A stretch of DNA of 64,000 bases, taken from NCBI GenBank assembly GCA_045648505.1, contig JAZROD010000032.1:722-64721 (forward strand), in the 5' to 3' direction. The DNA comes from Clostridia bacterium. GTDB taxonomy: Bacteria; Bacillota; Clostridia; RGIG6154. The position numbers were made by a program, and so were the translations under genes. Positions 1 to 64,000 of this stretch are shown in pieces (within the stretch, counting starts at the first letter, position 1; every line of letters begins with the position of its first letter). The notes beneath the pieces were generated by a model that was given only the letters and a program-made list of their open reading frames with translations, ran no database searches and was not told where the DNA came from.

Positions 1-133
1 CATCAAATATTTCTTTAATCAAAAGGTAATCGTAATAATCTTTATCTTCCGTTCCACGATATTTGTAATATGTTCTATTTGATATATCTAACACTTCACA
101 CATATTGTCAAGAGAATACTTGTTTATATGCAT
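1..133 (-). CDS. IS3-family transposase OrfB, N-terminal fragment (continues beyond position 1)
   Basis: Own translation of the minus strand: MHINKYSLDNMCEVLDISNRTYYKYRGTEDKDYYDYLLIKEIFD, an HTH_21-like OrfB N-terminus. The frame is open from 196, is -1 relative to orfA, and has no stop before the window edge. Confidence 0.6.
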   Translation of the reverse strand, partial: MHINKYSLDNMCEVLDISNRTYYKYRGTEDKDYYDYLLIKEIFD

Positions 134-144
134 ATTAATAAAGA

Positions 145-444
145 TTATCTTTTCTCTCGTCGTGCCTTGAGGAAGGCTTGGTATTTTTTTAGTATTTCAT
201 ATTTTTCTTTATAATTAACATCATTATCATCTTTTCTCGGTCTGCCTGAACCACCTTTCCGATTATCCTGCAAAACATCTTTGCCCTCTTTTATTTTGCG
301 AACCCAATTTCGTATAGTATGTTGAGAAATTTCATACTCTCTGCCTAACGAAGTTGATGGAATATGTTCGTTAAAATACTTGTATAAGATTTCTTCCTTC
401 ATTGATGCTGAATATTTTTTAAATGTTTGACCTTTTTTTGCCAT
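145..444 (-). CDS. IS3-family transposase OrfA (helix-turn-helix)
   Basis: 99-aa ORF. STSLGREYEISQHTIRNWVRK is an HTH and the C-terminal part looks like a leucine-zipper-like KEKYEILKKYQAFLK. RBS GGAGGTG lies upstream. Confidence 0.8.
   Translation of the reverse strand: MAKKGQTFKKYSASMKEEILYKYFNEHIPSTSLGREYEISQHTIRNWVRKIKEGKDVLQDNRKGGSGRPRKDDNDVNYKEKYEILKKYQAFLKARREKR
184..190 (-). promoter_or_regulatory. Programmed -1 ribosomal frameshift heptamer A_AAA_AAA (orfA to orfAB fusion)
   Basis: The minus strand reads cta aaa aaa tac in the orfA frame. The -1 frame is open from 196 through the orfB ATG at 133. This is the classic IS3-family arrangement. Confidence 0.6.
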
Positions 445-549
445 AAAAACACCTCCTATGATAATTATACCATAAGAGGTGCGTTTTTTTATTTTTTGTG
501 AACTAAATGGGGTTCACTTCAAATTTTGCGGTGTTTTTAAGGAGAAAAT

Positions 550-1149
550 ATGATTAAATATTTAACAGTTGTAACAGGAAGGATGTATCAGGTTAACTGC
601 TATATTATATATAATGAAAATAATAAAGCGGTAATTGTTGACCCGGGTGATGAATTTGAGCTTATTGATAAAACATTAAAAAACAATAAATTAAAACCTG
701 AAGCAATACTTCTTACACACGGACATTTTGACCATGTTGGTGCAGTAAGAAAATTAAAAGATAAATATAAAATCAAAGTATATATGAATTTTGATGATAT
801 TATGCTTTTAAGCTTTATGAGAGAAAGTGATTTTGTACCTGATGTTGATGTTAAGAATATCACAGAAATCAGCATAGATGGTATGAATATAAAATGTATA
901 AACACTCCTGGCCACAGCGAGGGGAGTACCTGTTATATAATTGAAGATATGCTATTTTGCGGTGATACATTGTTTGCAGGAAGCATCGGAAGATGTGATT
1001 TGCCGGGCGGTTCACCGACGGTTATGATGAATACTTTAAGAAATATAGTTGTGAAATTTGATGATGATTTAAAGGTTCTTTCAGGACACGGAGAAGAGTC
1101 TTCAATGAGTTATGAAAAGGCCACAAATTATTACTTAAAAAATTTATAA
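550..1149 (+). CDS. MBL-fold metallo-hydrolase (hydroxyacylglutathione hydrolase-like)
   Basis: THGHFDHVG metal motif, PGHSEGS, GDTLFAGSIGRCD. RBS AAGGAG precedes the start. Confidence 0.85.
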   Translation: MIKYLTVVTGRMYQVNCYIIYNENNKAVIVDPGDEFELIDKTLKNNKLKPEAILLTHGHFDHVGAVRKLKDKYKIKVYMNFDDIMLLSFMRESDFVPDVDVKNITEISIDGMNIKCINTPGHSEGSTCYIIEDMLFCGDTLFAGSIGRCDLPGGSPTVMMNTLRNIVVKFDDDLKVLSGHGEESSMSYEKATNYYLKNL

Positions 1150-1167
1150 TATTTTTCAAAAAAAGTA

Positions 1168-1196
1168 TTGACAATTAAGACAAATGTTGTTATAAT
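1168..1196 (+). promoter_or_regulatory. Consensus sigma-A promoter for the tRNA cluster
   Basis: TTGACA (1168-1173), 17-nt spacer, TATAAT (1191-1196), about 22 nt before the first tRNA. Confidence 0.85.
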
Positions 1197-1218
1197 ATAC
1201 AAGTCGCAAATGAGAAAT

Positions 1219-1292
1219 GCGGGTGTAGTTCAATGGTAGAACCCCAGCCTTCCAAGCTGGTCGTGTGAGTTCGATTCTCATCACCCGCTCCA
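1219..1292 (+). tRNA. tRNA-Gly (anticodon UCC), CCA encoded
   Basis: Cloverleaf folded by eye. Acceptor GCGGGTG/CACCCGC, anticodon loop CTTCCAA, T-loop GGTTCGATTCC-like (GAGTTCGATTCTC). Confidence 0.9.
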
Positions 1293-1298
1293 CCATAT

Positions 1299-1375
1299 GC
1301 GCCTGTAGCTCAGCTGGATAGAGCAATTGCCTTCTAAGCAATGGGCCAGGAGTTCGAATCTCTTCAGGCGCGCCA
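1299..1375 (+). tRNA. tRNA-Arg (anticodon UCU), CCA encoded
   Basis: Acceptor GCGCCTG/CAGGCGC, D-arm TAGCTCAGCTGGATAGAGC, anticodon loop CTTCTAA, T-arm GGAGTTCGAATCTC. Confidence 0.9.
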
Positions 1376-1396
1376 CTCATTTGCGGCACTTTTTAT

Positions 1397-1474
<78 letters not shown>

Positions 1475-1488
1475 TATTTTATCTTCAG

Positions 1489-1520
1489 ACAAGCTTCTTG
1501 CCGGAGGCTTGTTTGTTTTT
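1489..1520 (+). terminator. Rho-independent terminator after the tRNA cluster
   Basis: 9-bp stem ACAAGCTTC/GAGGCTTGT (one G-U pair) followed by TTGTTTTT. Confidence 0.6.
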
Positions 1521-1549
1521 GAGCAAAATTATTTTGTGGAGGAAAAATT

Positions 1550-2845
1550 ATGAGTATTTTACTATCAGTTTCAATTGCACTTTTGGCAGGTCTTTTAATG
1601 ACCAGAGCATTTAAACCATTAAGACTGCCATCAGTTACTGCTTATCTTATAGCAGGCGTACTTATCGGTCCTTACTGTATGGGTGCTTTAGGCATAGACG
1701 GACTTGGCTTCAATTCACACGAAGCAGTTAATACACTTAAACTTGTGTCAGAAGTAGCACTTGGATTTATTGCATTTTCAATCGGTAATGAATTCAGAGT
1801 TGACGAATTAAAGAAAACAGGTATGCAGGCAACAGTTATCGGTATTTTTCAGGCGCTTGTAGCAACACTTTTTGTTGACCTTGCACTTTATGTAGTACAT
1901 ATTTTAATGCCTGAAAAGCTTACAGTTCCACAGCTTATAACACTTGGTGCTATCGCTACTGCAACTGCACCTGCAGCAACACTTATGGTTGTAAGACAGT
2001 ATAAAGCAAAAGGACCTTTAACAAATCTTCTTTTGCCTATCGTTGCACTTGACGATGCCGTTGGTCTTATTGTTTTTGCAATTTCATTCGGTATAGCAAA
2101 AACACTTGTTTCAGGTAATGTTGATATGATTGCTATTGTTGTAAATCCTTTGGTTGAAATTGTATGTTCACTTGGTCTTGGTGCAATTATGGGTTGGATT
2201 TTAACTCAGCTTGAAAAAATGTTTAACTCAAATACAAACAGATTAAATATGACAATCACATTTGTATTCTTAACTGTTGCACTTTCAATGCTTGATTTCC
2301 ACATTGGATCTGTTCATATCAGCTTCTCATCACTTCTTGTTTGTATGATGCTTGGTACAGTGTTCTGCAACATTTGTCCTTTATCACACGACCTTATGGA
2401 AAAAGCAGATAAATGGACATCACCACTTTTTGCACTTTTCTTTGTTATCAGCGGTGCAGAGCTTGAGCTTGGTGTGTTCGTTGATGTTGCTATTGTGGTT
2501 ATCGGCGTTGTATATATCATTTTCCGTTCACTTGGAAAATATTTTGGTTCACTTGTCAGTGCGAAAGCTGTTAAGTGTGAACCGGCTATTTGTAAATATC
2601 TTGGTATAACCCTTCTTCCACAGGCAGGTGTTGCACTTGGTATGTGTGCAACTGCAATGCAGCTTGGAGAACAGGGAAATCTCATTAGAAATATTACTCT
2701 TTTTGCAGTTCTTATCTATGAATTGTTTGGTCCTTTAATGACAAGAGAAGCTTTGAAAGCGGCAGGCGATATTAAACCTATGTCTGATGAAGTTAAGATG
2801 CGCAGACATAATAAGCTTGCAGATGCCCAGAACAAAAATAAATGA
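1550..2845 (+). CDS. Cation:proton antiporter (Na+/H+ exchanger family, CPA2-like)
   Basis: 431 aa, about 12 TM helices, typical Na_H_exchanger pattern (LIAGVLIGP, FSIGNEF). RBS GGAGGA. Confidence 0.8.
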   Translation: MSILLSVSIALLAGLLMTRAFKPLRLPSVTAYLIAGVLIGPYCMGALGIDGLGFNSHEAVNTLKLVSEVALGFIAFSIGNEFRVDELKKTGMQATVIGIFQALVATLFVDLALYVVHILMPEKLTVPQLITLGAIATATAPAATLMVVRQYKAKGPLTNLLLPIVALDDAVGLIVFAISFGIAKTLVSGNVDMIAIVVNPLVEIVCSLGLGAIMGWILTQLEKMFNSNTNRLNMTITFVFLTVALSMLDFHIGSVHISFSSLLVCMMLGTVFCNICPLSHDLMEKADKWTSPLFALFFVISGAELELGVFVDVAIVVIGVVYIIFRSLGKYFGSLVSAKAVKCEPAICKYLGITLLPQAGVALGMCATAMQLGEQGNLIRNITLFAVLIYELFGPLMTREALKAAGDIKPMSDEVKMRRHNKLADAQNKNK

Positions 2846-2859
2846 TTTGAGGGAATAAA

Positions 2860-4095
2860 ATGTATTTTAGTAAAAGATTTAATGCAACTAAAGAATATTT
2901 GTTCTCATTTCTGAAATGGTCTCTTCTTGGTATAATTATAGGTATAGTGGGAGGAGTGGTTGGCTCTGTTTTTCACAAATGCATAGATTTTGCTACCGAA
3001 TTCAGAGCAGAGCATAACTTTGTTATGTGGTTTTTACCACTTGCAGTACTGCTTATTGTGTGTCTTTACAGACTTTTCAATAAGTGCGGAAATATAGACA
3101 CAAACCGAGTGCTTGAGTCTATAAGAAACAATAAAGATGTTCCTCTTATAATGGTGCCGTTAATATTTGTTGGTACAGTTTTAACTCATCTTGTAGGTGC
3201 ATCTGCAGGCAGAGAAGGTGCCGCGCTTCAGATTGGCGGAGGTATCGGCTACAATATAGGAAAAGTTTTCAGATTGAACGAAAATAATATGCATACTGTT
3301 GTGATGACAGGTATGAGTGCAGTTTTTTCTGCACTGTTCGGAACTCCCGTAACAGCTGCATTTTTCTCTATTGAAGTTATAAATGTTGGTAAAATCAGTT
3401 ATGCAGGCATTGTTCCGTGCATTATTTCTGCTGTTACTGCATTTTCTGTATCAAATATGTTTGGTATTGAACCTGTATCATTTATGATACCTGAATATGA
3501 TTTAAATGCACCATTGGTGCTTAAAACTGTTTTAATTGCAATAATACTTGCAGTTATGGCAATAGCATTTTGTTCAGCCATAAAACATACAGAAGAATTG
3601 TTTAAATTTTTATTTAAAAACAGATATATAAGAGCAATCTCAGGCGGTTTACTTGTTTTAGCATTAAGTTTTATATTCTCATCAGGCGACTATAACGGTG
3701 CAGGAATGAATGTTATAGAAAATGCTATGAAGGGAATAGCCAGACCTGAAGCTTTTATTGTTAAGCTTCTGTTTACTGCAATTTCAATTGCGGCAGGCTT
3801 TAAAGGCGGAGAAATCGTACCTGCATTTTTTGTGGGTTCAACTCTTGGTTGTGTTTTAGGAAGCTTGCTTGGAGTTGACGGATGTTTAGGCGCGGCAATC
3901 GGTTTTGTGGCATTGTTCTGCGGGGTAGTTAATTGCCCTGTTGCATCAACAATTCTTGCAGTTGAAGTTTTTGGGTCACATTATATAATTCTTTTTGCAA
4001 TAGTATGTGCAGTAAGCTATATGATGTCAGGAAGATACAGTTTATACAAAAGTCAGAATATCTATTTTTCAAAAACTGAAGATAAAAAAATATAA
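2860..4095 (+). CDS. Voltage-gated ClC-family channel/antiporter, short form without CBS domains (possibly CLC-F-like)
   Basis: 411 aa. Motifs GASAGREGAALQIGG and GGEIVPAFFVGS. Polytopic membrane protein. RBS GAGGGA. Confidence 0.8.
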   Translation: MYFSKRFNATKEYLFSFLKWSLLGIIIGIVGGVVGSVFHKCIDFATEFRAEHNFVMWFLPLAVLLIVCLYRLFNKCGNIDTNRVLESIRNNKDVPLIMVPLIFVGTVLTHLVGASAGREGAALQIGGGIGYNIGKVFRLNENNMHTVVMTGMSAVFSALFGTPVTAAFFSIEVINVGKISYAGIVPCIISAVTAFSVSNMFGIEPVSFMIPEYDLNAPLVLKTVLIAIILAVMAIAFCSAIKHTEELFKFLFKNRYIRAISGGLLVLALSFIFSSGDYNGAGMNVIENAMKGIARPEAFIVKLLFTAISIAAGFKGGEIVPAFFVGSTLGCVLGSLLGVDGCLGAAIGFVALFCGVVNCPVASTILAVEVFGSHYIILFAIVCAVSYMMSGRYSLYKSQNIYFSKTEDKKI

Positions 4096-4097
4096 TA

Positions 4098-4140
4098 AAA
4101 AAATCCCCCATATTCAATTATTGAATATGGGGGATTTTTT
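4098..4140 (+). terminator. Rho-independent terminator
   Basis: Perfect stem AAAAAATCCCCCATATTCAA/TTGAATATGGGGGATTTTTT. Confidence 0.9.
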
Positions 4141-4248
4141 ATGTTAATATTGAAATAATTATAAAAGAGTATACAATAAATACCAACAAGTTATTTTGCA
4201 AAAAGCGATTTTTGGAAAGGTTTTTGCAAATAATAGCACATATTGGTA

Positions 4249-4278
4249 TTGAAAGGATATACCTCAAAATGCTATAAT
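4249..4278 (+). promoter_or_regulatory. Candidate sigma-A promoter of the AraC-family gene
   Basis: TTGAAA, 18-nt spacer, extended -10 TGCTATAAT. Confidence 0.5.
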
Positions 4279-4337
4279 TATTTTGTAATAGTTAGCATTT
4301 GAAAAACTACTTTAAGAGATAAAATACAAAACAGGGA

Positions 4338-5114
4338 GTGAGATGCTTGGCTGATTACCATCTTACCAATTACGGGTGCAGAGCTTTTAAGAAAAATGAA
4401 GTCTGGCAGTTTAACAACGATAATGTAAACAGACTTCATTATGTTGTCAGCGGAAAAGGCTATTATATTTTAAACGGCGAAAAAATTTATTTCAAACCTG
4501 GGTGCATTTATATTATTCCACCGTTCTTTGATTACAACACAGGCTATGATAAAGATATCGGCTTTAAACATATGTATTTCGATTTCTTTTCTGCAAGGCT
4601 TTTTGGGTTTGAAGAACCGCTCTGCCTTGAAGCAAGTGAACATGAAAGCATTCAGGGTGTTCTGAATATGCTCACAAGCTTTTTTGCGGATTGTGACAGA
4701 GGTCTGTATGATAAAGAAAAGAAAAAGATACATATAACGAGAGCGTTCACTTTTTTAATGGAGCTTATTGATGATTGCTACAATATCCGCTATGTCGCAG
4801 ATGAAAGAATTGAAAAGATTTTAAGATATATCCACGAAAATTATGCAAATGATATTACGGTAGATGATATGGCAAATCATTTGTATTTAAACAAAAGCTA
4901 TTTTTCAAAAATGTTTATGGAAAAAGTAAAAATGTCCCCACACGAATATCTTATATACTATCGTGTTATAAGAGGAATTGAAATGATAAAAAAAGGGCAA
5001 AAGATTAGCGATGTGGCAGAAAAAGTAGGATATAAAAACGCAAATTCATTTTCAACTGCTGTGAGAAAATACACCGGAAGTTCTCCAAAAGCTAACAAAT
5101 TAAGCTTGTTTTAA
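4338..5114 (+). CDS. AraC-family transcriptional regulator (cupin sensor plus C-terminal HTH)
   Basis: C-terminal AraC HTH region (ITVDDMANHLYLNKSYFSKMF ... GYKNANSFSTAVRKYTGSSP). Non-ATG start; GTG 4338 or TTG 4347, uncertain. Confidence 0.85.
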   Translation: MRCLADYHLTNYGCRAFKKNEVWQFNNDNVNRLHYVVSGKGYYILNGEKIYFKPGCIYIIPPFFDYNTGYDKDIGFKHMYFDFFSARLFGFEEPLCLEASEHESIQGVLNMLTSFFADCDRGLYDKEKKKIHITRAFTFLMELIDDCYNIRYVADERIEKILRYIHENYANDITVDDMANHLYLNKSYFSKMFMEKVKMSPHEYLIYYRVIRGIEMIKKGQKISDVAEKVGYKNANSFSTAVRKYTGSSPKANKLSLF

Positions 5115-5212
5115 TAACTTTTTTGGATAAAAAGCGATAAATACCTATAGAAAATAATAAAGTAAAGTAATAAAATTTAAATATAAAATAAAATTCAGAA
5201 AGGATTTTTATT

Positions 5213-8212
5213 ATGATGAAAAAATTTATAGCAATTGTAATGTGTATTATGCTTGTTTGCAGTGTTATTACAACAGTATCTGCAGATGAAACAACAGAGT
5301 ACATAACTTTCGATTTAAGAGAGGCAGGTGCAAATGCACAGATATTCGGTACTCAGGCAACTGCTGAGGCAATAGCGCAGATTCAGTCGGCTATTCCAAC
5401 AGTGAGCGATACACCTGTAGAATATTATTCTGCATATCCAACAAAAAAGGTAGACTCTACTAATATACCTGGCATAAGAGTAGTTCAAGTTCTTAATAAA
5501 GATGCTTTTGACGCTCAAAAAACAGCAGATGGTCTTATTTATGATATGAATAATGAAATACCTTTTAAAATCTTAACTGACGAAAATGCATCAAACGGTA
5601 TTTTAATAGGTACATCTAATGGCAATGAGCAGGTTCTTACACTCAATGCTGAAAAAGAAATGAATATGTTATACATATATTATACAACAACACCATCAAG
5701 CAAAATAGCTAACATTACTATAACATACACAGATAACTCAACAGATAATAAGTCTTTTGAAATCAAAGGTGCTGAATGGAACGAAGCTAACATAACAACA
5801 GGCTACTGGGGTAAAAAGTTTAAGCTTTTCTACAATATAAACCATTCATTAGCTACAAATGACGACTCTGTAGCAGTATCTGCAGCTACAGCTGCAGCCG
5901 ATGCAGAGAGACATCCAAATATCGCTGCGATAGAGTTAAACAGCACAAAAAAAGTGAAAAGCATTGCATTTAAGCTTTCAGATGGTTGGATAACAGCAGC
6001 AATTATCGGTATAACAGGTAGAGCTGCAACAGCGGAAGAAATTGCATCAGGAGCAACAACAATGAATTTAGCAGCACTTAAAGCTAAATACGCAGATGCA
6101 TCAGCAGTTACAATGGCTAATTGCAATGATGTAAGTACTTTACTTGCTGAAATCAATGATGAATTTGTACCTGTTGAAGATGCAGAGTATGTAGCATCAA
6201 TCAGAGCAGCAGTTGAAGCCATTTTTGCACAGGTAGATGAAACTGTTGCAAAATATGATATATTAGAAATTTCTAAGAATGTTCCTTTAGCTGCAAATGT
6301 AGGGGATACAACCAAAGTTATAGGTATTCAGCATGAGTTTGATGATCCGGCATTAGATACCGACAATGGCAATGATCAGTATGCCTTCAATATAGCTGCA
6401 CTTAATTATAAGGCAGTTAAGGGTTATACATTCTCAAACGATAACATACCTTTCAAAATTGAAGCTGACAGTAACGGATACTACGGAAGAAAAATCACTG
6501 GTAAGGCTAATCCTGCAGCAGAACTTACAGGAACTTATGAATTAACTATTCCTGAAGGTAAGAAATATACTAAAATAAGCTTTGTTGCACCTGCTTCGGG
6601 TACAGAAACTCAGAACAGAGATGATGTTTCATATAAACTTGTTTATGACGATGGAACAGCAAATGGTAAAACGGTAATATATAATACTAGCCAAATTCAG
6701 TGGAATACAGTAGCAAGAGAAGAGAATAAGACTTCACTTGTAAATGATCCAAATGCTTCATATATCCTTTATGAAACAGATACTAATAACAGAAACAATA
6801 CATATAACTGGTTAACATACGATTATTCAGCAGGAAAATACCTTTCAGTTAATGATGCTTTCTTAAATACTTATGTACCTGTGTATAACTTACCTGTTGA
6901 CCCTACAAAAACTCTTAAAAAGGTTGTAATAACCTGTACACCAGTATGGCGTGCAAACACAATCCTTGCAGCAACAGCACATAAAGCTGTTCTTTCAGAT
7001 GTTATTGACACATTGGAAGTAACAGCTGAAACCTACAAAGATGTAAGTGTAATGATTGAAGAATTACCTGAAGGAGATTTAACACCTGCACAGGAAGAAA
7101 AATTAGAAGTCATCAAAAAGCAGATTAAATTCTATGTTCAGGATTATGTACCTTTCGAAATTCCTGAAAACGTATTTAATGGTAAAGTGTTTGGTACCGA
7201 TGTTGCCAAAGCAGATGTAAAACTTGAGGATTATATTTCTGTAAACGATACAGTAGGTGATAGTTGTATTCTCGACAAAGTTAAATGGGATGCTGACAAG
7301 AAAGAAGGCTTGATTTATTCAGCAAATGATATTCCATTTAATGTAAACACAGATAAAGGTTTGCTTTTCGGTAATCATTCACAAGAGATAGTTAGAATTG
7401 ACATCCCTGAAGGAAATTACGATTCTATAAGTGCATTGTTTGCATTTTCAAATGTAGATAGTGGTGCATTTAAAATGAGAGCAATATATGATGATGGAAA
7501 TGAAACAGTTGATTCAAACTGGGATCCTGCAAACTACGGGCATTGCAACGGAAACTTTGAAACACAGACTAAGACAGACAAGAAAGAAGCAGATTCATAT
7601 GTTGTAATTTCAGGTGGCGGTACATTGAGAGACGATAATGATCCTGACAGATTCACTACTTTTGGTGCAAGGTATTATTTCCCTGTTATGACTCTTGATA
7701 CAGATATAGAAAAAACACTTGTAGCAGTTGAATTCACAAATACAAGAAATAATGTAAACGGAGCAATTCTCGGTGTAACAGGTTCAAGAAATGATTCAAC
7801 TCATAAGACACTTACAAGAGTATTTAACTCACTTATGAATAGCTTTACAGATGCCGAACTTGAAGCTGCTCACAGCGCATATGTAAACTCATATGATACA
7901 GGTCTTTACACAAACAAAACTTACGGTTTAGAACCTATGGATGTAATTTATCTTAAACATAGTAACAACACTTTAAGCGGTAAGGTTATGTCTTATGTAA
8001 ATACAGATAATGAGTATACAGTTGTTGCATTGGTTTTAAATGCAGACGGTTCATTTGACAGAGTTGAAATAATGGGCAACGGCACAGCTAATTTAAGTGC
8101 TCACGATTTCAGTGAAACAATAGTACTTGAAGAGGGACAGAAAATCAATGTTCTTCTCTGGGAAAACTTTGCAACACTTAAACCTTATATGACAGCGAAA
8201 GTCGTAAAATAG
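5213..8212 (+). CDS. Secreted 999-aa protein A: signal peptide, three copies of an unassigned ~200-240 aa module, C-terminal W-motif module
   Basis: Signal peptide MMKKFIAIVMCIMLVCSVITTVSA. Module copies lie at about 5291-6033, 6258-6987 and 7144-7792. The C-terminal end reads VLLWENFATLKPY. Confidence 0.8.
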   Translation: MMKKFIAIVMCIMLVCSVITTVSADETTEYITFDLREAGANAQIFGTQATAEAIAQIQSAIPTVSDTPVEYYSAYPTKKVDSTNIPGIRVVQVLNKDAFDAQKTADGLIYDMNNEIPFKILTDENASNGILIGTSNGNEQVLTLNAEKEMNMLYIYYTTTPSSKIANITITYTDNSTDNKSFEIKGAEWNEANITTGYWGKKFKLFYNINHSLATNDDSVAVSAATAAADAERHPNIAAIELNSTKKVKSIAFKLSDGWITAAIIGITGRAATAEEIASGATTMNLAALKAKYADASAVTMANCNDVSTLLAEINDEFVPVEDAEYVASIRAAVEAIFAQVDETVAKYDILEISKNVPLAANVGDTTKVIGIQHEFDDPALDTDNGNDQYAFNIAALNYKAVKGYTFSNDNIPFKIEADSNGYYGRKITGKANPAAELTGTYELTIPEGKKYTKISFVAPASGTETQNRDDVSYKLVYDDGTANGKTVIYNTSQIQWNTVAREENKTSLVNDPNASYILYETDTNNRNNTYNWLTYDYSAGKYLSVNDAFLNTYVPVYNLPVDPTKTLKKVVITCTPVWRANTILAATAHKAVLSDVIDTLEVTAETYKDVSVMIEELPEGDLTPAQEEKLEVIKKQIKFYVQDYVPFEIPENVFNGKVFGTDVAKADVKLEDYISVNDTVGDSCILDKVKWDADKKEGLIYSANDIPFNVNTDKGLLFGNHSQEIVRIDIPEGNYDSISALFAFSNVDSGAFKMRAIYDDGNETVDSNWDPANYGHCNGNFETQTKTDKKEADSYVVISGGGTLRDDNDPDRFTTFGARYYFPVMTLDTDIEKTLVAVEFTNTRNNVNGAILGVTGSRNDSTHKTLTRVFNSLMNSFTDAELEAAHSAYVNSYDTGLYTNKTYGLEPMDVIYLKHSNNTLSGKVMSYVNTDNEYTVVALVLNADGSFDRVEIMGNGTANLSAHDFSETIVLEEGQKINVLLWENFATLKPYMTAKVVK

Positions 8213-8221
8213 TTTTTTAAT

Positions 8222-8260
8222 AAAGCACGATTTTTGTTATAAAAAATCGTGCTTTTCATT
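8222..8260 (+). terminator. Rho-independent terminator/attenuator between proteins A and B
   Basis: Stem AAAGCACGATTTTT/AAAAATCGTGCTTT followed by a T-rich tail. Confidence 0.7.
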
Positions 8261-8277
8261 TAGGAAAGGAAAATGTT

Positions 8278-11200
8278 ATGAAAAAGATGCCATTGAGAAT
8301 TACAGCACTTTTGTTATGTGCATCTCTTATCTTTGCATTGTTTACTTGCGCAAGTGCTCAAGGTGCAACAGAGTATATTACTTTTGATTTAAGAGAAGCA
8401 GGGGCAAATGCGCAGATTTTCGGAACTCAGGCAACAGCCGAGGCGATAGCAACTGCACAGACAGGTGTTTTAACAACAGATAATACAACTGCGGGCTATT
8501 CTTCATATCCATCTAAACAGTTGGATATTGACAGTGGAAGAGGTATAAGAATAGTTCAGGTACTTAATAAAGAAGCTTTTGATGCAAAAAAAGATGTTAA
8601 TGGTCTTATCTATGATAAAACAGGAACAATACCTTTTAAAATCTTAACAGATGAAAATGCATCAAACGGTATTTTAATAGGTACATCTAACGGTAATGAG
8701 CAGGTACTTACACTTAATGCAGAAAAAGAAATGAGTAAGTTGTATATCTATTATACAACCACATCAAATACTACACCTAATATTACCGTAACATATGCAG
8801 ATAACTCAACAGATATTAAGCCTTTTGGGATAAAAGGTGCTGAATGGAACGAAGCTAATATAACAACAGGTTACTGGGGACAAAAGTTTAAACTTTTCTA
8901 CAATATAAACCATTCGTTATCAGATTCAATGTCAATTGCTACAGCTGCTGCTGATGCAGACAGACATCCAAATATTGCGGTTATAGATTTAAACAGTACA
9001 AAGAAAGTGAAAAGTCTTTCATTTAAGCTTTCTGATGGTTGGAGAACTACTGCGGTTATCGGTATAACAGGTCAGGTTGCAACATCAGAAGAAATTAATG
9101 CTTATTACAGAGTACAGATTGATGAATTATTAGCTCAGCTTCCTGCAGATGCAGAAAATATTGATGATACAAATTATATAGCATACGGCAGTATTGTTGA
9201 ACAAATTGAAGCTATAAATGAAGGCAAAAATATACTTTCTGAACAGGAAATGGAGTTTATTGCGTCTATCAAAGAAGCAATCAATGATGTTTTAAATTCT
9301 TATTCACCATATATCACAGTTGATTTTTCACAAAGCTTTAATGCAAAGATATTTGCAGATGGTGGCAGTGCTATAGCAGATTATGACAATCCTTTGATGT
9401 ATATCCCTGCTTATGCAAATGTTTCAGGCACATGGGTTCCTGCAACAAACAGAGCTCTTAACAGACCTGCTTTCAATGCTTTAAAATCAGGTGACGGTAA
9501 CATTTATTCAAACAAAGGAATTCCTTTTGCTGTTAATGTTACAGGCGGTCTTGCGTTTGGCGGAAGATCAAATCCTATGAATGATGAAATAATCAATTTA
9601 AACGGTGTATATGCAGATTCGCTTCACATTATGCTTCCTGCAACTAAAGGCTCAGACGAAAACAGAACATACAAGGCAAAAGTTACTTATGCAGACAATA
9701 CAGAAGAAGAGTTTGCATTAAAATTCAAAGGAATTAATGTTTCTGCGCCAACAGATTGCGACTATCTCGCCGTGCAGAATATGTATATTTATAATGCAAA
9801 TGGTGATGTTGATGGAAATTTAAGATATCTTGAAGTTCTTGAACTTGATACAGACTTTTCAAAGCCTGTAAAGAGCATCACATTTTCAAACACAGACCAA
9901 TACGGCGGTTATGCAGTAATTGGTTTAACAGCAGAAATTGCAGATGAAAACAGTATCAAAGCTGACATCGAAGCAAAAATTGCAAGTGTTATTCAAAAAG
10001 AAATGGCTAAGGCTGAATATGAAATAAATGGTATATACGACCTTGTAAATCATTATGAAGCTAATTTTGAAAATGAAACATTAACAGGCAAAGCAGAATT
10101 TGACGCATATTATATGCAATATGTAAATTCGGTAGCAAGAGTAAACAGTGCAACAAGCTCAACTGACCTTTCAGAAACAAAGGCAGAAATTACTTTTGAA
10201 AACGAAATGAATTCAGCTGACCTTTTAGAAAAAGTAACTGTTACTTTGAATGGTGCCGAAACTAAAGATTACACAGCAACATATGCAAACAAGGTGTTAA
10301 AGATAAGCTTTAAAAACAATCTTGAATATGACAAAAGATATGTTATAACAATTCCAAGCGGAGTTGTAAGCAATGGCGGTATGCAGATGACAAACGCATA
10401 CACATACGCTTTTGATGCAGTTGAACCAATTGGATTTGAAACATATTCAGTTTCTTCAAACAATGTAGCAGTTAAACTTAAAAACTTTACATTGGGTGCA
10501 GGGCAGTCATATTTTATGACTGTTGCTCATATAGCATCAGATGGTTCAGTTAAAAAGAGTTATTTAGTAAAAGGAACTCTTGCGAAAGATGCATTCAAAG
10601 AAAAAACATTTAATTTTGAACCTCTTGCAACAGGGGAAAAATATGTAACATACACTCTTGATTCTGTTTCTGCTTTAAATTCAATTGTTAAAGAAAAGGG
10701 AACAGAACCTGCAGTAACAACAGATGGAACAATTAATGAAAAACTTCTGGTACATCCGGTAGACCTTGCGACTAACTCTGTTAAAATCGAAGGTGTAATG
10801 CCTGGTAAAGATGTTGTAAACATTGTTATTATAAATCCGGGAATGAATATTTCTGCAAACGGAGAATATACAGATGCAGTGCAGAATCAGATATCTGTAA
10901 AAACAGCGGAAAACGGATACTACTGTGCATCATTAAAGCTTAATAACCAGACATCAGGTGTGTTTAATGTTTATGCAGGAGATGAAAATGGTACATTCTT
11001 CTTTGCTTCAGATACAAATAAGAATGATATCATAAGAAATGTATTAAACAGCGGTAATGAAACATTGATAAAAGAGAATCTTGATGATATTTACCAGAAT
11101 TTTGGTCTTGACACATTTGTTCCTGTTACAGTTTCAGATGACGATGTTATGACATCAAAAATTATTGCAGGTGCACCATATAGCGAAAACGATTTCGGCA

Positions 11201-12336
11201 AAGTGCAGAGCGTTATTATGGAAGCTGCGGTGCTTGACCTTTACAATAGCTCTAAAACAGTAAACCTTGCAGATGAAAGCTTAAATCTTCTTTATGATGA
11301 TGTAACAAACTTTTCAAAGCTTGATGCAAAATACAATACAACAATTTACAGTGCATATTTAAAAACTTTGAATAATGCAGGTAAAATGGCAGTAATTGAT
11401 GCAGTGTCTGGCAATAACTTTTCTTCAATGGAAGACCTTGGTAAAGCACTTCTTAAAGCAATATTTACAAAGGCTGTTAATATGACAGACAGAAAAGGCG
11501 TTCTCCATGTTGAAGAAATCTTAACAAAAAATAATGCTGCAGCAATCGGACTTGATTTAAATACTTACTTTGCATCTTCTTATGCAGGCAGAGTAAACAG
11601 TGCAATTTCAGTTGCAGGTGAATATCAGGATGCAGATGCATTGAAGCTTGCAATAGATACCCTGATTACTCAGTATAAAAATGAAACACCTGCAGGAGGC
11701 GGCGGAGGCGGCGGTTCTTCAGGAGGAGGAATCAGCGGCGGTGTTGTTGGTGATGTTACAAACAACAATCCTGTGATTATTCCTGTAGAGAACACAAACA
11801 CAGGATTCAGAGATATTAACGATGCATTATGGGCAGAAAAAGCAATTAATGCTCTTGTAAATGATGGAATTATCTCAGGATATCCTGATAATACATTCAA
11901 GCCAAACAAAAATATTACAAGAGAAGAGATTATAAAAATTATTTGTGTTGCATATGACATTCAGCCTGACAGTAATTATGTTGAAAGATTCAGTGATGCA
12001 AGCTACAGCGAGTGGTATGCACCTTACATAAATGCAGCTTATAAAAACGGCATAACTCTCGGGAAAGAAGATAAATCATTTGGTATTGGAGAAGGTGTTA
12101 CAAGACAAGATTTACTTGTAATGCTTTACAGAATGATTGAAGAAAAAGCTGAAACAGAAACAGAAGAATTTAAGGATTCAGCAGACATTGCTGATTATGC
12201 AAAAGAAGCGGTTATGTACTTTGCATCAAAAGGTTTTGTTTCAGGATATGAAGACGGCAGCTTTAAGCCGCTTAATGTGTGCACAAGAGCAGAAGCTGCG
12301 ATGATAGTCTATAATTGTTTAGGAGGTAATAACTGA
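8278..12336 (+). CDS. Secreted 1352-aa protein B: two copies of the unassigned module, Ig-like domains, poly-Gly linker, C-terminal SLH triad
   Basis: Signal peptide present. The N-terminal ~240 aa is paralogous to protein A. The second module is at 9310-9939. Three SLH repeats lie at about 11805-12333 (FRDINDALWAEKAINALVNDGIISGY, FSDASYSEWYAPYINAAYKNGI, FKDSADIADYAKEAVMYFASKGFVSGY). Confidence 0.85.
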   Translation: MKKMPLRITALLLCASLIFALFTCASAQGATEYITFDLREAGANAQIFGTQATAEAIATAQTGVLTTDNTTAGYSSYPSKQLDIDSGRGIRIVQVLNKEAFDAKKDVNGLIYDKTGTIPFKILTDENASNGILIGTSNGNEQVLTLNAEKEMSKLYIYYTTTSNTTPNITVTYADNSTDIKPFGIKGAEWNEANITTGYWGQKFKLFYNINHSLSDSMSIATAAADADRHPNIAVIDLNSTKKVKSLSFKLSDGWRTTAVIGITGQVATSEEINAYYRVQIDELLAQLPADAENIDDTNYIAYGSIVEQIEAINEGKNILSEQEMEFIASIKEAINDVLNSYSPYITVDFSQSFNAKIFADGGSAIADYDNPLMYIPAYANVSGTWVPATNRALNRPAFNALKSGDGNIYSNKGIPFAVNVTGGLAFGGRSNPMNDEIINLNGVYADSLHIMLPATKGSDENRTYKAKVTYADNTEEEFALKFKGINVSAPTDCDYLAVQNMYIYNANGDVDGNLRYLEVLELDTDFSKPVKSITFSNTDQYGGYAVIGLTAEIADENSIKADIEAKIASVIQKEMAKAEYEINGIYDLVNHYEANFENETLTGKAEFDAYYMQYVNSVARVNSATSSTDLSETKAEITFENEMNSADLLEKVTVTLNGAETKDYTATYANKVLKISFKNNLEYDKRYVITIPSGVVSNGGMQMTNAYTYAFDAVEPIGFETYSVSSNNVAVKLKNFTLGAGQSYFMTVAHIASDGSVKKSYLVKGTLAKDAFKEKTFNFEPLATGEKYVTYTLDSVSALNSIVKEKGTEPAVTTDGTINEKLLVHPVDLATNSVKIEGVMPGKDVVNIVIINPGMNISANGEYTDAVQNQISVKTAENGYYCASLKLNNQTSGVFNVYAGDENGTFFFASDTNKNDIIRNVLNSGNETLIKENLDDIYQNFGLDTFVPVTVSDDDVMTSKIIAGAPYSENDFGKVQSVIMEAAVLDLYNSSKTVNLADESLNLLYDDVTNFSKLDAKYNTTIYSAYLKTLNNAGKMAVIDAVSGNNFSSMEDLGKALLKAIFTKAVNMTDRKGVLHVEEILTKNNAAAIGLDLNTYFASSYAGRVNSAISVAGEYQDADALKLAIDTLITQYKNETPAGGGGGGGSSGGGISGGVVGDVTNNNPVIIPVENTNTGFRDINDALWAEKAINALVNDGIISGYPDNTFKPNKNITREEIIKIICVAYDIQPDSNYVERFSDASYSEWYAPYINAAYKNGITLGKEDKSFGIGEGVTRQDLLVMLYRMIEEKAETETEEFKDSADIADYAKEAVMYFASKGFVSGYEDGSFKPLNVCTRAEAAMIVYNCLGGNN

Positions 12337-15131
12337 TGAAAAGAATAATATGTTTAACTTTAACAATATTGTTTTTGTTAAGTTTATCTGCCTATGCAAG
12401 CAATAGCTATTCAGACTTTGCAACAGGTATGGGCTTTATGGAAAAAGCAGATGATGCACAGGTGACAAGAGGTCAGTTTGCAGAAGTGCTTTGTAAGGCT
12501 TTAGGAATTAATCTTGGAACCGATGCGGATGTGGCAACTGATTGGTACAACGGATTGTTCACAGAGGACAATACCGATACTGTAGTTGATAACAGCGGTT
12601 TTTCTCAGAAGTTTTTAGATGTTCCTTCAACACATACATATTATGAAGCAATAACAAAAATTTCAGACCTTGGTCTTATGATAGGAACTGCAGAAAATAT
12701 GTTTGATCCGGACTCTGTAATTTTAGAGCAAGAAGCTGTTAAAGTGCTTGTTACTATAACAGGTAATTCATATTTTGCTAACACTAAAGGCGGATATCCT
12801 TACGGATACAATCTTGTTGCGGCAACAAACGGTATGTTTGAAGGTTGCACATATAAGGGTGACAGTCCTCTTACAGAGGAAACTCTTGCAGTATTCTTGT
12901 TCAATACTTTGAATATGGATCTTACCGTAAACAATTTTGAGTATGGCAAGGTGGTATTCTCAGTTGCAGAGGGACAAAACATCCTTAAAAGATCCCATAA
13001 TATCTCTTTCGATGAAGGAAGAGTTACTGCTAATGAGTTTACAGCTTTATATTCAATGCCAGAAGCCGGTGAAGATAAAGTTATAATCAACGGCGTAAAA
13101 TACGGTATTAAAGATGCATCATATGTAAGAGATTTTATTGGCTATGACATTGAATTTTATTACAATGCAGAAGATAATGAAATTAAATACGCATACATTG
13201 ACAGTAGCTGCGAAATAGAAAGATTTAATAGCTTTGAAATAGAAAAATTCAAGGATTACAGACTCTATTATTACATAGATGAAGAAAAGTCAGATACAGA
13301 CTATATTGACCTTTCGCGCAATCTTAATGTTATTTACAACGGTACCTATATGAAAGAATATACTGATGATGTATTCAAGTTCCCGTTTGGTGATGTAACT
13401 GTTATTAAGTCACAGTTAGAATCACAGTATGATACAGTTGTAATAAACGATTATGAGCCTTACTATCTTACAGATGTAAAGAGTGACAAAACAGGTATTT
13501 ATGCATCAAAAGTAACAGAAAGTAATGCACAGTTCTTTGATTTAAGCAGAGTTAAAATCAATTGCTACGATGGAGAAAACAAACCTGTTTCTCTTGAAAG
13601 TTTGAAAGCAGGAACTTTAGTTGAGATCGCCAAAGGTGATGACTGTGCAATAATTAAAGCTGCCTCAAAAAAACTTGAGGGTGTAACAATTAAAGCAATT
13701 GAATTTGATGAAAAAATAACCTTCATCACACCTGACGGTGAAACTTATACTGCTTATGATATATGGTATAATGCATCAAAATTTAAACCTGTTGCAGGCG
13801 GTAGCTATTCACTGTATGTTAACTCTTTTGGTTATGTATGTAAAATAGACAGAACCACAGGTGAGCTTACAGCAGATTACCACCTTTATCTCAACGCTGA
13901 ATACGGCAGCAGAGGTGGATTAAACGACAAGAACATCAAGTTGAAGGCAGTAAATAATAAGGGTGCAGTTGTTGTTTATGATATTAATGAAAATGTAAGA
14001 GTTTACAAAGGCAACAGTATAATAAAAGGAAAAAATGCCAAGGAACTTTATGATAAGCTTACAGCTTCAGGAGTTTTAGTTGAAAATACAGCTTTCTTAG
14101 TAACTTTATCTGAAGAAGGAAAGGTAACAAAGCTTGAATTCCCATCATCTGATGATGTAAGAAAGAATATGCTTGGTGTAATGTCTTCTGGTGACAGCGT
14201 TGCATACTTGACATCACCAGAAAATATGTTTGAAAACAGAACGGTTATTTCTCAGGCAAAAGTTGTTTTCAGAATAAATAATAAAGCAACAGATGAAAAC
14301 AAAAAATATGCAACAGTTACATCATCAGAATTTGCAGACGGCAATACATACAAAATGATTGCATATAACAGAAACAGCGATTCTGTTTTGGCTGAATGTG
14401 TTATTGTGTATGCTGATGAGGCAAGTGTAAGTATCAGCCAATATACAAACAAAATTTACATTGTTGAAAAAGTTCTCTCTCAGGTTAACGAAGAAGGAGA
14501 AAGCATCAGCACATTAAATGGTTATGCGGTATCAAGAGATTCAAATTCACTTGAACAGGTTGTTCTCCCTTCATCTGCTGATAATGAATTTGCTACAGTT
14601 AAAGATTTCTTTGGAAATACATACACCCTTAAAAAGGGAGATGTGGTTCTTGTAAGAACCTTTAACGGTATGGCAGACGATGTTTATCTTGTTTACAGAA
14701 GTCAGGATTTAAACAACAATGGAAGTCTTGGTGATTTGGTCGGAACATCAAATGTTTTTGATGCACCAAATGTAAATACAAATCCTTACGGTGTAACAAA
14801 CCAGCTTGCTGCACAAAGTAACAATATGAACAAATATCGCTCAGGCAGTACAAGATTTTTTGCAGGCTATGTAACGGATATTGAAAACAGCAGATATATC
14901 TCTTACACAAATTATCTTGCAAATGCAGAAAAAGACCTTAAAGACAGCAAATATCTTACTGAAACAACAGTACTTCCAAATAATATTGTTGTAATTGAAA
15001 GTAAGCCTTTCACAGTAAGAACAGGCACTTATGCTGATATTAAAACATATAAAAATTACGGTGATGAATGTTCGAGAATTTTAATTAACACAGATTCAGG
15101 ACGAGTAAGACAATTATTAATATTTAACTGA
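12336..15131 (+). CDS. Secreted 931-aa protein C: N-terminal SLH-like repeats plus ~700 aa of unassigned beta-rich sequence
   Basis: Signal peptide MKRIICLTLTILFLLSLSAYA. SLH-like FLDVPSTHTYYEAITKISDLGLMIGT. The ATG overlaps the stop of protein B (TGATG). Confidence 0.75.
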   Translation: MKRIICLTLTILFLLSLSAYASNSYSDFATGMGFMEKADDAQVTRGQFAEVLCKALGINLGTDADVATDWYNGLFTEDNTDTVVDNSGFSQKFLDVPSTHTYYEAITKISDLGLMIGTAENMFDPDSVILEQEAVKVLVTITGNSYFANTKGGYPYGYNLVAATNGMFEGCTYKGDSPLTEETLAVFLFNTLNMDLTVNNFEYGKVVFSVAEGQNILKRSHNISFDEGRVTANEFTALYSMPEAGEDKVIINGVKYGIKDASYVRDFIGYDIEFYYNAEDNEIKYAYIDSSCEIERFNSFEIEKFKDYRLYYYIDEEKSDTDYIDLSRNLNVIYNGTYMKEYTDDVFKFPFGDVTVIKSQLESQYDTVVINDYEPYYLTDVKSDKTGIYASKVTESNAQFFDLSRVKINCYDGENKPVSLESLKAGTLVEIAKGDDCAIIKAASKKLEGVTIKAIEFDEKITFITPDGETYTAYDIWYNASKFKPVAGGSYSLYVNSFGYVCKIDRTTGELTADYHLYLNAEYGSRGGLNDKNIKLKAVNNKGAVVVYDINENVRVYKGNSIIKGKNAKELYDKLTASGVLVENTAFLVTLSEEGKVTKLEFPSSDDVRKNMLGVMSSGDSVAYLTSPENMFENRTVISQAKVVFRINNKATDENKKYATVTSSEFADGNTYKMIAYNRNSDSVLAECVIVYADEASVSISQYTNKIYIVEKVLSQVNEEGESISTLNGYAVSRDSNSLEQVVLPSSADNEFATVKDFFGNTYTLKKGDVVLVRTFNGMADDVYLVYRSQDLNNNGSLGDLVGTSNVFDAPNVNTNPYGVTNQLAAQSNNMNKYRSGSTRFFAGYVTDIENSRYISYTNYLANAEKDLKDSKYLTETTVLPNNIVVIESKPFTVRTGTYADIKTYKNYGDECSRILINTDSGRVRQLLIFN

Positions 15132-15147
15132 TTTTGGAGGTTGACAA

Positions 15148-16053
15148 ATGAGTTTTACAAAGAAGAACCTGTTGCCGGTCATAAAGAATTCTGGGTTTAG
15201 TATGGATGGCTATTATGTCTGGTGCGGTTCAGCGATAAAAGGTGATGATGGTAAATATTATTTATTTGCTTCAAGATGGCCTGAAAATAAAAGCTTTCCG
15301 GATGGTTATATGAGTGAGTCTGAAATTGTACTTGCAACCACAGAAGATTTAGACAAACCATTTAAGTTTGAAAAAGTAATAATAGGTAAAAGGGAAGACA
15401 AATATTGGGATTCCGTTATGGCGCACAACCCAATGATAACAAAAATCGGGGATGAATATGTCTTGTTTTACATAAGCACCATTGATGGTAGTTGTGAAAA
15501 AAGATGTGTTGGATATGCCCGTTCAAAAAGTCTTACCGATGGTTGGGAAAGAGCAGAAAATCATATAGATTTACCTTTGAATTCCAACAACCCATGTTGC
15601 ATTATTGATGATGATAAAGTTCTTATGTATTTCAGAGACGGCAGTCTAAAAGTTTCTGTTGCAAAAGCAGACAGATATGACGGAAGCTATACAGTAATTA
15701 AAACAGATTTATTCCCAAAGGGAATGATAGAAGATATGTTTGTTTATAAAGAAAACGGCAAATATATTATGATTGCAGAAGATGCAGGCGGTGCATACAC
15801 AGGAATAGAAAAATCAGGAGCAAAATTTTTATCTGATGATGGTATTAACTGGGAGCCTGCGGAAGATGTACTTGTGTACGATTTTAATGTAGAGTACACA
15901 GATGGTGAAAAAATCGAGCTTCAAAGACGAGAAAGACCAATGATTCTTTTTGATAAAGAGTATGATTATCTCTTCACAACCGCAAAAACAGGCGGTGAAC
16001 AGAAATTAACAGGTGGCCACACCTGGAATATGGTTCAGAAAGTGGCAAAATAA
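15148..16053 (+). CDS. Leaderless glycoside hydrolase, 5-bladed beta-propeller type (GH43-like clan), family not resolved
   Basis: 301 aa, no signal peptide. Pattern GKYYLFASRW ... AHNPMITKIGDEYVLFY ... KYIMIAEDAGG resembles GH43/GH117-type propellers. RBS GGAGG. Confidence 0.5.
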   Translation: MSFTKKNLLPVIKNSGFSMDGYYVWCGSAIKGDDGKYYLFASRWPENKSFPDGYMSESEIVLATTEDLDKPFKFEKVIIGKREDKYWDSVMAHNPMITKIGDEYVLFYISTIDGSCEKRCVGYARSKSLTDGWERAENHIDLPLNSNNPCCIIDDDKVLMYFRDGSLKVSVAKADRYDGSYTVIKTDLFPKGMIEDMFVYKENGKYIMIAEDAGGAYTGIEKSGAKFLSDDGINWEPAEDVLVYDFNVEYTDGEKIELQRRERPMILFDKEYDYLFTTAKTGGEQKLTGGHTWNMVQKVAK

Positions 16054-16074
16054 ACAAAGAAAGGGGTCGCAACC

Positions 16075-19000
16075 ATGAGAAAATTAACGAGAGTATCAGC
16101 TTTTTTGCTGGTGTTGTTTATGCTCTCTCCTTTTATTGCTAAAGCAGAAACCGGCGTTTGCTATATGCCTGTTGATTTTTCTCAGAGCTTTAATGCTAAA
16201 GTGTTTGCACCTGGCGGAGAAGAAATTTCGGATTTCAGCGACCCCTTAAATTATATCGGAGCATATAAGCAAATTGAAGGAGAATGGACGCCTACTACAG
16301 AAAGAGCCCTTAACAAGACTGGCTTTGATGAAGCAAAGGATGCAAAAGGTCTTATTTATTCTGATTTGAAAATTCCATTTGATGTAAATACAGATGGTGG
16401 TCTTGCTTTTGGCGGAAGGACAAATCCTTTAGAATCCGTAACGGCTGACATTAATTCTTTAGTTGCAGATAAGCTTCATATTTTAATGCCAATAACAAAA
16501 GTCATTGATAAGACAAAAGACTATAATATAACCGTTCTCTATGAAGACGGGACAAAAGATGAAAACACTTTTGAGTTTACAGGGATTACCTACTTAAAAA
16601 CTGAAGGTGGGGTGGCGGTTAATAATTCTTACATAAAGGATGCCGTAGGAACTGTAGACCAGAATATAAGATATTATGATGTAATAAGTGTTGAAACAGA
16701 CATAAACAAAACAATCGATGCAATAAGCTTTTATACTAATGATCGTTACGGCGGATTTGCGGTAATCGGTATAACTGCAGAGTTTCCGCAAAACAGTTTT
16801 GAAAGTTATAAAAGTGTGCTAAATGCAGAGTTTTTGACTGAAAATACTAAAACTACAGAAGATAAAATAACTTTTGCTGAAATATTAGAAAACAGTTATT
16901 TTATAAATGAGAATTACAGACAGAATCTTTCAGGATACACAAACGGAAAATATTTCTTCAGTCCTGCAAATGAAACAGAAAAGGATGTAGATCCATATAC
17001 TTCGCCCCTTTATAACAGCGAATATATGCTTAATTTAGATGTTATAATAAATGAATTATCTGACGATTATGTATTAAAAACAAATTACGCAGAATATGAT
17101 TTAAGTCATCTGAAAAATAAAGACAGAGCAGTATATATAAAAGATAGCTTATGCCTTTATCCTGACAGTAATTACTACAAATCAGTAAATTTTATAGCGT
17201 ATAACAACAAAAGTACAGATATTTCAGATTATCCGGTTGAAATTACTTATGCTGATGGAAGCTATGATATAAAAAATATCACATTGTTACAAGGAAATGG
17301 AAGTCTGCCTGAACATAAAATCAACAAAATGCTTTTTAATACAGGGAAGGTACATGCTGACATTTTATGGGCAAGTATGGGTGAAAGCACTTCAGGACGA
17401 AATGAAATACTTCCTCCCGTAGTGTTTGAACCTACGACCGATGTAAATGGTATGGGATATATTTATGAATACAGTATTACTGTACCTGAAAATAAAAGAG
17501 TAGTTTCTGTAAAGTTTGGTGAAGCAGGGAAGCCCTGTTATCTTTTAGCTGTGACCTGTAACTCGGCAGAAATAAATGAAGAGTTTATTGAAAGAGAACT
17601 GGAAAACATCAGTGATGAGGATATTGAAAATAATTCTGCATACGAGAAGATGTTTTACATCACAGGACTGGCAAACGGTATGAAAATTGCACAGCTCCCA
17701 CAGAAATATTATGAAATTTCAGAAAGACTTGATACTGAATTTCAGGGAGAAATAACCTATAATATTTCAGATTTCAGCTTGATTTCTAAGTATGTGAACC
17801 AAAACAGACAATTACTGGAAAATGGAGCAGATATATGCTTTAATATACTTCCGGGTGAGTATAAAATCACATCAGCTATTGAGATTGATTCCACAAACTG
17901 TGGTAAAGAAGCAGGCAAAGTTATAATTAAAGCAAAAGAGAAAAATACTGTATTTTTAAGTGGAGCAATTGATATAGATAAATCTCTATTTACTCTCGTT
18001 AAAGATACAAATCCAAGAATAAGAGAAGAAAACAGAGATAAAATTTATGTAGCAAAGCTTGATTTACCGATTTCTATTAAAGATAAAACAAGATATATAG
18101 GTTATATAAATTTAATAAAAGACGAAGAAACTTTACCTATTGCATCTTATCCTGATAAGGGATATGCACATTTTGAAAAGATAACTGAAACAGGAGATGG
18201 ATTTTACTATACAGATAATCCGCAGAATGATTGGGGTAGTGCAAAAGATGTTATGGTTGAAGGGTATCTTTCAAATGACTATGGTTATGAAATCACATCA
18301 GGAGAAATTGATAGCAATAACAAAATAATCAGGCTTAAAGATGCGACAGCTTCTGATAAATATAAAAACAGAAGATACAGATTGACAAATATTCTTGAAG
18401 AGCTTGACAGTGCAGATGAATGGTATTTTGATAAAGCAGATTCAAAGCTTTATTATATGCCAAAAACTGTAAAAGACCTTGAAAATCTGCAACTTGCATA
18501 CTATGACGGAAATATCATAAATATTTCAGATGCAGAAAATGTTGTTATAGAAAATATCACATTTAAAAATTCACGTGGTGATGCAATAAGAGTTACAAAC
18601 AGTAACAATATAAACATTAAAGGATGTATGTTTTACAATCTTTCTGTTTGGTCAACTTATGTAACAAATAGCACAAATGCTGTTTTTGAAGAAAATGTTG
18701 TAAGAAACACTGCGGCAGGTATAACTATTGCAGGTGGGGATTATGAAAACCTGATTCCATCAGGCAATGTTATCAAAAACAATTTGATGTATAATATTGG
18801 TTGGTATTGCGGATATGGAAGAAACTTACCAATCGTATTAAATGATGTGGGCGGTAAGGTTATAAATAATACTGCATATAATCTTCCTTTTCACGCAATC
18901 AATTATTTCGGAAACGACAATTTAATTGCATATAACGAGCTTTATGACCTTTGCAACGAAACAAATGATGTTGCTGCTATTTATTCAAACGGTAAATATT

Positions 19001-20166
19001 ATGAAAGAGGTAGTCAGGTTTGCTATAACTATATTCACGATATAGACCACGAATATAATTTTGCAGAGTATGAGCCTGAAACAACATGGAGCTTTAACGG
19101 TGTTCAATGTGTGTATCTTGATAATGCCTTAAATGGACAAAGTGTTCATCACAACATTTTTAAAGATGTTTTAGGTGGTGTAAATGTAAACTGCGGACAA
19201 TATAATGAGGTATTTTCAAATACTATGATAAATACAAAGCACGAATCTGTTAATGTTACAAGCTACGAAAGCGGAAATGCTGAAAGAGTTGCATCCTTTA
19301 TTTCCAATTATCAGGAGAAAAAGGATAACGAAAGCTATGCTAAATACAAAGGCTTTGTAAATCCTGAAGATACCAATTATGCAGGCAGACCTGCCTATAA
19401 CAAAGTTAATAATAATCTGATAATTAACGGCAAATTGGTTTATACACAGGAAAATGTTAACTATTCCGGAAATTTTGATAATAATCATATTATGGAAGAA
19501 ACAGACGAAATTGACGAGAACGGAATTTTAAACAGTAATTCAGAAACTGCAAATAAAAATCCACAACTTTTGTCAAAAGAGAATTTTAATGTTTTGCATT
19601 TTGGTATTTCAGATGATTTTTGTGAAGAAATTCATAATAGATTTGGTATAGAATCAAATGTGATTCAAGACAATAATTCCTTTGAGTTTGTAATAGATGA
19701 TGAATTCAAAACGGGTAGTTATGAAATTTACATTTCAGGCAACAAGTTAGGAAACACAAACAAGAGTTTTGTGGCAAACAGTCTTCCGGTTTACGGAAAT
19801 ATAGAATACAATATAGTGCCTTTAGCAAAAGGATTGAAAATTAAAGGTGAAAATTATAAAGCAACGTCTTTTCTGTCAGAACAAAAAATAGGAGATTTTT
19901 GCTTACTTGATGAGAACGGATGCGAAATTGAAAATATCAATAATCATCTTGGCGAAACTGTAAGATTAACAGGTAATATCAATAATTTTAATAATAAAGG
20001 CAAAGTTTATATTGCATTTTACGGAAAAAGCGGAATGCTTATGTTAGAGGAAGCGGACAGAGATATGTATATAACACTTCCAGAAAAAGAAATCAAAGAT
20101 ATAAAAGTGTTTATATGGGATATATCAAAACTATTTCCGTATGATGATTTCATTAATGTAGTATAG
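16075..20166 (+). CDS. Secreted 1363-aa protein D: two copies of the unassigned module, right-handed beta-helix core, C-terminal W-motif module
   Basis: Signal peptide present. Module copy at 16162-16785 and a divergent copy at 17086-17560. PbH1-like rungs (NITFKNSRGDAIRVTNSNNINIKGCMFYN). LEELDSADEWYFD...LYYMP. The end reads VFIWDISKLFPY. Confidence 0.8.
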   Translation: MRKLTRVSAFLLVLFMLSPFIAKAETGVCYMPVDFSQSFNAKVFAPGGEEISDFSDPLNYIGAYKQIEGEWTPTTERALNKTGFDEAKDAKGLIYSDLKIPFDVNTDGGLAFGGRTNPLESVTADINSLVADKLHILMPITKVIDKTKDYNITVLYEDGTKDENTFEFTGITYLKTEGGVAVNNSYIKDAVGTVDQNIRYYDVISVETDINKTIDAISFYTNDRYGGFAVIGITAEFPQNSFESYKSVLNAEFLTENTKTTEDKITFAEILENSYFINENYRQNLSGYTNGKYFFSPANETEKDVDPYTSPLYNSEYMLNLDVIINELSDDYVLKTNYAEYDLSHLKNKDRAVYIKDSLCLYPDSNYYKSVNFIAYNNKSTDISDYPVEITYADGSYDIKNITLLQGNGSLPEHKINKMLFNTGKVHADILWASMGESTSGRNEILPPVVFEPTTDVNGMGYIYEYSITVPENKRVVSVKFGEAGKPCYLLAVTCNSAEINEEFIERELENISDEDIENNSAYEKMFYITGLANGMKIAQLPQKYYEISERLDTEFQGEITYNISDFSLISKYVNQNRQLLENGADICFNILPGEYKITSAIEIDSTNCGKEAGKVIIKAKEKNTVFLSGAIDIDKSLFTLVKDTNPRIREENRDKIYVAKLDLPISIKDKTRYIGYINLIKDEETLPIASYPDKGYAHFEKITETGDGFYYTDNPQNDWGSAKDVMVEGYLSNDYGYEITSGEIDSNNKIIRLKDATASDKYKNRRYRLTNILEELDSADEWYFDKADSKLYYMPKTVKDLENLQLAYYDGNIINISDAENVVIENITFKNSRGDAIRVTNSNNINIKGCMFYNLSVWSTYVTNSTNAVFEENVVRNTAAGITIAGGDYENLIPSGNVIKNNLMYNIGWYCGYGRNLPIVLNDVGGKVINNTAYNLPFHAINYFGNDNLIAYNELYDLCNETNDVAAIYSNGKYYERGSQVCYNYIHDIDHEYNFAEYEPETTWSFNGVQCVYLDNALNGQSVHHNIFKDVLGGVNVNCGQYNEVFSNTMINTKHESVNVTSYESGNAERVASFISNYQEKKDNESYAKYKGFVNPEDTNYAGRPAYNKVNNNLIINGKLVYTQENVNYSGNFDNNHIMEETDEIDENGILNSNSETANKNPQLLSKENFNVLHFGISDDFCEEIHNRFGIESNVIQDNNSFEFVIDDEFKTGSYEIYISGNKLGNTNKSFVANSLPVYGNIEYNIVPLAKGLKIKGENYKATSFLSEQKIGDFCLLDENGCEIENINNHLGETVRLTGNINNFNNKGKVYIAFYGKSGMLMLEEADRDMYITLPEKEIKDIKVFIWDISKLFPYDDFINVV

Positions 20167-20186
20167 AAAGAGAGGGTTTAAAAACT

Positions 20187-23100
20187 ATGAGAAAAATAAT
20201 ATCATTACTTTTGATACTTGTTTTAGTTTTTTCTGTTGCAGGACCTGCTTGTGCGCAGAAGAATATAGAAATTCATGTTTCCGTAAAGGGAAGCGATATA
20301 ACAGGAAACGGAAGTATTGAGAAACCCTATGCTACCTTTGAAAAAGCAAAAGCAGCAGTAAATACTTTAAGAAAAGAAACAAAAGTAAATGCTCCTGTAG
20401 ATGTAATTTTTCACGAGGGAACATATAGATTTACAAAAAGTGTAGATTTTACTGATGCAGATTCAGGAACTGCTTTATCACCTACAACCTACAAAGGTGC
20501 AGAAGGTGAAAATGTAGTTTTTAAAGGTTCGGTTGAACTTGACCTTACTAAAATCAACCTTGTTCAGGATATGGATATTTTAAACAGACTTCCATTGGAG
20601 GCAAGGGGACAGGTTGGCTATTTCAATTTAAGAGAAATGGGAATATATGAAATTCAGCCAATGAGATTTTTCAATCAGTATACAGCCCCTAACTATATTG
20701 GTTATGTTGATTTGTTTTTTAATGGAATGCAGCAACCTATAGCTCAGTGGCCTAACGGACAGAATGTTTATTCTGCCTACGAAAAGACAGTTAATGCAGG
20801 CGGCAGTGGAGAAAAAGGCGTTGGCGGTACCATAAAGCTTAAAGATTACAGACTTAAAAAATGGGTAACTGCTCCTGATATGGTGGTTGATATTTTTGGC
20901 GGAAATGACTATGCAATGGATGCTAATCTTGGTGTTTCAAGTATAAACGCCGAAGAAAAAACAATGACCTTTAAAACAGGAACAGACCAGGGCTTAAACA
21001 GTGCAAAAAGTAAGAGATTCAAAGTTAAAAATCTCATTGAAGAGCTTGACAGACCCGGCGAGTGGTATATAGACAGAGAAAAACTTATTTTATATTACTA
21101 CCCTGAACAGAGTTTTGTGGATGGTTGTTTAGAACTTTCTCTTATGGAAGATAACTTGTTTGAGCTTAATAACCTTAAATACACAAACTTTGAAAATCTC
21201 ACATTTTCACAGGTAAGAGGTGTTGTTTTCAGAGGTTATGACAGATGGGAAAACATAACAATTGATAATTGCAGATTTGAAAATATTGGCTCTTACGGAC
21301 TTTGGCATTTTTCAAATGCTACAGCATCAATAGGACAGAACACAACTCAAGGCTCTCAGTTCAGAGAAAACGGCTGTCTTAACCTGACAATAAGAAACTG
21401 TTCTTTTGATACAATTGCAAGACCTGCAATCTCAATAAGACAGGCAGGCTCATTTAACAGAATTGAACCTGGTAACTGTATTATAGAAAATAACTATTTC
21501 ACAAATACACTTACAACATCCGGTGCAGGATATTCGGTATACTATGAAGGTATAGAAGGTGACGTTAGAAACAATCTTTTCCATAATGTTCATTCAGCAA
21601 TAAACTTTTTAGGTATTGATAATGAAATAAATAACAATGAAATTTATAACATTCAGAGATACGTAAGTGACGCGGGTGCTATCTATACAGGCAGAAACTA
21701 CCTTATGAGAGATAACTATGTTTACAATAATTTCGTAAGAGATGTAAGCAATAAGGATCCGCATATGAATACAAATCATAACAGATTTGTGTATTTAGAT
21801 GATGCCCATGCAGGAATAACAGTACATAATAATATCTTTATCGGAAACGCCAGTGGTGGTGTTGCTGTAAACGGCGGTCAGGATAACCATGTTTATGACA
21901 ATATCCTTGTAAATGTTGGTCATGCACTTATGATTAACTCATGGACTGCAGGTTATGCAGACAGAATTGCAAGAGAACAGTCAATGGGTAACGATGCACT
22001 TAAAAATGAAAGCTGGAGCAGATTCCACGATAGAATTAGGCTTGGTTTATCAGAAAAATATTTAGGTCAGCCATCACTTAATACTGTTTATAACAACATA
22101 ATGATAAACGGTGAAGCAGAGGTTTCAAAAGAAAATGTGGAAATGTCTGATGTTCACGATAATATTATCGTAACAGAAGATGTTTTTGAAGATTTTGAAA
22201 ACGGAGATTTCAGAATTAAAGATGAAGAAATTATCAAAAAATTCCCTAACACTGTAACAAAAGAGAATTTCAATTACGATGATATAGGTCTTGATATAGA
22301 TAAATTTATCGTGAACCCTATTGTTAAAAATGAATTTAAGCTTCTTTATCCTAAAAACGGTGCAGTGGGAATAGATAACAAAGAAATCACCTTCACATGG
22401 CAGAGAGCGAAGGCTGCAGACAGATACAGATTTGTTCTCGCAACGGACCCGGAACTTAAAAACAGAATAATAGACGAAACAGTTTATGAAACAGCATACA
22501 CAACAGATGTTATAACAGATAACAACACAAGCTATTACTGGAAGGTTTATGCTTATAATGATTCTCTCCGCTATTTTGGAGAATGGGAGAGCAAAGGTGT
22601 TGCATACAACTTTGTCACAACAAAAGAATTCAGCCTTGAAACCGATACTCTTGACACTTTGATTATGGCGGGTAAAAAGCTTCTTGAAGATGTTGTTGAA
22701 GGTGATGAAGTAGGACAATATATCAGAGGTTTCAGAGCAAATGTTGAAGAAAAAATTGCATTTGCAGAAGAAGTAGTTTCAGGTAAGAGAAGAATGTCTG
22801 TTTCTGCAGGTTCTGCTCTTATTAAAGAACTTGACGACCTTATTAACAACCAGGTTTATGTTAAAGGCGGATACTTTAATGTTCAGACAATGCTTGAGAA
22901 TCCAGACAGATGGATTGTGAACGATGCTGCTAAACACAGAGTTAATGTTGAGGACGGAAAGATTAAGGTTACTGCTGACGAATTAAACAATATGGCTCTC
23001 TTTGGCTATGAGGGTCTTAGTGCAGCATCAAAGAAAATAGTAGTTTGCTTTAAACTTAAGGTTGATTTCGGACCGGGAACAGGCAGTGACTGGCTTGCAT

Positions 23101-23954
23101 TTGGTATGAGAGCACGCACAGCTGAACAATTATTTACCGGCGGAAATAACAACTATTTCATATTACTTAAAAAAGGCTTGCTTGAATATCAGAAGAATTC
23201 AGGTGGTGTTAATAAGCTTATAACATCTGTAGACAACGAAAAGATTGTCGACAATGAGTGGATGGAAATTCAGTTTGGTGTAATTGACCTTAATGATATA
23301 GGTGTTTTAACTATCTGTAAAATCAATGGTGAGATAGCATATCAGGCAATAGATACTGAAAACGACAGAGTTATGGATAAGGGTACATTTAACTTCAATA
23401 TAACTCATAAGCTTGATGTTGAAATTGCTCCAAGTGAAACAACGGAATTTGACGATATAGATAAGCTTATTGCAGATTACACTCTTTCTATGACAGAGGA
23501 TAGCTGTAAGAAAATTGAAGAAATAGTTGGAAATGATACAACTATTCTTCAGATGAACAGTACAAAAGCATTTACCAATCATCAGCTTACAGACATAAGC
23601 CAACCGGTTATTTTCCAGGGTGAAAGTGCTGTTATACCGGTTGAAACTGCAAAAAGTGTTCTTGGTGCGCAGATAACACTTAATGGCAACAAAATTAATG
23701 TTAACTATAATAACCATAATTTAGTCTTTGAAAATGGCAGCAGTGTCTACACAGTAGACGGAGCTTCAGAAAATTTAGGTTTTGTTGTTGAAAACAACAA
23801 TCTCCCTCTCAGAGCTTTGGTTACGGGAAGTGGAATGTCGTTGTTCTATTACAACAGAGGTATGATTATGATTATGGAAAACAGTCTTATGAATTATGCA
23901 AACTATGATAGTCTGCTTGATGCAGCTTCAAGAAGTTTGGATTTTTACAGATAG
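20187..23954 (+). CDS. Secreted 1255-aa protein E: right-handed beta-helix core, FN3-like and LamG-like modules, C-terminal copper-amine-oxidase-N-like (stalk) domain
   Basis: Signal peptide present. Cap IHVSVKGSDITGNGSIEKPYATFEKAK. PbH1-like rungs. IEELDRPGEWYIDREKLILYYYP. The C-terminus NGNKINVNYNNHNLVFENGSSVYTVDG...LPLRAL is typical of Cu_amine_oxidN1-type domains. Confidence 0.8.
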   Translation: MRKIISLLLILVLVFSVAGPACAQKNIEIHVSVKGSDITGNGSIEKPYATFEKAKAAVNTLRKETKVNAPVDVIFHEGTYRFTKSVDFTDADSGTALSPTTYKGAEGENVVFKGSVELDLTKINLVQDMDILNRLPLEARGQVGYFNLREMGIYEIQPMRFFNQYTAPNYIGYVDLFFNGMQQPIAQWPNGQNVYSAYEKTVNAGGSGEKGVGGTIKLKDYRLKKWVTAPDMVVDIFGGNDYAMDANLGVSSINAEEKTMTFKTGTDQGLNSAKSKRFKVKNLIEELDRPGEWYIDREKLILYYYPEQSFVDGCLELSLMEDNLFELNNLKYTNFENLTFSQVRGVVFRGYDRWENITIDNCRFENIGSYGLWHFSNATASIGQNTTQGSQFRENGCLNLTIRNCSFDTIARPAISIRQAGSFNRIEPGNCIIENNYFTNTLTTSGAGYSVYYEGIEGDVRNNLFHNVHSAINFLGIDNEINNNEIYNIQRYVSDAGAIYTGRNYLMRDNYVYNNFVRDVSNKDPHMNTNHNRFVYLDDAHAGITVHNNIFIGNASGGVAVNGGQDNHVYDNILVNVGHALMINSWTAGYADRIAREQSMGNDALKNESWSRFHDRIRLGLSEKYLGQPSLNTVYNNIMINGEAEVSKENVEMSDVHDNIIVTEDVFEDFENGDFRIKDEEIIKKFPNTVTKENFNYDDIGLDIDKFIVNPIVKNEFKLLYPKNGAVGIDNKEITFTWQRAKAADRYRFVLATDPELKNRIIDETVYETAYTTDVITDNNTSYYWKVYAYNDSLRYFGEWESKGVAYNFVTTKEFSLETDTLDTLIMAGKKLLEDVVEGDEVGQYIRGFRANVEEKIAFAEEVVSGKRRMSVSAGSALIKELDDLINNQVYVKGGYFNVQTMLENPDRWIVNDAAKHRVNVEDGKIKVTADELNNMALFGYEGLSAASKKIVVCFKLKVDFGPGTGSDWLAFGMRARTAEQLFTGGNNNYFILLKKGLLEYQKNSGGVNKLITSVDNEKIVDNEWMEIQFGVIDLNDIGVLTICKINGEIAYQAIDTENDRVMDKGTFNFNITHKLDVEIAPSETTEFDDIDKLIADYTLSMTEDSCKKIEEIVGNDTTILQMNSTKAFTNHQLTDISQPVIFQGESAVIPVETAKSVLGAQITLNGNKINVNYNNHNLVFENGSSVYTVDGASENLGFVVENNNLPLRALVTGSGMSLFYYNRGMIMIMENSLMNYANYDSLLDAASRSLDFYR

Positions 23955-23964
23955 AGGTGCAGAA

Positions 23965-24240
23965 ATGAAATATAACGAACTTATAAAAAATATTGCAGAA
24001 AAAGCAAATATGGATGAGGAAGCAACCAAAAATTGTCTGAATGTATTTTTAGATGAGGTTACTGATGCAATCAAAAAAGGTGAAGAAGTTCAACTTTGGG
24101 GATTTGGTAAGTTTGAAAGAAGAAAATATAACGAAAGACAATGCTATAATCCCATAACAAAAGAAATAATAACGCTTCACGGTAGCTATGCTCCTGTGTT
24201 TAAAGCGGGTGTGAAGTTAAGAAAAAAAATTAACGAATAG
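23965..24240 (+). CDS. Divergent HU/IHF-family DNA-binding protein (91 aa)
   Basis: MKYNELIKNIAEKANMDEEATKNCLNVFLDEVTDAIKKGEEVQLWGFGKFE...NPITKEII...PVFKAGVKLRK matches the HU fold pattern. RBS GAGGTG lies 5 nt before ATG 23965; the longer ORF from 23896 overlaps protein E. Confidence 0.8.
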   Translation: MKYNELIKNIAEKANMDEEATKNCLNVFLDEVTDAIKKGEEVQLWGFGKFERRKYNERQCYNPITKEIITLHGSYAPVFKAGVKLRKKINE

Positions 24241-24244
24241 TTTT

Positions 24245-24276
24245 GTTGAACCTCTTATCAGATTATAAGAGGTTCA
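24245..24276 (+). terminator. Hairpin terminator after the HU-like gene
   Basis: Stem TTGAACCTCTTAT/ATAAGAGGTTCAA with a short T-run. Confidence 0.5.
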
Positions 24277-24301
24277 ATTTAAATGCGGGAGTAGTCAATT
24301 T

Positions 24302-25579
24302 ATGAAAACATTAAAAGTAAGCGAAAATAAGCATTGTTTGGTTTATGAAGATAATGAGCCTTTTTTCTGGTTGGCAGATACTGCATGGAATTTGTTCCAC
24401 AAACTAAGCAGAGAAGATGCATTACTGTATCTTAATAACAGAGCTGAAAAAGGATTTAATGTAATTCAAGCTGTAATTCTTGGTGAACATGATGGTCTTA
24501 ATACAGTTAATGCGCATAACAGACTGCCACTTAAAGAAAATAATCCTGATATGCCTGATTTGGATGGACCGTACAGTTATTGGGAGCATGTTGACTATAT
24601 AATTGGTTTGGCAGAAAAACTAAACCTTTATATGGCAATATTACCAACCTGGGGCGATAAATTCAATCTTAAATGGGGTATAGGACCGGTTGTATTTAAT
24701 CCTGAAAATGCCTATATATATGGAAAATGGGTAGGAAACAGATACAAAAACAATAAAAATATTATTTGGGTTTTAGGTGGTGACAGACCACTTGAAAATG
24801 ATACGCACCTTGAGATTATACAAGCGATGGCAAAAGGAATTAAAGAAGGTGATGAAGGTCAGCATCTGATAACCTTTCATCCTTTCGGGGAGCATTGTTC
24901 ATCAGAATATGTTGGCAGTGAAGACTGGATTGATTTTAATATGTACCAGTCAGGACACGGAAAACTTAATTTTCCCAATTACGAAAAAATTTTTCAGGAA
25001 TATAACAGTGAACCTGTTAAGCCTATTGTGGATGCAGAGCCAAGATACGAAGACCACCCAATAGGATTTAATCCTCAAAACGGTTATTACGATGACTTTG
25101 ATATTCGCCAGGCGGCTTACTGGGCAGTGTTTTCAGGAGCTTTTGGGCATACATACGGACATCACAGTATATGGAGTATGTGCACAAGTGGAGAAGATTA
25201 TTTTATTATGGATTGGAAATCTGCACTTGACAGACCAGGTGCAGAACAAATGATACATTTGAAAAAACTTATTGAATCAAAAAATATAGTTGAAATGATG
25301 CCTGACCAAAGCATTATAGCAAAAAATTACGAAGGTGCGAATCATATGAGAGCAATAAGGGGAAGTGATTATGCTTTTGTATATTTTCCTTGCGGTCTTA
25401 AATGTGAAATAAATCTTGGAATTATCAGCGGAGAAGAAATTGAAGCAAATTGGTATAATCCAAGAACTGGCGAAATGCATAGAACAGGTAATTTTAAAAA
25501 CATCGGAAAGACAGTCTTTAAAGCTCCAACATCAGGCAGAGGATGTGACTGGGTTCTGGTGCTTGAAAGTGTTAAATAA
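24302..25579 (+). CDS. Leaderless GH140 / DUF4038-family glycoside hydrolase (apiosidase-like) with C-terminal beta-sandwich
   Basis: N-terminus NEPFFWLADTAWNLFHKLSREDALLYLNNRAEKGFNVIQAV is the characteristic DUF4038 opening. 425 aa, no signal peptide. Confidence 0.75.
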   Translation: MKTLKVSENKHCLVYEDNEPFFWLADTAWNLFHKLSREDALLYLNNRAEKGFNVIQAVILGEHDGLNTVNAHNRLPLKENNPDMPDLDGPYSYWEHVDYIIGLAEKLNLYMAILPTWGDKFNLKWGIGPVVFNPENAYIYGKWVGNRYKNNKNIIWVLGGDRPLENDTHLEIIQAMAKGIKEGDEGQHLITFHPFGEHCSSEYVGSEDWIDFNMYQSGHGKLNFPNYEKIFQEYNSEPVKPIVDAEPRYEDHPIGFNPQNGYYDDFDIRQAAYWAVFSGAFGHTYGHHSIWSMCTSGEDYFIMDWKSALDRPGAEQMIHLKKLIESKNIVEMMPDQSIIAKNYEGANHMRAIRGSDYAFVYFPCGLKCEINLGIISGEEIEANWYNPRTGEMHRTGNFKNIGKTVFKAPTSGRGCDWVLVLESVK

Positions 25580-25590
25580 CAGGAGGAAAA

Positions 25591-26121
25591 ATGGATACAT
25601 ATATAATACAGGGAATAGGTTTTGTTGGTATGACATTGGCGGTGATTTCTTTTCAGAAAAATACCAACAAAGGAATACTTTTGTTTCAAACCCTTACTTC
25701 GGCTGCTTTTGCCACTCAATTTATTTTGCTTGGTGCATATACAGGTGCGGTTATGAATATTTTGGGTGCTTTAAGAAATATTGTGTTTTACAACAGAAAA
25801 AGTAAGTGGGCGTGTAAAGGCACATTTTACGCAATAATGTTGCTTTATGTTGTTTTAGGAATTATTACATATCAGAATTACTTCAGTATTTTGTCCATAG
25901 TAGGTATGCTGTTGTCAACAATAGGATTCTGGATTGTAAATCCTAAATACACGAGAAGGTTATCTCTGATAAGCTCGCCTTGCTTTTTAGTATATAACTT
26001 TGCAAGCTCTTCTATTGCCGGAGTGCTGACAGAAGTGTTTGTTATTTCTTCTGTGTTAGTTGCAATGTATAAGTTTGATTATAAAAAATTAGGAGAAAAA
26101 AATGAAAAAGATACTATTTGA
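25591..26121 (+). CDS. YgjV-family inner membrane protein
   Basis: 176 aa, about 5-6 TM segments. The opening IQGIGFVGMTLAVISFQKNTNKGILLFQ...FILLGAYTGAVMN is typical of Imp-YgjV proteins. RBS AGGAGG. Confidence 0.65.
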   Translation: MDTYIIQGIGFVGMTLAVISFQKNTNKGILLFQTLTSAAFATQFILLGAYTGAVMNILGALRNIVFYNRKSKWACKGTFYAIMLLYVVLGIITYQNYFSILSIVGMLLSTIGFWIVNPKYTRRLSLISSPCFLVYNFASSSIAGVLTEVFVISSVLVAMYKFDYKKLGEKNEKDTI

Positions 26122-26995
26122 TACAGATATAGGAACAGATATTGACGATGCAGTATGTCTTGCATATTTATTGAAACAGCCTGAGTGTCAGTTGCTTGGC
26201 ATAACAACCGTAGCAGGAGAAGCAGAAAAAAGGGCGATGCTTGCAAGTGTTCTTTGCAAAGTTGCAAAGAAAAATATTCCTATTTACCCAGGAATTGAAA
26301 TGCCTCTTACGGGAAGACAGAAACATTCCGGTGCACCCCAGGCAAGAGCACTTGAAAACTGGGAACACGATACAAAGTTTGAAAATGGAAAAGCAATTGA
26401 GTTTATGAGAGAAACTATCCGCAATAATCCGGGGGAAGTTACCCTTCTTGCCGTAGGTCCGTTTACTAATATTGCAACTTTGTTTAAAACAGACCCTGAA
26501 ATTCCTGGACTTTTAAAAGAACTTGTGGTTATGGGCGGAGTTTTCACAGAAGAATTTATGAAAAGAAGAGATATGCGTCCTGAATGGAACGCAACCTGTG
26601 ATCCTTTAGCAACAGAAATTGTATATAATACAATGATTAAATCCCACAAAACAGTAGGGCTTGATGTTACTGCACAAACAGCAATGGATAAGAATGAAGT
26701 TTTAAGAAAATTCAATTCAGAAATTTTAAAACCGGTTGTTGATTTTGCAGGTGTTTGGTTTGAAAAATACGACAAGATTTGTTTTAATGACCCTCTTGCA
26801 GCTGCGGTTATATTTGATGAAAAGATATGTGGATTTGATAAAGGAAATGTCAAGGTGGAAGTTGAAAACCAGGCATTGGAAGGAACAACTTGTTGGGAAC
26901 CTGAAGAAAACGGGAAATTTGATGTTGCATTAAAGCTTGACAAAGAAAGGTTTTTTAAACATTACTTTGATATTGTTGGGGAGGAAAAACAGTGA
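26102..26995 (+). CDS. Nucleoside hydrolase family protein (inosine-uridine preferring type)
   Basis: N-terminal fingerprint ILFDTDIGTDIDDAVCLAYLL (DxDxxxDD), 297 aa. Overlaps the YgjV gene by 20 nt. Confidence 0.85.
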   Translation: MKKILFDTDIGTDIDDAVCLAYLLKQPECQLLGITTVAGEAEKRAMLASVLCKVAKKNIPIYPGIEMPLTGRQKHSGAPQARALENWEHDTKFENGKAIEFMRETIRNNPGEVTLLAVGPFTNIATLFKTDPEIPGLLKELVVMGGVFTEEFMKRRDMRPEWNATCDPLATEIVYNTMIKSHKTVGLDVTAQTAMDKNEVLRKFNSEILKPVVDFAGVWFEKYDKICFNDPLAAAVIFDEKICGFDKGNVKVEVENQALEGTTCWEPEENGKFDVALKLDKERFFKHYFDIVGEEKQ

Positions 26996-29900
26996 GAAAA
27001 TTTATCTGTAGCCTTATACTCATATTGACTTTAATTCCAGGAATAATTAAAGCTACGCCAATTGATACTGTTACATATTACTATGTTGACGGAGCAAACG
27101 GCAATGACAGTAACAACGGTAAAACCGTTACAAGCGCATTCAAAACCATAAAGAAAGCAAAAGATACTGTCAGAACAATTAATAAAGGTATGAATGGCGA
27201 TATAGTTGTTTATATAAAAGGCGGAACTTACTATCTTGGAGAAGAAAATGGTTCTTTAGTATTTAACCATGACGATTCCGGATATAACGGACATAAGGTT
27301 ATGTATGCAAACTATAACGGAGAAAAGGTTTCTATTGTCGGAGGTAAAAGAATTACTGGCTGGACAAAAGATTCAGGTAATATCTATAAGGCGTATGTAG
27401 GAACAAACTTAAAATTTTATGAGTTGTTTGAGAATAATACACGCTCTGTTATGGCAAGAACTCCTAATGAGGGTTATTTCCAAATTGAAGCGCCTGTAAG
27501 CGGAAATCAAACACAGTTTCACTTTAAATCCGGTGATTTTGTAAGAAACACAAGTGATGATTATGCTGATTTGCAGGTGTCTGTTTTAACCGGAATAGAC
27601 TATGGCACAAAAGTTATACCGGTTTCCTCAATTGACTGGAATAACAGAATTTTATCTTTATCTTACAGTATGAATGAAAATCTTACTGCAGGTAAGAGAT
27701 ATTTTTTAAGAGGTGCAAAATCTCTCCTTGATAATCCGGGAGAATTTTATCTGGATGAGTCAACAGGATATTTGTATTATTATCCAAGAGAGTTTCCGAT
27801 TGAAAATCAGACTATTGTTATACCTACTATGTTAACTGCAATAAATCTGTCAGGTAACAGCAATAAGGATTTAGTTGAAAATCTTGAGTTCAGAGGACTT
27901 GATATTTCAGTTTCTAACTTCTCTAAGGCTTATGCTGATGGAGTTGGAAATGTAAGGTATGGTCTTGTTTCATTTACAAATGCCGCAAATAACACTTTTA
28001 TAGATTGTATAATCAGGAATTCGGGATATAGCGGTGTAACAATGAATACATATACACAGTACAATAAAATTATTGATTGTACTATAGAAAATACCGGTCA
28101 TCATGGTATATACCTTATTGGAGAAGGTTTGGGGCTTGGAAATTATTCAAGTCCGGCAGAGTCATATCATAATAAATATAATGTTATATCCGGAAACAAA
28201 ATTTCAAACACAGGTATAAATCTTGATGATGGCTCAGGTATAAGCATTTCTCAAAGTGGTGACAATGAGATTTCGTATAACCAAATCAGTAACACAACTC
28301 GTTCAGGTATAAATCTTATGGGAAGAACATACTCAATGTTCAAAGACCAGACATATTACGGTGTTAAGGTTACATACGAAAATCACTGGGATTTTCTTCA
28401 TACAAGAAACAATGTTATAAAATTCAATGATATTTCAAATGCATTGACAAATACTCAGGATGGTGGCGGAATTTACTCATGGGGCACAGGCAAAGGAAAT
28501 GTTTTTGATAACAACCGTATTCATGATTTTACATCACCCATAAGTGGCGGAGAAACCTTCGGAATATATTTTGATGATTATTCAGATTACAACATTGCAA
28601 AAAACAATATTATTTACGGTGTAGGTGAGGGTTCTGGCGGAACATCTTGTCCTGTGTACATAAAAGGTGTTTATAATGTTTTTACAAATAATATTATTGC
28701 AGATAACAAGGCAAAGACAACTCACGACATAATTTTCAGAGCTTACGGTGGAGAGCCAAATCATCACGCTACAGTAACAAAAAATATAATTTACAAAGAA
28801 GGCGGTCAGCATTACTACTACTTTTATGACTGGAGTGGTGATAAGGTTGAGCAGTCTGATTACAATACTTTTTACCATCCATCAGGTAGCGACGGCGTTA
28901 AATTAAACGGTGCAAAAAACTGGGATTACTGGAAAACCGTGAACAATGGTATGTATGATAAAAATTCTATTATTGCCGACCCTTTATTTAAAGACAGAGC
29001 AAATCACGATTACACAGTATTGGAAGGTTCACCTGCACTAAACAGAGGCTTTGTAAATATTAATCAGCGAGAAATAGGAATATTTAAAAATGCAGAAAAA
29101 ATTATTCAGGCTGAAAATTATGACAATATGATGGGTGTTTCTACAAGCGGAAATCTGTTAAATCTGTGTGATAATAACGATTGGGCATACTACAAAAATA
29201 TAGATTTTGGCAGCGGTGTTCATACATTTTATGCTAAACTTTCAACAGATGAGCAGTTTAACGGAGGTACTGTAGAATTAAGACTTGACAGTAAAACAGG
29301 ACCGCTTGTGGGAAGTTTGGTAATTAGCAAGACTACTGAACAAATAGTAAAAACAACCGTAACAGGTGTTTCAGGAAAGCACGATTTGTACTTGGTGTTT
29401 AAAGGCAATACAGTTTGCAATCTGGATTGGTTTAACTTTGCAACAGTATATGTTTCTGATGCGTTAGAAGCTTTAAATTCAGCAAGTACAGATGATATGG
29501 AAGAAATTATTTTAAATAGCGAAGGCTATCTGGGATTAGTGCTTGATAGCTACAAAACTTTATCGCCTGATGAAAAAAATATTGTTCATACGACATTAAA
29601 AGAGCAAAAGTATACTACGGCTGAAGCAGTACAAGAAGCATTTAATCAGGTAATAGCCAGTATTAAGCCTGCATCAGTACCTGTTATTGTTAAACATCCT
29701 GAAAGTCTTACCAGAAACATAGGAGAGTCTGCAACCTTTTCGGTAATTGCAACAATCAACGGCAATGGGACATTGTCATATCAGTGGCAGAAGTCTACTG
29801 ACAAAGGTAATACATGGACAGATATAGACGGTGCGACATCCTCAAGCTATACAATAGCTGAAATGAGTCAAAGCGACAATTTAACAAGGTATAGATGTGT

Positions 29901-31035
29901 TGTGACAAACAGTGTAAACGATACGAAGGAAACAGTGATTTCAAATACTGCTGTTCTCAGTTTTAACACAAGCGAAGCATATCTTTTAACTGTTAAGAAT
30001 TACATAAAGAATGAAACTTTTGAACAGATTCCTGAAGGAACAACTGTAAATGCAAACAACGGAAAGACCAATTATAATGCATCTGCAACAAACCCTTTGT
30101 GGATGACAACATGGGGAAATCCCGGAACAAACAATGTTCAGAAAATAATAGCACTTGACGGTTCAAAAGTTCTTGAAACATACAGAAATTCAGGAAATAA
30201 TAACCTGGTTACATTATATGACAGTACGGCAACTCCTTATGCTGACAGGCCTATAACGACAGACAATATCGTTATTTCTTTCAGGTTTAAATGTGACAGT
30301 GCAGGCTCCGGTTCAACATCAGGACGATTCAGACTTATGATTAACGGCACAACACCTGCTACCAATTATCTGGCACAATATGTTAACAGTGCAGATACAG
30401 GACCACACTCTAACAGAGTAAGCATACTTAATGGTTTGGTTTATACACAGGCTCTTGCCCGTGACCAGTGGCATCATATACAGATTCATATTAATACAGA
30501 AAATGAACATGACAAAAAGCTTGTTGCTGTTTATGCTGACGATGTTTTAGTACCTGATTCTGTTAATAAATCCATACCTGACACATTCACAGGATTGACT
30601 AAATTCAGCACAAATCCTAATCAGAAAATACAGTTGTTTACAGGTGATGGTGTGATACGAGTTTTTATAGATGATTTGATGATTTTTGAGCCAAATGCAC
30701 CTGTTTTTGCAACAAATCACAAATTAACATATAGTGACGGAACCGTTTTATCAGGTGTTCTAACCAAAGGACAGACTATAAAGGCATCAGCTCTTGTAAC
30801 TAACAATACTTATAAAGAGAAAAATGCGCGAATTATAATAGCTGCCTATAAAGATGAAAGTCTTACAAAGGCTGTTTCAAACGAAATTACACTTCAACCC
30901 GGGGATGAAAACATCCCAATCACTAAAGAATTGGTTATTACTGAAAATCTACAGGGTGCAGAGATTAGAACATTTGTATGGGAAAGCTTTTCAAGCTTAA
31001 AACCATTGACTGTGCCGATAAAATACCCGCAATAA
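26992..31035 (+). CDS. Secreted 1347-aa protein F: right-handed beta-helix core, CBM6-like module, Ig (I-set-like) module, LamG-like module, C-terminal W-motif module
   Basis: The GTG start overlaps the nucleoside hydrolase stop (GTGA), with RBS GGAGG. Signal peptide present. CBM6-like segment at 29101-29439 (IQAENYDNM...NLDWFNF). Ig-like segment at 29680-29965. The end reads TFVWESFSSLKPL. Confidence 0.8.
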   Translation: MRKFICSLILILTLIPGIIKATPIDTVTYYYVDGANGNDSNNGKTVTSAFKTIKKAKDTVRTINKGMNGDIVVYIKGGTYYLGEENGSLVFNHDDSGYNGHKVMYANYNGEKVSIVGGKRITGWTKDSGNIYKAYVGTNLKFYELFENNTRSVMARTPNEGYFQIEAPVSGNQTQFHFKSGDFVRNTSDDYADLQVSVLTGIDYGTKVIPVSSIDWNNRILSLSYSMNENLTAGKRYFLRGAKSLLDNPGEFYLDESTGYLYYYPREFPIENQTIVIPTMLTAINLSGNSNKDLVENLEFRGLDISVSNFSKAYADGVGNVRYGLVSFTNAANNTFIDCIIRNSGYSGVTMNTYTQYNKIIDCTIENTGHHGIYLIGEGLGLGNYSSPAESYHNKYNVISGNKISNTGINLDDGSGISISQSGDNEISYNQISNTTRSGINLMGRTYSMFKDQTYYGVKVTYENHWDFLHTRNNVIKFNDISNALTNTQDGGGIYSWGTGKGNVFDNNRIHDFTSPISGGETFGIYFDDYSDYNIAKNNIIYGVGEGSGGTSCPVYIKGVYNVFTNNIIADNKAKTTHDIIFRAYGGEPNHHATVTKNIIYKEGGQHYYYFYDWSGDKVEQSDYNTFYHPSGSDGVKLNGAKNWDYWKTVNNGMYDKNSIIADPLFKDRANHDYTVLEGSPALNRGFVNINQREIGIFKNAEKIIQAENYDNMMGVSTSGNLLNLCDNNDWAYYKNIDFGSGVHTFYAKLSTDEQFNGGTVELRLDSKTGPLVGSLVISKTTEQIVKTTVTGVSGKHDLYLVFKGNTVCNLDWFNFATVYVSDALEALNSASTDDMEEIILNSEGYLGLVLDSYKTLSPDEKNIVHTTLKEQKYTTAEAVQEAFNQVIASIKPASVPVIVKHPESLTRNIGESATFSVIATINGNGTLSYQWQKSTDKGNTWTDIDGATSSSYTIAEMSQSDNLTRYRCVVTNSVNDTKETVISNTAVLSFNTSEAYLLTVKNYIKNETFEQIPEGTTVNANNGKTNYNASATNPLWMTTWGNPGTNNVQKIIALDGSKVLETYRNSGNNNLVTLYDSTATPYADRPITTDNIVISFRFKCDSAGSGSTSGRFRLMINGTTPATNYLAQYVNSADTGPHSNRVSILNGLVYTQALARDQWHHIQIHINTENEHDKKLVAVYADDVLVPDSVNKSIPDTFTGLTKFSTNPNQKIQLFTGDGVIRVFIDDLMIFEPNAPVFATNHKLTYSDGTVLSGVLTKGQTIKASALVTNNTYKEKNARIIIAAYKDESLTKAVSNEITLQPGDENIPITKELVITENLQGAEIRTFVWESFSSLKPLTVPIKYPQ

Positions 31036-31055
31036 TTACAGAGAGGATAACAAAT

Positions 31056-32441
31056 ATGTCAATTAACGAAAAATTTAATGGATGCTTGCGTAAAAGCTCA
31101 GTAAATCCACGATATTTCACAGATGACTCAGGTAAAGCAATTTATTTAACCGGTTCACACACCTGGGCAGTTATGCAGGATATATGGCTTGAGGGAAACC
31201 CACGGAAAAATATGGATTATGATGGTTTCCTTCAGACTATGAGCGAACTGGGACATAACTTTTTAAGATTTTGGCAGTGGGCTCAAACAAAAAACTGCCC
31301 TTGGAACGATATAAGTACTCTTTTTGACCCGATGCCTTATGAGAGAACAGGACCGGGAAATGCATTCGATGGATCACCTAAATTCAACTTAAATAAATGG
31401 AATGAAGAGTATTTTATAAGATTAAGAGAAAGAGTACAAAAAGCTTCAGAAAAAGGAATATATGTCTCTATTATGTTCTTTGAAGCATGGGGAATAAAGT
31501 ATTCTAATTATCATCCGGATCAGGACCCTTGGCTTTGTTATCCGATGAATCCATTGAATAATATAAATAATATTACCGATAATCCTGTTTTGGAAAACGG
31601 TCAGGCGTTGGACTTTTTCTCTCTGAACTGTCCTCAGCTTCTTGAACTTCAAAAGGAATTCATTAAAAAGGTTATAGATACTGTAAATGATTTTGACTGT
31701 GTCTTGTATGAAATCTGCAACGAAATTCCTAATCGCATTGAAGCAATGAAGTGGCAGGATCATCTTTGTGAATTTGTAAAAGAATATGAAAAATCAATGC
31801 CCAAACAGCATCCGGTAGGAATTACAGGAGAAGGCGGAGAGCAGGATATGAGTCAGCTGTACGATACTTGCGCAGACTGGATTTCAACCGGTAACGGAAG
31901 AATGTTTGAGTATCGCTACAATCCACCTGCATCCGACGGAGAAAAAATTATACTCAGCGACACCGACCATCTGTGGGGACATGGCGGTGATTACGTGTGG
32001 GTATGGAAGAGCTTTACCAGAGGAATAAACACTTTGTTTATGGACCCCTGGGAGCCACTTCCTGCAAGAGAAAAAGACTGGATTGTTAACGGAACTTCCA
32101 AGAACAGCAGATATTATTATCCGTATGACTTAATCAGAAGAAATCTTGGTTATGTGAGAAAGTTTGCAGAGAAAATGGACTTAAACACCTGCATACCTCA
32201 TAATGAATTATGTACTTCAACCTTTTGTATCGCCAATAAAGGAAAAGAATATTTGTTTCTTTTACCAGCCGGAGGCACAGAGGGGATTGACTTATGGGAA
32301 GCAGAAGGTGAATTTAAAGCACTGTGGTTTAAACCTGAAACAGGAGAAACTTTTGAAGAAAATAGCTTCAAAGGTGGCGATAAATACATGATAACATCAC
32401 CTTTTTCAGGAACTGCAGTTTTATACCTTTGGAAAGAATAG
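31056..32441 (+). CDS. Leaderless glycoside hydrolase, probable clan GH-A (beta/alpha)8 barrel, family unresolved
   Basis: 461 aa from ATG 31056 (RBS GAGAGGA). YEICNEIPN resembles the GH-A acid/base NE motif. The N-terminus VNPRYFTDDSGKAIYLTGSHTW resembles GH5/DUF4038-type openings. Confidence 0.5.
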   Translation: MSINEKFNGCLRKSSVNPRYFTDDSGKAIYLTGSHTWAVMQDIWLEGNPRKNMDYDGFLQTMSELGHNFLRFWQWAQTKNCPWNDISTLFDPMPYERTGPGNAFDGSPKFNLNKWNEEYFIRLRERVQKASEKGIYVSIMFFEAWGIKYSNYHPDQDPWLCYPMNPLNNINNITDNPVLENGQALDFFSLNCPQLLELQKEFIKKVIDTVNDFDCVLYEICNEIPNRIEAMKWQDHLCEFVKEYEKSMPKQHPVGITGEGGEQDMSQLYDTCADWISTGNGRMFEYRYNPPASDGEKIILSDTDHLWGHGGDYVWVWKSFTRGINTLFMDPWEPLPAREKDWIVNGTSKNSRYYYPYDLIRRNLGYVRKFAEKMDLNTCIPHNELCTSTFCIANKGKEYLFLLPAGGTEGIDLWEAEGEFKALWFKPETGETFEENSFKGGDKYMITSPFSGTAVLYLWKE

Positions 32442-32450
32442 GGGGATATT

Positions 32451-34115
32451 ATGGATATAAATTTAAGAAAAATACCTTTCAGCAGATTTGGTTCATACAT
32501 AGCAATAAAACAGGAAGAAACAAGCAATGAACTTTATATAACAACTATGCACGGCTTCTGGCAGGATGAAATGAAACTTCTTAAAATAATCCCAATTGAT
32601 GCCGATTGTAAAGTAAAAGCATATCCTTGGAAAATAGAAATCAGTTCAAAAAACGGTAATGCAGTAATCACATTAAATAAAAGCAATGGTGTTTTAATCC
32701 GTGGAAAAGGAACTGGTATAAAAATAGAAAGAGTATGCGAAGGTGTCATAAAAGAAAAAGAAGAAAGCAAAGTGTTGTTTTCTTTCTGGGACGACAGACT
32801 TAAAACAGCTCTTTGTTGTGCATCAGGGAATTTCGATACTGATTTACTTGAAACAAAATCAGATGAGTATAAAATGTTTGTTGCGGTTTCTGCCATAGAA
32901 AGCGAAAAACTGGATGTTCCTGAAAGCTTTAAGGATTTTGACGAAAATACTGTTAAAAATGAATATGAAGACTGGACTACACCCTTAATACCAAATTGCG
33001 AAAAGTATAAAGATACAGCAAAACTTGCGGCTTATATTTTGTGGAACTCAACTGTTTCTCCTTGCGGAAATATAACTTGTAATACAGTTCTTATGTCAAA
33101 AAACTGGATGCATTATGTGTGGGCGTGGGACCATTGCTTTAATGCTATTGCTCTTGCAAAGACATATCCTGATCTTGCCTGGAAACAGATTAAAGTGTTT
33201 TTTGACAATCAGCAGGAAAATGGAATGCTTCCTGATTTAATTTATCCCAATAATATGAATTTAGGAGAAACCAAGCCTCCAGTTCACGGTTGGTGTTTTG
33301 AAAAACTTTTGGATGCAGGAGTAAAGCTTGATAATACGGAACTAGAAGAGTTTTACCATAAACTTAAAAAGTGGACAAACTGGTGGTTTGAACTCAGAGA
33401 TGACGATAAAGATGGTATCTGCCAATACAACTTAAACAACGAGTCAGGTCACGACAATTCTACTGTTTTTGACGAAGGAAAACCTGTTGAAGTTCCTGAT
33501 TTAACAGCATATTTAATTTTGCAGATAAAGTGCCTTAAACGCATTGCAAATATGTTAAACCTTAAAGATGAAGAAAAAGAGTGGGAAGAAAAGCAAAATA
33601 ACCTCTTTAATAAATTTATGGTTCACTCATGGAAAAACAATGAGTTTGTTGCTTTAAAGTCAGACTCTCATAAAAAAGTAGAAACAAAATCAATTATCAA
33701 TCTTGTACCGATTGTATTGGGAGAGTTGTTGCCGAAAGATTGCTTTAAGAAACTTGTTGAAAAGCTTTCGGTTGAAGACGATTATTTGTCACCATTCGGC
33801 ATTGTAACAGAGGCGATGACGAGTGAAAAATACAATAAGCATGCAGACGATTGGAGAAATCAGCATGCTCCTGAAACTACATATTGGAGAGGTGCAGTAT
33901 GGGCGCCGGTTATATATTTGATTACTGATGGCTTAAAAAGAGGCGGAGAACTTTCGCTGGCAAAAGAAATTGCTCAAAGGTTTTGCAATATGGTTAATGG
34001 TCAGGATGGAATATTTGAAAATTACAACTCTGAAACAGGGGCAGGAGGCTGTGACCCTGCGTACACTTGGACCTGCAGTGTGTTTTTACAGTTAATAAAA
34101 GATTTTCTGATATAA
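32451..34115 (+). CDS. Leaderless (alpha/alpha)6-barrel glycoside hydrolase, GH63-like (MGH1-like)
   Basis: Motifs WMHYVWAWDHCFNAIALA, GMLPD, KPPVHGW, NNESGHDNS, WRGAVWAPVIYL. 554 aa. Confidence 0.65.
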   Translation: MDINLRKIPFSRFGSYIAIKQEETSNELYITTMHGFWQDEMKLLKIIPIDADCKVKAYPWKIEISSKNGNAVITLNKSNGVLIRGKGTGIKIERVCEGVIKEKEESKVLFSFWDDRLKTALCCASGNFDTDLLETKSDEYKMFVAVSAIESEKLDVPESFKDFDENTVKNEYEDWTTPLIPNCEKYKDTAKLAAYILWNSTVSPCGNITCNTVLMSKNWMHYVWAWDHCFNAIALAKTYPDLAWKQIKVFFDNQQENGMLPDLIYPNNMNLGETKPPVHGWCFEKLLDAGVKLDNTELEEFYHKLKKWTNWWFELRDDDKDGICQYNLNNESGHDNSTVFDEGKPVEVPDLTAYLILQIKCLKRIANMLNLKDEEKEWEEKQNNLFNKFMVHSWKNNEFVALKSDSHKKVETKSIINLVPIVLGELLPKDCFKKLVEKLSVEDDYLSPFGIVTEAMTSEKYNKHADDWRNQHAPETTYWRGAVWAPVIYLITDGLKRGGELSLAKEIAQRFCNMVNGQDGIFENYNSETGAGGCDPAYTWTCSVFLQLIKDFLI

Positions 34116-34137
34116 AAGTGGCAATAAATTGAAAAAA

Positions 34138-34164
34138 GACTATTCTTTCGAATAGCCTTTTTTT
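34138..34164 (+). terminator. Rho-independent terminator ending the accessory locus
   Basis: Stem GACTATTC/GAATAGCC followed by TTTTTTT. Confidence 0.7.
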
Positions 34165-34287
34165 CTTGAAGAGCCGAATGTTTTGGATGCAACCTAATTA
34201 TAGTTTTTATTCACTATTACTTATTACTTCATAAAAAATCCGTACACTAATGAAATTTAGGGAATAGTGAAGAGCGAATAGGTAATA

Positions 34288-34321
34288 AGTAAAAATCCGC
34301 ACACGTTCGTGTACGGATTTT
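34288..34321 (-). terminator. Hairpin terminator downstream of tRNA-Asn
   Basis: The minus strand reads AAAAATCCGTACACGAACGTGTGCGGATTTTTACTT. Confidence 0.6.
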
Positions 34322-34397
34322 TGGCTCCCCCTGTTGGACTTGAACCAACGACAACGCGGTTAACAGCCGCGTGCTCTACCGACTGAGCTAAGGAGGA
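34322..34397 (-). tRNA. tRNA-Asn (anticodon GUU), CCA encoded
   Basis: The minus strand reads TCCTCCTTAGCTCAGTCGGTAGAGCACGCGGCTGTTAACCGCGTTGTCGTTGGTTCAAGTCCAACAGGGGGAGCCA. The cloverleaf folds with one G-U pair in the acceptor stem. Confidence 0.9.
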
Positions 34398-34411
34398 ATA
34401 TCAACAAAGTT

Positions 34412-34440
34412 ATTTTAACACCCTGAACTGAATTTGTCAA
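34412..34440 (-). promoter_or_regulatory. Sigma-A promoter of tRNA-Asn
   Basis: Minus strand TTGACA, 17 nt, TAAAAT, about 14 nt before the tRNA 5' end. Confidence 0.7.
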
Positions 34441-34473
34441 TAAAAATATTACGACAAATTTTTAATTTATTTG

Positions 34474-34502
34474 TTGATTTGTTCTGATTGTTATATTATA
34501 AT
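34474..34502 (+). promoter_or_regulatory. Candidate sigma-A promoter of the G1PDH-like operon
   Basis: TTGATT, 17 nt, TATAAT. Confidence 0.5.
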
Positions 34503-34546
34503 ACATACATAATCAAATATAATGAATTTAAGTGGAGGTAGTGAAA

Positions 34547-35809
34547 ATGGATATAAACAATCTTTTGTATGGTGTTGAATGTGTATGCGGTAAAAAACAT
34601 ACATGCGATATTGAATATATTTACATTGAAAAGAATGCTATTTCAAGACTTGAAAGTCTTTGCAGTGATAAAGAAAACATTCTTATTGTTGCAGATGAAA
34701 ATACATATCAGGCAGTAAATAATAAAGTGGATGAAGCTCTTGCAGGCAAAAAGCTCAAAAAAGTTATTTTCAGCGGAAAAACTGTGCTTATACCAAATGA
34801 ATATGCTATCGAAAAAGTAAAAGAAGAGCTTGACGGTGTTGAATTGATTTTAGGTATCGGTTCAGGCGTTATTCAGGATTTATGCAAATGTGTTTCATTC
34901 TATACTGAAATTCCATATATGATTGTTGCAACTGCACCATCAATGGACGGATATGCATCCACAGGTGCGGCAATGATTTTAAAGGGTATGAAAGAAACAG
35001 TACCTGCAGGACTTCCAAGGGCAATTGTAGCAGATATTGATGTTCTGAAAAATGCACCTATGGATATGATAAAAGCAGGATACGGAGATATTGTAGGTAA
35101 ATATTCAGCACTTTCTGACTGGCTTTTAAGTAAAGAAGTTAATGATGAATATTTTTGTCAGTATATATATGACACAACCTTGAAAATGGTAGAAGATACT
35201 CTTAATGTTGCAGATGGGTTGTTGAAAAGAGATGAAGAAAGCATCAGAATTCTTACAGAGTCATTGATGGTTGTGGGCATAATGATGAGTTTTGCAGGAA
35301 ACTCTCGTCCTGCATCGGGAAGTGAACATCATTTTTCACATTTCTTTGAAATTGTTGGCATAGTAAACGATGAACCATACTTACCTCACGGACTTGATGT
35401 GGCATATTCTACAGTTATAACTGCAAAAATCAGGGAAAAGATTTTAAACGAAGATTTTCCTGATGCATTGTATCGTGTAAATAGAGATGAATATGTGGAA
35501 AACATAAATAAAGTTTATAAGTCCGTTGCAGATGAGTGTATCAAACTTCAGGATAAAGTGGGAAATTATGCTGCGGACAGACTGGGCATCTATAAAAAGA
35601 AAGAAAAAGAAATTAAGAAAATTTTAGCAGACACCCCAAATGCAGAGCAAATTGAAAAAATGCTTTCTTTGGCAGAGCTTGATATGGCAGAATTTTATGA
35701 AATATACAGCGAAGAAAAAATAAAGATGGCGGTTAAGTATGCTAAAGACCTTAAAGACAGATACACAGTTCTTTGGCTTAATTATGATTTGTTTAAAGGT
35801 GAATTATAA
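34547..35809 (+). CDS. sn-glycerol-1-phosphate dehydrogenase-like iron-containing alcohol dehydrogenase family protein (AraM/EgsA-like)
   Basis: GIGSGVIQDLCKCVS, APSMDGYAS, SGSEHHFSHFFE. ATG 34547 lies behind RBS GGAGGT; the ORF track starts at an upstream GTG, 34532. Confidence 0.7.
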   Translation: MDINNLLYGVECVCGKKHTCDIEYIYIEKNAISRLESLCSDKENILIVADENTYQAVNNKVDEALAGKKLKKVIFSGKTVLIPNEYAIEKVKEELDGVELILGIGSGVIQDLCKCVSFYTEIPYMIVATAPSMDGYASTGAAMILKGMKETVPAGLPRAIVADIDVLKNAPMDMIKAGYGDIVGKYSALSDWLLSKEVNDEYFCQYIYDTTLKMVEDTLNVADGLLKRDEESIRILTESLMVVGIMMSFAGNSRPASGSEHHFSHFFEIVGIVNDEPYLPHGLDVAYSTVITAKIREKILNEDFPDALYRVNRDEYVENINKVYKSVADECIKLQDKVGNYAADRLGIYKKKEKEIKKILADTPNAEQIEKMLSLAELDMAEFYEIYSEEKIKMAVKYAKDLKDRYTVLWLNYDLFKGEL

Positions 35810-35828
35810 AAAAGAATAGGGGATATGA

Positions 35829-36542
35829 ATGTTTGATTTCAGAGGAAAGGTTGCAGTTGTAACAGGTGGTGCAAATGGCATCGGAAAATGTATTGCAGAA
35901 GAATTTAAAAAATCAGGAGCAAATGTTTGCATAATCGACATTGCAGAAAATGAATATTTCACAGGAAACCTTGCGAAAAAAGATACAATTGAAAGCTTTG
36001 TAAAAAAGGTTATAAGTGATTATGGCAAAATTGATTTTCTTGTGAATAATGCAATACCAAAAATGTGCGGTATAAATGATGGAAGCTACGAAGATTTTGA
36101 ATATGCACTCAAAGTTGGCGTAACAGCACCTTTTTATCTGTCAAAACTTTTTGCACCATATTTTGCAAAAGGTGCAAGTATTGTAAATATATCTTCTTCA
36201 AGGGACAGAATGAGCCAACCACAGACAGAAAGCTATACAGCGGCCAAAGGCGGAATTTCGGCACTTACTCATGCACTTGCAGTAAGCTTTGCAGGAAAAG
36301 TAAGAGTTAACTCTGTATCACCGGGATGGATTGATACAGACTATAAAGAATATGAAGGTCCTGATGCAATTCAGCAACCTGTGGGCAGGGTGGGAAACCC
36401 TGATGATATTTCAAATATGGTGTTGTATCTGTGTTCTGATATGGCAGGATTTATAACAGGAGAAAATATCTGTATTGACGGTGGTATGACAAGGAATATG
36501 ATTTATCACGGAGATTTTGGCTGGCATCTTGATGCAGAATAA
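35829..36542 (+). CDS. SDR-family oxidoreductase
   Basis: TGGANGIGK cofactor motif, catalytic YTAAKGG, 237 aa. Confidence 0.85.
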   Translation: MFDFRGKVAVVTGGANGIGKCIAEEFKKSGANVCIIDIAENEYFTGNLAKKDTIESFVKKVISDYGKIDFLVNNAIPKMCGINDGSYEDFEYALKVGVTAPFYLSKLFAPYFAKGASIVNISSSRDRMSQPQTESYTAAKGGISALTHALAVSFAGKVRVNSVSPGWIDTDYKEYEGPDAIQQPVGRVGNPDDISNMVLYLCSDMAGFITGENICIDGGMTRNMIYHGDFGWHLDAE

Positions 36543-36572
36543 TTTAATGATTTAAGAATGTGAGAAAATTTA

Positions 36573-36848
36573 ATGGAAAATTGTTTTAAATATTATCAGA
36601 ATAAATCTTGTGAGTATTTTCCCTGTCATGAAAATGCAAATGAGAATTTTAATTGTATGTTTTGCTATTGTCCTTTGTATCCGCTTGGTGACAAATGTGG
36701 CGGAAACTATGAATATATAGATGATAAAATTAAAAATTGTTCGAATTGTCTGATTCCTCATAGTGACAAGGGATATGAATACATAAGCTCAAAATTAAGA
36801 GAAGTTTCTGAAATTGCAAAAGAAAATCATAATAAAGAATTTAAATAA
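36573..36848 (+). CDS. Cysteine-rich small domain protein (PF04071-like metal-binding protein)
   Basis: CEYFPCHENANENFNCMFCYCPLYPLGDKCGGNY...CSNCLIPH pattern. Confidence 0.65.
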   Translation: MENCFKYYQNKSCEYFPCHENANENFNCMFCYCPLYPLGDKCGGNYEYIDDKIKNCSNCLIPHSDKGYEYISSKLREVSEIAKENHNKEFK

Positions 36849-36873
36849 AATACACAGTAAAGGGGGAAGTGTT

Positions 36874-37737
36874 ATGTATAAAGTGGCAATACTTGGATGT
36901 GAAAATTCACATGCAAATCTATTTTTAAACCATATAAAATCAAGTGAATATAAGGACCTTATAGAATTCGTAGGCGTTTATAGCGATGAAATTGATGCTG
37001 CTAAAAAACTTTCTGAAGAATTTGGACTTTATGTTGCGGAGAATTATGATGAATTTGTAGGGAAGGTTGATGCAATAATTATTACCGCACGCCACGGAGA
37101 TAATCATTATAAATATGCTAAGCCATACATAAAAAGCGGTATTCCAATGTTTATAGATAAGCCAATCACATGCACAGAAGAAGATGCAAAAGAATTTATG
37201 GATGAGCTTGTTGAAAATAAAGTAAAAATTTGTGGTGGTTCAAGTTGTATTTTTGCAGATACTGTTCAGAAATATAAGAAAATTGTTGTACAGGAACAAT
37301 ACGGCAAAGTTTTAGGCGGATTCTTCAGAGCACCGCTTGTTGCGGACAGTCCTTATGGCGGTTTTTATTTCTATTCTCAGCATCTTGTGCAGATTATGAC
37401 AGAAATTTTTGGTAATTATCCTGATTCTGTTATTGCAACAGATAATGGAAAAAATGTGGAATGTATGGTTAAATACAACGATAAGATAGTGCACCTGTCT
37501 TTTGCAGATAATGTGTGGAACTATTATGCGTCAATAAGCTGTGAAGAAAAATGCGAAGGTGAAATGTTTGCAGGCGCATCAACATTTGCTTCAGAGTTTG
37601 AAGAATTCTACAAACTTATTTCAGAAGGAATGCAACCACAGGAATATAAAGACTTTTTCGCACCTGTTTATATTTTAACCGCAATTGAGCGTTCTTTAAA
37701 ATCAGGCAAAGAAGAAAAAATCAACAGATACGAATAA
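36874..37737 (+). CDS. Gfo/Idh/MocA-family oxidoreductase
   Basis: N-terminal Rossmann segment MYKVAILGCENSHANLF, with GDNHYKYAKPYIKSGIPMFIDKP. ATG 36874 lies behind RBS AAGGGGGAAG. Confidence 0.7.
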   Translation: MYKVAILGCENSHANLFLNHIKSSEYKDLIEFVGVYSDEIDAAKKLSEEFGLYVAENYDEFVGKVDAIIITARHGDNHYKYAKPYIKSGIPMFIDKPITCTEEDAKEFMDELVENKVKICGGSSCIFADTVQKYKKIVVQEQYGKVLGGFFRAPLVADSPYGGFYFYSQHLVQIMTEIFGNYPDSVIATDNGKNVECMVKYNDKIVHLSFADNVWNYYASISCEEKCEGEMFAGASTFASEFEEFYKLISEGMQPQEYKDFFAPVYILTAIERSLKSGKEEKINRYE

Positions 37738-37785
37738 CAAAAGTTCCCGAAACATATGCCGAGTGTACTAAAGGACACTCGGCAA

Positions 37786-37943
37786 CGATATTAATTTCTA
37801 ACGAAATTAGCGATATTACTGCGTAGCGATATTGTGCTTTACACAGCGATATTCCCTTCGGGAGTTAATTAATATCATATCGTTGCGAAGAAATATCGCT
37901 TTTGTGTAACAAAAATATCGTTCGAATGAATGTGAGAATATCG
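37786..37943. repeat. Array of eight CGATATT/AATATCG motifs: four direct copies, then four inverted
   Basis: CGATATT at 37786, 37811, 37827 and 37847. The inverted form is at 37876 (6-nt ATATCG partial match), 37892, 37914 and 37937. The array lies in a convergent intergenic spacer. Confidence 0.8.
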
Positions 37944-37945
37944 CT

Positions 37946-37978
37946 AAAATATAGCAACCGTTTCGGTTGCTATATTTT
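37946..37978. terminator. Perfect 15-bp stem hairpin (bidirectional terminator candidate)
   Basis: AAAATATAGCAACCG-TTT-CGGTTGCTATATTTT. Confidence 0.6.
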
Positions 37979-37984
37979 ACTTTT

Positions 37985-38014
37985 ATAACAAAGAAAGTGT
38001 CCTTACGGACACTT
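37985..38014 (-). terminator. Rho-independent terminator of the carD-like gene
   Basis: The minus strand has stem AAGTGTCC/GGACACTT followed by TCTTTGTT. Confidence 0.55.
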
Positions 38015-38031
38015 CTCATACGGCGGTTGTT

Positions 38032-38511
38032 TTATTTTGTAAGTAATGTTTTTATTTTATTATGTATATTTTCTTTCGTATCATCAGTAGCAAGAGTAAG
38101 CTCGCTTACTAAAATGTTTGTTGCATTTGTAAGCATCTTCTTTTCGCTTGTGGAAAGTGGTTTTTCCAATTCCCTTAATGCAAGTGAAGAAACAACCTTT
38201 GCTACTTCTTCAAGAGAACCTGTTTTCATTTTTCTTAAATTTTCACGGTATCTTTTATTCCAGTTGGAAGTATCTTCTTCTGTGTATTCAGAAATGAGAG
38301 AATAAATATTGTTTATGATATCTTTTTTGACAACAGGGCGCACGCCAATTGAATCCGCTGTGGCAACAGGGACAAGGTGAGTTGATTCAGTGCCTGAAAT
38401 TTCAAGAACATAATATTTCTGTATGTTTCCTAAAATTTCTTTTTCTTCAAATGCTTTGATTATACCGGCACCGTGCATAGGATAAACAATTTTCTCTCCA
38501 ATCTTATACAA
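38032..38511 (-). CDS. carD: CarD/CdnL-family RNA polymerase-binding transcription factor
   Basis: MYKIGEKIVYPMHGAGIIKAFEEKEILG...YYVLE is the CarD_CdnL_TRCF N-domain. TTG start behind GGAGG. Confidence 0.85.
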   Translation of the reverse strand: MYKIGEKIVYPMHGAGIIKAFEEKEILGNIQKYYVLEISGTESTHLVPVATADSIGVRPVVKKDIINNIYSLISEYTEEDTSNWNKRYRENLRKMKTGSLEEVAKVVSSLALRELEKPLSTSEKKMLTNATNILVSELTLATDDTKENIHNKIKTLLTK

Positions 38512-38554
38512 TCAGACTGCCTCCTTATGTCAAATTTTATTTAATCATACAATA

Positions 38555-38583
38555 ATTATAGCATAAATGTGGAAAAATGTCAA
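38555..38583 (-). promoter_or_regulatory. Consensus sigma-A promoter of carD
   Basis: Minus strand TTGACA, 17 nt, extended -10 TGCTATAAT. Confidence 0.75.
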
Positions 38584-38588
38584 AGATT

Positions 38589-39926
38589 TTATAGTAATTT
38601 TATGGCGTCAGAGATAGATTTTACGCCAAAAACACCGTTTTTGTCTTTAAGGTGGATAAAGTTGCCGTAAGGGATGATAATTTTTTCAAATCCCATCTTT
38701 TTTGCTTCGTTTATTCGAAGTTCAATTGAAGATACAGCACGGACTTCACCTGAAAGTCCCACTTCGCCGATTGCGATGGTTTTTGTGTCTATTATAATGT
38801 CTTTAAGTCCTGAATAAACCGCAAGAATAACTGCAAGGTCGGAAGAGGGTTCTGAAATTCTCATACCGCCTGCAACATTTACATAAATATCATTTATGCC
38901 GAGATTTAATTTGATTCTTTTTTCCAAAACCGCAAGAAGAAGCATAACCTTGTTGTAATCAAGTCCTGATGCAGTTCGTCTTGGGGAAGGGAAAAATGTG
39001 GGACATACAAGAGATTGTACTTCTGCAAGTATTGGTCTTGTTCCTTCAACCGTGCAGGTAATACAACATCCTGAACTTACCATATCGTGTTTTTCAAGAA
39101 GAGCGGATGATGGGTTCAAGACACCTTCAAGACCTGTATCGTGCATTTCAAAAATACCTATTTCATTTGTTGAGCCGAATCTGTTTTTTACTGCTCTTAA
39201 AATTCTGAAGTTTGTCTGTCTTTCACCTTCAAAATATAAAACACAGTCCACCATATGTTCAAGAACTCTCGGACCTGCAATAGCACCTTCTTTTGTAACA
39301 TGGCCAACTATAAAAACAGTGGTGCCGTTATTTTTTGCAACCTGCATAAGGGCAAGGGTTACTTCACGAATCTGACTTACGGTACCCGGTGCAGAAGAAA
39401 GGTCACCTGATGAAATAGTCTGCACAGAGTCTACAATTGCAATTTTAGGCTTGTTTTTTTCAATTGCATTAATTACATTTGAAAGGGAAGTGGTGCAAAG
39501 AAGCGATAACTTTTCGTTATTAACTTCAAGTCTTTTTGCACGAAGTTTAATCTGTGATGCAGATTCTTCGCCTGAAATATATAAAATATCTTCTTTTGCA
39601 TATTTGCAAATCTGAAGAAGAAGTGTTGATTTTCCTATGCCAGGTTCACCGCCCACAAGAACAAGAGAGCCTTCAACAATACCTCCGCCTAAAACTCTGT
39701 CCAGTTCCTTTATGGAGCTGGAGTATCTTATTTCGGTGTTAACCTTGATATCATTTATGGCAACAGGCTCGCTGAAAGAAACAGAAGTTTTTGATTTGGA
39801 AGATTTTTCTTCGGCAATAATTTCCTCCACAAGTGAATTCCATTCTCCGCAATCGGGACATTTTCCTGCCCATTTCGGGGAAGAATAACCGCAGGATGAG
39901 CATATATACATTGTTTTGCTTTTCAT
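38589..39926 (-). CDS. radA: DNA repair protein RadA (Sms)
   Basis: N-terminal zinc finger YICSSCGYSSPKWAGKCPDCGEWNS, Walker A GGEPGIGKST, KNRFG motif, Lon-like C-terminus. Confidence 0.95.
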   Translation of the reverse strand: MKSKTMYICSSCGYSSPKWAGKCPDCGEWNSLVEEIIAEEKSSKSKTSVSFSEPVAINDIKVNTEIRYSSSIKELDRVLGGGIVEGSLVLVGGEPGIGKSTLLLQICKYAKEDILYISGEESASQIKLRAKRLEVNNEKLSLLCTTSLSNVINAIEKNKPKIAIVDSVQTISSGDLSSAPGTVSQIREVTLALMQVAKNNGTTVFIVGHVTKEGAIAGPRVLEHMVDCVLYFEGERQTNFRILRAVKNRFGSTNEIGIFEMHDTGLEGVLNPSSALLEKHDMVSSGCCITCTVEGTRPILAEVQSLVCPTFFPSPRRTASGLDYNKVMLLLAVLEKRIKLNLGINDIYVNVAGGMRISEPSSDLAVILAVYSGLKDIIIDTKTIAIGEVGLSGEVRAVSSIELRINEAKKMGFEKIIIPYGNFIHLKDKNGVFGVKSISDAIKLL

Positions 39927-40090
39927 AAAACATATCTCGCCTTCATAAATATTACTACTTATAATTTACTATAAAGAATATAGTTTGTAAAGAAAAAAAT
40001 AAAAAAATAAAAAAAGACTTGCTTTTTTGAAAGTTTTGTAGTAATATTAATTGGTTGCAAAAAAATATAAATAATTTATGAGGTGTAAAA

Positions 40091-41326
40091 ATGGAAGGAT
40101 TCTTATATTTTGTAAGTGTAGTAATCCAGGTAGCAATGCTTATAATTGGCGGCTACTATACAGTAATTTCATTAGTTGGCTGTTTATTCAGAAAAGAACC
40201 TAAAGCAACAAACACAACAAATAAAACACATAAATTCGCACTTGTTGTTTCTGCTCACAATGAAGAAGTGGTAATTGGCAACTTGGTTGATTCTATGAAA
40301 AATATAAATTACCCTGAAGAAAGCTATGGCATCTTCGTAATTGCAGATAACTGCACAGATAATACTGCAGAAATCGCAAGACAGCACGGAGCACAGGTTT
40401 TCGAAAGATTCAATACAGAACTCAGAGGCAAGGGTCACGCTCTTGACTGGATGTTTGAAAAAATTTATGAAATGGACTATGATGCAATCTCTGTATTTGA
40501 TGCAGATAACATCGTTCATCCTGACTTCTTAAACCAGATGAACAAACAGTTCAATAAAGGATTTAAGGCTGTTCAGGGCTACATTGATACAAAGAATCCA
40601 TACGATTCTTGGATTTCACTTTCTTACGCAATTTCATTCTGGAGCATCAACAGAGTGTTCCAGTATGCAAGATACACACTCGGTATGTGCTGTCAGCTTT
40701 GCGGAACAGGCTTTGCAGTATCAACTGATGTTTTAAGAAAAATCGGTTGGGGAGCAACTTGTCTTGCAGAAGATATGGAATTCACAATGAAGCTTACTTT
40801 AAACGATATTAAAGTAGGCTGGGCACACGATGCCATTGTTTATGACGAAAAACCTCTTACACTTTCACAGTCATACAAACAGAGAGTAAGATGGATGCAG
40901 GGTCATGCAGATGTTTTCACAAGATTCTTTGTAAAGCTTATGAAAAAAGGCATTAAAGAAGGAAAAATTATTCCTGTTGATTGCGCTTGTTATCTTTTCC
41001 AGCCAATCAGACTTATCGCCCTTTTCTATATCACATTTATGAGTATTACACACACATTCTTCCCTGGAACTTTCTTCACATTTGGTGATGTAGTACCAAC
41101 ATTTATCTGGAACACAATTACAATTTGTCAGCTTTTATTTGTGCCTTGCACGCTTTTCTTTGAAGGCAGACTTAACTGGAAAGTAATTAAAGGTTATATC
41201 CCATATTACTTCTACACATTCACATGGTTCCCTATTGCGGTTGTTGGTGCATTTAAGAAGAATAACAAAGAATGGTTCCACACTCAGCATACAAGAACAA
41301 TTTCTCTTGCAGAAATTGAAAAATAA
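40091..41326 (+). CDS. Membrane-embedded processive family-2 glycosyltransferase (cellulose synthase/PgaC-like)
   Basis: N-terminal TM segment, VVSAHNEEVVI, DADN, QRVRWMQG (QxxRW) motif, C-terminal TM bundle. Confidence 0.8.
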   Translation: MEGFLYFVSVVIQVAMLIIGGYYTVISLVGCLFRKEPKATNTTNKTHKFALVVSAHNEEVVIGNLVDSMKNINYPEESYGIFVIADNCTDNTAEIARQHGAQVFERFNTELRGKGHALDWMFEKIYEMDYDAISVFDADNIVHPDFLNQMNKQFNKGFKAVQGYIDTKNPYDSWISLSYAISFWSINRVFQYARYTLGMCCQLCGTGFAVSTDVLRKIGWGATCLAEDMEFTMKLTLNDIKVGWAHDAIVYDEKPLTLSQSYKQRVRWMQGHADVFTRFFVKLMKKGIKEGKIIPVDCACYLFQPIRLIALFYITFMSITHTFFPGTFFTFGDVVPTFIWNTITICQLLFVPCTLFFEGRLNWKVIKGYIPYYFYTFTWFPIAVVGAFKKNNKEWFHTQHTRTISLAEIEK

Positions 41327-41337
41327 AGGAAGATTAT

Positions 41338-41610
41338 ATGAGTAAAAGAGTAAATGATGAAAATGTCTTAATCCTTCAGGACGAGGACGGCTCAGAAATC
41401 AAATTTGAAATAGTGGGCATCATAGAAGACGGCGAAGATAGTTATGCTGTTTTATATCCCCTTACAAAAGGTATAAATGAGTATGTAATCGTGAAATACC
41501 TCGGGGCAGATGAATATGAAGAAGAAATGTTTGAGATTGTCTATGAACTTGATATAATCGAAAAAATCTTCGAAACATATAAGAAAAATCACCCTGAAAT
41601 ATTCAAATAG
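41338..41610 (+). CDS. DUF1292-family small acidic protein
   Basis: DEDGSEIKFEIVGIIEDGEDSYAVLYPL pattern, 90 aa. Confidence 0.7.
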   Translation: MSKRVNDENVLILQDEDGSEIKFEIVGIIEDGEDSYAVLYPLTKGINEYVIVKYLGADEYEEEMFEIVYELDIIEKIFETYKKNHPEIFK

Positions 41611-41624
41611 GAAATGTTAAAATA

Positions 41625-41737
41625 CTCCAGACCGCAAAAAGGCAGTGAAAAATATTATAAATAATTTTAAACAGAACGAAGAAAAACCTCACATCGTGAG
41701 GTTTTTCTTTGATATAGAGCCTTTTTGCGGTCTGGAG
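41625..41737. repeat. 18-bp perfect inverted repeat enclosing an inner terminator hairpin
   Basis: CTCCAGACCGCAAAAAGG (41625-41642) pairs with CCTTTTTGCGGTCTGGAG (41720-41737). Confidence 0.8.
41682..41710 (+). terminator. Rho-independent terminator (GT2-DUF1292 operon)
   Basis: AAAAACCTCAC-ATC-GTGAGGTTTTT followed by CTTT. Confidence 0.8.
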
Positions 41738-41763
41738 CATTTTTCCTATTCCCTTGTAACGAA

Positions 41764-41808
41764 AGGCTGTTTAAAAACGAGGTTTTAAACAGCCTCTTTT
41801 ATTTTTCT
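41764..41808 (+). terminator. Second tandem terminator hairpin
   Basis: AGGCTGTTTAAAA/TTTTAAACAGCCT stem followed by CTTTTATTTTT. Confidence 0.6.
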
Positions 41809-41836
41809 TGCAAATACTTTTATGCTGTGTTATAAT
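41808..41836 (+). promoter_or_regulatory. Orphan near-consensus sigma-A promoter in a convergent spacer
   Basis: TTGCAA, 17 nt, extended -10 TGTTATAAT. No annotated gene lies downstream. Confidence 0.55.
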
Positions 41837-41842
41837 AACTTT

Positions 41843-41990
41843 GCTACACAAATGAATATTTTCATCTTAAAAGAGCAAATACTTTGGTAAAAGGTGTTTA
41901 CTCTGTTTAATCAGCTCTTTTAGGATGATTTATTTGTGTAGCAACAAAAGAGAAACACTTTTTCGGTGCGTCTCTTGGGGCGCACTTTTT
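41843..41990 (+). ncRNA. Candidate ~150-nt structured small RNA or cis-regulatory leader (no family recognised)
   Basis: It starts just after the orphan promoter. A long interrupted hairpin pairs 41841-41876 with 41914-41944 (stems of 13, 4 and 9 bp). An intrinsic terminator, GTGCGTCT-CTTG-GGGCGCAC plus TTTTT, lies at 41966-41990. Confidence 0.3.
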
Positions 41991-42006
41991 AATTGGAGAA
42001 AAATCT

Positions 42007-42171
42007 ATGAAATTAAACAGAAAAAAATATAAACCTCTTACCAAACCTACCCCAAAAATAAAAAAACAATACAGAGTGCATTTAATAATGACAGAAATGT
42101 GGCAAGAGGAGGTTGAAAAATATCCGTACCTGAAAGAATTAGACATAGGATATAACTTTTTTATACTATAA
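42007..42171 (+). CDS. Hypothetical 54-aa small ORF (speculative)
   Basis: Own translation: MKLNRKKYKPLTKPTPKIKKQYRVHLIMTEMWQEEVEKYPYLKELDIGYNFFIL. GGAG lies 7 nt upstream and a hairpin at 42178-42204 lies downstream. The ORF is A-rich, so it could be a chance ORF. Confidence 0.15.
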   Translation: MKLNRKKYKPLTKPTPKIKKQYRVHLIMTEMWQEEVEKYPYLKELDIGYNFFIL

Positions 42172-42201
42172 ATTAATAAGACTTTGCAATGTGGCAAAGT
42201 C

Positions 42202-43017
42202 TTATTTTGAAAGTATTGCATTTTTAAATATACTTAAGTCAGGCTCGGCGTTTTTTTCTTTTGTAAGGGAGTATTCCATTCCCACACTTTCGTATTTTGC
42301 ACCTGCCATCTGATTGTATGACAAAAGCTCAACTTGTGAAGAACCTACTATTTCTGATATTCCTCTTAAATTTTCTTCGGTATCTGTAATATCAGGAATT
42401 AAGGGAACTCTTATGATATAGGGAATACCACTGCTTTTTAAAAACTCAAAGTTCTTTAAAATAACATCGTTATAAACACCTGTAAATTCTTTGTGCTTTT
42501 CCCTGTCTGCTATTTTAATATCCATCATAACATAGTCAAAGCATTTTATTGTGCTTTGAAAAACATCTTCATCAGCATATCCGCTTGTCTGAATTGCTTT
42601 ATGGATGCCATCAAGCTTTGAACATACCTCTTTAACGAATTTGTGTTGAAGAAGAGGCTCACCGCCAGAAAATGTAACACCGCCATTGTTAAGCTCAAAA
42701 AAGTCTTTGTAAGACATAATCTTTTCAGCAAGCTCATCTGCTTCGTATTCAAGTCCGCAGATTCTTACAAGGTTTTTGGGGCATATTTTTATGCATCTTC
42801 CAAAAGGCTTGCACTCAATATGGTCGCAAGGCTTTCGGCACAAACCGCAGTTTGTGCATTGGGCAGTTTTAACAAGCAGTTGCTTTTCTCCTTTAAGACC
42901 TTCAGGGTTATGACACCATCTGCATCTTAAAGGACAACCCTTTAAAAACACCGTAACTCTGCCGCCGGGTCCGTCGTGGAGGGAAAATTCTTTTATATCA
43001 AAGATTGTTCCTGTCAT
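42202..43017 (-). CDS. Glycyl-radical enzyme activating protein (radical SAM with auxiliary ferredoxin-like clusters)
   Basis: The MTGTIFDIKEFSLHDGPGGR opening, CPLRCRWCHNPE (CX3CX2C), CTNCGLCRKPC and CIKICP. ATG 43017 lies 1 nt after the GH1 stop. Confidence 0.9.
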   Translation of the reverse strand: MTGTIFDIKEFSLHDGPGGRVTVFLKGCPLRCRWCHNPEGLKGEKQLLVKTAQCTNCGLCRKPCDHIECKPFGRCIKICPKNLVRICGLEYEADELAEKIMSYKDFFELNNGGVTFSGGEPLLQHKFVKEVCSKLDGIHKAIQTSGYADEDVFQSTIKCFDYVMMDIKIADREKHKEFTGVYNDVILKNFEFLKSSGIPYIIRVPLIPDITDTEENLRGISEIVGSSQVELLSYNQMAGAKYESVGMEYSLTKEKNAEPDLSIFKNAILSK

Positions 43018-43018
43018 A

Positions 43019-44272
43019 TCAATATTCCTTACCAAGACTTGGAAGCTTATCAAGATATTTTCTTAAGATTTCTTGAGTCATTCCTTTGTTTTCAATTATT
43101 TCTTTATAGAAATACGCACTCGTTTTAGGAGTTCTTTCAAATGTTTCAAAGTTACAGTCACAGAGACCGAATCGTGGTAAGTAGCTTCCCCATTCGTAAT
43201 TATCAAGCAAACTCCAATGGAGATAACCCTTAACATCTGCACCTGTGCGGATTGCTTCAGACAATGCGGATAAATGAAGTGCAAGATAAACTATTCTTTG
43301 TCTATCATCGTTGCAACAAACACCGTTTTCAGTTATAACAATAGGTTTATCCGTTAATCTGCTCAAGTTTGCGATCATAATTTCAGGATGCATTTCTTCC
43401 AGATAAAAGTCCTTGTTTATCAAACGGATTTTTTTATGTTCGTATCTTCCGCCCATAGGATTTACTTTTCTTGAATCTATCATTTCTCTTGTGTAACAGT
43501 TAATTGACCAGTAATCAACAGTGCCTTTTACATCAGGGTCGTATATGCCGTCCTCAAATGGCTGCAGAATTTCTCCTGTTCTCATTGAATGGAAGAAAAA
43601 TTCATGATACTTGAAATCAAGTTGCTGAGTCATTATATTATCCAGTTTATCGTATGGACGATATGGCATAAAATGAACAAGGGCATGAGCACTGCTTACA
43701 GGTGCATCTGAATACTTTTTAATTATGTGGTAACCAAGCGCATGGAATCTTATGTAATTTTTGCGGAAACCATAGTAATTGAATTCATTGCAAACATTCC
43801 AGTAATCAACATAAGGTGCAAGCTTTGGGGTTATGTATTCAACATATTTTTCAAAATATTTTCTGTTGTCAAGATTGTCAAAATGGCCTATTTTGTCAAA
43901 CCATAAAGGCCAGGTGAAATGAACGAGGGTAGCACAGGTTTTAAGACCTTTTTCTTTTGCGTATCTGAAAAGGTCAATGTAGTGTTCGGTTGCCTCTTTG
44001 TTGAAAATCCCGCACTCAGGTTCAACTCTGCACCATTCAATAGATGTACGGAATGCCTGATGCCCAAGAGATGCCGCAAGGTCAATATCCTGACGATAAA
44101 GCTCATAGCTGTTGCAGGCTTTTCCCGATAAATGTTCAAATTTACCTTCCATCTCTTCACGCCATATATTATTGTTTGTATTATTTCCTTCTACCTGATG
44201 TCCTGCGTATCCGCTACCAAAAAAGAAATCGGAAGGGAAGGAAAAGTCCTTCATAGAAAAAATGTCATACAT
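43019..44272 (-). CDS. Glycoside hydrolase family 1 (beta-glucosidase / 6-phospho-beta-glycosidase-like), leaderless
   Basis: FFFGSGYAGHQVEGNN, acid/base CNEFN, nucleophile VITENGV, WSLLDNYEW. Confidence 0.85.
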   Translation of the reverse strand: MYDIFSMKDFSFPSDFFFGSGYAGHQVEGNNTNNNIWREEMEGKFEHLSGKACNSYELYRQDIDLAASLGHQAFRTSIEWCRVEPECGIFNKEATEHYIDLFRYAKEKGLKTCATLVHFTWPLWFDKIGHFDNLDNRKYFEKYVEYITPKLAPYVDYWNVCNEFNYYGFRKNYIRFHALGYHIIKKYSDAPVSSAHALVHFMPYRPYDKLDNIMTQQLDFKYHEFFFHSMRTGEILQPFEDGIYDPDVKGTVDYWSINCYTREMIDSRKVNPMGGRYEHKKIRLINKDFYLEEMHPEIMIANLSRLTDKPIVITENGVCCNDDRQRIVYLALHLSALSEAIRTGADVKGYLHWSLLDNYEWGSYLPRFGLCDCNFETFERTPKTSAYFYKEIIENKGMTQEILRKYLDKLPSLGKEY

Positions 44273-44290
44273 TAGAACAATCTCCTTTAA

Positions 44291-46276
44291 TTATAATGTG
44301 TATTCCTGTCTTCTCATAACATGGTCCTGATATTCCTTGTCAAGCTCAACAAAGTATGCACTCCATCCCCAGATTCTGACAACAAGCTGCTGATATTTTT
44401 CAGGGTGTGCCTGAGCATCCTTTAATGTTTCAAGGTTAACTGCGTTAAGCTGAAGCTGATGTCCGCCAAGTTCAACAAAGGATTTAACAAGCATAGCAAC
44501 TTTTTCAACACTGCTTTCATCTTTAAACATAGAATTATGGAATTCAAGTGTTAAAGGACCGCCGTTTATAACATTTTCAAAGTGTGGCTTTGAGAATGAT
44601 TTAATAACTGAAAGTGGACCTTTGATATCTGCAAAAATACTTGCAGAGAAGTTTGTACCAAAAGGCTCTTTCTTAAGTCTGCCGTCAGGTGATGCACCGA
44701 TTTCGTTTGCGTGCCAAAGGTAAAACATAGCAGAGCCTGTTCCTGCACGATATATTCCGCCTCTGCAGTTCTTTCTGCCCTTTAAAGCTTCGCCAAAGGT
44801 ATCTAAAAGCCATACTGCAATATCATCAACAAGGTCAATATTGTTACCCATTTTGGGTGCTTCATAGCGAAGTTTGTGAAGAAGCTCGGGAGCGTTTTCA
44901 AAGTTTGTATCAACTGCATTTATAAGCTCTTCTTTTGAAATGCTTTTTTCTTCAAACACATATTTTTTGATTACTGCAAGTGAGTCTGCACCTGTTGCAA
45001 CACCTGTTCCGTGAATACCGAAGTTATTGTATTTTCCACCACCCCAGATAGTGTCATTATTGCACATAACTGACATAAAAGGAGATGGAACAAACCATAA
45101 GTCCTTTAAATTACCGCAGATAATATCACATTCTGCTTTTATTTCTTTTTCAACTTCTTTTGCAAAGTCATCAAATGTTTCTGATGTTAAAAGGTGCTTA
45201 TGAAGAGCGTTGTCTACAACTTTAGGGAAGTTAAGCGCACCGATGTTTGCCACATCTGCGCCAACTTTAGGAACAATAAATTCCCAGCAAGCGGCAGTAA
45301 CATATTCACAGGCATCTTCTTTATCGTAGCCAAGTTTAACAAGGGCATCAATAACCACATCATCGTTTGAATACTGTGGGAAACCAAGACCTGCTTTTGT
45401 AAGCTCACTACCTAAAATGTATGTCTCAACAGGTGTGTTTTTATTAACTCTTAAATTGATTTTAGGGTCAATTAAAAGAAGATTATTACTTGCTTTAAGA
45501 CAAAGCTTTGAAAGAAGATTAAAAACATCGTTTCCGTCTTTATCAACACCGCCAAGCATTAAGCTTTGTCCGTTGTCACCCTGCTGAACGCCCACGTAAA
45601 GGTCTGAATCTTTGTTGAATGATAAGAAAAAGTCTTCAACAAGCGCTAAAGCTGTCTCTTCTGTGTAAAGTCCTTTTTCCATATCTGCTTTAAGGTATGG
45701 ATACATATATTTGTCAAGTCTGCCAACTGTGTTGTGGTAGTTTCCTTCAAGCCAGAGGGCAAAATGAACAATTCTGAAAGACTGAAGTGCTTCAATAAAG
45801 CTTGTTGCACCATAAGCAGGAACTCGCTCTAAAACTTTTGCAATTTCTTCTTTACCCTCTTTGATTGCTGCTTCTTTATATCTTTCAACAAGACCTAAAA
45901 TAGCATCAATGCTTCTTTTCTGATACTCATTTGCAGTTTCTCTTTTTGCAAGAAGACCACATTTGATAATATCTTCATAGTCAGGAGAAAGGTTTGAAAG
46001 ATAACCAAGCTCGTGAATGAAATATTTGTCTTTAAGTTCTGCCCACTCATCTTCTGTGAAGCAGTCAGGAATGTTTTTAACTGTTCTTACGAAGCAAATT
46101 TTTTCATCAGGAAGAAAATGTGGTGTTTCCATTTGGCAAAGTCTTTCAAATCTGTCTGTCATTCGCTCAATAGGGGAAAGCCCCTTTTCTTTATACTCTT
46201 TTGCAAGTTCAGGAGCTTCAATTCTGAACTTGTGATGTTCTTTTTTAAGTATGTAATCAAGTAACGCTTTTGACAT
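44291..46276 (-). CDS. Compact glycyl radical enzyme (PFL-like superfamily), 661 aa, substrate unknown
   Basis: C-terminal Gly-radical motif VVRIWGWSAYF (Gly637). Thiyl loop TAACWEF (Cys330, Glu332). PKMGNNIDLVDD and SPDGR motifs are typical of GREs. Confidence 0.85.
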   Translation of the reverse strand: MSKALLDYILKKEHHKFRIEAPELAKEYKEKGLSPIERMTDRFERLCQMETPHFLPDEKICFVRTVKNIPDCFTEDEWAELKDKYFIHELGYLSNLSPDYEDIIKCGLLAKRETANEYQKRSIDAILGLVERYKEAAIKEGKEEIAKVLERVPAYGATSFIEALQSFRIVHFALWLEGNYHNTVGRLDKYMYPYLKADMEKGLYTEETALALVEDFFLSFNKDSDLYVGVQQGDNGQSLMLGGVDKDGNDVFNLLSKLCLKASNNLLLIDPKINLRVNKNTPVETYILGSELTKAGLGFPQYSNDDVVIDALVKLGYDKEDACEYVTAACWEFIVPKVGADVANIGALNFPKVVDNALHKHLLTSETFDDFAKEVEKEIKAECDIICGNLKDLWFVPSPFMSVMCNNDTIWGGGKYNNFGIHGTGVATGADSLAVIKKYVFEEKSISKEELINAVDTNFENAPELLHKLRYEAPKMGNNIDLVDDIAVWLLDTFGEALKGRKNCRGGIYRAGTGSAMFYLWHANEIGASPDGRLKKEPFGTNFSASIFADIKGPLSVIKSFSKPHFENVINGGPLTLEFHNSMFKDESSVEKVAMLVKSFVELGGHQLQLNAVNLETLKDAQAHPEKYQQLVVRIWGWSAYFVELDKEYQDHVMRRQEYTL

Positions 46277-46290
46277 ATTACCACTCCTTA

Positions 46291-46304
46291 CATTATCGTT
46301 AATG
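46291..46304. promoter_or_regulatory. Candidate LacI-family operator (14-bp CG-centred palindrome)
   Basis: CATTATC-GTTAATG on the plus strand; half-sites match 6 of 7. It lies immediately downstream of the -10 box of the GRE promoter. Confidence 0.5.
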
Positions 46305-46306
46305 CA

Positions 46307-46335
46307 ATTATACCAAATAAAAACCGCTCAGTCAA
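46307..46335 (-). promoter_or_regulatory. Near-consensus sigma-A promoter of the GRE operon
   Basis: Minus strand TTGACT, 17 nt, TATAAT. Confidence 0.7.
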
Positions 46336-46347
46336 TAGACTGAACGG
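46313..46347 (-). terminator. Rho-independent terminator overlapping the lacI-family stop codon
   Basis: The minus strand reads CCGTTCAGTC-TATT-GACTGAGCGG followed by TTTTTATTT. Confidence 0.6.
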
Positions 46348-47329
46348 TTTTTCTCTCAATTATTTTTGTTTCAAGGATTTTTTTTACTGTTCCTGAAGAA
46401 TTTTCTTCAAGGTTGTCTATTAAGATGTTAACAGCTTCTTTTGCCATAGTTGATTTTTTTGAAGAAAGGGAAGTAAGCTCTAAAGGAAACTTGAATCTTG
46501 ACAGAATATCGTCAAAGCCGATAACCGAAACATCTTCAGGGACTTTTTTGCCAAGCTCCTTTAAAATTGATATTGCCTGCATTGCAAAAAGGTCTGAAAA
46601 ACAGATAAGTGCAGTATAATTTTTCCTTGAAGACAGAATTTTTTTCATTTTATCATAGTTGTCAGAAGGAGCAAGTTCAAAGACATTGCTAAAAGCTTTT
46701 CCTTTTTCTTCAAATGCTCTTTTTACACCTGAAAGTCTTTCTTCTGCACTTGAGATGCAAAGGGGTGCATTTAAAAACAGAATATCTTTATGTCCTTTTT
46801 CTAAAAGATATTTACCTGCAATATATCCGCTGTTTTCGTCGTTGCAGATAACATAGTTGTTGTCTTTGCCTTTAAACCTTCTGCCGAGAAGTACAAAAGG
46901 AATATCAAGGCTTTCAAGAAAGGCTATGTTATCGTATGAATTTTGTGTGGGCGATATAATAATACCGTCTGTATTTTTGCTTTTTGCTGAGATTATTGCC
47001 TGCTTTTCTGTTTCAGGGTCTTCGTCTGTGTTCATTATGTATGCAGTATATCCTTTTTCCCTTAAAAGACCCTCGATTTCTTTTATTACAACAGAAAAAT
47101 GGGGATTTGTAATGTCTGCAACAATAATTGCTATGCTTTTGCTCTTTCCACTTCTTAAAAATATTGCGGATGAGTTTGCAATATATCCCATTTCCTCAGC
47201 AGTTCTTTTAATAAGCTTTTTGGTTTTCTCTGAAATGTCAGGTTTGTCATTAAGTGCGTGAGAAACTGTGTTTGCTGAAAAACCTGTAGCTTTTGCTATA
47301 TCAGAAAGAGTAACAGTTTTATTTTTCAT
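46328..47329 (-). CDS. LacI-family transcriptional regulator
   Basis: N-terminal [47 protein letters not shown] plus a periplasmic-binding-protein-like core. Confidence 0.9.
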
Positions 47330-48329
47330 TAAAATCTATAGGCAGGTAAGGAATTGCGTTTAAGTCCATACCTGAAAAATCCTTTCGCATATAATAATGA
47401 TATGCCGCCGCACCGATCATTGCCGCATTATCTGTGCAATAAACAAAGTCAGGGCAAACAAATTCCATACCACGCTTTTCGGCCTCGCATTTAAAGCTTT
47501 CACGAAGTCCTGAGTTTGCGGCAACACCGCCTGCAATAGAAACCTTTTTAACGCCTTTCATTTCAGCCGCTTTAAAAGTGTTTGTTGTTAAAATATCAAC
47601 AACGGTACTCTGGAAGCTTGCGCAAAGGTCATTTACATTTATTTCTTCACCTTTCTGCGCCATATTGTGGTGATAGTTTATAATTGCAGTTTTAATTCCG
47701 CTGAAAGAAAAATCAAGGGTTTCTTCATGGAATTTAGGCTTTGTTATAGGAATGTTAGGAGTTCCAAGCTTTGCCGCTTTGTCAATACTTGGTCCGCCTG
47801 GGTAGGAAAGTCCCACAACACGGGCAACCTTATCGTAAGCTTCGCCTGCGGCATCATCTCTTGTTTTTCCTAAAACTTCATATTTTCTGTAATCTTCAAC
47901 ATAAATAATATGGCTGTGACCACCTGATGCCACAAGGCACATAAATGGTGGTGTAAGTCCCATAAGATAGTTGGCACAAATATGACCTTCAATATGGTGA
48001 ACCCCAATCAATGGCTTGCCTGATGCAAATGCATAAGCCTTTGCATAAGAAAGACCAACAAGGAGTGAGCCAACAAGCCCCGGTGCATAAGTAACCGCAA
48101 TTGCATCAATATCGTCAATGGTGCAGTTTGCATCATCAAGTGCCTGTTTAACAACACCATCTATTGCTTCTATATGAAGACGGGATGCAACTTCAGGCAC
48201 AACACCGCCGTATTTTTTATGTAAGTTTGCCTGCGAATTTATAACATTTGATAAAACTGTGCGTCCGTCTGCTACAACAGATGCGGCAGTTTCATCGCAG
48301 GAACTTTCAATAGCAAGTATTTTAATCAA
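47319..48329 (-). CDS. tsaD: tRNA N6-adenosine threonylcarbamoyltransferase TsaD
   Basis: [19 protein letters not shown] opening, HHIEGH motif, 336 aa. Confidence 0.95.
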
Positions 48330-48771
48330 TTAGTTCTATCTCCTTTGTCATAAGGATTGCATTTTCGTTATTTTTGTAATAGTTTTTTCTGAAACCATCC
48401 TGGACAAATCCCATTTTTTTATAAAGGTTAATTGCACTTTCGTTGCTTTCACGAACTTCAAGATGCAAAAGTGATGTACTGGTCTGTGCACACTTTTCAA
48501 TCATTTTTTCTAATATTTTTGTTGCAATTCCCATTTTTCTGTAGTCTTTATGAGTGGCAATATTGATGATTTCTGCTTCAAACATAACCCACCAGTAACC
48601 GCCGTAGCCAACAACTTTATCGTCAATTGTTGCAACAAAATAGCTTGCAACAGGGTTTTCAAGTTCTTTTTTGAATTCTTCAACAGATGACCATGGCTTG
48701 TGAGGACAGGTGTTGTCTATTTCTTCAATAAAGGGGAGATGCTCCGCTTTTAAATATTCTATGGTAATCAT
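48322..48771 (-). CDS. rimI: Ribosomal-protein-alanine N-acetyltransferase RimI (GNAT)
   Basis: GNAT core [20 protein letters not shown]. Canonical position upstream of tsaD. Confidence 0.85.
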
Positions 48772-49775
48772 AATTTTATTATCCTGCCTCCTGCCGCCTT
48801 GAACATTCTGTTATAAAGGGCAAAGCCAACGCCTTTTTTATCGGGCATAAGAGCGAAAATCTTTGTTATGCCATTGTCATCACACTCACGGAGTAAATCA
48901 AAAAACAGTTTACTGCCCAAGCTTGAATCGCCTAATGATTTCACATAAGGCAAATCAAAATCTATTTTGTCATAAGTGAAAACTGCAGTATTTTCATCTG
49001 CATTTTCGGTTATATAGCGTCTGATTTCGTCAATGCTTCCGTCTAAAATATAAAGCTCGCCATTTGGTGCATAGTGCTTGTATTTCATACCAGGACTTTT
49101 AGGCTTAACCGTATCTGTAATCACATCAAGGGTTAAGTGCTTGTCATAAGAAACATCAGGGAAAAGCTCATAAATATCTTCAAAAGTAACTCCGCCCGGT
49201 CTTAAAATAACAGGCGACAATTCTGTTACATCAATAACTGTTGACTCAAGACCTATATCACAGCTTCCGCCGTCTATAATCATATCAATTTTCCCGTTTA
49301 AGTCTTCATAAACATGGCTTGCCTTTGTGGGACTTGGCTTTCCTGATGTGTTTGCACTTGGTGCGGCAACAGGTGTTTTTGCAAGAGCAATAAGCTCTCT
49401 TGCAATTTCGTTTTCGGGAAGTCTGATGGCAACTGTATCAAGACCACCTGAAATAACCGATGGCACAATATCACGCTTTTTGAAAACCAGCGTCATAGGT
49501 CCTGGCCAGAAAGTGTCCATAAGCTTTTGTGCAGTTTTATTGATTTCAAGCACAAGGGGAAGAACTTCTTTTTTATCCTGAATATGTAAAATAAGAGGAT
49601 TGTCCGAAGGTCTGCCTTTGGCAACATAGATTTTTTTTACTGCTTTTTCGTTAAGTCCGTCTGCACCAAGTCCGTAAACTGTTTCTGTAGGGAATGCAAC
49701 AAGACCGCCATTGTTTAAAATTTTGGCGGCTTGGGTTAAATTTTCTGTTGTTGGTTTAACAAGAGATGTCATCAA
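48768..49775 (-). CDS. tsaC: L-threonylcarbamoyladenylate synthase (Sua5/YwlC/TsaC type with Sua5 C-domain)
   Basis: LVAFPTETVYGLGADGLN, KGRPSDNPLILH, APSANTSGKPSPT. Confidence 0.9.
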   Translation of the reverse strand: MMTSLVKPTTENLTQAAKILNNGGLVAFPTETVYGLGADGLNEKAVKKIYVAKGRPSDNPLILHIQDKKEVLPLVLEINKTAQKLMDTFWPGPMTLVFKKRDIVPSVISGGLDTVAIRLPENEIARELIALAKTPVAAPSANTSGKPSPTKASHVYEDLNGKIDMIIDGGSCDIGLESTVIDVTELSPVILRPGGVTFEDIYELFPDVSYDKHLTLDVITDTVKPKSPGMKYKHYAPNGELYILDGSIDEIRRYITENADENTAVFTYDKIDFDLPYVKSLGDSSLGSKLFFDLLRECDDNGITKIFALMPDKKGVGFALYNRMFKAAGGRIIKL

Positions 49776-50257
49776 TAATCTTCCTTTATACCGAGGGAAT
49801 CGTCATTTTCAATCCACTCTGATACCATATAGTGTCTGTAATTTTCTTTATCATCTCTGATGTAAACATCATTGATGCCTGCATTTATTATCATTCTTTT
49901 GCACATAGAACAAGGCATTGCGTTTTCAACAACTGCACCTGTGCTTTTTTCTTTACCGCAAAGGTAAAGAGTTGCGCCAATCATTTCGTTTCTTGATGCA
50001 GAGATAATAGCATTTGCTTCAGCGTGAACACTTCTGCAAAGTTCGTATCTTGTGCCTCTTGGAACATTTAATTTTTCTCTTAAACAAAAGCCCATATCAG
50101 AGCAATTCTGTCTTTGTCTTGGTGCACCAACATAACCTGTTGAAACGATTTCATCGTTTTTAACAATAATTGCGCCAAAATTTCTTCTGAGGCAAGTGCC
50201 TCTTTCAAGTACTGTTTCTGCGATGTCGAGGTAATAGTTTATTTTATCTGTTCTCAA
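49772..50257 (-). CDS. dCMP deaminase (ComEB-like cytidine/deoxycytidylate deaminase)
   Basis: HAEANAI and PCSMCKRMIINAGI zinc motifs. TTG start at 50257 behind AAGGAGGA; the longer ORF would overlap rpiB. Confidence 0.85.
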   Translation of the reverse strand: MRTDKINYYLDIAETVLERGTCLRRNFGAIIVKNDEIVSTGYVGAPRQRQNCSDMGFCLREKLNVPRGTRYELCRSVHAEANAIISASRNEMIGATLYLCGKEKSTGAVVENAMPCSMCKRMIINAGINDVYIRDDKENYRHYMVSEWIENDDSLGIKEDY

Positions 50258-50270
50258 AACCGTATCCTCC

Positions 50271-50708
50271 TTAATTATTTTCAATATCTGTAATAAGGTC
50301 AATTCTTGCCTGATGGCGTCCGCCTTCAAACTCTGCATTCATATATGCATCAAGAATTGAAATGGCAAGGTCTTCTCCAAGAACTCTGCCACCCATACAG
50401 ATAACATTTGCATTGTTATGCTGTTTGGTTTTTTCTGCACTGTATGCATCAGAACAAAGTGCAGCACGGATTCCTTTGTGTTTGTTTGCGGCAATTGAAA
50501 TACCGATACCTGTTCCGCAGATTAAAATACCGAATTCTGCTTCACCGCTTGTAACTGCAGGACAAACTGCAGATGCAATGTCAGGGTAATTTACGCTGTC
50601 TTTTGAGTAACAACCGAAGTCTTTAACTTCAATTCCTTTTCCTTCAAGGTGTTTGATGATGGCAAGTTTAAGTTCATAACCGCCGTGATCTGATCCGATA
50701 GCTATCAT
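50271..50708 (-). CDS. rpiB: Ribose-5-phosphate isomerase B
   Basis: MIAIGSDHGGYELK opening, CGTGIGISIAANK. ATG 50708 behind an AGGAAAGGAA RBS. Confidence 0.9.
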   Translation of the reverse strand: MIAIGSDHGGYELKLAIIKHLEGKGIEVKDFGCYSKDSVNYPDIASAVCPAVTSGEAEFGILICGTGIGISIAANKHKGIRAALCSDAYSAEKTKQHNNANVICMGGRVLGEDLAISILDAYMNAEFEGGRHQARIDLITDIENN

Positions 50709-50712
50709 AATA

Positions 50713-51387
50713 TTATTCCTTTCCTTCCTGTTGGTCCACATAAGCTTTAACTAAATAATCGGGAGCAATAGGTTTGTTTTGTTTATTTAAGTATAATTTT
50801 TCTGCAAGGTATGCAACCGAAGCCGCATCTGAAGTATTATATATTTCTGCAGGGAAAACTGCGTTTTCTTTAAGAGTCTCTTTAATAAGCTCTTTGTGTT
50901 TTTCGATGCAGTCGCCTGTAAAAATTATTTTCTTGTCAAAGCAGGAAAGCTTTGATAAAAGAATGTTAATGTCGCACATATCTGCAGGGAGGATTTCTTC
51001 ACCGTTTTTATAAAGTGAATAATAAACCTGATTTCTTCTTGCATCTAAAAGTGGACAAACATAGCCGTCAAAGTAATTGAATTTAAAAGCCATAGCCTCA
51101 AGAGTGGAAACACCAACTGCCGGCTTTCCTGCACCGTCTGCAAGACCTTTGATTGTTGCAATTCCAACACGAAGTCCTGTGAAAGAACCGGGACCTTGTG
51201 CAGCTGCAAAAAGGTCAATATCCTTTGCACAAAGATTAAGTTTGTTTAAAAGTTCTTCAATAAGCACCATACTTATCTGTGAATGTGGAGTTGCAAGATT
51301 TAAGGTGAAAACACCTAAGAGGTTACCATCCTGTGTTACCGCAACTGTTGCTGCTTTTGAAGATGTGTCTGTTGCAAGAGTTCTCAT
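50713..51387 (-). CDS. tsaB: tRNA threonylcarbamoyladenosine biosynthesis protein TsaB
   Basis: MRTLATDTSSKAATVAV, GPGSFTGLRVGIATIKG. Confidence 0.9.
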   Translation of the reverse strand: MRTLATDTSSKAATVAVTQDGNLLGVFTLNLATPHSQISMVLIEELLNKLNLCAKDIDLFAAAQGPGSFTGLRVGIATIKGLADGAGKPAVGVSTLEAMAFKFNYFDGYVCPLLDARRNQVYYSLYKNGEEILPADMCDINILLSKLSCFDKKIIFTGDCIEKHKELIKETLKENAVFPAEIYNTSDAASVAYLAEKLYLNKQNKPIAPDYLVKAYVDQQEGKE

Positions 51388-51797
51388 TTTTTAACCTCGC
51401 TTATTTCAATAATTCTTCCGCCTTTGTTATATGTAATATTAACTGCCTTATATTCTTCAAGAAGTGGATATGCAATTTCAGGCCACTCAATAATACAGAT
51501 GCCGCCCGAGAAAAGATAACTGTCTATATCTATGGAATACAAGTCATCAACCGTCTTTAAACGGTATAAATCAAAGTGATAAACGGATGTTTTGCCGGGA
51601 TATTCGTTTACGATGTTAAATGTAGGACTGACAGGCTCGTAAATACACTCAAGAGCCTTTGCAATACCTTTTGTGAAGGTTGTTTTTCCTGCACCTAAAT
51701 CGCCTGTTAAACAGACAATATCACCGCTTTTTAATGTTTTGCCGAATTCTTCACCAATGAGTATGGTTTCTTCGGCATTTAATGCATTATAAATCAT
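51384..51797 (-). CDS. tsaE: tRNA threonylcarbamoyladenosine biosynthesis ATPase TsaE
   Basis: Walker A GDLGAGKTTFTKG, HFDLYRL. ATG 51797 behind GAGAGG; the ORF track starts at an upstream TTG, 51809. Confidence 0.9.
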   Translation of the reverse strand: MIYNALNAEETILIGEEFGKTLKSGDIVCLTGDLGAGKTTFTKGIAKALECIYEPVSPTFNIVNEYPGKTSVYHFDLYRLKTVDDLYSIDIDSYLFSGGICIIEWPEIAYPLLEEYKAVNITYNKGGRIIEISEVKK

Positions 51798-51825
51798 AAA
51801 ACCTCTCAAATTTCAATGATAGTTT

Positions 51826-51854
51826 ATTTTATCATAAATTTTCAGATATGTCTA
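51826..51854 (-). promoter_or_regulatory. Candidate sigma-A promoter of the t6A operon
   Basis: Minus strand TAGACA, 17 nt, TAAAAT. Confidence 0.4.
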
Positions 51855-54800
51855 CTAAAACATTGTTTCAATAAGCACAGGGAAGAAGCCTTCTGTCAAG
51901 TACCACATTGTTGATGTATCAAGGTTCTGGTAGAACTGTGGATTACCAAGCTGGTAGTTGCTTCCGCCTGTTGCACCTTCAAGAGCAAATGGGTCATTAA
52001 CTGTGTTTAAATAATAACAGTTGTATATGTTTTCTTTAAGAAGTGTGGCACATATTGCACCTGTGTTTTTACCTGTAAGTTTTTCGGCAGAAGAAATACA
52101 GTTTACAATACTTCCGTTATTGCCTGAAGCTATGCCTCCGATATTGCTTTCTGCAGAAAGTGAATTTAAAACAGAAATGTCACAGTAGTTGATGCAATCT
52201 GAAATTGTACCGCTGTTATAACCACAGATACCGCCAAGCAGAGCAGAGGTTACAACAGAAAAATTAATCTGCATACCGTTGTATGAACCTGCAATAAGAC
52301 CATAGTTGTAACCGCACACACCACCTGCAACTGCAGAATGTGAATTACCCCCAAGTAATCCGTTGGTGTATGAAGAAACTATCATACCGCTGTGCTTGTT
52401 TATTCCTGCAATTCCTCCGCTTACGGAAGTGTAAGCAGTAAAAGGTGCAAAAGATGTGTTACTGCATCTGTAAATGAGTCCTGTGTTAACAGATGCAATA
52501 CCGCCTGATGTATCGGCAGAAAGAGAAACATTTTCAAGCTTTAAGTTGTAGATTTCGCCATGGTTTTCTCTGAACATTCCCGATGTTGTAGTTAAATTTG
52601 AAATTGTATGTCCGTTTCCAAGGAAAGTGCCGAAGAAACTGAAAATTTCATCACCTACAGGAAGGAAAAATTCACCTGACATATCAATATCTGCAAGAAG
52701 AGTAAAGGAAGAACCAAGATGTTTTCGCACATTGTTTAAATGCTCTTTTGTAATTATTTTATATGGGTTTTCAAGGCTTCCGTTTCCGCCTGCAAAATCT
52801 CGTATGTTTTCAATATCAAGAATAGTTGTGTGAGGATTTGTTTTCAGCTGAGGGAATGGGTATGTTGAATTTTTGATTTCCCAGAGCTTTTCACTTAATC
52901 CTGATGCAACGGTAGTTGTTGCCAATTCTTCAGGAGAAACAGAGAACACACCGTTTAATTTGATACATTGTTCACCTGCACCTGAAGGGAGAGTGTGGTC
53001 AAAATAACAAGTTGAAAGCTTACCTGAAACACCACCGCCTGCAATAGAGCCCACATACTGCAAAGGACTTGTTGCGGTAATATAGCCTAAATTATAACAG
53101 TTTGAAATAATTGCATCAGAGCAATAGCCTGTTATTCCGCCACTATATGACCTTTCCGGAGCCTTAACGGTAATAGAGCCTGTGTTGTAGCAGTTGGAAG
53201 TTTCCTGATATTCGCTTCCGGTAATTCCGCCTGCAATAGCGGTTTTTCTGTCAGAATAGGAGAAAATTTTACCGTTATTTACACATTTTGCAATGGCAGA
53301 GTGGTTTGATGCACAGATACCGCCGGCTACTGCACTGCTTTCGGTACAGTTTGCAATAATACCGCCGTTGTTGGTGCAATCTGCCACATAATTGTAATTA
53401 TAAACACAAATTCCGCCTGCAAGGGTTGAAGCGAAGATATCTGAAAGATTAAGACATTTTAAAATCTGTCCTCTTTCTTCATTGGTGCAGGCAATAGCAG
53501 AAGCTATACCGTCTTTTGCACCAACTCTAGAGCCTCTTAAGGTTATATTTTCGATTTTTCCTTCGTTTGAAATTGAAATTGCAGATGCTTTTGAAAGACC
53601 TTCTATTCGTGATTCTGCAATTGTAAGATTTTTGATATTACCTTTGTTTTTTATAACGAAACTGCCGTCGCCTATGCCTGAATATAAAATATTCAGAGCG
53701 TAAATTGTGGATGAATTTCCATCCAGTACACCTGAAAAACTGTCTATTGGTGTGAAACCAAGATTTGCATTGTTGTAAATGGACGGAGAGTTGTATTCAG
53801 CAGAAAGGTCTATATCTCTTGTGAGCACAAAGTGTTTGGAAGAATACATTCTTATGTCAAATAATTCTTTCATAGAGGTTATTTTGTAAGGAGCATCCAT
53901 ACTTCCGTCACCCTCTGCATAGCCTGACGGGAATATAACATCGCTAAAATCAACGCTTTCAAAAATGGGATAACCCATTTTTGTTGCAGTATATATGTTG
54001 TCTTTGAAAAGCTTTTTATTGAAGCTTTCGTATGAAATACCGCCCGGTTGAGAGCTTTGGTATCTGTTGAGATAATATGCGTCTTTGTACTGACCGTCAG
54101 AAATGGGGTATATAACACCAATACTGCTTTCAAAGAACATATCGCCTGTGTTGTAGCCTCTTAAAATACCGCCATTTGAAGCAATACCGAAAATTAAGCT
54201 TTTTTCGCCTGTTCCCATTAAATCTGCAGCATTTATACAGTCGATTATACTGCCACTATTGGCAAGTGCGAAAGGTGCGAGCTTGTTGCCTGAAAGCTTT
54301 CCGTTGTTAAGGCACTGAATAATACTGCCGTTGTTTTCTTCCGAAAAGGCAAAAACGGTTTCGCCCTGTATGGAAGAGTTGTTTTTACAAGCAATAATTG
54401 TTCCGTTGTTTGTTTTTGTAAACGCCTGTGATTTTTTTAATTCAAGATTCTGAACAGTTCCGTTGTTGGTTAAAATAAGAATGCTTTTAAGACCTGATAT
54501 TTTCTTTGAATTACCGTCTAAATTTCCGTTGAATTCTTTAATTGATTTAAAATCCGTCAAAGACATATCAATGTCATTTTTCAAAACAAAGCTGGCAAAA
54601 GGGAAGTACCTTATGTTGTTTAAATGCATAGGTGTGATGATAACATAAGGGTTTGAAGCAGTACCGTCACCGCCTGCAAAAGAGTATGTATTTTCTTTTG
54701 TGTTTTGCAGGAAAGACGGATTGTTTTTTATTGTTAAAGATGTTTTGCCTGAAACCCATATATCTGCATTAAAGAAAGGAATAACATTAAGATTGTCTTT

Positions 54801-56759
54801 GAATTGAGCATCTGTTGAACCTGTATCAACAAGGGTGCTGTTTTTAGAAGTGTTATAAACACATCTTGTTATTTTTCCTGAATTGTTAAAAACAAGGCCT
54901 GAAATTTCTGCGGAGTTTAATGAGCCTGCGGCAAGACACATTGAAATCTCCCCATAGTTGTTATACACAAGTGATGCACTTTTTTTGCCGAAAAGATTTG
55001 CATTTGCATAAGAATTTGAAACAATTCCTTTGTTTGTGTGAACAAGTCCGCCACCATAAGATGCACTGATTTTGCCTTCAAAGAAACTGTTTGAAATTTC
55101 GCCTTCGTTAAGATAAACAAGTCCACCGCAGTTGTTACCTGTGTTTGAAGAATATGATGCACAGTTTATGATTTTTCCTTTGTTTGTTTCACAAAGGGAA
55201 GCGGTGCTTTGGTATGAGAAAAAGAATCCGTCGTATATTCTTATGTTTTCAAGTGTACCACTGTTTGTTTCAAATACAGCGCAGTTTCCATCAGTTTGTG
55301 TTAATGAAAGATGAGAAAGCCTGTAGCCATTTCCTGTATAAAAGCCTTTGAAATGTTCGATTTTTACAGGTGAAGTAAATACAAGGTCACCTTCTTGCCT
55401 GAAATAGCTTTCAGGATATGAATTTATGTTATTGAAATTTTCCTGAGTTGAAACAATATAGGGGTTTGAAGCAGTACCGTCACCGCCTGAAAATTCTGTA
55501 AAGTTTTCATTTCCGGTATAACAAAGTGTTTCGGGAATTGGGATTTCTTCAAGACTTTTAAAGTAACAATCTTCAGCATTTTTATCTGTAATTTTTGCAG
55601 ATGATGCAGTGTAACAATCTTTTAAAGTGCCGTTGTTTTCACCTGCGATTGCAAAGCATTTTGAATTAAGTCCCCCTGCCAGATTGAAGCAGTTTTCAAT
55701 GGTTCCGTTGTTTAGTCCGCAAATACCACCTGATGCTTTATCACCATCTCTTATGGAAATAAAAGAGGAGTTTCCACAGTTCTTTATAAGACCGTTGTTT
55801 ATATCTGCAATTGCACCCTTGTAGCCTGAAAATTTATAAAGTGGCTTATCCTTTGTGTAGCTTGTGTTAAGGCAGTCTGTAATTGTACCGTTGTTTTCAT
55901 TTGCAACAGAAAAGAAATGTTCAGGGCACACAAGTGTAATTCCTGATACCGATGCATCTTCGCTTGTGACTTTGAACAGGGCATTTGTTGATGTCTGGCT
56001 TGAATAAAGTCTTTTGATTTTGTGACCGTTACCATAAAAAGCACCACTGAAATAATCTGTTGGTATGTAGGAAAGATTGTAAAGACCAAAGTCTAAATCG
56101 CTTGCAAGCATAAAGTTTTTGTCAGGATAAAATCTTATGTTTGAAAGCTGATAAGGATATTTAATAACAAACGGGGAATTTTTGCTTCCGTCACCTGATG
56201 AGAATCGGTTGATTAAAATATTGTAGAAAAGGTCGAAGCATTCTTTTCTTGTCATAAGCTCTTCAGGGCGCAGATAATCATCGTGAGGGATTAAACCCAT
56301 TTCTGAAAGGGAAGTTGCAGGCCCTTTTGCCCATGAAGCAATATAACCGTCATCTGTAAAAGCTGTAACAGGAGTGTTTTTGTAGCCTGTGAGCCTTGCA
56401 GCGATTGTTAAAGCCTCTTGTCTTGTGATGTTGCTTTCAGGCAACATTTTTCCGTTTTCATCGCCTTTGACATATCCGTAGTTAACTGCGGTTAAAATGT
56501 CATTATAATACCATTTGTGTTCAGGAACATCGGATAAATATGTTGGAGTAAGGTCAGAGTTTATAGCGAAAGTGCGGTTAATCATTTTTATGAATTCACC
56601 ACGGCTGACATTGTCATCTTCCCTGAAACCGTGTTCGTCACCCTGAATTATTCCGGATGACACAAGAAGGTCGAGATTATATGCAGAAACAGCATTTGCA
56701 AAGCAAAGTGTTAATATGAAAAATATGATAAATAATGATTTTTTCATAGACTTCTCCAT
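51855..56759 (-). CDS. SLH-anchored giant surface protein (1634 aa) with five tandem GLUG-motif beta-helix-like modules
   Basis: Signal peptide present. The N-terminal SLH triad lies at about 56204-56681. Five modules each open with GDG(T/S)xxxP(Y/F)xI...L.NIR...F.L..DID...F.G.F.GNGH.I and are followed by NNG.I.NC / GGI.G rungs. The start may instead be the ATG at 56747 (MKKSLF). Confidence 0.85.
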   Translation of the reverse strand: MEKSMKKSLFIIFFILTLCFANAVSAYNLDLLVSSGIIQGDEHGFREDDNVSRGEFIKMINRTFAINSDLTPTYLSDVPEHKWYYNDILTAVNYGYVKGDENGKMLPESNITRQEALTIAARLTGYKNTPVTAFTDDGYIASWAKGPATSLSEMGLIPHDDYLRPEELMTRKECFDLFYNILINRFSSGDGSKNSPFVIKYPYQLSNIRFYPDKNFMLASDLDFGLYNLSYIPTDYFSGAFYGNGHKIKRLYSSQTSTNALFKVTSEDASVSGITLVCPEHFFSVANENNGTITDCLNTSYTKDKPLYKFSGYKGAIADINNGLIKNCGNSSFISIRDGDKASGGICGLNNGTIENCFNLAGGLNSKCFAIAGENNGTLKDCYTASSAKITDKNAEDCYFKSLEEIPIPETLCYTGNENFTEFSGGDGTASNPYIVSTQENFNNINSYPESYFRQEGDLVFTSPVKIEHFKGFYTGNGYRLSHLSLTQTDGNCAVFETNSGTLENIRIYDGFFFSYQSTASLCETNKGKIINCASYSSNTGNNCGGLVYLNEGEISNSFFEGKISASYGGGLVHTNKGIVSNSYANANLFGKKSASLVYNNYGEISMCLAAGSLNSAEISGLVFNNSGKITRCVYNTSKNSTLVDTGSTDAQFKDNLNVIPFFNADIWVSGKTSLTIKNNPSFLQNTKENTYSFAGGDGTASNPYVIITPMHLNNIRYFPFASFVLKNDIDMSLTDFKSIKEFNGNLDGNSKKISGLKSILILTNNGTVQNLELKKSQAFTKTNNGTIIACKNNSSIQGETVFAFSEENNGSIIQCLNNGKLSGNKLAPFALANSGSIIDCINAADLMGTGEKSLIFGIASNGGILRGYNTGDMFFESSIGVIYPISDGQYKDAYYLNRYQSSQPGGISYESFNKKLFKDNIYTATKMGYPIFESVDFSDVIFPSGYAEGDGSMDAPYKITSMKELFDIRMYSSKHFVLTRDIDLSAEYNSPSIYNNANLGFTPIDSFSGVLDGNSSTIYALNILYSGIGDGSFVIKNKGNIKNLTIAESRIEGLSKASAISISNEGKIENITLRGSRVGAKDGIASAIACTNEERGQILKCLNLSDIFASTLAGGICVYNYNYVADCTNNGGIIANCTESSAVAGGICASNHSAIAKCVNNGKIFSYSDRKTAIAGGITGSEYQETSNCYNTGSITVKAPERSYSGGITGYCSDAIISNCYNLGYITATSPLQYVGSIAGGGVSGKLSTCYFDHTLPSGAGEQCIKLNGVFSVSPEELATTTVASGLSEKLWEIKNSTYPFPQLKTNPHTTILDIENIRDFAGGNGSLENPYKIITKEHLNNVRKHLGSSFTLLADIDMSGEFFLPVGDEIFSFFGTFLGNGHTISNLTTTSGMFRENHGEIYNLKLENVSLSADTSGGIASVNTGLIYRCSNTSFAPFTAYTSVSGGIAGINKHSGMIVSSYTNGLLGGNSHSAVAGGVCGYNYGLIAGSYNGMQINFSVVTSALLGGICGYNSGTISDCINYCDISVLNSLSAESNIGGIASGNNGSIVNCISSAEKLTGKNTGAICATLLKENIYNCYYLNTVNDPFALEGATGGSNYQLGNPQFYQNLDTSTMWYLTEGFFPVLIETMF
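54649..54676. repeat. 28-nt perfect direct repeat, copy 1 (inside the GLUG gene)
   Basis: GGGTTTGAAGCAGTACCGTCACCGCCTG, identical to 55462-55489. Confidence 0.95.
55462..55489. repeat. 28-nt perfect direct repeat, copy 2 (inside the GLUG gene)
   Basis: Identical to 54649-54676. The offset is 813 nt, which is 271 codons and therefore in frame. Confidence 0.95.
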
Positions 56760-56839
56760 TTAATAATATTTGCACTTTAATTATAGCAGAAAAATCAGCA
56801 AAATAAAAGAGCTTTCACAAAATTTTTGCAAAAGCTCAC

Positions 56840-56874
56840 AAAGGAAAAAGGTCCGTGAAAATTCACGGACCTTT
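56840..56874 (-). terminator. Rho-independent terminator of serC-serA
   Basis: The minus strand reads AAAGGTCCGTGAATTTTCACGGACCTTTTTCCTT. Confidence 0.85.
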
Positions 56875-56882
56875 AAAGGGGA

Positions 56883-58043
56883 TTATTTTATGATTCTCAC
56901 TTTGATAACACCGTCAATTGCAAGAAGTTTATCTGCAATTTCAGGGATATCTGCAGGAGTATCAATGATGGTGTACGCATAGTCACCTTTTGATTTATTG
57001 ATAAGGTTTTCAATGTTTATGTTTGCATCTGCAAAGAGCGATGTGAAAGCATTAATCATTGCAGGAATGTTTTTGTGAATCAGACAAATTCTTACTGCGG
57101 TTTCTCTTGGTGCATTGCAGGCAGGGAAGTTAACAGAGTTTGTAATGTTACCGTTTTCAAGGTAATCTCTGATTTCCTTTGCCGCCATAACTGCACAGTT
57201 GTCTTCAGATTCAGGTGTTGATGCACCAAGGTGAGGGATGCAAACAACATTTTCTACTCCGATTAAATCTGCACTTGGGAAGTCTGTAACATATTTTGCA
57301 ATTTTGCCGTCTGCAATAGCTTTAAGGATATCTTCGTTATTAACAAGCTCGTTTCTTGAGAAGTTAATAATTCTTGCACCGTCTTTCATTAAAGCGATTG
57401 TATCTTTATTGATTGTATATTTTGTTTTGTCGTTAAGAGGTAAGTGAAGTGTGATATAGTCACATTTTGCAAAAATTTCGTTAATGTTTGTTGCCATATC
57501 AACATTTCTTGAAAGATGCCATGCAGCATTTACAGAAATGTAAGGGTCATAGCCTAAAACTTCCATACCAAGGCCGTTTGCTGCATTTGCAACCATAACG
57601 CCGATAGCACCAAGACCGATAACGCCAAGCTTTTTGCCTGTGATTTCAGGACCTACAAAAGAGCCTTTGCCTTTTTCAACGAGCTTTGGAACTGCATCGC
57701 CTTCTTCTTTTAAGGTTTCAGCCCATTTAATACCGCCCACAACATCTCTTGATGCAAGGAAAAGTGCACCGATTGCAAGCTCTTTAACCGCATTTGCATT
57801 AGCACCTGGAGTGTTGAAAACAACAATACCTTTTTCAGAACATTTGTCAATAGGGATGTTGTTTGTTCCTGCACCTGCTCTTGCAACTGCTTTTAAATTT
57901 TCAGGAAGCTCCATATCGTGCATTGCAAAGCTTCTTAAAAGTATACCGTCGGGATTGTTAACCTCATCGGTAACTGTGAAATTATCGCCAAGTTTGTCAA
58001 GACCCACTTTTGCGATTTTATTTAAAGTTAAAATTTCATACAT
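56883..58043 (-). CDS. serA: D-3-phosphoglycerate dehydrogenase with C-terminal ACT domain
   Basis: 2-hydroxyacid dehydrogenase core (GVIGLGAIG), C-terminal ACT-like segment, adjacent to serC. Confidence 0.85.
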   Translation of the reverse strand: MYEILTLNKIAKVGLDKLGDNFTVTDEVNNPDGILLRSFAMHDMELPENLKAVARAGAGTNNIPIDKCSEKGIVVFNTPGANANAVKELAIGALFLASRDVVGGIKWAETLKEEGDAVPKLVEKGKGSFVGPEITGKKLGVIGLGAIGVMVANAANGLGMEVLGYDPYISVNAAWHLSRNVDMATNINEIFAKCDYITLHLPLNDKTKYTINKDTIALMKDGARIINFSRNELVNNEDILKAIADGKIAKYVTDFPSADLIGVENVVCIPHLGASTPESEDNCAVMAAKEIRDYLENGNITNSVNFPACNAPRETAVRICLIHKNIPAMINAFTSLFADANINIENLINKSKGDYAYTIIDTPADIPEIADKLLAIDGVIKVRIIK

Positions 58044-58061
58044 AGTGAAAAACTCCTGTCA

Positions 58062-59141
58062 TTACTTATTTTCTGCTTCAAATTTTTTCATGAATTCAAC
58101 GAGGGCAACAACACCTTCTGTAGGCATTGCATTGTAAATGCTTGCTCTCATACCACCAACGCTTCTGTGGCCTTTAAGGTTTTTGAAGCCTGCAGCATCT
58201 GCTTCTTTACAGAATTTTTTATCAAGCTCTTCGTTGCCTGTAACGAAAGTAACATTCATCAATGAACGATATTCTTTGTCTGCACCAGGTTTGAAAAGTT
58301 CTGAAGAATCAAGGTAGTTGTAAAGAATTGCTGCCTTTTCTTCATTGATTTTCTTCATAGCATCTAAACCGCCAAGACCTAAAATCCATTTATACACAAG
58401 TCCTGCAACATAAATTGCATAGCAAGGAGGTGTGTTATACATAGAATCGTTGTCTGCCATTGTCTGCCAGTTAAGCATTGTTGGGATATCTTCTCTTGCG
58501 TTCCCGAGAAGGTCTTCTCTTACGATAACAACTGTAAGACCTGCTGGAGCCATATTTTTCTGTGCACCTGCATAGATAACGCCGAATTTAGAAACATCAA
58601 TTGGTTCTGAAATGATGCAGGAAGACATATCTGCAACTAAAACCTTGTCGCCAACATTTGGAATTTCAGGGTATTTTGTACCGAAAATTGTGTTGTTGTA
58701 GCAAACATGAACATAGTCTGCATCTTCACGAACCATATCAGGTGTGATTGTTGGTATGTAAGCAAAAGTTCTGTCCTTTGAAGATGCAATACATTTAGCA
58801 TCGCCGTATTTCTGTGCTTCTTCATAAGCTTTTTTGGAGAACTGTCCTGAAACAACATAGTCTGCCTTTTTGTTCTTCATAAGGTTTAAAGGAACTGCCG
58901 CAAACTGTGTGGAAGCGCCGCCCTGAAGGAAGAGCACCTTGTAGTTGTCAGGGATATTCATAAGAAGGCGGAGATTCTTCTCTGCTTCTTTTATAATCTC
59001 ATCGTAAACTGCACTTCGGTGGCTCATTTCCATAACGGACATACCGCTGCCATTATAGTTTGTCATTTCGCTTGCGCACTGCTCAAGAACTGGTAATGGT
59101 AACATTGATGGTCCTGCTGAAAAATTAAATACTCTATTCAT
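58062..59141 (-). CDS. serC: Phosphoserine aminotransferase
   Basis: MNRVFNFSAGPSMLP opening, GAQKNMAPAG PLP-lysine region, 359 aa. Confidence 0.9.
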   Translation of the reverse strand: MNRVFNFSAGPSMLPLPVLEQCASEMTNYNGSGMSVMEMSHRSAVYDEIIKEAEKNLRLLMNIPDNYKVLFLQGGASTQFAAVPLNLMKNKKADYVVSGQFSKKAYEEAQKYGDAKCIASSKDRTFAYIPTITPDMVREDADYVHVCYNNTIFGTKYPEIPNVGDKVLVADMSSCIISEPIDVSKFGVIYAGAQKNMAPAGLTVVIVREDLLGNAREDIPTMLNWQTMADNDSMYNTPPCYAIYVAGLVYKWILGLGGLDAMKKINEEKAAILYNYLDSSELFKPGADKEYRSLMNVTFVTGNEELDKKFCKEADAAGFKNLKGHRSVGGMRASIYNAMPTEGVVALVEFMKKFEAENK

Positions 59142-59182
59142 AATAAAGCCTCCTGTGATGATAAATTTATAATATGAAATGT

Positions 59183-59211
59183 ATTATACTACTCTAATGA
59201 ACAAAAGTCAA
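59183..59211 (-). promoter_or_regulatory. Sigma-A promoter of serC-serA
   Basis: Minus strand TTGACT, 17 nt, TATAAT. A 9-bp inverted repeat, GTTGAAAAA-TAT-TTTTTCAAC, lies just upstream at 59218-59238. Confidence 0.7.
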
Positions 59212-59293
59212 CCACTTGTTGAAAAATATTTTTTCAACTCAACCAATAGTTGATTTTTGCCATTTTTACCGTAGTTCTTTCTATAAAAAAGTA

Positions 59294-59322
59294 TTTACAT
59301 AATTATAAAGATATGCTATACT
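59294..59322 (+). promoter_or_regulatory. Sigma-A promoter of dxs
   Basis: TTTACA, 17 nt, extended -10 TGCTATACT. Confidence 0.6.
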
Positions 59323-59365
59323 GTATTTGTAGAAATTTAGACACAATAAGAAAAGAGGCGTAGGT

Positions 59366-61192
59366 TTGTTTAAGGAATATAAAGGTCCTGAAGATTTGAA
59401 AGGTGCAAACATTAAACAACTGAATATTTTAGCAGATGAAGTAAGAGCGTATATACTTGAAACTGTTTCAAAAAACGGTGGACATCTTGCTTCTAATCTT
59501 GGTGCTGTGGAAATAACTCTTGCTCTTTTAAAGGTGTTTGATTTTAAAAAAGACAATATAGTTTTTGATGTGGGGCATCAGAGTTATGTGTATAAAATAC
59601 TTACAGACAGAAAAGAAGCCTTTAAAACTTTAAGAACCCACGGTGGAATTTCAGGTTTTCCACGAGTAGATGAAAGTGAGTATGACCATTTCAATGCAGG
59701 GCATGCAGGTTGTTCAATTTCAGCGGCGTATGCTATGGCAGAAATTAACCGCAAGGAAGGGAATGACAGTTTTTCTATTGCTTTTGTGGGTGATGCTTCT
59801 CTTTGTAACGGACTTTCTTTTGAAGGGCTGAACAATGCAGGGCAAAACAAAAATAAGCTTATTATTGTTCTCAATGATAACGAAATGTCCATAAAAGAAA
59901 ATGTGGGAAGCGTGAGCAATTATCTTAACAATTTAAGAATAACCCCTGCATATACAAAACTTAAAGAGAATATAAAGCATTATACGATTAAAGTTCCTGT
60001 TATAGGAAAACCACTTGCGCAGTTTTCAAGTTCAGTAAAAAAAGGAGTTAAAAAGCTTCTTATAACATCAGGAATAATGTTTGAAAGCCTTGGCTTTAAG
60101 TATATCGGACCAATTGACGGACACGATACAGACCTTCTTATAAAAATTCTTGAGAGAATAAAGAATATGAACAGTCCAGTGCTTCTTCATATAGTCACCA
60201 AAAAGGGTAAGGGGTATGAATATGCAGAAAAAACCCCTGAACTTTATCACGGACTTGGTGCATTTGACAAAGAAAAACCTGTATCCTTAAAGATAAACGA
60301 AAAATCACCGTCGTACATAGCAGGTAAAAAACTGCTTGACCTTGCAGAAAAAGACGAAAACATAATAGCAGTATGTGCGGCTATGGAGGACGGATGCGGA
60401 CTTGGTGATTTTCATAAGAAACTGCCAGAGCAGTTTTATGATGTGGGCATAAGCGAAGGTCACGCGGTAACTTTTGCAGGCGGTCTTGCAACTAAAGGTA
60501 AGATTCCTGTGGTTGCCATATATTCAACCTTTATGCAAAGAGCTTATGATAATATTATCCACGATATGGCAATATCAAAGCTTCATTGTGTGCTTCTTCT
60601 TGACAGAGCAGGCATTTCGGGAGAAGATGGCGAAACTCATCACGGTGTTTTTGATGTGAATTTTTTAAGCACAATCCCGAATGTTACAATATTTACACCT
60701 TCAAACAAAAAAGAGCTTGAAGCTGCAATTGAAACTGCAATTTATAAGACAGAAGGTGTTGTGGCGGTAAGATACCCTAAAGGAAACTTTGAAGATGGTG
60801 TAGGTTTTGTAAGTCCTTATGAAGCAAAGGTGCTTAAAGAGGGAAGTAAAGCTACCGTTGTAACATATTCAAAAATGACAGAGATAGTAAAAAATACAGA
60901 TTCAGATGCAGACCATATCCATTTAAACTGTATTTCCCGTATAGACTATGAAACAATTATAAAGTCAGTTGAAAAAACAAAAAGACTTATAGTTGCGGAA
61001 GACAGTGTTAAAAATGGTGGTGTGGGTGAAAAAATCTGTGCACACCTTGCACAAAAGGGAATTTGTGCAGAATGTAAAATATTTGCAATAGATAACAAAT
61101 TTGTTTCTCACGGAAAGGTTGAAGAACTTTTAAAGGACTTAAAGCTTGACGGTGAAACAATAGAGAGGTATGTAAATGAAACAAAGGCTTGA
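59366..61192 (+). CDS. dxs: 1-deoxy-D-xylulose-5-phosphate synthase
   Basis: GGHLASNLGAVEITLAL, DVGHQSYVYKILTDR, transketolase-like TPP and pyrimidine-binding domains. TTG start. Confidence 0.95.
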   Translation: MFKEYKGPEDLKGANIKQLNILADEVRAYILETVSKNGGHLASNLGAVEITLALLKVFDFKKDNIVFDVGHQSYVYKILTDRKEAFKTLRTHGGISGFPRVDESEYDHFNAGHAGCSISAAYAMAEINRKEGNDSFSIAFVGDASLCNGLSFEGLNNAGQNKNKLIIVLNDNEMSIKENVGSVSNYLNNLRITPAYTKLKENIKHYTIKVPVIGKPLAQFSSSVKKGVKKLLITSGIMFESLGFKYIGPIDGHDTDLLIKILERIKNMNSPVLLHIVTKKGKGYEYAEKTPELYHGLGAFDKEKPVSLKINEKSPSYIAGKKLLDLAEKDENIIAVCAAMEDGCGLGDFHKKLPEQFYDVGISEGHAVTFAGGLATKGKIPVVAIYSTFMQRAYDNIIHDMAISKLHCVLLLDRAGISGEDGETHHGVFDVNFLSTIPNVTIFTPSNKKELEAAIETAIYKTEGVVAVRYPKGNFEDGVGFVSPYEAKVLKEGSKATVVTYSKMTEIVKNTDSDADHIHLNCISRIDYETIIKSVEKTKRLIVAEDSVKNGGVGEKICAHLAQKGICAECKIFAIDNKFVSHGKVEELLKDLKLDGETIERYVNETKA

Positions 61193-61973
61193 TGTTTATT
61201 TAACGGAAAATAATCTTGCAGAGTCAAGAGAAAAAGCAAGGGCCATAATAATGAGCGGTAATGTTTATGTTAACAATCAGAAGGCTGATAAAGCAGGCTT
61301 CTTTGTAACGGAAACAGACGAAATAGAAGTAAGAGGAAAATTAAATCCTTATGTAAGCCGTGGCGGTCTTAAGCTTGATAAAGCCATGAAGGTTTTTGGT
61401 GTTACCCTTAAAGATAAGGTTGCTATGGACATAGGTGCATCAACCGGCGGATTTACGGACTGTATGCTTCAGAACGGTGCAGTCAAGGTTTTTGCGGTGG
61501 ATGTGGGATACGGTCAGCTTGCCTGGAAATTAAGACAGGATGAGAGAGTTATCAATATGGAAAGAACCAACATAAGAAATGTAACGGTTGAGCAGATAGG
61601 TGAAAAGCTTGATTTTGCTTCAATTGATGTTTCATTTATTTCCCTTAAACTGGTTCTTCCCGTGGCAAAAGAACTTTTAAAAGAAGACGGTGAGCTTTTG
61701 TGTCTTATAAAACCGCAGTTTGAAGCAGGAAGAGAAAAAGTTGGTAAAAAAGGTGTTGTAAGGGACATAAATGTTCATTATGAGGTTGCAGAAAATATAG
61801 TTAATTTCGCAAAAGACATTGAATTTTACCCTAAAGCCCTTGACTTTTCACCAATAAGAGGTCCTGAAGGAAATATCGAGTATCTTTTATATTTATCAAA
61901 AGTACCTTGCGAAAGCGATATAGATGTAAGAAAAGTGGTTGATGAAAGCCACAAGGTGTTAACTGACCAATAA
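61176..61973 (+). CDS. tlyA: TlyA-family rRNA 2'-O-methyltransferase (hemolysin A-like)
   Basis: S4 domain MKQRLDVYLTENNLAESREKARAIIMSGNVYVN plus an FtsJ-like methyltransferase core (DIGASTGGFTD). Confidence 0.9.
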   Translation: MKQRLDVYLTENNLAESREKARAIIMSGNVYVNNQKADKAGFFVTETDEIEVRGKLNPYVSRGGLKLDKAMKVFGVTLKDKVAMDIGASTGGFTDCMLQNGAVKVFAVDVGYGQLAWKLRQDERVINMERTNIRNVTVEQIGEKLDFASIDVSFISLKLVLPVAKELLKEDGELLCLIKPQFEAGREKVGKKGVVRDINVHYEVAENIVNFAKDIEFYPKALDFSPIRGPEGNIEYLLYLSKVPCESDIDVRKVVDESHKVLTDQ

Positions 61974-61984
61974 GGAGGTTTGTT

Positions 61985-62800
61985 ATGAAAACCGTAGGAT
62001 TGGTTGCAACTGCTTCGGCAAAGATGCAACCTGAAGAAATAAAAAAGGTTATAAATCAATTGGAAAAATGCGGGTTTGATGTTCTGGAAGGTCAGGATAT
62101 GGATGAGCTTTTTCCAAAAATAGATATGGCTGTTACGCTGGGCGGAGACGGAACAATTCTTTCTCTTGCAGAGTATAGTGCAAAATATAATGTTCCGCTT
62201 CTTGGTTTTAATTTCGGACATCTTGGATATCTGGCAGAACTGAAAAAAGACCAGACAGAAGAATTTTCAAAAATAGCCAGAGGGGAATACAAAATAGAAG
62301 AAAGAATAATGCTTAATGTTGAAGTTGTAAGAGACGGTAAGCAGATTTATCATTTCCACGCATTAAATGATGCCGTTGCAACAAAAGGTCTTCTTTCAAA
62401 AATGGTACATATTCTTCTTGAAATAGATGGTAAATACACAGGCGATTATTATTCAGACGGAATTATAGTTTCAACTCCAACAGGCTCAACTGCTTATTCA
62501 TTATCGGCAGGTGGTCCTATTGTTGAGCCAAAGCTTAACATTATGGTAATAACACCTATCTGTGCACATTCAACAAATGCAAGACCAATGGTTATTTCAG
62601 ATGAACAGACCATAAAGCTTTTAATAGATATTTATCACGGAGAAGATGTTGCACTTATGTGTGACGGTAAAGAACCGTTAAAGCTTTGTCACGGCGATGA
62701 AATATATGTTACAAAATCAAAGTACAAAACAAAGCTTATAAGATTAAATGAAAGCAATTTTTTTGATATACTCAATAAAAAGTTAAGAAGAGGTAACTGA
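61985..62800 (+). CDS. nadK: NAD kinase
   Basis: TLGGDGTIL motif, NDAV, STPTGSTAYSLSAGGPI. Confidence 0.9.
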   Translation: MKTVGLVATASAKMQPEEIKKVINQLEKCGFDVLEGQDMDELFPKIDMAVTLGGDGTILSLAEYSAKYNVPLLGFNFGHLGYLAELKKDQTEEFSKIARGEYKIEERIMLNVEVVRDGKQIYHFHALNDAVATKGLLSKMVHILLEIDGKYTGDYYSDGIIVSTPTGSTAYSLSAGGPIVEPKLNIMVITPICAHSTNARPMVISDEQTIKLLIDIYHGEDVALMCDGKEPLKLCHGDEIYVTKSKYKTKLIRLNESNFFDILNKKLRRGN

Positions 62801-62801
62801 A

Positions 62802-63257
62802 ATGTCTAAAAAATTAAGACACAGAGAGATAATAAAAATAATAACAGAAAATGTTGTTGAAACACAGGGCCAGCTTACGGATTTTCTTCTTAAAGAAGGT
62901 TTTGATGTAACACAGGCAACTGTTTCAAGAGATATTAAAGAGTTAAGACTTATAAAAATCGCAGATTATGATGACCGTTACAGATATGCAGAGCCAAGCA
63001 AGGAAAGTGCAGGCGATTTAAGAGCAAGATATGTAACAGTTTTAAAGCACTCTCTTATCAATATGCAGAGTGCGGGAAATATAATGGTTATGAAAACCAT
63101 ACCGGGTTCTGCTCAGGTTTGTGCAATGGCAATTGAAACACTTGGTTTTGATGAAATTGCAGGGGTAATCGCAGGGGATGACACGGTGTTTGTTGCCATA
63201 TATTCAGATTATACGGCAGACGGTCTTATTGAAAAAATAAATGAGGTTATAAAATAA
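62802..63257 (+). CDS. argR: Arginine repressor
   Basis: Winged-helix segment QGQLTDFLLKEGFDVTQATVSRDIKELRLIK and a C-terminal oligomerisation domain (GTIAGDDT-like GVIAGDDTVFV). Confidence 0.9.
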   Translation: MSKKLRHREIIKIITENVVETQGQLTDFLLKEGFDVTQATVSRDIKELRLIKIADYDDRYRYAEPSKESAGDLRARYVTVLKHSLINMQSAGNIMVMKTIPGSAQVCAMAIETLGFDEIAGVIAGDDTVFVAIYSDYTADGLIEKINEVIK

Positions 63258-64000
63258 GTGTTATACAGTATTCACATTGAAAACATTGCCATAATGGACA
63301 ATGTTAACCTGCAGTTTCAGGAAGGCTTTAATGTTCTTACGGGACAGACAGGTGCAGGAAAATCAATTATAATAGATTCGGTTAATTTGCTCACAGGTGA
63401 AAGAAGCTCAAAAGAGCTTGTTCGTGGCGGAGCAGACAAAGCCCTTGTTGAAGGTGTGCTTTACACCGGCGACAAAAGGGTTTTTCTTGCTCTTGAAGAA
63501 AGCGGTATTGAGTATGAAGAAGGCGAGCCTTTAATCATAAGCAGAGAAATTTCAAAAGACGGAAGAAGTATGGTCAGAATCAACAACAGAGTGGCAACAA
63601 CGGGTCTTTTAAAGCAAATCTGCTCAAAGATTATAAATATTCACGGTCAGCACGACAGTCAGGAGATTTTGGATGAAAAATCTCATATAAGATTTTTAGA
63701 TGCTTTTGCAAAAGTGGAAAAAGAGCTTGAAGAATATAAAGAAGCATACCTTCTTATGCAGGAATGTTTAAGAAAAATTGAAGAAACAAAGCAGGAAGAT
63801 TCTTTGAAAGAACAGAAAAAAGAACTTCTTGAATTTGCAATCAAAGAAATCAAAGAAGCAAGACTCCAGGCAGGGGAAGAAGAAGAACTCAAAAACACAA
63901 GAAGCAGATTTTTAAATAACGAAAAAATCAGAAGTTGTATTGCAGAAGGGGTTATTTCTTTAAATGGTGATGAAAACACAAAAGGCGCAAGAGAACTTCT
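63258..64000 (+). CDS. recN: DNA repair protein RecN, N-terminal part (continues beyond the window)
   Basis: Not in the ORF track because there is no stop in the window. Own translation from GTG 63258: VLYSIHIENIAIMDNVNLQFQEGFNVLTGQTGAGKSIIIDSV... with Walker A. Canonical position after argR. Confidence 0.85.
   Translation, partial: MLYSIHIENIAIMDNVNLQFQEGFNVLTGQTGAGKSIIIDSVNLLTGERSSKELVRGGADKALVEGVLYTGDKRVFLALEESGIEYEEGEPLIISREISKDGRSMVRINNRVATTGLLKQICSKIINIHGQHDSQEILDEKSHIRFLDAFAKVEKELEEYKEAYLLMQECLRKIEETKQEDSLKEQKKELLEFAIKEIKEARLQAGEEEELKNTRSRFLNNEKIRSCIAEGVISLNGDENTKGAREL

What the first reader, a model, noticed from the sequence alone, without database searches (positions are those of the whole stretch)
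4338..34115. 30-kb AraC-headed locus: six giant secreted beta-helix/SLH proteins with only cytoplasmic GHs and no recognisable importer or cohesin/dockerin
Seen in sequence:
- One AraC gene is followed by 14 same-strand genes. Junctions range from a 20-nt overlap to 98 nt (AraC to protein A). Hairpins lie in the A/B (8222-8260) and HU/GH140 (24245-24276) gaps.
- Six products (999, 1352, 931, 1363, 1255 and 1347 aa) carry signal peptides.
- D, E and F contain PbH1-like beta-helix rungs and a shared LD-x-PGE(W/F)Y-x-D...LYYYP segment.
- The four clear glycoside hydrolases (propeller-like, GH140/DUF4038, GH-A-like, GH63-like) all lack signal peptides.
- No ABC, PTS or MFS transporter, no dockerin Ca-binding duplicate, no cohesin-like module and no LPXTG signal is present.

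Established knowledge: GH140 was defined from the Bacteroides rhamnogalacturonan-II apiosidase. The right-handed beta-helix is the fold of pectate lyases, GH28 and GH141.

Inference: this is a surface-tethered depolymerisation apparatus for a complex (pectic, RG-II-like or other branched) glycan. It is organised unlike cellulosomes and unlike typical Firmicute polysaccharide loci, and about half of its coding capacity is unassigned.
Basis: partly seen in the sequence, partly recalled or inferred. Interest (0 to 1): 0.8.

Follow-up and report, generated by a model that had tools for sequence, protein, structure and literature searches.

The report
Wall-anchored GH141 glycan-degrading locus, Clostridia
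A gut Clostridia bacterium carries a real 30-kb sugar-regulated gene cluster that probably digests a plant-type polysaccharide at the cell surface with three GH141 enzymes; it uses two undescribed protein modules and has a small YgjV-type membrane protein as its only candidate importer.

Summary
The cluster is real and is bounded by strong hairpins at 4098-4140 and 34132-34163. The finding's description is only partly right.

**Corrections to the finding**
- AraC is followed by 13 genes, not 14.
- Only D, E and F are beta-helix proteins. They are GH141-like, and the BT1002 catalytic Asp pair is conserved in all three.
- Only B and C carry SLH triplets.
- A is non-catalytic.

**New modules**
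- X is a ~215-aa beta-sandwich, present 3x in A, 2x in B and 2x in D. It occurs in only 48 clusters out of 1.84 billion representatives.
- CT is a ~75-aa module at the extreme C-terminus of A, D and F. In relatives the same position holds SLH triplets or type-I dockerins.

**Importer.** "No recognisable importer" is overstated. A YgjV-family membrane protein (25591-26121) overlaps the nucleoside-hydrolase gene. It is conserved (63%) in a related metagenome locus that also lacks ABC, MFS and PTS genes.

**Substrate.** The RG-II reading is weak. Only GH140 and GH141 point to it, and F mirrors the C. thermocellum xylanase Xyn141E (GH141-CBM6-dockerin).

**Verdict.** This is a new variant of the Gram-positive pattern of surface depolymerisation, import and cytoplasmic glycosidases. 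Substrate, importer role and CT function are all inferred.

The parts
4098..4140 (.). Bidirectional terminator-like hairpin; upstream boundary of the locus
   Evidence: 20-bp stem, -27.7 kcal/mol, z -6.2
4249..4278 (+). Sigma-70-like promoter candidate upstream of AraC
   Evidence: 11 of 12 hexamer matches plus an extended -10 TG. This is a consensus match only.
4338..5114 (+). AraC-family regulator (weak cupin-type N-domain plus HTH)
   Evidence: HTH_AraC 1.5e-16 and HTH_18 2.2e-15. It is conserved directly upstream of A in L001 (50%) and L002 (74.5%).
5213..8212 (+). Protein A (999 aa): signal peptide, three X modules (aa 30-275, 355-592, 645-862; nt 5300-6037, 6275-6988, 7145-7798) and a CT module (aa 920-992; nt 7970-8188). 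No catalytic domain; putative secreted glycan-binding protein.
   Evidence: No Pfam, NCBIfam or PDB hit. Module boundaries come from a local iterated HMM. Only 3 homologues outside the window among 5.8 billion proteins.
8222..8260 (+). Hairpin followed by a U-rich tail between A and B; probable attenuator, terminator or mRNA stabiliser
   Evidence: -18.7 kcal/mol, z -5.2. A hairpin of different sequence occupies the same gap in L002.
8278..12336 (+). Protein B (1352 aa): signal peptide, two X modules (aa 33-271, 345-558; nt 8374-9090, 9310-9951), Big_5 (aa 619-712; nt 10132-10413), an unassigned ~440 aa, and 3 SLH (aa 1154-1348; nt 11737-12321). Wall-anchored and non-catalytic.
   Evidence: SLH 2.7e-37 in 3 stretches and Big_5 6e-09. 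X modules. The C-terminal half is 29% identical to a 571-aa SLH protein of the JGI locus.
12336..15131 (+). Protein C (931 aa): signal peptide, N-terminal SLH triplet (aa ~24-192; nt 12405-12911), then ~740 aa of small beta-domains. No enzyme fold; S-layer-like wall protein.
   Evidence: AF2 model has pLDDT 75. Foldseek matches SpaA-SLH 6cwh/7sv5 at TMt ~0.7 and nothing convincing for the rest. About 30 homologues, mostly with N-terminal SLH.
15148..16053 (+). Cytoplasmic 301-aa GH43-like (propeller-like) protein; family unresolved
   Evidence: Glyco_hydro_43 1.2e-06, below the Pfam cutoff, and GH130 0.016. Conserved at 80% in L024 and 41.5% in L049/L050.
16075..20166 (+). Protein D (1363 aa): signal peptide, two X modules (aa 30-240, 284-499; nt 16162-16794, 16924-17571), a GH141-like beta-helix (aa ~585-1181; nt 17827-19617; candidate catalytic D965 and D1016) and CT (aa 1291-1356; nt 19945-20142)
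   Evidence: Beta_helix 1.6e-08 and GH141_M 3.4e-05. Asp pair. Modules.
20187..23954 (+). Protein E (1255 aa): signal peptide, GH141-like beta-helix (aa ~26-720; nt 20262-22346; D495 and D538), an unassigned region, and a weak Cu_amine_oxidN1-like C-terminal domain (aa 1113-1172)
   Evidence: Beta_helix 4.4e-09, GH141_M 2e-04, and PDB hits 9rx2 and 5mqp. The L024 orthologue is 83% identical.
23965..24240 (+). HU-type DNA-binding protein (91 aa), conserved inside the locus
   Evidence: Bac_DNA_binding 4.1e-24. Orthologues occupy the same position in L024 (92%) and L025 (42%).
24245..24276 (+). Hairpin between HU and GH140
   Evidence: -18.2 kcal/mol, z -4.5. Nearly identical in L024.
24302..25579 (+). 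Cytoplasmic GH140-family (apiosidase-like) enzyme with a Collagen_bind_2 C-domain
   Evidence: Apiosidase 2.8e-115 and Collagen_bind_2 1.9e-28. No signal peptide.
25591..26121 (+). YgjV-family multi-pass membrane protein (176 aa). It is the only membrane protein of the locus and the candidate importer.
   Evidence: Imp-YgjV 3.9e-39. 5-7 hydrophobic segments. Overlaps the next gene by 20 nt. A 63% orthologue follows the DUF6298 enzyme in L049. Weak internal repeat between aa 7-60 and 100-153, hhalign E 5e-4.
26102..26995 (+). Cytoplasmic nucleoside-hydrolase-family (IUNH) protein
   Evidence: IU_nuc_hydro 1.5e-55. PDB ribohydrolases down to 1e-24. N-terminal DTDIGTDIDDA Asp cluster.
26992..31035 (+). 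Protein F (1347 aa): signal peptide, GH141-like beta-helix (aa ~26-700; nt 27067-29091; D490 and D528), CBM6 (aa 706-817; nt 29107-29442), an Ig domain (aa 897-973; nt 29680-29910), an unassigned region, and CT (aa 1258-1339; nt 30763-31008)
   Evidence: 9rx2_A 9.2e-42 over aa 39-699 and 5mqp 8.8e-12. CBM_6 2.8e-21. Asp pair. CT. 66% orthologue in L049/L050.
31056..32441 (+). Cytoplasmic 461-aa DUF6298 enzyme, a distant GH140-like, clan GH-A-like protein
   Evidence: DUF6298 2.6e-12, with weak Apiosidase and Collagen_bind_2 hits. The 78% orthologue of 461 aa in L049 supports the 31056 start.
32451..34115 (+). Cytoplasmic GH63-like / MGH1-like (alpha/alpha)6 glycosidase
   Evidence: MGH1-like_GH 1.4e-49 and Glyco_hydro_63 8.9e-11
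34132..34163 (.). Terminator-like hairpin; downstream boundary of the locus
   Evidence: 14-bp stem with flanking A and T runs; -14 kcal/mol. An opposite-strand tRNA-Asn follows at 34322-34397.

Best explanation
This is an AraC-controlled polysaccharide-utilisation locus of an uncultured gut Clostridia bacterium. It follows the Gram-positive pattern of depolymerising at the wall, importing small products and finishing in the cytoplasm.

SHOWN
- Three secreted GH141-family beta-helix proteins (D, E, F) keep the family's catalytic Asp pair. F also carries a CBM6.
- Two secreted non-catalytic proteins carry SLH triplets: B at its C-terminus and C at its N-terminus.
- A, B and D carry 3, 2 and 2 copies of X, a rare and undescribed ~215-aa beta-sandwich module.
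- A, D and F end in CT, a ~75-aa undescribed module.
- Five enzymes lack signal peptides: GH43-like, GH140, IUNH-like, DUF6298 (GH140-like) and GH63-like. Among them lies one YgjV-family membrane protein.

INFERRED
- X is a carbohydrate-binding module. A would then be an abundant secreted glycan binder, with an attenuator hairpin after its gene.
- B and C present the system on the wall.
- D, E and F cut a branched plant-type heteroglycan. Hemicellulose (xylan-like) is at least as likely as pectin or RG-II.
- YgjV imports the small products.
- The cytoplasmic glycosidases, including two GH140-type enzymes and a ribosidase-like enzyme, release monosaccharides.
For: - Domain content.
- GH141 assignment. 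The profile of D, E, F and their orthologues hits 9rx2 at 2.1e-37 and BT1002 (5mqp) at 3.2e-27. BT1002 D523/D564 (chain residues 528/569) align with invariant Asp residues: F D490/D528, E D495/D538, D D965/D1016 (residue identities from PMC12786026 and PMC5593877).
- F parallels Xyn141E, which is GH141-CBM6-DocI (PMC5593877).
- SLH. B has 3 Pfam repeats. The C model's N-terminus superposes on the SpaA-SLH trimer at TMt ~0.7.
- X module. It is defined and its model has pLDDT 87.6 and pTM 0.85. The fold is a beta-sandwich, with only weak CBM32/16/4 and lectin matches. Exhaustive HMMER finds 48 representatives in 1.84 billion. These co-occur with GH141/Beta_helix, CE2/GDSL, Big_5, SLH and dockerin.
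- Signal peptides are present on the six large proteins and absent from the five enzymes.
- Boundaries. Hairpins at 4098-4140 and 34132-34163, then an opposite-strand tRNA-Asn.
- Synteny. AraC-A-B-C-(GH43l)-D-E-HU-GH140 recurs in L001, L002, L024 and L025. A rearranged relative, L049/L050, holds GH141 enzymes, B-like and C-like SLH proteins, the F orthologue, GH43l, an MGH1-like GH, DUF6298 and YgjV.
- YgjV. It is the only membrane protein in both locus types. A YgjV homologue lies upstream of a same-strand run of sugar-catabolism genes and divergent from a DeoR regulator in L047. ygjV belongs to the predicted KdgR pectin-catabolism regulon of Dickeya (PMC6127512).
Against: - No enzyme activity, binding, localisation or expression data exist. 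The organism is uncultured.
- GH141_M scores (21.7-24.2 bits) fall below Pfam's gathering score of 27.
- YgjV has no demonstrated transport function anywhere. It shows no BLAST similarity to E. coli PnuC, and no weak Pfam hit to SWEET or PnuC models even at E<=10. The real importer could be encoded elsewhere in the genome.
- X's best structural match is AziU3/U2, a biosynthetic enzyme (TM 0.6). Matches to CBMs reach only TM ~0.3, so carbohydrate binding is not shown.
- A, D, E and F have no recognised anchor.
- The roles of the IUNH-like enzyme and of HU in a glycan locus are unexplained.
Confidence: 0.65

Rival explanations
1. One reading: a dedicated pectic or RG-II-type depolymerisation apparatus that truly lacks its own importer.
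For: - GH140 (founding activity: RG-II beta-D-apiosidase) scores 2.8e-115.
- There are three GH141-like enzymes, and the founding member BT1002 acts on RG-II (PMC12786026).
- A GH95 gene lies next to the L002 relative.
- ygjV belongs to the predicted KdgR pectin-catabolism regulon of Dickeya (PMC6127512).
Against: - The locus has no polysaccharide lyase, GH28, GH78/106, GH105, GH127, GH137-139 or GH142/143, and no pectin esterase.
- GH141 also includes a xylanase and fucanases (PMC5593877, PMC12786026).
- F shares the GH141-CBM6 architecture of the xylanase Xyn141E.
- F's CBM6 is closest to xylanase-associated CBM6s.
- The accessory genes vary between relatives: GDSL esterase plus GH3 in L025.
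- A conserved YgjV membrane protein is present.
Confidence: 0.12
2. The large proteins form a non-canonical, cellulosome-like surface complex. CT acts as a dockerin analogue that docks A, D and F onto the SLH-anchored B and/or C.
For: - CT always lies within ~10 residues of the C-terminus.
- In the X-module family, proteins that lack CT and are not fragmentary or unassigned at the C-terminus end in an SLH triplet (B, P0042, P0045, P0052) or a type-I dockerin (P0059, P0069).
- F matches Xyn141E with CT in the dockerin's place (PMC5593877).
- CT-bearing proteins co-occur with B-like and C-like SLH proteins in a second locus type that has no X modules.
- B and C hold ~440 and ~740 aa of unassigned beta-domains that could serve as receptors.
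Against: - The argument is purely positional and based on co-occurrence.
- CT may be just a terminal Ig/CARDB-like domain; one member has a weak CARDB hit at 8e-4.
- There is no Ca-binding motif, no repeated cohesin-like unit was detected, and no interaction prediction could be run.
- E lacks CT.
Confidence: 0.25
3. The system is not nutritional. It remodels the cell's own envelope, S-layer glycan, exopolysaccharide or biofilm matrix.
For: - B and C are SLH proteins, and C resembles S-layer proteins in layout.
- A HU-type gene is embedded in the locus.
- The surface proteins diverge fast: A-D are 52-62% identical in the closest relative, against 80-92% for neighbouring genes.
Against: - The regulator is an AraC type with a sugar-sensor-type domain.
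- CBM6 is present.
- Five cytoplasmic glycosidases and a membrane protein fit catabolism.
- X-family relatives carry dockerins and CE2/GDSL esterases, typical of plant cell-wall degraders.
- No glycosyltransferase, flippase or polymerase gene lies in the locus.
Confidence: 0.08

Closest known systems
Paenibacillus sp. JDR-2-type Gram-positive xylan system: an SLH-anchored multimodular GH10 XynA1, an ABC importer and intracellular glycosidases (PMC4765114)
   Same: Both depolymerise at the cell wall using SLH anchoring, use CBM-bearing secreted enzymes, and finish with signal-peptide-less glycosidases encoded nearby under a sugar-responsive regulator.
   Different: Here the secreted enzymes are GH141-like rather than GH10 and do not carry the SLH repeats themselves; these sit on two separate non-catalytic proteins. 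No ABC transporter is present and only a YgjV-family protein could import. Two undescribed modules, X and CT, are present.
GH141 family: BT1002 alpha-L-fucosidase (PDB 5MQP), C. thermocellum Xyn141E endo-xylanase, Wenyingzhuangia endo-fucanases (PMC5593877, PMC12786026)
   Same: They share the beta-helix with the GH141 insertion signature LDxxGEWYxD...YYYP and both catalytic Asp residues. F shares the GH141-CBM6-C-terminal-module layout of Xyn141E.
   Different: Sequence identity to the characterised members is low, and the closest solved relative is the uncharacterised 9rx2. D carries two N-terminal X modules. A dockerin is replaced by CT, or in E by a Cu_amine_oxidN1-like domain. Specificity is unknown.
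Clostridial cellulosomes (dockerin-cohesin assembly on SLH-anchored scaffoldins)
   Same: Both combine SLH-anchored non-catalytic proteins with a set of secreted enzymes that share a short extreme-C-terminal module. Some X-family homologues are true dockerin proteins.
   Different: No dockerin or cohesin sequence is present in the window, and no interaction has been shown.
Bacteroides thetaiotaomicron RG-II PULs (source of GH140 and GH141)
   Same: GH140 and GH141 family members co-occur.
   Different: There is no SusC/D and none of the ~20 other RG-II enzymes. GH140 here is cytoplasmic. The organism and envelope are Gram-positive.
E. coli / Dickeya YgjV (PF10688), an uncharacterised inner-membrane protein of the KdgR regulon
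   Same: Same Pfam family (3.9e-39) and the same genomic association with carbohydrate catabolism.
   Different: It is about 23% identical to E. coli YgjV. Here it is embedded in a polysaccharide locus and translationally coupled to a nucleoside-hydrolase-like gene.

Membership tests
GH141 glycoside hydrolases (D, E, F) | Right-handed beta-helix with the GH141 insertion domain, and sequence relationship to BT1002 and Xyn141E | tested here: met
   Beta_helix scores are above the cutoff. GH141_M scores of 21.7-24.2 bits are below the cutoff of 27. The profile of D, E, F and orthologues hits 5mqp at 3.2e-27 and 9rx2 at 2.1e-37. F alone hits 9rx2 at 9.2e-42 over aa 39-699.
GH141 glycoside hydrolases (D, E, F) | Catalytic Asp pair (BT1002 D523 and D564) | tested here: met
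   Both positions are invariant Asp in the alignment of D, E, F and four orthologues: F D490/D528, E D495/D538, D D965/D1016.
GH141 glycoside hydrolases (D, E, F) | Glycosidase activity and CAZy/dbCAN subfamily placement | not testable with these tools
   No dbCAN or CUPP tool was available, and no biochemistry exists.
GH140 (apiosidase-like) | Apiosidase-like (beta/alpha)8 catalytic domain plus a C-terminal Collagen_bind_2 beta-sandwich | tested here: met
   PF13204 at 2.8e-115 covering profile positions 1-319 of 320, and PF12904 at 1.9e-28. Catalytic residues and apiosidase activity were not tested.
SLH-anchored cell-wall protein | Three tandem SLH repeats forming the SCWP-binding trimer | tested here: met
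   B has 3 Pfam stretches (2.7e-37). C has 1 Pfam stretch, and its AF2 N-terminus matches the SpaA-SLH trimer at TMt ~0.7. A, D, E and F have no SLH, so the feature is not met for them.
Cellulosome component | Type-I/II dockerin (duplicated Ca-binding loop-helix) on the enzymes and cohesin modules on a scaffoldin | tested here: not met
   No window protein hits Dockerin_1 or a Cohesin model. Dockerins occur only in distant X-family homologues P0059 and P0069.
Gram-positive PUL (regulator + transporter + polysaccharide-degrading enzyme; definition recalled from Sheridan et al. 2016, not re-read here) | A carbohydrate transport system encoded in the locus | tested here: inconclusive
   There is no ABC, MFS or PTS gene. 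A YgjV-family membrane protein is present and conserved, but its transport function is unproven. The regulator and enzyme criteria are met.
Bacteroides-type RG-II utilisation system | Full complement of RG-II enzymes (PL1, GH28, GH78, GH95, GH105, GH106, GH127, GH137-143, CE) and SusC/D | tested here: not met
   Only GH140 and GH141 representatives were found.
SWEET/PnuC-type (3+1+3 TM) transporters, for YgjV | Two 3-TM bundles related by an internal repeat and linked by one TM helix, plus a fold match to SemiSWEET or PnuC | tested here: inconclusive
   Hydropathy allows ~7 segments. The halves aa 7-60 and 100-153 align in register with hhalign E 5e-4 but probability only 31%. There is no BLAST similarity to E. 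coli PnuC and no weak Pfam hit to MtN3 or PnuC models. My recollection that Pfam groups PF10688 with the MtN3-like clan was not verified.
Nucleoside hydrolase (IUNH) family | IU_nuc_hydro fold with the N-terminal Asp cluster | tested here: met
   PF01156 at 1.5e-55 over the full length. PDB ribohydrolases at 1e-24. The N-terminus reads DTDIGTDIDDA, a variant spacing. The substrate is untested.

The most novel reading that the evidence does not exclude
The locus encodes a previously unrecognised kind of Gram-positive surface glycan-degrading machine. In this reading, CT is a new dockerin-like assembly module that docks the binder A and the GH141 enzymes D and F onto the SLH-anchored proteins B and C. 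X is a new CBM family. A YgjV-family protein is the first example of this family acting as the dedicated importer of a polysaccharide-utilisation locus.
Probability: 0.2. Interest if true: 0.8.

Novelty: new variant of a known kind. Interest (0 to 1): 0.55.

Why it matters
Most work on gut glycan utilisation concerns Bacteroidota SusC/D PULs, or Firmicutes loci built around ABC transporters or cellulosomes. This locus, from an uncultured ruminant- or animal-gut Clostridia lineage, shows a third layout.

- GH141 enzymes are combined with separate SLH-anchored non-catalytic proteins.
- It contains a very rare repeated beta-sandwich module, X, which is a candidate new CBM family.
- It contains a C-terminal module, CT, in the slot normally held by dockerins or SLH repeats.
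- It has no classical transporter, only a YgjV-family membrane protein.

If the inferences hold, there would be three consequences.
- YgjV (PF10688), a widespread orphan family that includes E. coli YgjV, would gain a function.
- CAZy would gain a binding-module family.
- There would be a new way of assembling enzymes on Gram-positive walls.

GH141 has very few characterised members, so three divergent paralogues in one operon are also useful specificity probes.

Tried and rejected
- **A against curated libraries.** Pfam, NCBIfam and PDB sequence searches of A found nothing.
- **A family in the indexed protein database.** The search with A alone, and the search with the A-family profile, returned only 5-6 proteins. 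The profile search even missed known B orthologues, so I relied on the exhaustive search instead.
- **Locus in species representatives.** I looked for it in GTDB species representatives using A (no hits) and GH140 (best hit 52%, in Paenibacillus, with no synteny). The locus is absent from those genomes or was missed by the pattern scan.
- **Unassigned C-terminal and middle regions.** A Pfam scan at E<=1 gave nothing usable.
- **CT module.** The CT profile against PDB, and CT members against Pfam, gave no real hit apart from one weak CARDB match.
- **X model against viral structures.** Nothing exceeded TM 0.34. The phage-depolymerase idea was also rejected because no phage genes are present.
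- **YgjV.** There was no hit against PDB sequences, none against E. coli PnuC by BLAST, and none against Pfam at E<=10. The SWEET/PnuC relationship therefore stays a recollection.
- **Rfam over the whole window.** Only the four tRNAs were found, with no riboswitch or leader element.
- **Downstream oxidoreductase genes (34532-37737).** I considered them as part of the operon and rejected this. A terminator hairpin and an opposite-strand tRNA-Asn intervene, and the genes have no orthologues in L049/L050.
- **9rx2.** A literature search for this PDB entry found no paper.

Full report
**Anatomy and boundaries**

The + strand carries an uninterrupted run of 14 genes, in this order:

| Gene | Coordinates |
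|---|---|
| AraC | 4338-5114 |
| A | 5213-8212 |
| B | 8278-12336 |
| C | 12336-15131 |
| GH43-like | 15148-16053 |
| D | 16075-20166 |
| E | 20187-23954 |
| HU | 23965-24240 |
| GH140 | 24302-25579 |
| YgjV-family | 25591-26121 |
| nucleoside-hydrolase-like (IUNH) | 26102-26995 |
| F | 26992-31035 |
| DUF6298 / GH-A-like | 31056-32441 |
| GH63-like | 32451-34115 |

- Thirteen genes follow AraC, not fourteen.
- A 20-bp bidirectional hairpin lies at 4098-4140 (-27.7 kcal/mol, z -6.2). A terminator-like hairpin lies at 34132-34163. An opposite-strand tRNA-Asn follows at 34322-34397. Together these delimit the locus.
- The oxidoreductase genes downstream (34532-37737) therefore belong to another transcription unit.
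- The two internal hairpins named in the finding are real. The one at 8222-8260 folds at -18.7 kcal/mol (z -5.2) and has a U-rich tail. The one at 24245-24276 folds at -18.2 kcal/mol (z -4.5).
- A hairpin of different sequence occupies the A/B gap of the relative L002. This suggests a conserved attenuator or stabiliser after gene A.
- Rfam finds only the tRNAs.
- A housekeeping gene (TsaD) is 92-94% identical to uncultured Clostridia MAGs, one of them from water-deer colon.

**Secreted versus cytoplasmic products**

A-F all begin with Sec-type signal peptides, for example MKRIICLTLTILFLLSLSAYA/SN in C. The GH43-like, GH140, IUNH, DUF6298 and GH63-like products have no N-terminal hydrophobic segment. 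There is no LPXTG motif.

**The three beta-helix proteins are GH141-like enzymes**

- D, E and F hit Pfam Beta_helix above its cutoff. They hit GH141_M just below its cutoff.
- F matches the uncharacterised PDB entry 9rx2 at 9.2e-42 over aa 39-699, and BT1002 (5mqp) at 8.8e-12.
- A profile built from D, E, F and four orthologues hits 9rx2 at 2.1e-37 and 5mqp at 3.2e-27.
- In that alignment, 5mqp chain residues D528 and D569 lie 41 residues apart, in the contexts MYDVAGVY and LYTDEG. They correspond to the catalytic D523 and D564 of BT1002 (PMC12786026; Xyn141E D540/D577 in PMC5593877).
- These two positions fall on invariant Asp columns: F D490/D528, E D495/D538 and D D965/D1016.
It is exact in E and F and degenerate in D.
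- F continues with CBM6 (2.8e-21) and an Ig domain. This reproduces the layout of the C. thermocellum endo-xylanase Xyn141E, which is GH141-CBM6-dockerin (PMC5593877).

**SLH anchoring is confined to B and C**

- B ends in three SLH repeats (2.7e-37).
- C has one Pfam SLH hit. Its AF2 model (pLDDT 75) shows an N-terminal helical triplet that superposes on the SpaA-SLH trimer at TMt ~0.7. About 740 aa of small beta-domains follow, with no enzyme-like match.
- C belongs to a family of ~30 proteins of 850-1000 aa, mostly with N-terminal SLH.
- A, D, E and F have no SLH. The title's "six beta-helix/SLH proteins" is therefore inaccurate.

**Two undescribed modules**

*Module X*
- A and B share their N-terminal ~480 aa at 48% identity. 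B 345-562 matches D 30-244 at 47%.
- An iterated local HMM resolves this into a ~215-aa module, X. It is present three times in A, twice in B and twice in D.
- A has only three homologues outside the window among 5.8 billion proteins.
- An exhaustive HMMER search of 1.84 billion representatives with the family profile finds 48 proteins.
- In these, X co-occurs with Beta_helix/GH141_M (8 and 6 members), Big_5 (7), SLH (3), Dockerin_1 (3), CE2/GDSL esterases and a subtilase. This is the behaviour of an accessory binding module of carbohydrate-active enzymes.
- The AF2 model of B's second X is confident (pLDDT 87.6, pTM 0.85) and shows a beta-sandwich.
- Its best PDB match is AziU3/U2 (TM ~0.6, 13% identity, E 6e-4). 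CBM32, CBM16, CBM4 and lectin jelly-rolls reach only TM ~0.3. Viral structures give nothing.
- A CBM role is therefore an inference from context and not from fold.

*Module CT*
- A, D and F end in a ~75-aa module with the motif (V/I)xxF(V/L)W(D/E)...L(K)P.
- It lies within ~10 residues of the C-terminus in them and in most X-family proteins.
- X-family members without CT are either fragmentary or unassigned at the C-terminus, or end in an SLH triplet (B, P0042, P0045, P0052) or a type-I dockerin (P0059, P0069).
- CT has no Pfam or PDB relative. One member gives a weak CARDB hit.
- CT thus sits in the architectural slot of anchoring and assembly modules.

**Relatives and synteny**

- The core order AraC-A-B-C-(GH43-like)-D-E-HU-GH140 recurs in an NCBI MAG (L001), two ENA contigs (L002, L024) and a Logan contig (L025). 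In L025 the accessory genes after HU are a GDSL esterase and a GH3 instead of GH140.
- HU is conserved in position: 92% identical in L024 and 42% in L025.
- In the closest relative the X-bearing and SLH proteins are far more diverged than their neighbours. A is 53%, B 57%, C 62% and D 52.5% identical, against E 83%, GH43-like 80% and HU 92%.
- A JGI metagenome locus (L049/L050) is a rearranged cousin. In order it holds:
  - a GH141-like protein;
  - a 571-aa SLH protein, 29% identical to B's C-terminal half;
  - a C-like protein (24%);
  - a 1035-aa CT protein;
  - the F orthologue (66%, with CT);
  - the GH43-like protein (41.5%);
  - two GFO/IDH/MocA oxidoreductases and a Zn-ADH;
  - an MGH1-like GH;
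  - DUF6298 (78%);
  - YgjV (63%);
  - another GH141-like gene.
- That locus has no X modules and, again, no ABC, MFS or PTS genes.
- GTDB species representatives lack the locus.

**The importer question**

- The locus has no ABC, PTS or MFS transporter.
- It does encode a YgjV-family protein (PF10688, 3.9e-39) with 5-7 hydrophobic segments. Its gene overlaps the IUNH-like gene by 20 nt.
- It is the only membrane protein in both locus types.
- In another Clostridia MAG a YgjV homologue lies divergent from a DeoR regulator gene. It sits upstream of a same-strand run holding a MatE, a TIM-like gene, a SIS-domain gene and a FGGY kinase.
- ygjV belongs to the predicted KdgR pectin-catabolism regulon of Dickeya (PMC6127512).
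- The two halves of the protein align in register. The evidence is weak: hhalign E 5e-4, probability 31%.
- There is no detectable similarity to PnuC and no weak Pfam hit to SWEET or PnuC models.
- My recollection that Pfam groups this family with SWEET and PnuC is untested here.
- YgjV is the best candidate importer (about 50%). An importer encoded elsewhere in the genome cannot be excluded.

**Substrate**

- GH140 (2.8e-115) and GH141 are the only links to RG-II. None of the lyases, GH28, rhamnosidases, GH105, GH127 or GH137-143 partners is present.
- Three observations make a hemicellulosic heteroglycan at least as likely:
  - GH141 includes a xylanase and fucanases.
  - F mirrors Xyn141E, and its CBM6 is closest to xylanase-associated CBM6s.
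  - X-family relatives carry CE2/GDSL esterases and dockerins.
- The cytoplasmic set is GH140, a second GH140-like DUF6298, a GH43-like protein, a GH63/MGH1-like enzyme and an IUNH-like ribosidase. It suggests import of small, possibly furanoside-containing oligosaccharides.
- GH140 is again followed directly by an IUNH-like gene in an unrelated MAG, L029.

**Verdict**

- The interpretation, a surface-tethered depolymerisation apparatus, is partly supported.
  - The RG-II emphasis and "no importer" are weak.
  - The contrast with cellulosomes is less sharp than claimed, because CT occupies the dockerin slot.
- The locus is a new variant of the known Gram-positive scheme of wall-anchored depolymerisation, import and cytoplasmic hydrolysis (cf. 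Paenibacillus JDR-2, PMC4765114).
- It is notable for two undescribed modules, a dedicated pair of SLH proteins, an embedded HU gene, and a YgjV-family protein in place of a classical transporter.
- All functional steps beyond family assignment are inferred.

Noticed in passing
window 23965-24240; L024 15515-15790; L025 15532-15882: An HU-type DNA-binding protein gene is embedded between E and the cytoplasmic enzymes. It keeps this position in two related loci (92% and 42% identity). A nucleoid protein conserved inside a glycan locus is unexplained.
   Followed up: partly
window 5213-20166 compared with L002 and L024: Divergence within the locus is strongly uneven in the closest relative. A is 53%, B 57%, C 62% and D 52.5% identical, whereas E is 83%, GH43-like 80%, HU 92% and AraC 74.5%. 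This suggests fast evolution or exchange of the X-bearing and SLH surface proteins.
   Followed up: partly
L029 10001-12225: In an unrelated uncultured-bacterium MAG, a GH140 homologue (46%) is followed 9 nt later by an IUNH-like gene (27%). The GH140 and nucleoside-hydrolase-like families may be functionally linked, possibly both acting on pentofuranosides.
   Followed up: no
window 34532-37737; L049 5835-10867: A Fe-ADH_2 / SDR / GFO_IDH_MocA gene trio lies just beyond the tRNA-Asn boundary. The related JGI locus has two GFO_IDH_MocA genes and a Zn-ADH inside the locus. These are not orthologous, but they hint at an oxidoreductive step for an unusual sugar.
   Followed up: partly
window 42202-47329 (- strand): A separate cluster holds a LacI regulator, a short (661-aa) PFL-like glycyl-radical enzyme, a GH1 glycosidase and a radical-SAM activase. 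Pairing a GH1 with a glycyl-radical enzyme is unusual.
   Followed up: no
window 51855-56759 (- strand): A 1634-aa protein has an N-terminal SLH hit and no other Pfam domain. It may be the main S-layer or another large wall protein. It contains no X or CT module.
   Followed up: partly
window 1219-1474 and 34322-34397: A tRNA-Gly/Arg/His cluster lies upstream, and a lone opposite-strand tRNA-Asn lies immediately after the locus terminator. The locus sits between tRNA genes, but its GC content (~0.35) is uniform and no integrase was seen.
   Followed up: no
L025 7062-11822; L001 15178 onward: In two relatives the gene after C encodes a 1586-aa protein. It has an E-like GH141 domain first and a single X module after it (aa 819-1034), then CT. 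X therefore shuffles position between paralogues.
   Followed up: partly

Follow-up and report, generated by a model that had tools for sequence, protein, structure and literature searches.

Background

Non-catalytic surface proteins that carry several carbohydrate-binding modules (CBMs) are represented in Clostridia by cellulosomal scaffoldins and SLH-anchored binding proteins, and in Bacteroides by SusE/F-type surface glycan-binding proteins. The modules of CBM16, CBM22, CBM15, CBM32, CBM61 and CBM6/35 are all-beta sandwiches, found in one or several copies on secreted glycan-active enzymes and on non-catalytic surface proteins, alongside dockerin and SLH domains. The general CAZy definition of a CBM combines a contiguous, discretely folded sequence within a carbohydrate-active enzyme with demonstrated carbohydrate binding. 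A protein from another setting proved to be the closest in structure to the module described here. AziU2 (Azi28; PDB 7WUW, 7WUX and 8GS1) is described by Kurosawa et al. (2022, JACS 144:16164; cited in PMC9570651) as one subunit of AziU3/U2, the aziridine synthase that acts in the azinomycin B pathway of Streptomyces sahachiroi. A CtaG-like fold has been reported for the AziU2/U3 complex (PMC12865890), and its CtaG-like part is probably AziU3, which would then be BtrH/CtaG-like.

Here we analyse a locus within a 64,000-nucleotide stretch of a Clostridia bacterium contig (hereafter the window), in which proteins A, B and D together carry seven copies of one module. The layout of A and B is like that of the multi-CBM surface proteins: both have beta-sandwich modules in tandem behind a signal peptide and carry no recognised catalytic domain, and B has an SLH wall anchor. 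As for those proteins, their genes adjoin the enzymes and the regulator of one glycan-utilisation locus. Unlike those proteins, A and B have modules outside the CBM families represented in Pfam or the PDB, and no cohesin was found in the window proteins scanned. The module shares with the beta-sandwich CBMs its predicted fold class and its occurrence in one or several copies on both secreted enzymes and non-catalytic surface proteins with dockerin or SLH domains. It differs from AziU2, which consists of one domain and partners AziU3 in a biosynthetic enzyme complex, in being secreted, multi-copy and fused to glycan-active enzymes, in a context of glycan utilisation rather than secondary-metabolite biosynthesis.

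Results

Proteins A, B and D are all encoded on the forward strand, and all three have signal-peptide-like N-termini. The module is the sole element common to them, in keeping with the original prediction that it defines the locus. Protein A (5213-8212, 999 aa) comprises a signal peptide, three modules, linkers of ~50-75 aa and a C-terminal tail domain of ~85 aa; it matched no Pfam family (E <= 0.1), and no catalytic domain was found in it. Protein B (8278-12336, 1352 aa) has a signal peptide, two modules, a Big_5 domain (E 6e-9) and three C-terminal SLH repeats (E 2.7e-37), which on this family assignment are its cell-wall anchor. Protein D (16075-20166, 1363 aa) joins a signal peptide and two modules to a right-handed beta-helix with a sub-threshold GH141-type insertion: Beta_helix scored 34.8 bits in Pfam (cut-off 25.9) and GH141_M 24.2 bits, below its cut-off of 27. 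Protein D aligned with protein E at 28% identity over 649 aa (BLASTP). PDB sequence searches with the catalytic part of D and with protein C gave no matches.

Judged by sequence comparison, the seven segments are homologous (paralogous) copies of one module of ~210-250 aa, as had been proposed from an alignment by hand. BLAST joined five of the seven (E 5e-55 to 6e-9), and A2 and D2 were joined by profiles from which they had been excluded. The copies fall into the types A1/B1, B2/D1, A2, A3 and D2. The two type 1 copies, A1 (5300-6037, forward strand; protein A aa 30-275) and B1 (8374-9090, forward; protein B aa 33-271), each matched the iterated profile with an i-E of 1e-46; they are 74% identical at the module level, and their DNA is 78% identical over 758 nt. 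The type 2 copies, B2 (9310-9951, forward; protein B aa 345-558) and D1 (16162-16797, forward; protein D aa 30-241), had seemed alike by eye over about 210 aa, and pairwise BLASTP gave 47-48% identity over 218 aa (E 5e-55). D1 was recovered by both BLASTP and the iterated profile, and is 61% identical to the first module of P0011, the orthologue of protein D. A1 was linked by BLASTP to B2 (E 2e-10) and to D1 (E 7e-10). A3 (7145-7801, forward; protein A aa 645-863; iterated profile i-E 3e-42) was linked to D1 (E 6e-9) and is 72% identical to the third module of the relative P0001.

The second copies in A and D had been singled out as much more divergent, and the searches agree. A2 (6254-6994, forward; protein A aa 348-594) was weak in BLAST, but a five-copy profile excluding it gave an i-E of 1e-6, and it scored 27.3 bits against a maximum of 15.7 among ~2,000 shuffles. 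Its N-terminal ~40 aa lie beyond the profile match, and it has positional orthologues in P0001, P0008, P0009 and P0010 at 28-36% identity. D2 (forward strand; protein D aa 282-501), the most divergent copy, gave borderline scores (i-E 0.11 and 0.055) when profiles were built from the window alone. With a profile of 133 instances that left out D2 and its orthologues it reached 48.4 bits, whereas shuffles peaked at 15.1, and BLAST linked it to P0072:990-1203 (E 1e-9), P0015:239-469 (E 5e-9) and P0030:625-847 (E 2e-4). We revised its boundaries from 17086-17560 to 16918-17577, which moves the start ~56 residues upstream; the N-terminal LSGYTNGKYFF is the equivalent of D-x-S-x-x-FNAK-x-F in other copies. 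All seven segments first outlined are thus real, with the starts of A2 (given as 6258) and A3 (7144) out of frame by 1-2 nt. A profile search of the six-frame ORFs of the window gave no match in any other ORF. A chance or compositional repeat was rejected by the E-values and the shuffle controls.

The motifs first listed as shared are real. Family-wide, the best conserved elements are G63, GIPF, Y-x-D-G-T/S, D-x-x-K-x-V-x-S-I and (L/I)(A/G)xT, and the strongly conserved polar positions include Y127 (95%), D129 (93%) and K185 (86%). Conservation falls mainly on core strands and turns while loops vary by module type, a pattern in keeping with one shared scaffold whose specificity varies. More distant members lack the N-terminal extension of ~55 residues seen in the window's subfamily.

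Modules of this family are rare: an exhaustive search of 1.84 billion cluster representatives gave 81 matches. Four of them (P0059, P0061, P0062 and P0069) were unconfirmed by the iterated profile and are probably spurious, since P0069 matches just the short Y-x-D-G region. The family totals ~200 module instances in ~77 protein clusters, and most of the relatives that have names are hypothetical proteins from uncultured Clostridia, with some from Ruminococcus MAGs. A word-indexed search with protein A alone as query returned five proteins only, and a search for the B2/D1 subtype in 185,579 species genomes gave 76 pattern matches, none of them confirmed. The matches to RadA reached 56% identity at best and were scattered among Clostridia, Bacillota and Ignavibacteriota MAGs, too widely for this marker to place the organism. 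Relatives carry 1-6 copies per protein, most often 2-3, an arrangement that resembles tandem CBMs. The module stands N-terminal to a beta-helix in D, P0011, P0022 and P0025, C-terminal to one in P0017, P0034 and P0049, and is fused to a CE2/GDSL esterase in P0030; further partners among relatives are dockerin, cohesin, SLH, Big_5 and fn3 domains. From these architectures it appears to behave as a mobile accessory unit. Many A-like and B-like members have no recognisable catalytic domain, an observation that speaks against a CBM-like role in that such modules could have some other surface function.

The surrounding genes point to glycan utilisation. The window locus, which runs from the AraC regulator to 34115, includes three beta-helix/GH141-like proteins, a GH140 apiosidase-type protein (E 3e-115), CBM6 and a GH63-like protein. 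GH-type genes were present in all five relatives' loci examined, and an AraC-type regulator or ABC sugar transporter in four of the five; these loci include GH78-, GH3-, GH43- and GH140-type genes as well as BNR and SLH proteins. Locus L085 repeats the gene order AraC, A, B, C, beta-helix enzyme, and L081 has the same order from B onward, its contig beginning within the B-like gene.

Secretion, the GH141-like, CE2, dockerin and SLH partners and the glycan-utilisation loci are the grounds on which we infer a CBM-like role. Reading binding from this context, we lean towards a non-catalytic substrate-targeting module, a putative tether to a complex polysaccharide. We consider it unlikely that the modules are instead structural or protein-protein units (spacers, oligomerisation or docking elements) that keep A, B, C and D together on the wall and play no part in glycan binding. 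Such units would suit the predominance of core strands and turns in the conservation pattern, and the many non-catalytic, multi-module members in which helical linkers and anchoring domains are present. AziU2, the closest structure, is itself a subunit of a hetero-complex, and the near-identical module type common to A and B, likewise to B and D, could equally mean a shared protein partner. However, fusion on either side of different catalytic classes (GH141-like and CE2) and confinement to glycan-utilisation loci, among those examined, are more typical of substrate targeting, and relatives in the family already have dedicated dockerin, cohesin and SLH domains in the same proteins.

We compared the module with domain libraries. 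Pfam matched proteins B and D only outside the modules or through a Rib-type motif at 15-17.5 bits, the NCBIfam scan gave nothing relevant to the module, and across 47 homologous proteins scanned no family covered it. When 49 module sequences were searched against Pfam at E <= 10, no recurrent family emerged, with one isolated CBM_35 match (E 0.3), and CBM families gave no significant sequence or profile match. Together with PDB sequence comparison, these results support a family without a Pfam, NCBIfam or PDB-sequence counterpart; the original prediction had likewise recognised no CBM, Ig, FN3, PA14, NPCBM or F5/8 pattern. Rib, Big and YPDG repeats have in common with the module a short strand-turn motif, (V/I)-x-Y-x-D-G-(T/S), which explains the weak matches to Rib, RibLong, YPDG_rpt, the group B streptococcal R4 protein and LigB. 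The similarity to these repeats spans about 20-30 residues, out of more than 210 in the module; the Rib and RibLong matches, 17-26 residues around Y-x-D-G, score 15.3-17.5 bits and 14.6-17.5 bits against a Pfam cut-off of 27. Rib, an Ig-like domain of ~80 aa, also differs in fold and size. Identity with Rib/YPDG was rejected, the match being limited to the Y-x-D-G strand.

These matches also bear on whether the modules bind a non-carbohydrate target, such as a protein of the host or of mucus, or another microbe's surface, which would make A and B adhesins and the link to enzymes secondary. In favour of this, these repetitive proteins are secreted or anchored to the wall, those relatives that have names belong to uncultured Clostridia and Ruminococcus MAGs, and Rib, Big and YPDG are adhesin repeats. 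We nevertheless regard this as improbable: the Rib/Big similarity is just a ~20-residue 'vtYxDGt' strand far under the cut-off, catalytic domains that act on glycans are fused to the modules, and sugar transporters are co-located with them.

An AF2 model of B2 is an all-beta sandwich (pLDDT 96.4, pTM 0.92), the fold class originally foreseen, and supports a discrete all-beta sandwich for the module. In Foldseek, the best four matches were copies of one protein, AziU2, which was the only full-length structural neighbour (E 4.6e-5, probability 1.00, TM 0.59-0.63, ~216 aligned columns); low-confidence and high-confidence models gave this same top match. Mostly jelly-roll domains followed, from CBM16/22/32/61 and Cry toxins, and the maximum TM against viral structures was 0.34. 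CBMs compared with the module at TM 0.27-0.31 (module-normalised) or 0.30-0.41 (CBM-normalised), and the module is 60-100 residues larger than jelly-roll CBMs. Since only AziU2 among PDB chains reaches TM 0.4 (module-normalised), membership of a CAZy CBM family with a solved structure is unlikely. In terms of the structural half of the CAZy definition, the module is a discrete domain (pLDDT 96) in GH141-like proteins, whose GH141_M scores lie below the Pfam cut-off, and in a CE2 esterase. Of the 'novel CBM-type' module first proposed, the novelty and the discrete fold are supported; what speaks against a plain CBM label is that the closest solved structure is AziU2, at TM ~0.6 versus <0.4 for CBMs. 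The weak structural similarity to CBMs, together with a nearest structure that is an enzyme-complex subunit, speaks against a CBM-like role.

Sequence ties to AziU2 are faint, with 12-13% identity. A 49-sequence profile matched AziU2/Azi28 non-significantly (E 0.45-0.5, 13.5-13.7 bits) in the central motifs, giving a weak collinear signal through G-x-(I/L)-x3-GIPF, (I/V)-D-(I/V)-P-x-G-x-Y-x-x-I-x-(F/L)-L-A and Y-x-D-G, and a profile of the module's C-terminal half gave no AziU2 signal. A 64-aa AziU2 fragment, like the module, has no Pfam family, with a chance-level DUF2436 match only, and a homologue search with this fragment found nothing. Among window ORFs scanned, from 550 to 61189, there was no AziU3-type BtrH/CtaG-like partner. 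An auxiliary or co-catalytic role in the manner of AziU2, in which the module would contribute chemistry beyond targeting (active-site help, or an elimination or esterase-type step acting on a decorated glycan), is very improbable, for although AziU2 is the only full-length neighbour, the profile match is collinear (GIPF ... v-D-I-P-x-G-x-Y ... Y-x-D-G, E ~0.5) and the few polar positions named above are very conserved, identity is low, the C-terminal half and the partner search are silent, an extracellular, multi-copy module with copies as divergent as A2 and D2 would be unusual for a catalytic unit, and the conserved residues sit at strand and turn positions typical of structural motifs.

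Discussion

If the module targets substrate, as we favour, protein B, fixed to the wall through its SLH repeats, would display two modules and capture a complex polysaccharide. Protein D, through a module like B2 (D1, ~48% identical), would hold its GH141-like beta-helix catalytic domain on the same polysaccharide. The three modules of protein A, which also has a C-terminal tail, would make it a multivalent binding protein. We infer this division of labour among A, B and D; the module types A1/B1, B2/D1, A2, A3 and D2 would probably recognise different epitopes of one glycan. Our guess at the ligand, from the GH140-type and GH141-like neighbours, is an RG-II-like pectic glycan, or some other glycan that contains apiose or fucose.

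More tentatively, and with somewhat less confidence than in the targeting role itself, the module may found a new CBM family allied structurally to AziU2 and not to known CBMs, with which uncultured gut or rumen Clostridia would recognise a complex glycan that carries apiose or fucose (RG-II-like or similar). On that view A and B, constructed wholly of this module, would be the Gram-positive equivalent of surface glycan-binding proteins. The family HMM built in this work would allow annotation of ~200 instances in ~77 clusters, the named ones of which are mostly 'hypothetical', and the tie to AziU2 would connect an orphan biosynthetic-subunit fold to an extracellular module family, helping to annotate both. 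If the module binds glycan, it would be a new CBM family to which none of those in Pfam or the PDB is related in sequence, would supply new affinity reagents for a complex polysaccharide, and would open a route to the substrate of a locus that is conserved in uncultured Clostridia and has many GH141-like and GH140-type genes.

A repeated module in three secreted proteins

The original prediction, made from a hand alignment, was that proteins A, B and D together carry seven copies of a ~160–240 aa module (A1–A3, B1–B2 and D1–D2). Both BLASTP and profile scores far above those of shuffled sequences bear out the seven copies, with a module length of ~210–250 aa. BLASTP aligned B aa 345–562 to D aa 30–244 with 47% identity (E 5e-55), confirming the likeness of B2 and D1 over ~210 aa first seen by eye. 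It also aligned A aa 30–277 to B aa 345–560 (E 2e-10), A aa 45–270 to D aa 35–236 (E 7e-10) and A aa 687–873 to D aa 79–251 (E 6e-9). Among all six-frame ORFs of the window, a profile built from the five clear copies matched only A, B and D; it detected A2 at i-E 1e-6 and D2 at only i-E 0.11. A2 scored 27.3 bits with this profile (shuffle maximum 15.7). D2 scored 48.4 bits with a 133-instance profile built without D2 and its orthologues, compared with a maximum of 15.1 bits over ~2,000 shuffles. A chance origin of the repeat was ruled out. Three details needed correction: the coordinates first given for A2 and A3 were out of frame, D2 actually spans aa 282–501 (16918–17577), and the profile match to A2 omits its first ~40 residues. 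The N-terminal 'LSGYTNGKYFF' of D2 is the counterpart of the D-x-S-x-x-FNAK-x-F motif.

A1 and B1 share 74% protein identity and 78% DNA identity over 758 nt (5292–6043 vs 8366–9096). Because this exceeds the identity of their orthologues in other organisms (only ~40–45%), it points to recent duplication of, or gene conversion between, the 5' parts of the adjacent A and B genes. Every window copy has positional orthologues in other organisms; therefore the module types A1/B1, B2/D1, A2, A3 and D2 are old paralogues.

A family outside Pfam and NCBIfam

The module had been proposed to lie outside described families, and this held across Pfam, NCBIfam and PDB sequences. Pfam gave no match to protein A and just motif-level Rib-type matches to the B and D modules (15–17.5 bits against a cut-off of 27), restricted to the (V/I)-x-Y-x-D-G-(T/S) strand. 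NCBIfam had no match for the module, profiles of 6 and 49 copies found no significant match among PDB sequences, and no Pfam family recurred in 47 full-length relatives and 49 isolated modules at E <= 10. The strand-turn motif itself (e.g., B aa 469–475, D aa 389–398) yields weak, misleading matches to Rib, RibLong, YPDG_rpt, MiiA, streptococcal R4 protein and LigB, and its Y-x-D-G is the probable reason why the exhaustive search picked up a few repeat proteins that are unrelated (P0059, P0061, P0062, P0069). Family-wide conservation falls on core strands and turns (G63, GIPF, Y127-x-D129-G-T, D-x-x-K185, T207), and type-specific invariants on loops, such as GGxxxGG at 79–85 and D-x-Y-G-G at 196–200 in the B2/D1 type.

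Exhaustive HMMER searching of 1.84 billion cluster representatives returned 81 matches at E <= 1e-3 (39 at E <= 1e-10), and local iteration on those matches gave 198 module instances in ~77 proteins, with 1–6 modules per protein and usually 2 or 3. The named members are annotated as 'hypothetical protein' and come from Clostridia and Ruminococcus MAGs; more distant proteins, matching only the module core and lacking its N-terminal ~55 residues, were found in Paludisphaera borealis and Flavobacterium gelatinilyticum. The B2/D1 subtype was found in none of the 185,579 species-representative genomes scanned, and the window RadA (38592–39926, minus strand) shares at most 56% identity with the best 80 such genomes returned, its top matches being spread over Clostridia, other Bacillota and Ignavibacteriota MAGs. 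On these two grounds, the host belongs to a poorly represented, probably Clostridia-like lineage and appears to have no close sequenced representative.

Predicted fold and similarity to AziU2

AlphaFold models of B2 reached pLDDT 76 from six sequences and pLDDT 96.4 (pTM 0.92) from 49 diverse module sequences. The high-confidence model is all-beta apart from one short helix, supporting the beta-sandwich of the original prediction. Foldseek against the PDB ranked matches identically for both models. The four best were one protein, AziU2/Azi28 (7WUW, 8GS1), a subunit of the AziU3/U2 aziridine synthase of azinomycin biosynthesis, at TM 0.59–0.63 over ~216 columns and 12–13% identity. After a clear gap followed CBM16, CBM22, CBM32, CBM15, CBM61, Cry-toxin domains and the ephrin-receptor ligand-binding domain (TM 0.27–0.38, normalised to the module). 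Foldseek against a viral structure library gave no match exceeding TM 0.34.

The 49-sequence profile matched AziU2/Azi28 weakly (E ~0.5), with a collinear alignment of G-x-I-x3-GIPF, (I/V)-D-I-P-x-G-x-Y-x-x-I-x-L-L-A and Y-x-D-G; a profile of the C-terminal half of the module alone gave no AziU2 signal. Part of the AziU2/U3 complex is reported to be folded like CtaG, a papain-like ligase (PMC12865890). This part is presumably AziU3; judging by PDB chain names and lengths, AziU2 would be its small beta-sandwich partner. A distant evolutionary tie between the module and AziU2 is plausible but unproven.

Gene cluster and domain partners

The genes form a one-strand series: an AraC-type regulator (4338–5114), A (5213–8212, 999 aa), B (8278–12336, 1352 aa, with Big_5 and three C-terminal SLH cell-wall anchor repeats), C (12336–15131, 931 aa, with one N-terminal SLH repeat), a small protein whose likeness to GH43 falls below the Pfam threshold (15148–16053), D (16075–20166, 1363 aa, a right-handed beta-helix carrying a GH141-type insertion that scores below threshold) and E (20187–23954, a beta-helix of the same type plus a Cu_amine_oxidN1 domain). 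A, B and D have signal-peptide-like N-termini. The C start codon overlaps the B stop codon, which suggests that the two are translationally coupled. The ~800 aa of C outside the SLH repeat had no Pfam or PDB sequence match, and C is kept beside B in two relatives' loci (L081 and L085). Region 15148–34115 is a dense glycan-degradation set, including a GH140 apiosidase-type protein (24302–25579, E 3e-115), a third beta-helix protein that also has CBM6 and Ig domains (26992–31035), a second GH140-like protein (DUF6298), a GH63/MGH1-like protein, YgjV and an inosine-uridine nucleoside hydrolase. GH141_M matches were sub-threshold in all three beta-helix proteins. No ABC sugar transporter was found among the cluster ORFs scanned, a point on which the relatives' loci L082–L084 differ.

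Glycoside hydrolase-type genes occur in all five relatives' loci examined, and an AraC-type regulator or ABC sugar transporter in four; together these loci hold GH78-, GH3-, GH43- and GH140-type genes and BNR and SLH proteins. L085 repeats the order AraC, A, B, C, beta-helix enzyme, and so, from B onward, does L081, whose contig begins inside the B-like gene. The L085 enzyme has a single module, on the C-terminal side of its beta-helix, rather than two N-terminal ones. The E-like beta-helix protein of L085 (P0017/P0092) has one module at aa 819–1034; in window E the profile finds none, and aa ~690–1110 lack a Pfam match. Orthologous enzymes appear here to have swapped domains at one fixed position.

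The module is a mobile unit. The beta-helix follows the module in D and in the relatives P0011, P0022 and P0025, and precedes it in P0017, P0034 and P0049. In P0030 the module is joined to a CE2/GDSL esterase, and elsewhere it co-occurs with dockerin, cohesin, SLH, Big_5 and fn3 domains. Linkers of ~50–75 aa between modules (A aa 276–347 and 595–644; B aa 272–344 and after aa 559) look helical and E/A/I/K-rich, with a three-helix-bundle or FIVAR-like appearance and no matching Pfam family; in more distant members the modules abut directly.

The extreme C-terminus of A (aa 913–995, 7949–8197) forms another unannotated domain, ~85 aa long and without a Pfam match, that ends '...INVLLWENFATLKPY'. 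A two-step profile placed it at the very C-terminus of ~20 other module-bearing proteins (i-E below 1e-3) and marginally in the D orthologue P0011 (aa 1246–1319, i-E 0.011), with no match in window D or in B. Since B has SLH repeats and no tail-profile match, the tail may serve as an alternative domain for anchoring or sorting.

Proposed function

The best-supported reading is that the module founds a new family of non-catalytic, CBM-like targeting modules that would bind carbohydrate. A purely structural or protein-interaction role is unlikely, and a role as an adhesin for non-glycan ligands less likely again. We consider an AziU2-like co-catalytic role, after the best structural match, very improbable. 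The substrate of the CBM-like targeting module may be an apiose- or fucose-bearing complex glycan, e.g., RG-II, going by what is generally known of the families to which the GH140-type and GH141-like neighbours are related. B would display its modules on the cell wall, D would stay on the substrate via its own, and A would act as a multivalent binder.

Follow-up and report, generated by a model that had tools for sequence, protein, structure and literature searches.

The closest described relatives of the enzyme considered here are glycyl radical enzymes (GREs) that act as C-O eliminases, among them the glycerol dehydratase (GDH) DhaB1 of Clostridium butyricum (1R8W), propanediol dehydratase (PD; 5I2A) and HypD (6VXC). 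They share a ten-stranded barrel and a C-terminal glycyl radical domain, and each is encoded together with a radical SAM activase of its own. In glycerol dehydratase, a general-acid His (His164) protonates the leaving hydroxyl. CutC (5FAU) is an eliminase in which the column of this His holds another residue, Asp216, suited to the leaving group. Another group with carbohydrate substrates is formed by YbiW and PflD (8ID7, 8ID0, 8YJO), which are C-O lyases of 1,5-anhydroglucitol- and 1,5-anhydromannitol-6-phosphate. In E. coli, each isomerase gene lies beside a fructose-6-phosphate aldolase (FSA) gene, as ybiW-fsaA and pflD-fsaB. According to a June 2026 review of GREs, a Cys-x-Glu motif is carried by all C-O, C-N and C-S eliminases as well as by the ring-opening isomerases YbiW, PflD and HplG.

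The locus described here lies in a 64,000-nt stretch of DNA from a Clostridia bacterium (hereafter the window) and encodes a GRE of the same fold, with query-normalised TM scores of 0.84-0.87 to the three C-O eliminases named first. Its catalytic Cys and the Glu of its Cys-x-Glu motif align with theirs, and an activase is likewise encoded alongside; identity, however, is only 21-26%, and the protein is about 125-180 aa shorter. The stretch ahead of the first active-site motif is shorter by around 65 aa and the one just after it by around 35 aa, while the remainder is accounted for by loops. W-G-W replaces A-G-Y in the Gly loop, and C-W-E replaces C-V-E in the Cys loop. The best explanation, to which a probability of about 0.6 is given, is that this compact GRE and its activase form a core under LacI control, that a neighbouring GH1 gene is a lineage cassette, and that the system performs radical C-O cleavage of a carbohydrate-derived small molecule.

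Gene order and control of the locus

The initial annotation had described four minus-strand genes, a TAACWEF Cys loop and a VVRIWGWSAYF Gly loop, and all of these, with their coordinates (Table 1), were confirmed through ORF, Pfam and codon checks. The codons of Cys330 (45287-45289), Glu332 (45281-45283) and Gly637 (44366-44368) lie where it had put them, and the activase ATG does follow the GH1 stop codon (43019-43021) by 1 nt. A near-consensus promoter precedes the GRE gene and a terminator-like hairpin stands at the activase end; the operon is, therefore, more than a chance juxtaposition. At its other side, the start of the LacI gene overlaps the tsaD stop by 11 nt.

Table 1. Features of the GRE locus; positions are counted from the first nucleotide of the window.
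Feature	Position	Strand	Basis
LacI-family repressor gene, 333 aa	46328..47329	-	ORF; Pfam LacI HTH + Peripla_BP_1/3/4
Terminator-like hairpin, 15-nt arms and T tail, at 3' end of LacI gene; contains the GRE promoter -35 box	46319..46352	-	
Promoter-like site TTGACT-17-TGgTATAAT upstream of GRE, 11/12 matches, extended -10	46307..46335	-	
Predicted LacI operator GCATTAACGATAATGT, 16-bp near-palindrome, central CG, directly 3' of -10 box	46290..46305	-	
Compact GRE gene, 661 aa	44291..46276	-	ORF; Pfam PFL-like + Gly_radical
Asn95 codon of GRE, clade-specific substitute for general-acid His	45992..45994	-	Profile alignment
GRE Cys330-Trp331-Glu332, thiyl-radical Cys and Cys-x-Glu base	45281..45289	-	Alignment to glycerol dehydratase
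GRE Trp636-Gly637-Trp638, glycyl radical site with Trp on either side	44363..44371	-	Pfam Gly_radical
Insertion relative to closest relatives, 1,274 nt: 18-nt spacer with ribosome-binding site AAAGGAGA, and GH1 gene	43019..44292	-	blastn synteny break; junction alignment
GH1 beta-glycosidase gene, short, 417 aa, putatively of non-phospho type	43019..44272	-	Pfam Glyco_hydro_1 PF00232
GRE-activating radical SAM enzyme (activase) gene, 271 aa from ATG	42202..43017	-	Pfam Radical_SAM + Fer4_12; TIGR02494
Terminator-like hairpin overlapping the activase stop codon (42202-42204) and reaching just past it	42175..42206	-	

The GRE/activase pair in this lineage is predicted to be transcribed from its own promoter, of which the TTGAC... 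and TATAAT elements are conserved in five related loci (L005, L006, L008, L011 and L014). The conserved operator downstream of the -10 box is probably the binding site of a LacI-family repressor. The operator has a single match in the 64-kb window, and ACATTAACGATAATGT or a close variant of it occurs in 9/9 LacI-bearing loci examined, despite their diverged flanks; the Ructibacterium gallinarum copy is perfectly palindromic. L004, a locus without a LacI gene, does not have it, nor do nine of the ten controls. The regulator shares the HTH and periplasmic-binding-protein fold of the LacI/GalR sugar repressors, which have 16-bp CG-centred palindromic operators, and it resembles them in having a conserved near-palindromic operator overlapping the promoter. 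It nevertheless matches no curated equivalog, as its scores fall below every NCBIfam cut-off (best RbsR, 203 bits vs 382). A LacI gene is present in 10 of the 83 related loci. Thus, the proposal that a LacI regulator governs the operon is strengthened by the conserved predicted operator.

The activase passes TIGR02494 (259 bits vs a cut-off of 174) and has the CX3CX2C motif at residues 28-35, along with one complete CX2CX2CX3C at residues 54-64; the view that the GRE has an activase of its own is, thus, borne out. A longer form starting from TTG at 43053 is disfavoured, as it would run into GH1 and the start in relatives argues against it.

The compact GRE and its clade

The GRE contains a PFL-like barrel domain (PF02901, E 1.5e-82) and a C-terminal glycine radical domain (PF01228, E 4.6e-21) that has the conserved glycine of the R-V-x-G-[YFW] motif. 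Its AlphaFold model is a complete and confident GRE fold (pLDDT 91.2, pTM 0.90), which gives Foldseek TM scores of 0.81-0.88 with solved eliminases and isomerases and 0.75-0.81 with decarboxylase and X-succinate synthase structures. The solved GREs matching the query are 765-1150 aa long, so that the earlier description of the 661-aa protein as roughly 100-200 aa shorter than characterised GREs is right. This shortness is not due to truncation or a pseudogene: the best 120 homologues span 623-669 aa, all but two of them falling within 654-669 aa, and full-length matches of 650-710 aa reach down to about 36% identity. In a one-genome-per-species collection, the clade was matched in 274 stretches, mostly from gut Clostridia. 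Neighbourhood counts given here refer to 83 related loci, which are species-level relatives of the window; the activase adjoins the GRE in 80 of them.

Among all the NCBIfam models compared, no curated GRE family cut-off is reached. The best score is with TIGR01774 (313 bits vs 678); lower scores are obtained with the HypD and HpfG equivalogs (295 vs 1100 and 264 vs 1000), the YbiW/PflD model NF007437 (263 vs 1109) and CutC (233 vs 1050). The protein is equidistant from GDH, PflD, CutC, PD and HypD, with profile scores of 364-439 bits and 21-26% identity in Foldseek. The only name at source, 'pyruvate formate-lyase', is a generic label, because the loop A-C-W-E has no Cys-Cys and TIGR01255 gives 74 bits vs 994; pyruvate formate-lyase proper was, therefore, rejected. 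Nor was the compact clade found in the June 2026 review, and the suggestion of an uncharacterised GRE subfamily is upheld. The GRE is intact and belongs to a large, so far unstudied group of compact, oxygen-sensitive GREs of the PFL2 type, mainly from gut and rumen Clostridia, and together with its activase it is the conserved two-gene core of the clade.

Relative to canonical representatives, the clade is marked by Asn95, Asp234-Asn235, Cys-Trp-Glu, Arg510, Gly514, Glu578 and Trp-Gly-Trp. Gly637 falls on the radical Gly of both GDH and PflD in the alignments, while its flanks are atypical (W-G-W vs [ASC]-G-Y) and clade-conserved: WGW occurs in 25/25 clade representatives, all of them of at most 715 aa, and in none of the 63 longer ones. 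The counterparts of Cys330 and Glu332 in glycerol dehydratase are, by alignment, Cys433 and Glu435; Cys330-Trp331-Glu332 is kept in at least 90% of the clade and the catalytic Cys in 24 of 25 representatives. The Cys-x-Glu loop that had been noted as eliminase-type is, thus, present. The dehydratase chemistry drawn from it was too narrow, as ring-opening isomerases also carry the motif and the clade has Asn for His. Since Cys-x-Glu is common to all such GREs, eliminase or isomerase chemistry is plausible.

The general-acid His was not found at the column of GDH His164 and CutC Asp216, which holds Asn95 in the profile alignment. At this column of the sequence alignment, Asn is present in 23/25 clade representatives and His in 48/52 canonical ones. 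Because of this replacement, the leaving-group chemistry may differ from that of known C-O eliminases. The pocket residues, which were assigned by sequence alignment alone, further differ from those of glycerol dehydratase in Asp447->Asn344, Tyr640->Gly514 and Gln636->Arg510. The small residues at 513-514 and the extra polar residues suggest a larger polyhydroxylated ligand.

The GH1 gene at the GRE/activase junction

The GH1 domain (PF00232, E 1.2e-56) belongs to a protein family of 410-438 aa. Its closest solved structure is 1vff (E 8e-63), the BGPh beta-glycosidase of Pyrococcus horikoshii, a short GH1 of about 420 aa that has both catalytic glutamates in common with it, although the match is distant. 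These are the acid/base Glu163 (43784-43786, NEF) and the nucleophile Glu315 (43328-43330, ITENG). The protein scores below the beta-glucosidase cut-off of TIGR03356 (201 bits vs 478.5) and below the 6-phospho-beta-glycosidase models (at most 145 bits vs cut-offs of about 560-690); its N-Y-E-W motif presumably marks the non-phospho type.

In three near-identical relatives (L004, L005 and L006), the GRE stop overlaps the activase start (TTATGA), exactly at the site where the window carries the cassette; blastn and the junction alignment reveal a precise synteny break. A GH1 homologue was found in none of the 83 related loci, including these three, which are otherwise syntenic at 93-96% GRE identity. 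Thus, the GH1 gene is not a conserved partner but a cassette of one gene that, in a narrow lineage, has been inserted precisely between GRE and activase. The GRE-GH1-activase order is real, as two closely related metagenome contigs (L084 and L085) show the same, but confined to this lineage. The coupling of GRE and GH1 as a pathway pair, put forward in the initial annotation, is not borne out. The possibility it had foreseen, an association unique to this genome, nearly holds, since only these two related contigs share it with the window.

A dedicated two-step pathway, in which the cytoplasmic GH1 hydrolyses a beta-glycoside and the released sugar or aglycone is the specific GRE substrate, is unlikely. 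It does draw on a GH1 gene that is co-transcribed between GRE and activase, with its own ribosome-binding site and no terminator-like hairpin at either cassette junction, and on intact catalytic residues. Moreover, the arrangement persists in two further assemblies in which GH1 has diverged to 86% identity, suggesting maintenance, and in other lineages the same slot holds other plausible feeder enzymes. What stands against it, besides the missing homologues, is that L084, which has GH1, is closer to L004, which does not, than to the window, so that GH1 presence is polymorphic within the lineage. The family also occurs in unrelated contexts. In L086 the gene stands alone, followed by an AraC-like gene; in L087 it comes after the gene of an FAD oxidoreductase, and in L090 it lies within the ABC transporter of a GH88/PL8 locus. 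The GRE, therefore, works without GH1 nearly everywhere.

The same polymorphism would suit a functionally unrelated passenger, settled in a permissive, well-expressed intergenic junction and having no metabolic tie to the GRE. In L090 and L091, a member of the short GH1 family sits between both permease genes of an ABC transporter, so that the family does enter gene pairs that are otherwise contiguous, and the copy in L086 is an 87%-identical stand-alone gene with a TATAAT box upstream. Such a passenger is, nevertheless, improbable: in none of the three GRE-linked copies is the reading frame or a catalytic residue disrupted, and the other genes found in the slot (GDSL esterase, DUF4867 or SDR) are all carbohydrate-related, arguing for functional selection. 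The preferred reading of GH1 is as an interchangeable feeder or accessory enzyme of the GRE/activase core, one of several, so that it does not identify the GRE substrate.

Substrate, chemistry and family context

Across the family, only GRE and activase are constant, and their partners vary. GH36-like enzymes occur in 31 of the 83 related loci, accompanied by regulators of the AraC or LacI type, sugar ABC transporters and DUF4867, which has been put forward as a ketose ring isomerase (PMC11968277). Over a dozen further glycosidase families (GH2, 3, 4, 28, 31, 51, 65, 78, 88, 94 and 127 among the neighbours), esterases and a few reductases and aldolases are also among the partners. The carbohydrate connection noted earlier is, thus, supported family-wide by the varied glycosidases, transporters and sugar enzymes near the GRE, although gut Clostridia are rich in glycosidase genes and some such neighbours may be there by chance. 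The glycosidases span many sugars, and the associations cannot be put down to any one of them. Many loci, including those of the window's closest relatives, hold just GRE and activase, with or without LacI, amid housekeeping genes and have no transporter or downstream enzyme; the carbohydrate link is, therefore, statistical and not a defined pathway.

A ring-opening C-O lyase or 'isomerase' resembling YbiW and PflD, acting on unphosphorylated anhydro- or deoxy-sugars with its product then phosphorylated and cleaved by an aldolase, is quite improbable. PflD is among the top matches: the profile search gave 428 bits for 8yjo and 401 bits for 8id0, and the highest TMq in Foldseek (0.88) is that of 8id0. 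In L001, a genuine fructose-6-phosphate aldolase, a ROK kinase and a SIS protein adjoin the GRE-activase pair, with a fucose isomerase also in the locus; the FSA-like cluster recurs in L035, and a class-II ketose-bisphosphate aldolase cluster is present in four loci. DUF4867, and the aldose 1-epimerase found with a sugar MFS transporter in L092, suggest that ring form or anomer matters. However, FSA is found in just 2/83 loci and the class-II aldolase in 4/83, while the ROK kinase was seen only in L001 among the loci surveyed. The ORF survey revealed no fructose-6-phosphate aldolase or sugar phosphorylation genes in the window, and its closest relatives have none of these genes either; most relatives are without aldolase, kinase or PTS genes. 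The transporters encoded in some compact-clade loci are of the ABC or MFS type, suggesting substrates that carry no phosphate, unlike those of YbiW and PflD. Both of these enzymes also retain the His lost in the compact clade, which differs from them in its compact architecture and scores far below their curated cut-off.

A compact glycerol or 1,2-diol dehydratase is very improbable; its substrate, glycerol or a short diol, would be set free from glycosyl-glycerols or plant galactolipids by esterases and alpha-/beta-galactosidases. The B12-independent glycerol dehydratase 1r8w is the best sequence and structure match, GDSL esterases are repeatedly found nearby, as are GH36-like enzymes, GH2 and GH1, and an Fe-ADH adjoins the pair in L094, recalling dhaT, which adjoins the Clostridium butyricum dehydratase genes, but the glycerol-binding residues are changed by alignment (those aligned with His164, Asp447 and Tyr640, with Ser282 variable), the score is far under the TIGR01774 cut-off, the pocket suggests the larger ligand, and the surveyed loci have no microcompartment and mostly no Fe-ADH. 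From CutC, which has a similar fold score, the clade differs in having Asn in place of Asp and no microcompartment genes nearby in the surveyed loci.

For the compact GRE/activase core, radical C-O cleavage of a carbohydrate-derived small molecule is, thus, the most likely function. The activase would install the radical on Gly637, from where it would be transferred to Cys330. The Cys330 thiyl radical would then abstract a hydrogen atom from the substrate at one of its carbinol carbons, and Glu332 would deprotonate the hydroxyl of that carbinol to give a ketyl radical. This could expel the neighbouring C-O leaving group, by elimination or ring opening, and return of hydrogen from Cys330 would yield a carbonyl product. 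Such a product fits with the reductases adjoining the pair in some loci (SDR and AKR in L020 and L036, SDR in L063, and the Fe-ADH of L094). The substrate is most likely a neutral, monosaccharide-sized and carbohydrate-derived molecule, such as a sugar, a deoxy- or anhydro-sugar or a polyol, that many glycosidases and esterases can release. What is new in this analysis for the control of the core in this lineage is the predicted LacI operator, GCATTAACGATAATGT.

The transcription unit and its uncharacterised enzyme

The glycyl radical enzyme (GRE) is encoded within a run of four genes, which forms a credible transcription unit. The genes, coordinates and domains claimed in the initial annotation were borne out by ORF calling and Pfam, and its codon positions for Cys330, Glu332 and Gly637 are correct. 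By alignment, Cys330 and Glu332 of the GRE, which make up its Cys-x-Glu motif, are equivalent to Cys433 and Glu435 of the B12-independent glycerol dehydratase (GDH). The activase carries the CX3CX2C motif and scores 259 bits, against a cut-off of 174, on the curated GRE-activase model TIGR02494. The glycoside hydrolase family 1 (GH1) protein keeps both catalytic glutamates, Glu163 (NEF) and Glu315 (ITENG).

Features of the GRE locus and its upstream neighbours
Feature	Position	Strand	Basis or remark
LacI gene	46328-47329	minus	ORF call and Pfam
GRE gene, 661 aa	44291-46276	minus	ORF call and Pfam
GH1 gene, 417 aa	43019-44272	minus	ORF call and Pfam
Activase gene, 271 aa	42202-43017	minus	ORF call and Pfam
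GRE promoter, near-consensus, extended -10	46335->46307	minus	3' of the hairpin at the LacI gene end
Predicted operator GCATTAACGATAATGT	46290-46305		GRE leader, immediately 3' of the -10 box
Promoter-like ATGAGA-16-TATAAT	44290-44317	minus	Created by the insertion junction, just upstream of GH1
Terminator-like hairpin	42206->42175	minus	Overlaps the activase stop codon and reaches just past it
Apparent run of tRNA t6A-modification genes	47319-51809	minus	Directly upstream of LacI; by translations
Gene for a 1,634-aa protein	51855-56759	minus	By translation

The members of the apparent t6A run look TsaD-, RimI-, Sua5/TsaC-, TsaB- and TsaE-like, with dCMP-deaminase-like and RpiB-like genes interleaved; TsaD alone among these assignments is backed by Pfam, on the syntenic gene of the related locus L004. 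The end of tsaD overlaps the start of the LacI gene by 11 nt. In translation, the 1,634-aa protein seems to have a signal-like segment at its N-terminus, repeats of an SLH-like type and dozens of short repeats rich in Gly, Asn and Cys.

Membership of the GRE in a characterised family is ruled out, as every NCBIfam score falls far under its cut-off: 313 bits against 678 for TIGR01774, 295 against 1100 for the hydroxyproline dehydratase HypD, 264 against 1000 for HpfG, 263 against 1109 for NF007437, 233 against 1050 for the choline trimethylamine-lyase CutC and 74 against 994 for PFL. Profile scores against the solved GREs are 439 for GDH, 428 and 401 for PflD, 421 for CutC, 405 for propanediol dehydratase, 364 for HypD and 342 for YbiW. 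As this series and the Foldseek scores are nearly flat over eliminases and isomerases, no nearest functional relative is singled out. The sole name that the sources give to the homologues is the generic ‘pyruvate formate-lyase’. A June 2026 review lists six C-O eliminases, CutC, three C-S lyases and three isomerases, and notes that entire GRE clades are without validation; its set holds no GRE of compact size or linked to a glycosidase (PMC13450708). A literature search also found no paper on the compact clade. The sub-cut-off scores and the absence from the review thus uphold the earlier proposal of an uncharacterised GRE subfamily, and it is nearly certain that the enzyme belongs to an uncharacterised compact clade.

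Extent and signature of the compact clade

The GRE shares its small size with a large clade, in which this trait is conserved. Lengths of 623-669 aa are seen in the best 120 homologues, with all except two at 654-669 aa. When 1.84 billion cluster representatives were searched exhaustively, matches along the whole length, of 650-710 aa, reached down to about 36% identity; below this level, the matches are canonical GREs of 720-800 aa, aligned only from about residue 115-140 on. With each species represented by one genome, scanning gave 274 matching stretches, nearly all from MAGs of gut or rumen Clostridia (Acutalibacteraceae, Oscillospiraceae, Lachnospiraceae), with one cultured strain among the matches, Ructibacterium gallinarum DSM 107454.

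An AlphaFold model, built from a 22-sequence alignment, reached a pLDDT of 91.2 and a pTM of 0.90. Its TM scores against all solved eliminases and isomerases are 0.81-0.88 when normalised to the query and a lower 0.64-0.75 when normalised to the target; the model therefore corresponds to a sub-part of the canonical fold. According to the profile alignment, about 65 aa are missing ahead of the first active-site motif and about 35 aa just past it, the remainder of the shortfall coming from loops. Since relatives keep the length and the model shows a complete fold with high confidence, truncation or a pseudogene is ruled out, and the 661 aa remarked upon in the initial annotation represent the normal length of the clade.

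In the alignment of compact GREs (A2), the invariant or nearly invariant residues are Asn95, Asp234, Gln237, Cys330-Trp331-Glu332, Arg510, Gly512, Gly514, Asn571-Gly-Gly573 and Trp636-Gly637-Trp638-Ser639. The signature comparison took in 112 full-length representatives. The RVWGWS Gly loop is present in 25/25 representatives of the compact clade, all of 715 aa or less, and in 0/63 representatives above 715 aa; it occurs together with an AACWEF Cys loop in 21/25. At the column of the general-acid His164 of GDH, which is also that of CutC Asp216, 23 of the 25 compact proteins have Asn, whereas His is found in 48/52 canonical ones. Asp234-Asn235, present in the compact clade, falls in a gap in 35-40 of 52 canonical sequences, depending on the column, and position 578 is Glu in 24/25 compact against Lys in 30/52 canonical proteins. 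By sequence alignment only, Asp447, Tyr640 and Gln636 of GDH are replaced by Asn344, Gly514 and Arg510. Taken together, the reduced architecture, the W-G-W loop and the change from His to Asn make a new chemistry or substrate class plausible.

An adjacent set of GREs, of about 660-745 aa, pairs C-W-E with W-G-F. Among the representative proteins P0121-P0270, the residue at the centre of the Cys loop and those beside the radical Gly vary together, C-W-E occurring with W-G-[WF] and C-V-E with A-G-Y, which suggests that the two loops may pack together at the site of radical transfer. Two full-length compact representatives in A2, P0138 (AAGSCF, VCVRDWRAL) and P0159 (VSSRGEP, VRLWSSGVPF), are without the catalytic Cys, the Glu and the radical Gly, and may be non-catalytic GRE-like paralogues.

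Gene neighbourhood, GH1 insertion and regulation

The initial annotation had proposed a coupling of the GRE to GH1. A homologue of the GH1 gene was found in 0/83 related loci (tblastn, flanks of up to 10 kb each), the activase following the GRE in 80 of them. Moreover, three close relatives, L004, L005 and L006 (GRE identity 93-96%), are collinear with positions 40001-49000 except for 43019-44292. This absence and the break in synteny rule out GH1 as a conserved GRE partner; the coupling is lineage-specific. In the closest relatives, the GRE stop and the activase start overlap as TTATGA, while in the window TAA is followed by an 18-nt spacer that includes the ribosome-binding site AAAGGAGA, then by GH1 up to its TGA, a single T and the activase start of the relatives.

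An assembly artefact or chimera is ruled out, as L084 and L085, independent metagenome contigs obtained from two other samples, have the GRE, GH1 and activase in the same order (identity to the window 95-96% for the GRE over the short stretches present, 86% for GH1 and 89-96% for the activase). It had been considered that the association might be unique to this genome; the 83 loci lack it, but these two contigs share it. Within the final 663 nt of the GRE, L084, with GH1, is 94.6% identical to L004, which lacks it, and the window is 91.0% identical to each. L084 is thus nearer to a GH1-less relative than to the window, and the presence of GH1 is polymorphic within one narrow lineage. Precise loss or recombinational allele transfer could account for this.

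A foreign composition of the cassette was not seen (GC 0.369, against 0.376 for the GRE). No repeats were found at its flanks beyond a 3-nt TAT and a weak GGAATA microhomology, nor were any mobile-element genes found there. The promoter-like site at the insertion junction could give GH1 and the activase some LacI-independent transcription. The short GH1 is a member of a populous family of 410-438-aa proteins, whose genes turn up in unrelated settings. An 87%-identical copy stands alone on contig L086, preceded by a TATAAT box and followed by an AraC-like gene, and on L087 a family member follows the gene for a 739-aa FAD oxidoreductase. At L090 (8001-9263) and L091, a 65%-identical short GH1 separates the permease gene pair of a sugar ABC transporter, a second case of its being wedged into a normally contiguous gene pair; the L090 locus also holds GH88 and PL8-lyase genes. 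There is very little doubt that the GH1 gene is a lineage-specific insertion, because of which its substrates and aglycones are probably a misleading lead. The GH1 coupling is a poor guide to the GRE substrate and should not direct the search for it.

For a survey of neighbours, ORFs were called and clustered in the 83 loci, and the clusters were annotated by Pfam and NCBIfam. The GRE and its activase are the sole constant, and many loci carry only that pair; the divergent members L093 and L095 lie on contigs that end too soon to show more than the activase. The recurrent neighbours include an AraC-type regulator (24/83), a 644-aa GH36 ‘raffinose synthase’-like protein (23/83), DUF4867 (12/83), LacI (10/83), a melibiase-type GH36 (8/83) and a Cof-type HAD phosphatase (6/83), along with sugar ABC transporters and GDSL, SASA, CE4 and beta-lactamase-type esterases. 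The 644-aa protein, whose nearest solved relative is the Arabidopsis protein 7exf, is encoded on the same strand in 22/23 copies, often adjacently. GH2, 3, 4, 28, 31, 51, 65, 78, 88, 94, 127 and trehalase/GH63-like genes occur in one or a few instances each. By these counts, the compact GRE is statistically associated with glycan-degrading genes. DUF4867 is a cupin metalloprotein proposed to be a ketose ring isomerase or mutarotase, its function being left open (PMC11968277); it supports a sugar context and nothing more specific.

Candidate downstream enzymes are rarer than these neighbours. An SDR and an aldo-keto reductase lie directly 3' of the activase in L020 and L036, and a class-II ketose-bisphosphate aldolase cluster is found in four loci. 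In L001, a ROK kinase, a SIS protein and an L-fucose isomerase accompany a bona fide fructose-6-phosphate aldolase. In L092, a 51%-identical compact GRE is followed by a sugar transporter of the MFS type and by an aldose 1-epimerase, and in L094 an Fe-ADH gene is upstream of a 46%-identical one. In L094 (119-6432), NagB-like and NagA-like genes are seen downstream of the GRE, with a SASA esterase gene farther on, which points tentatively to amino sugars in that subclade. In about ten loci (L034, L035, L049, L051, L063, L068, L070, L073, L075 and L082), another gene stands between the GRE and the activase: a GDSL esterase, DUF4867 or an SDR, the last accompanied by a second gene. The junction, which GH1 occupies in the window, is thus a recurrent insertion slot.

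The operator was found by phylogenetic footprinting. GCATTAACGATAATGT occurs a single time in the window, and it or a close variant is present in 9/9 LacI-bearing loci examined, in which the GREs are 66-95% identical, LacI is down to 49% identical and the operator flanks are unconserved. It abuts the -10 box in 8/9 of these; in L009 it lies 6 nt downstream. In Ructibacterium it is the perfect palindrome ACATTATCGATAATGT. The operator was not found in L004 or in 9/10 controls, all of them without an adjacent LacI gene. The closest relative, L004 (9900-10016, compared with window 46262-46372), is without both LacI gene and operator, so the two were gained or lost together. An operator-like ACATTAACGGTAATGT occurs in L030, with no LacI gene adjoining. 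The generic LacI operator pattern TGNNANCGNTNNCA was uninformative, with 27 matches against 20 expected and none at the GRE promoter. There is good comparative evidence, from conserved sequence, that the LacI protein, a repressor of the sugar type, directly controls the predicted GRE-activase promoter.

Proposed chemistry and implications

It is proposed that the radical would pass from Gly637 to Cys330, and that a carbinol carbon in the substrate would lose a hydrogen to the thiyl radical. Glu332 would then remove the hydroxyl proton to give a ketyl radical, a neighbouring C-O group would be expelled by elimination or ring opening, and return of the hydrogen would yield a carbonyl product. 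The review gives such a thiyl/ketyl scheme for YbiW, for PflD and for the eliminases that act on C-O, C-N and C-S bonds (PMC13450708). With the general-acid His lost, the known dehydratases cannot serve as a template for the leaving-group step. A carbonyl or ketose product would fit the reductases and aldolases that are now and then encoded next to the pair. The most likely substrate is a neutral molecule, roughly as large as a monosaccharide, that can be set free by many glycosidases and esterases. The overall picture of an intact GRE and activase, a proposed radical C-O chemistry and such a substrate is given a probability of about 0.6.

A bolder reading, which we consider rather unlikely, is that a sugar or cyclitol ring, free and unphosphorylated, is the direct substrate of the compact N95/C-W-E/W-G-W clade, which would dehydrate or open it by radical chemistry, with the junction as a plug-in slot. 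If true, carbohydrate catabolism would have a new oxygen-independent point of entry, widespread in gut Clostridia, and lineages would plug a diet-suited feeder enzyme (GH1, GDSL esterase, DUF4867 or SDR) into the junction.

GREs perform difficult anaerobic chemistry in gut microbes, including the production of trimethylamine, hydrogen sulfide and p-cresol and the use of hydroxyproline and anhydro-sugars. The locus directs attention to one well-delimited, populous GRE clade beyond the assigned ones, mostly in animal-gut Clostridia. It offers practical handles in its minimal two-gene unit and its cultured host R. gallinarum DSM 107454, and the conserved repressor-operator pair may serve as bait for the inducer and hence, probably, the substrate. 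The lasting value lies in the compact clade with its N95/C-W-E/W-G-W signature, the conserved LacI operator and the modular junction.
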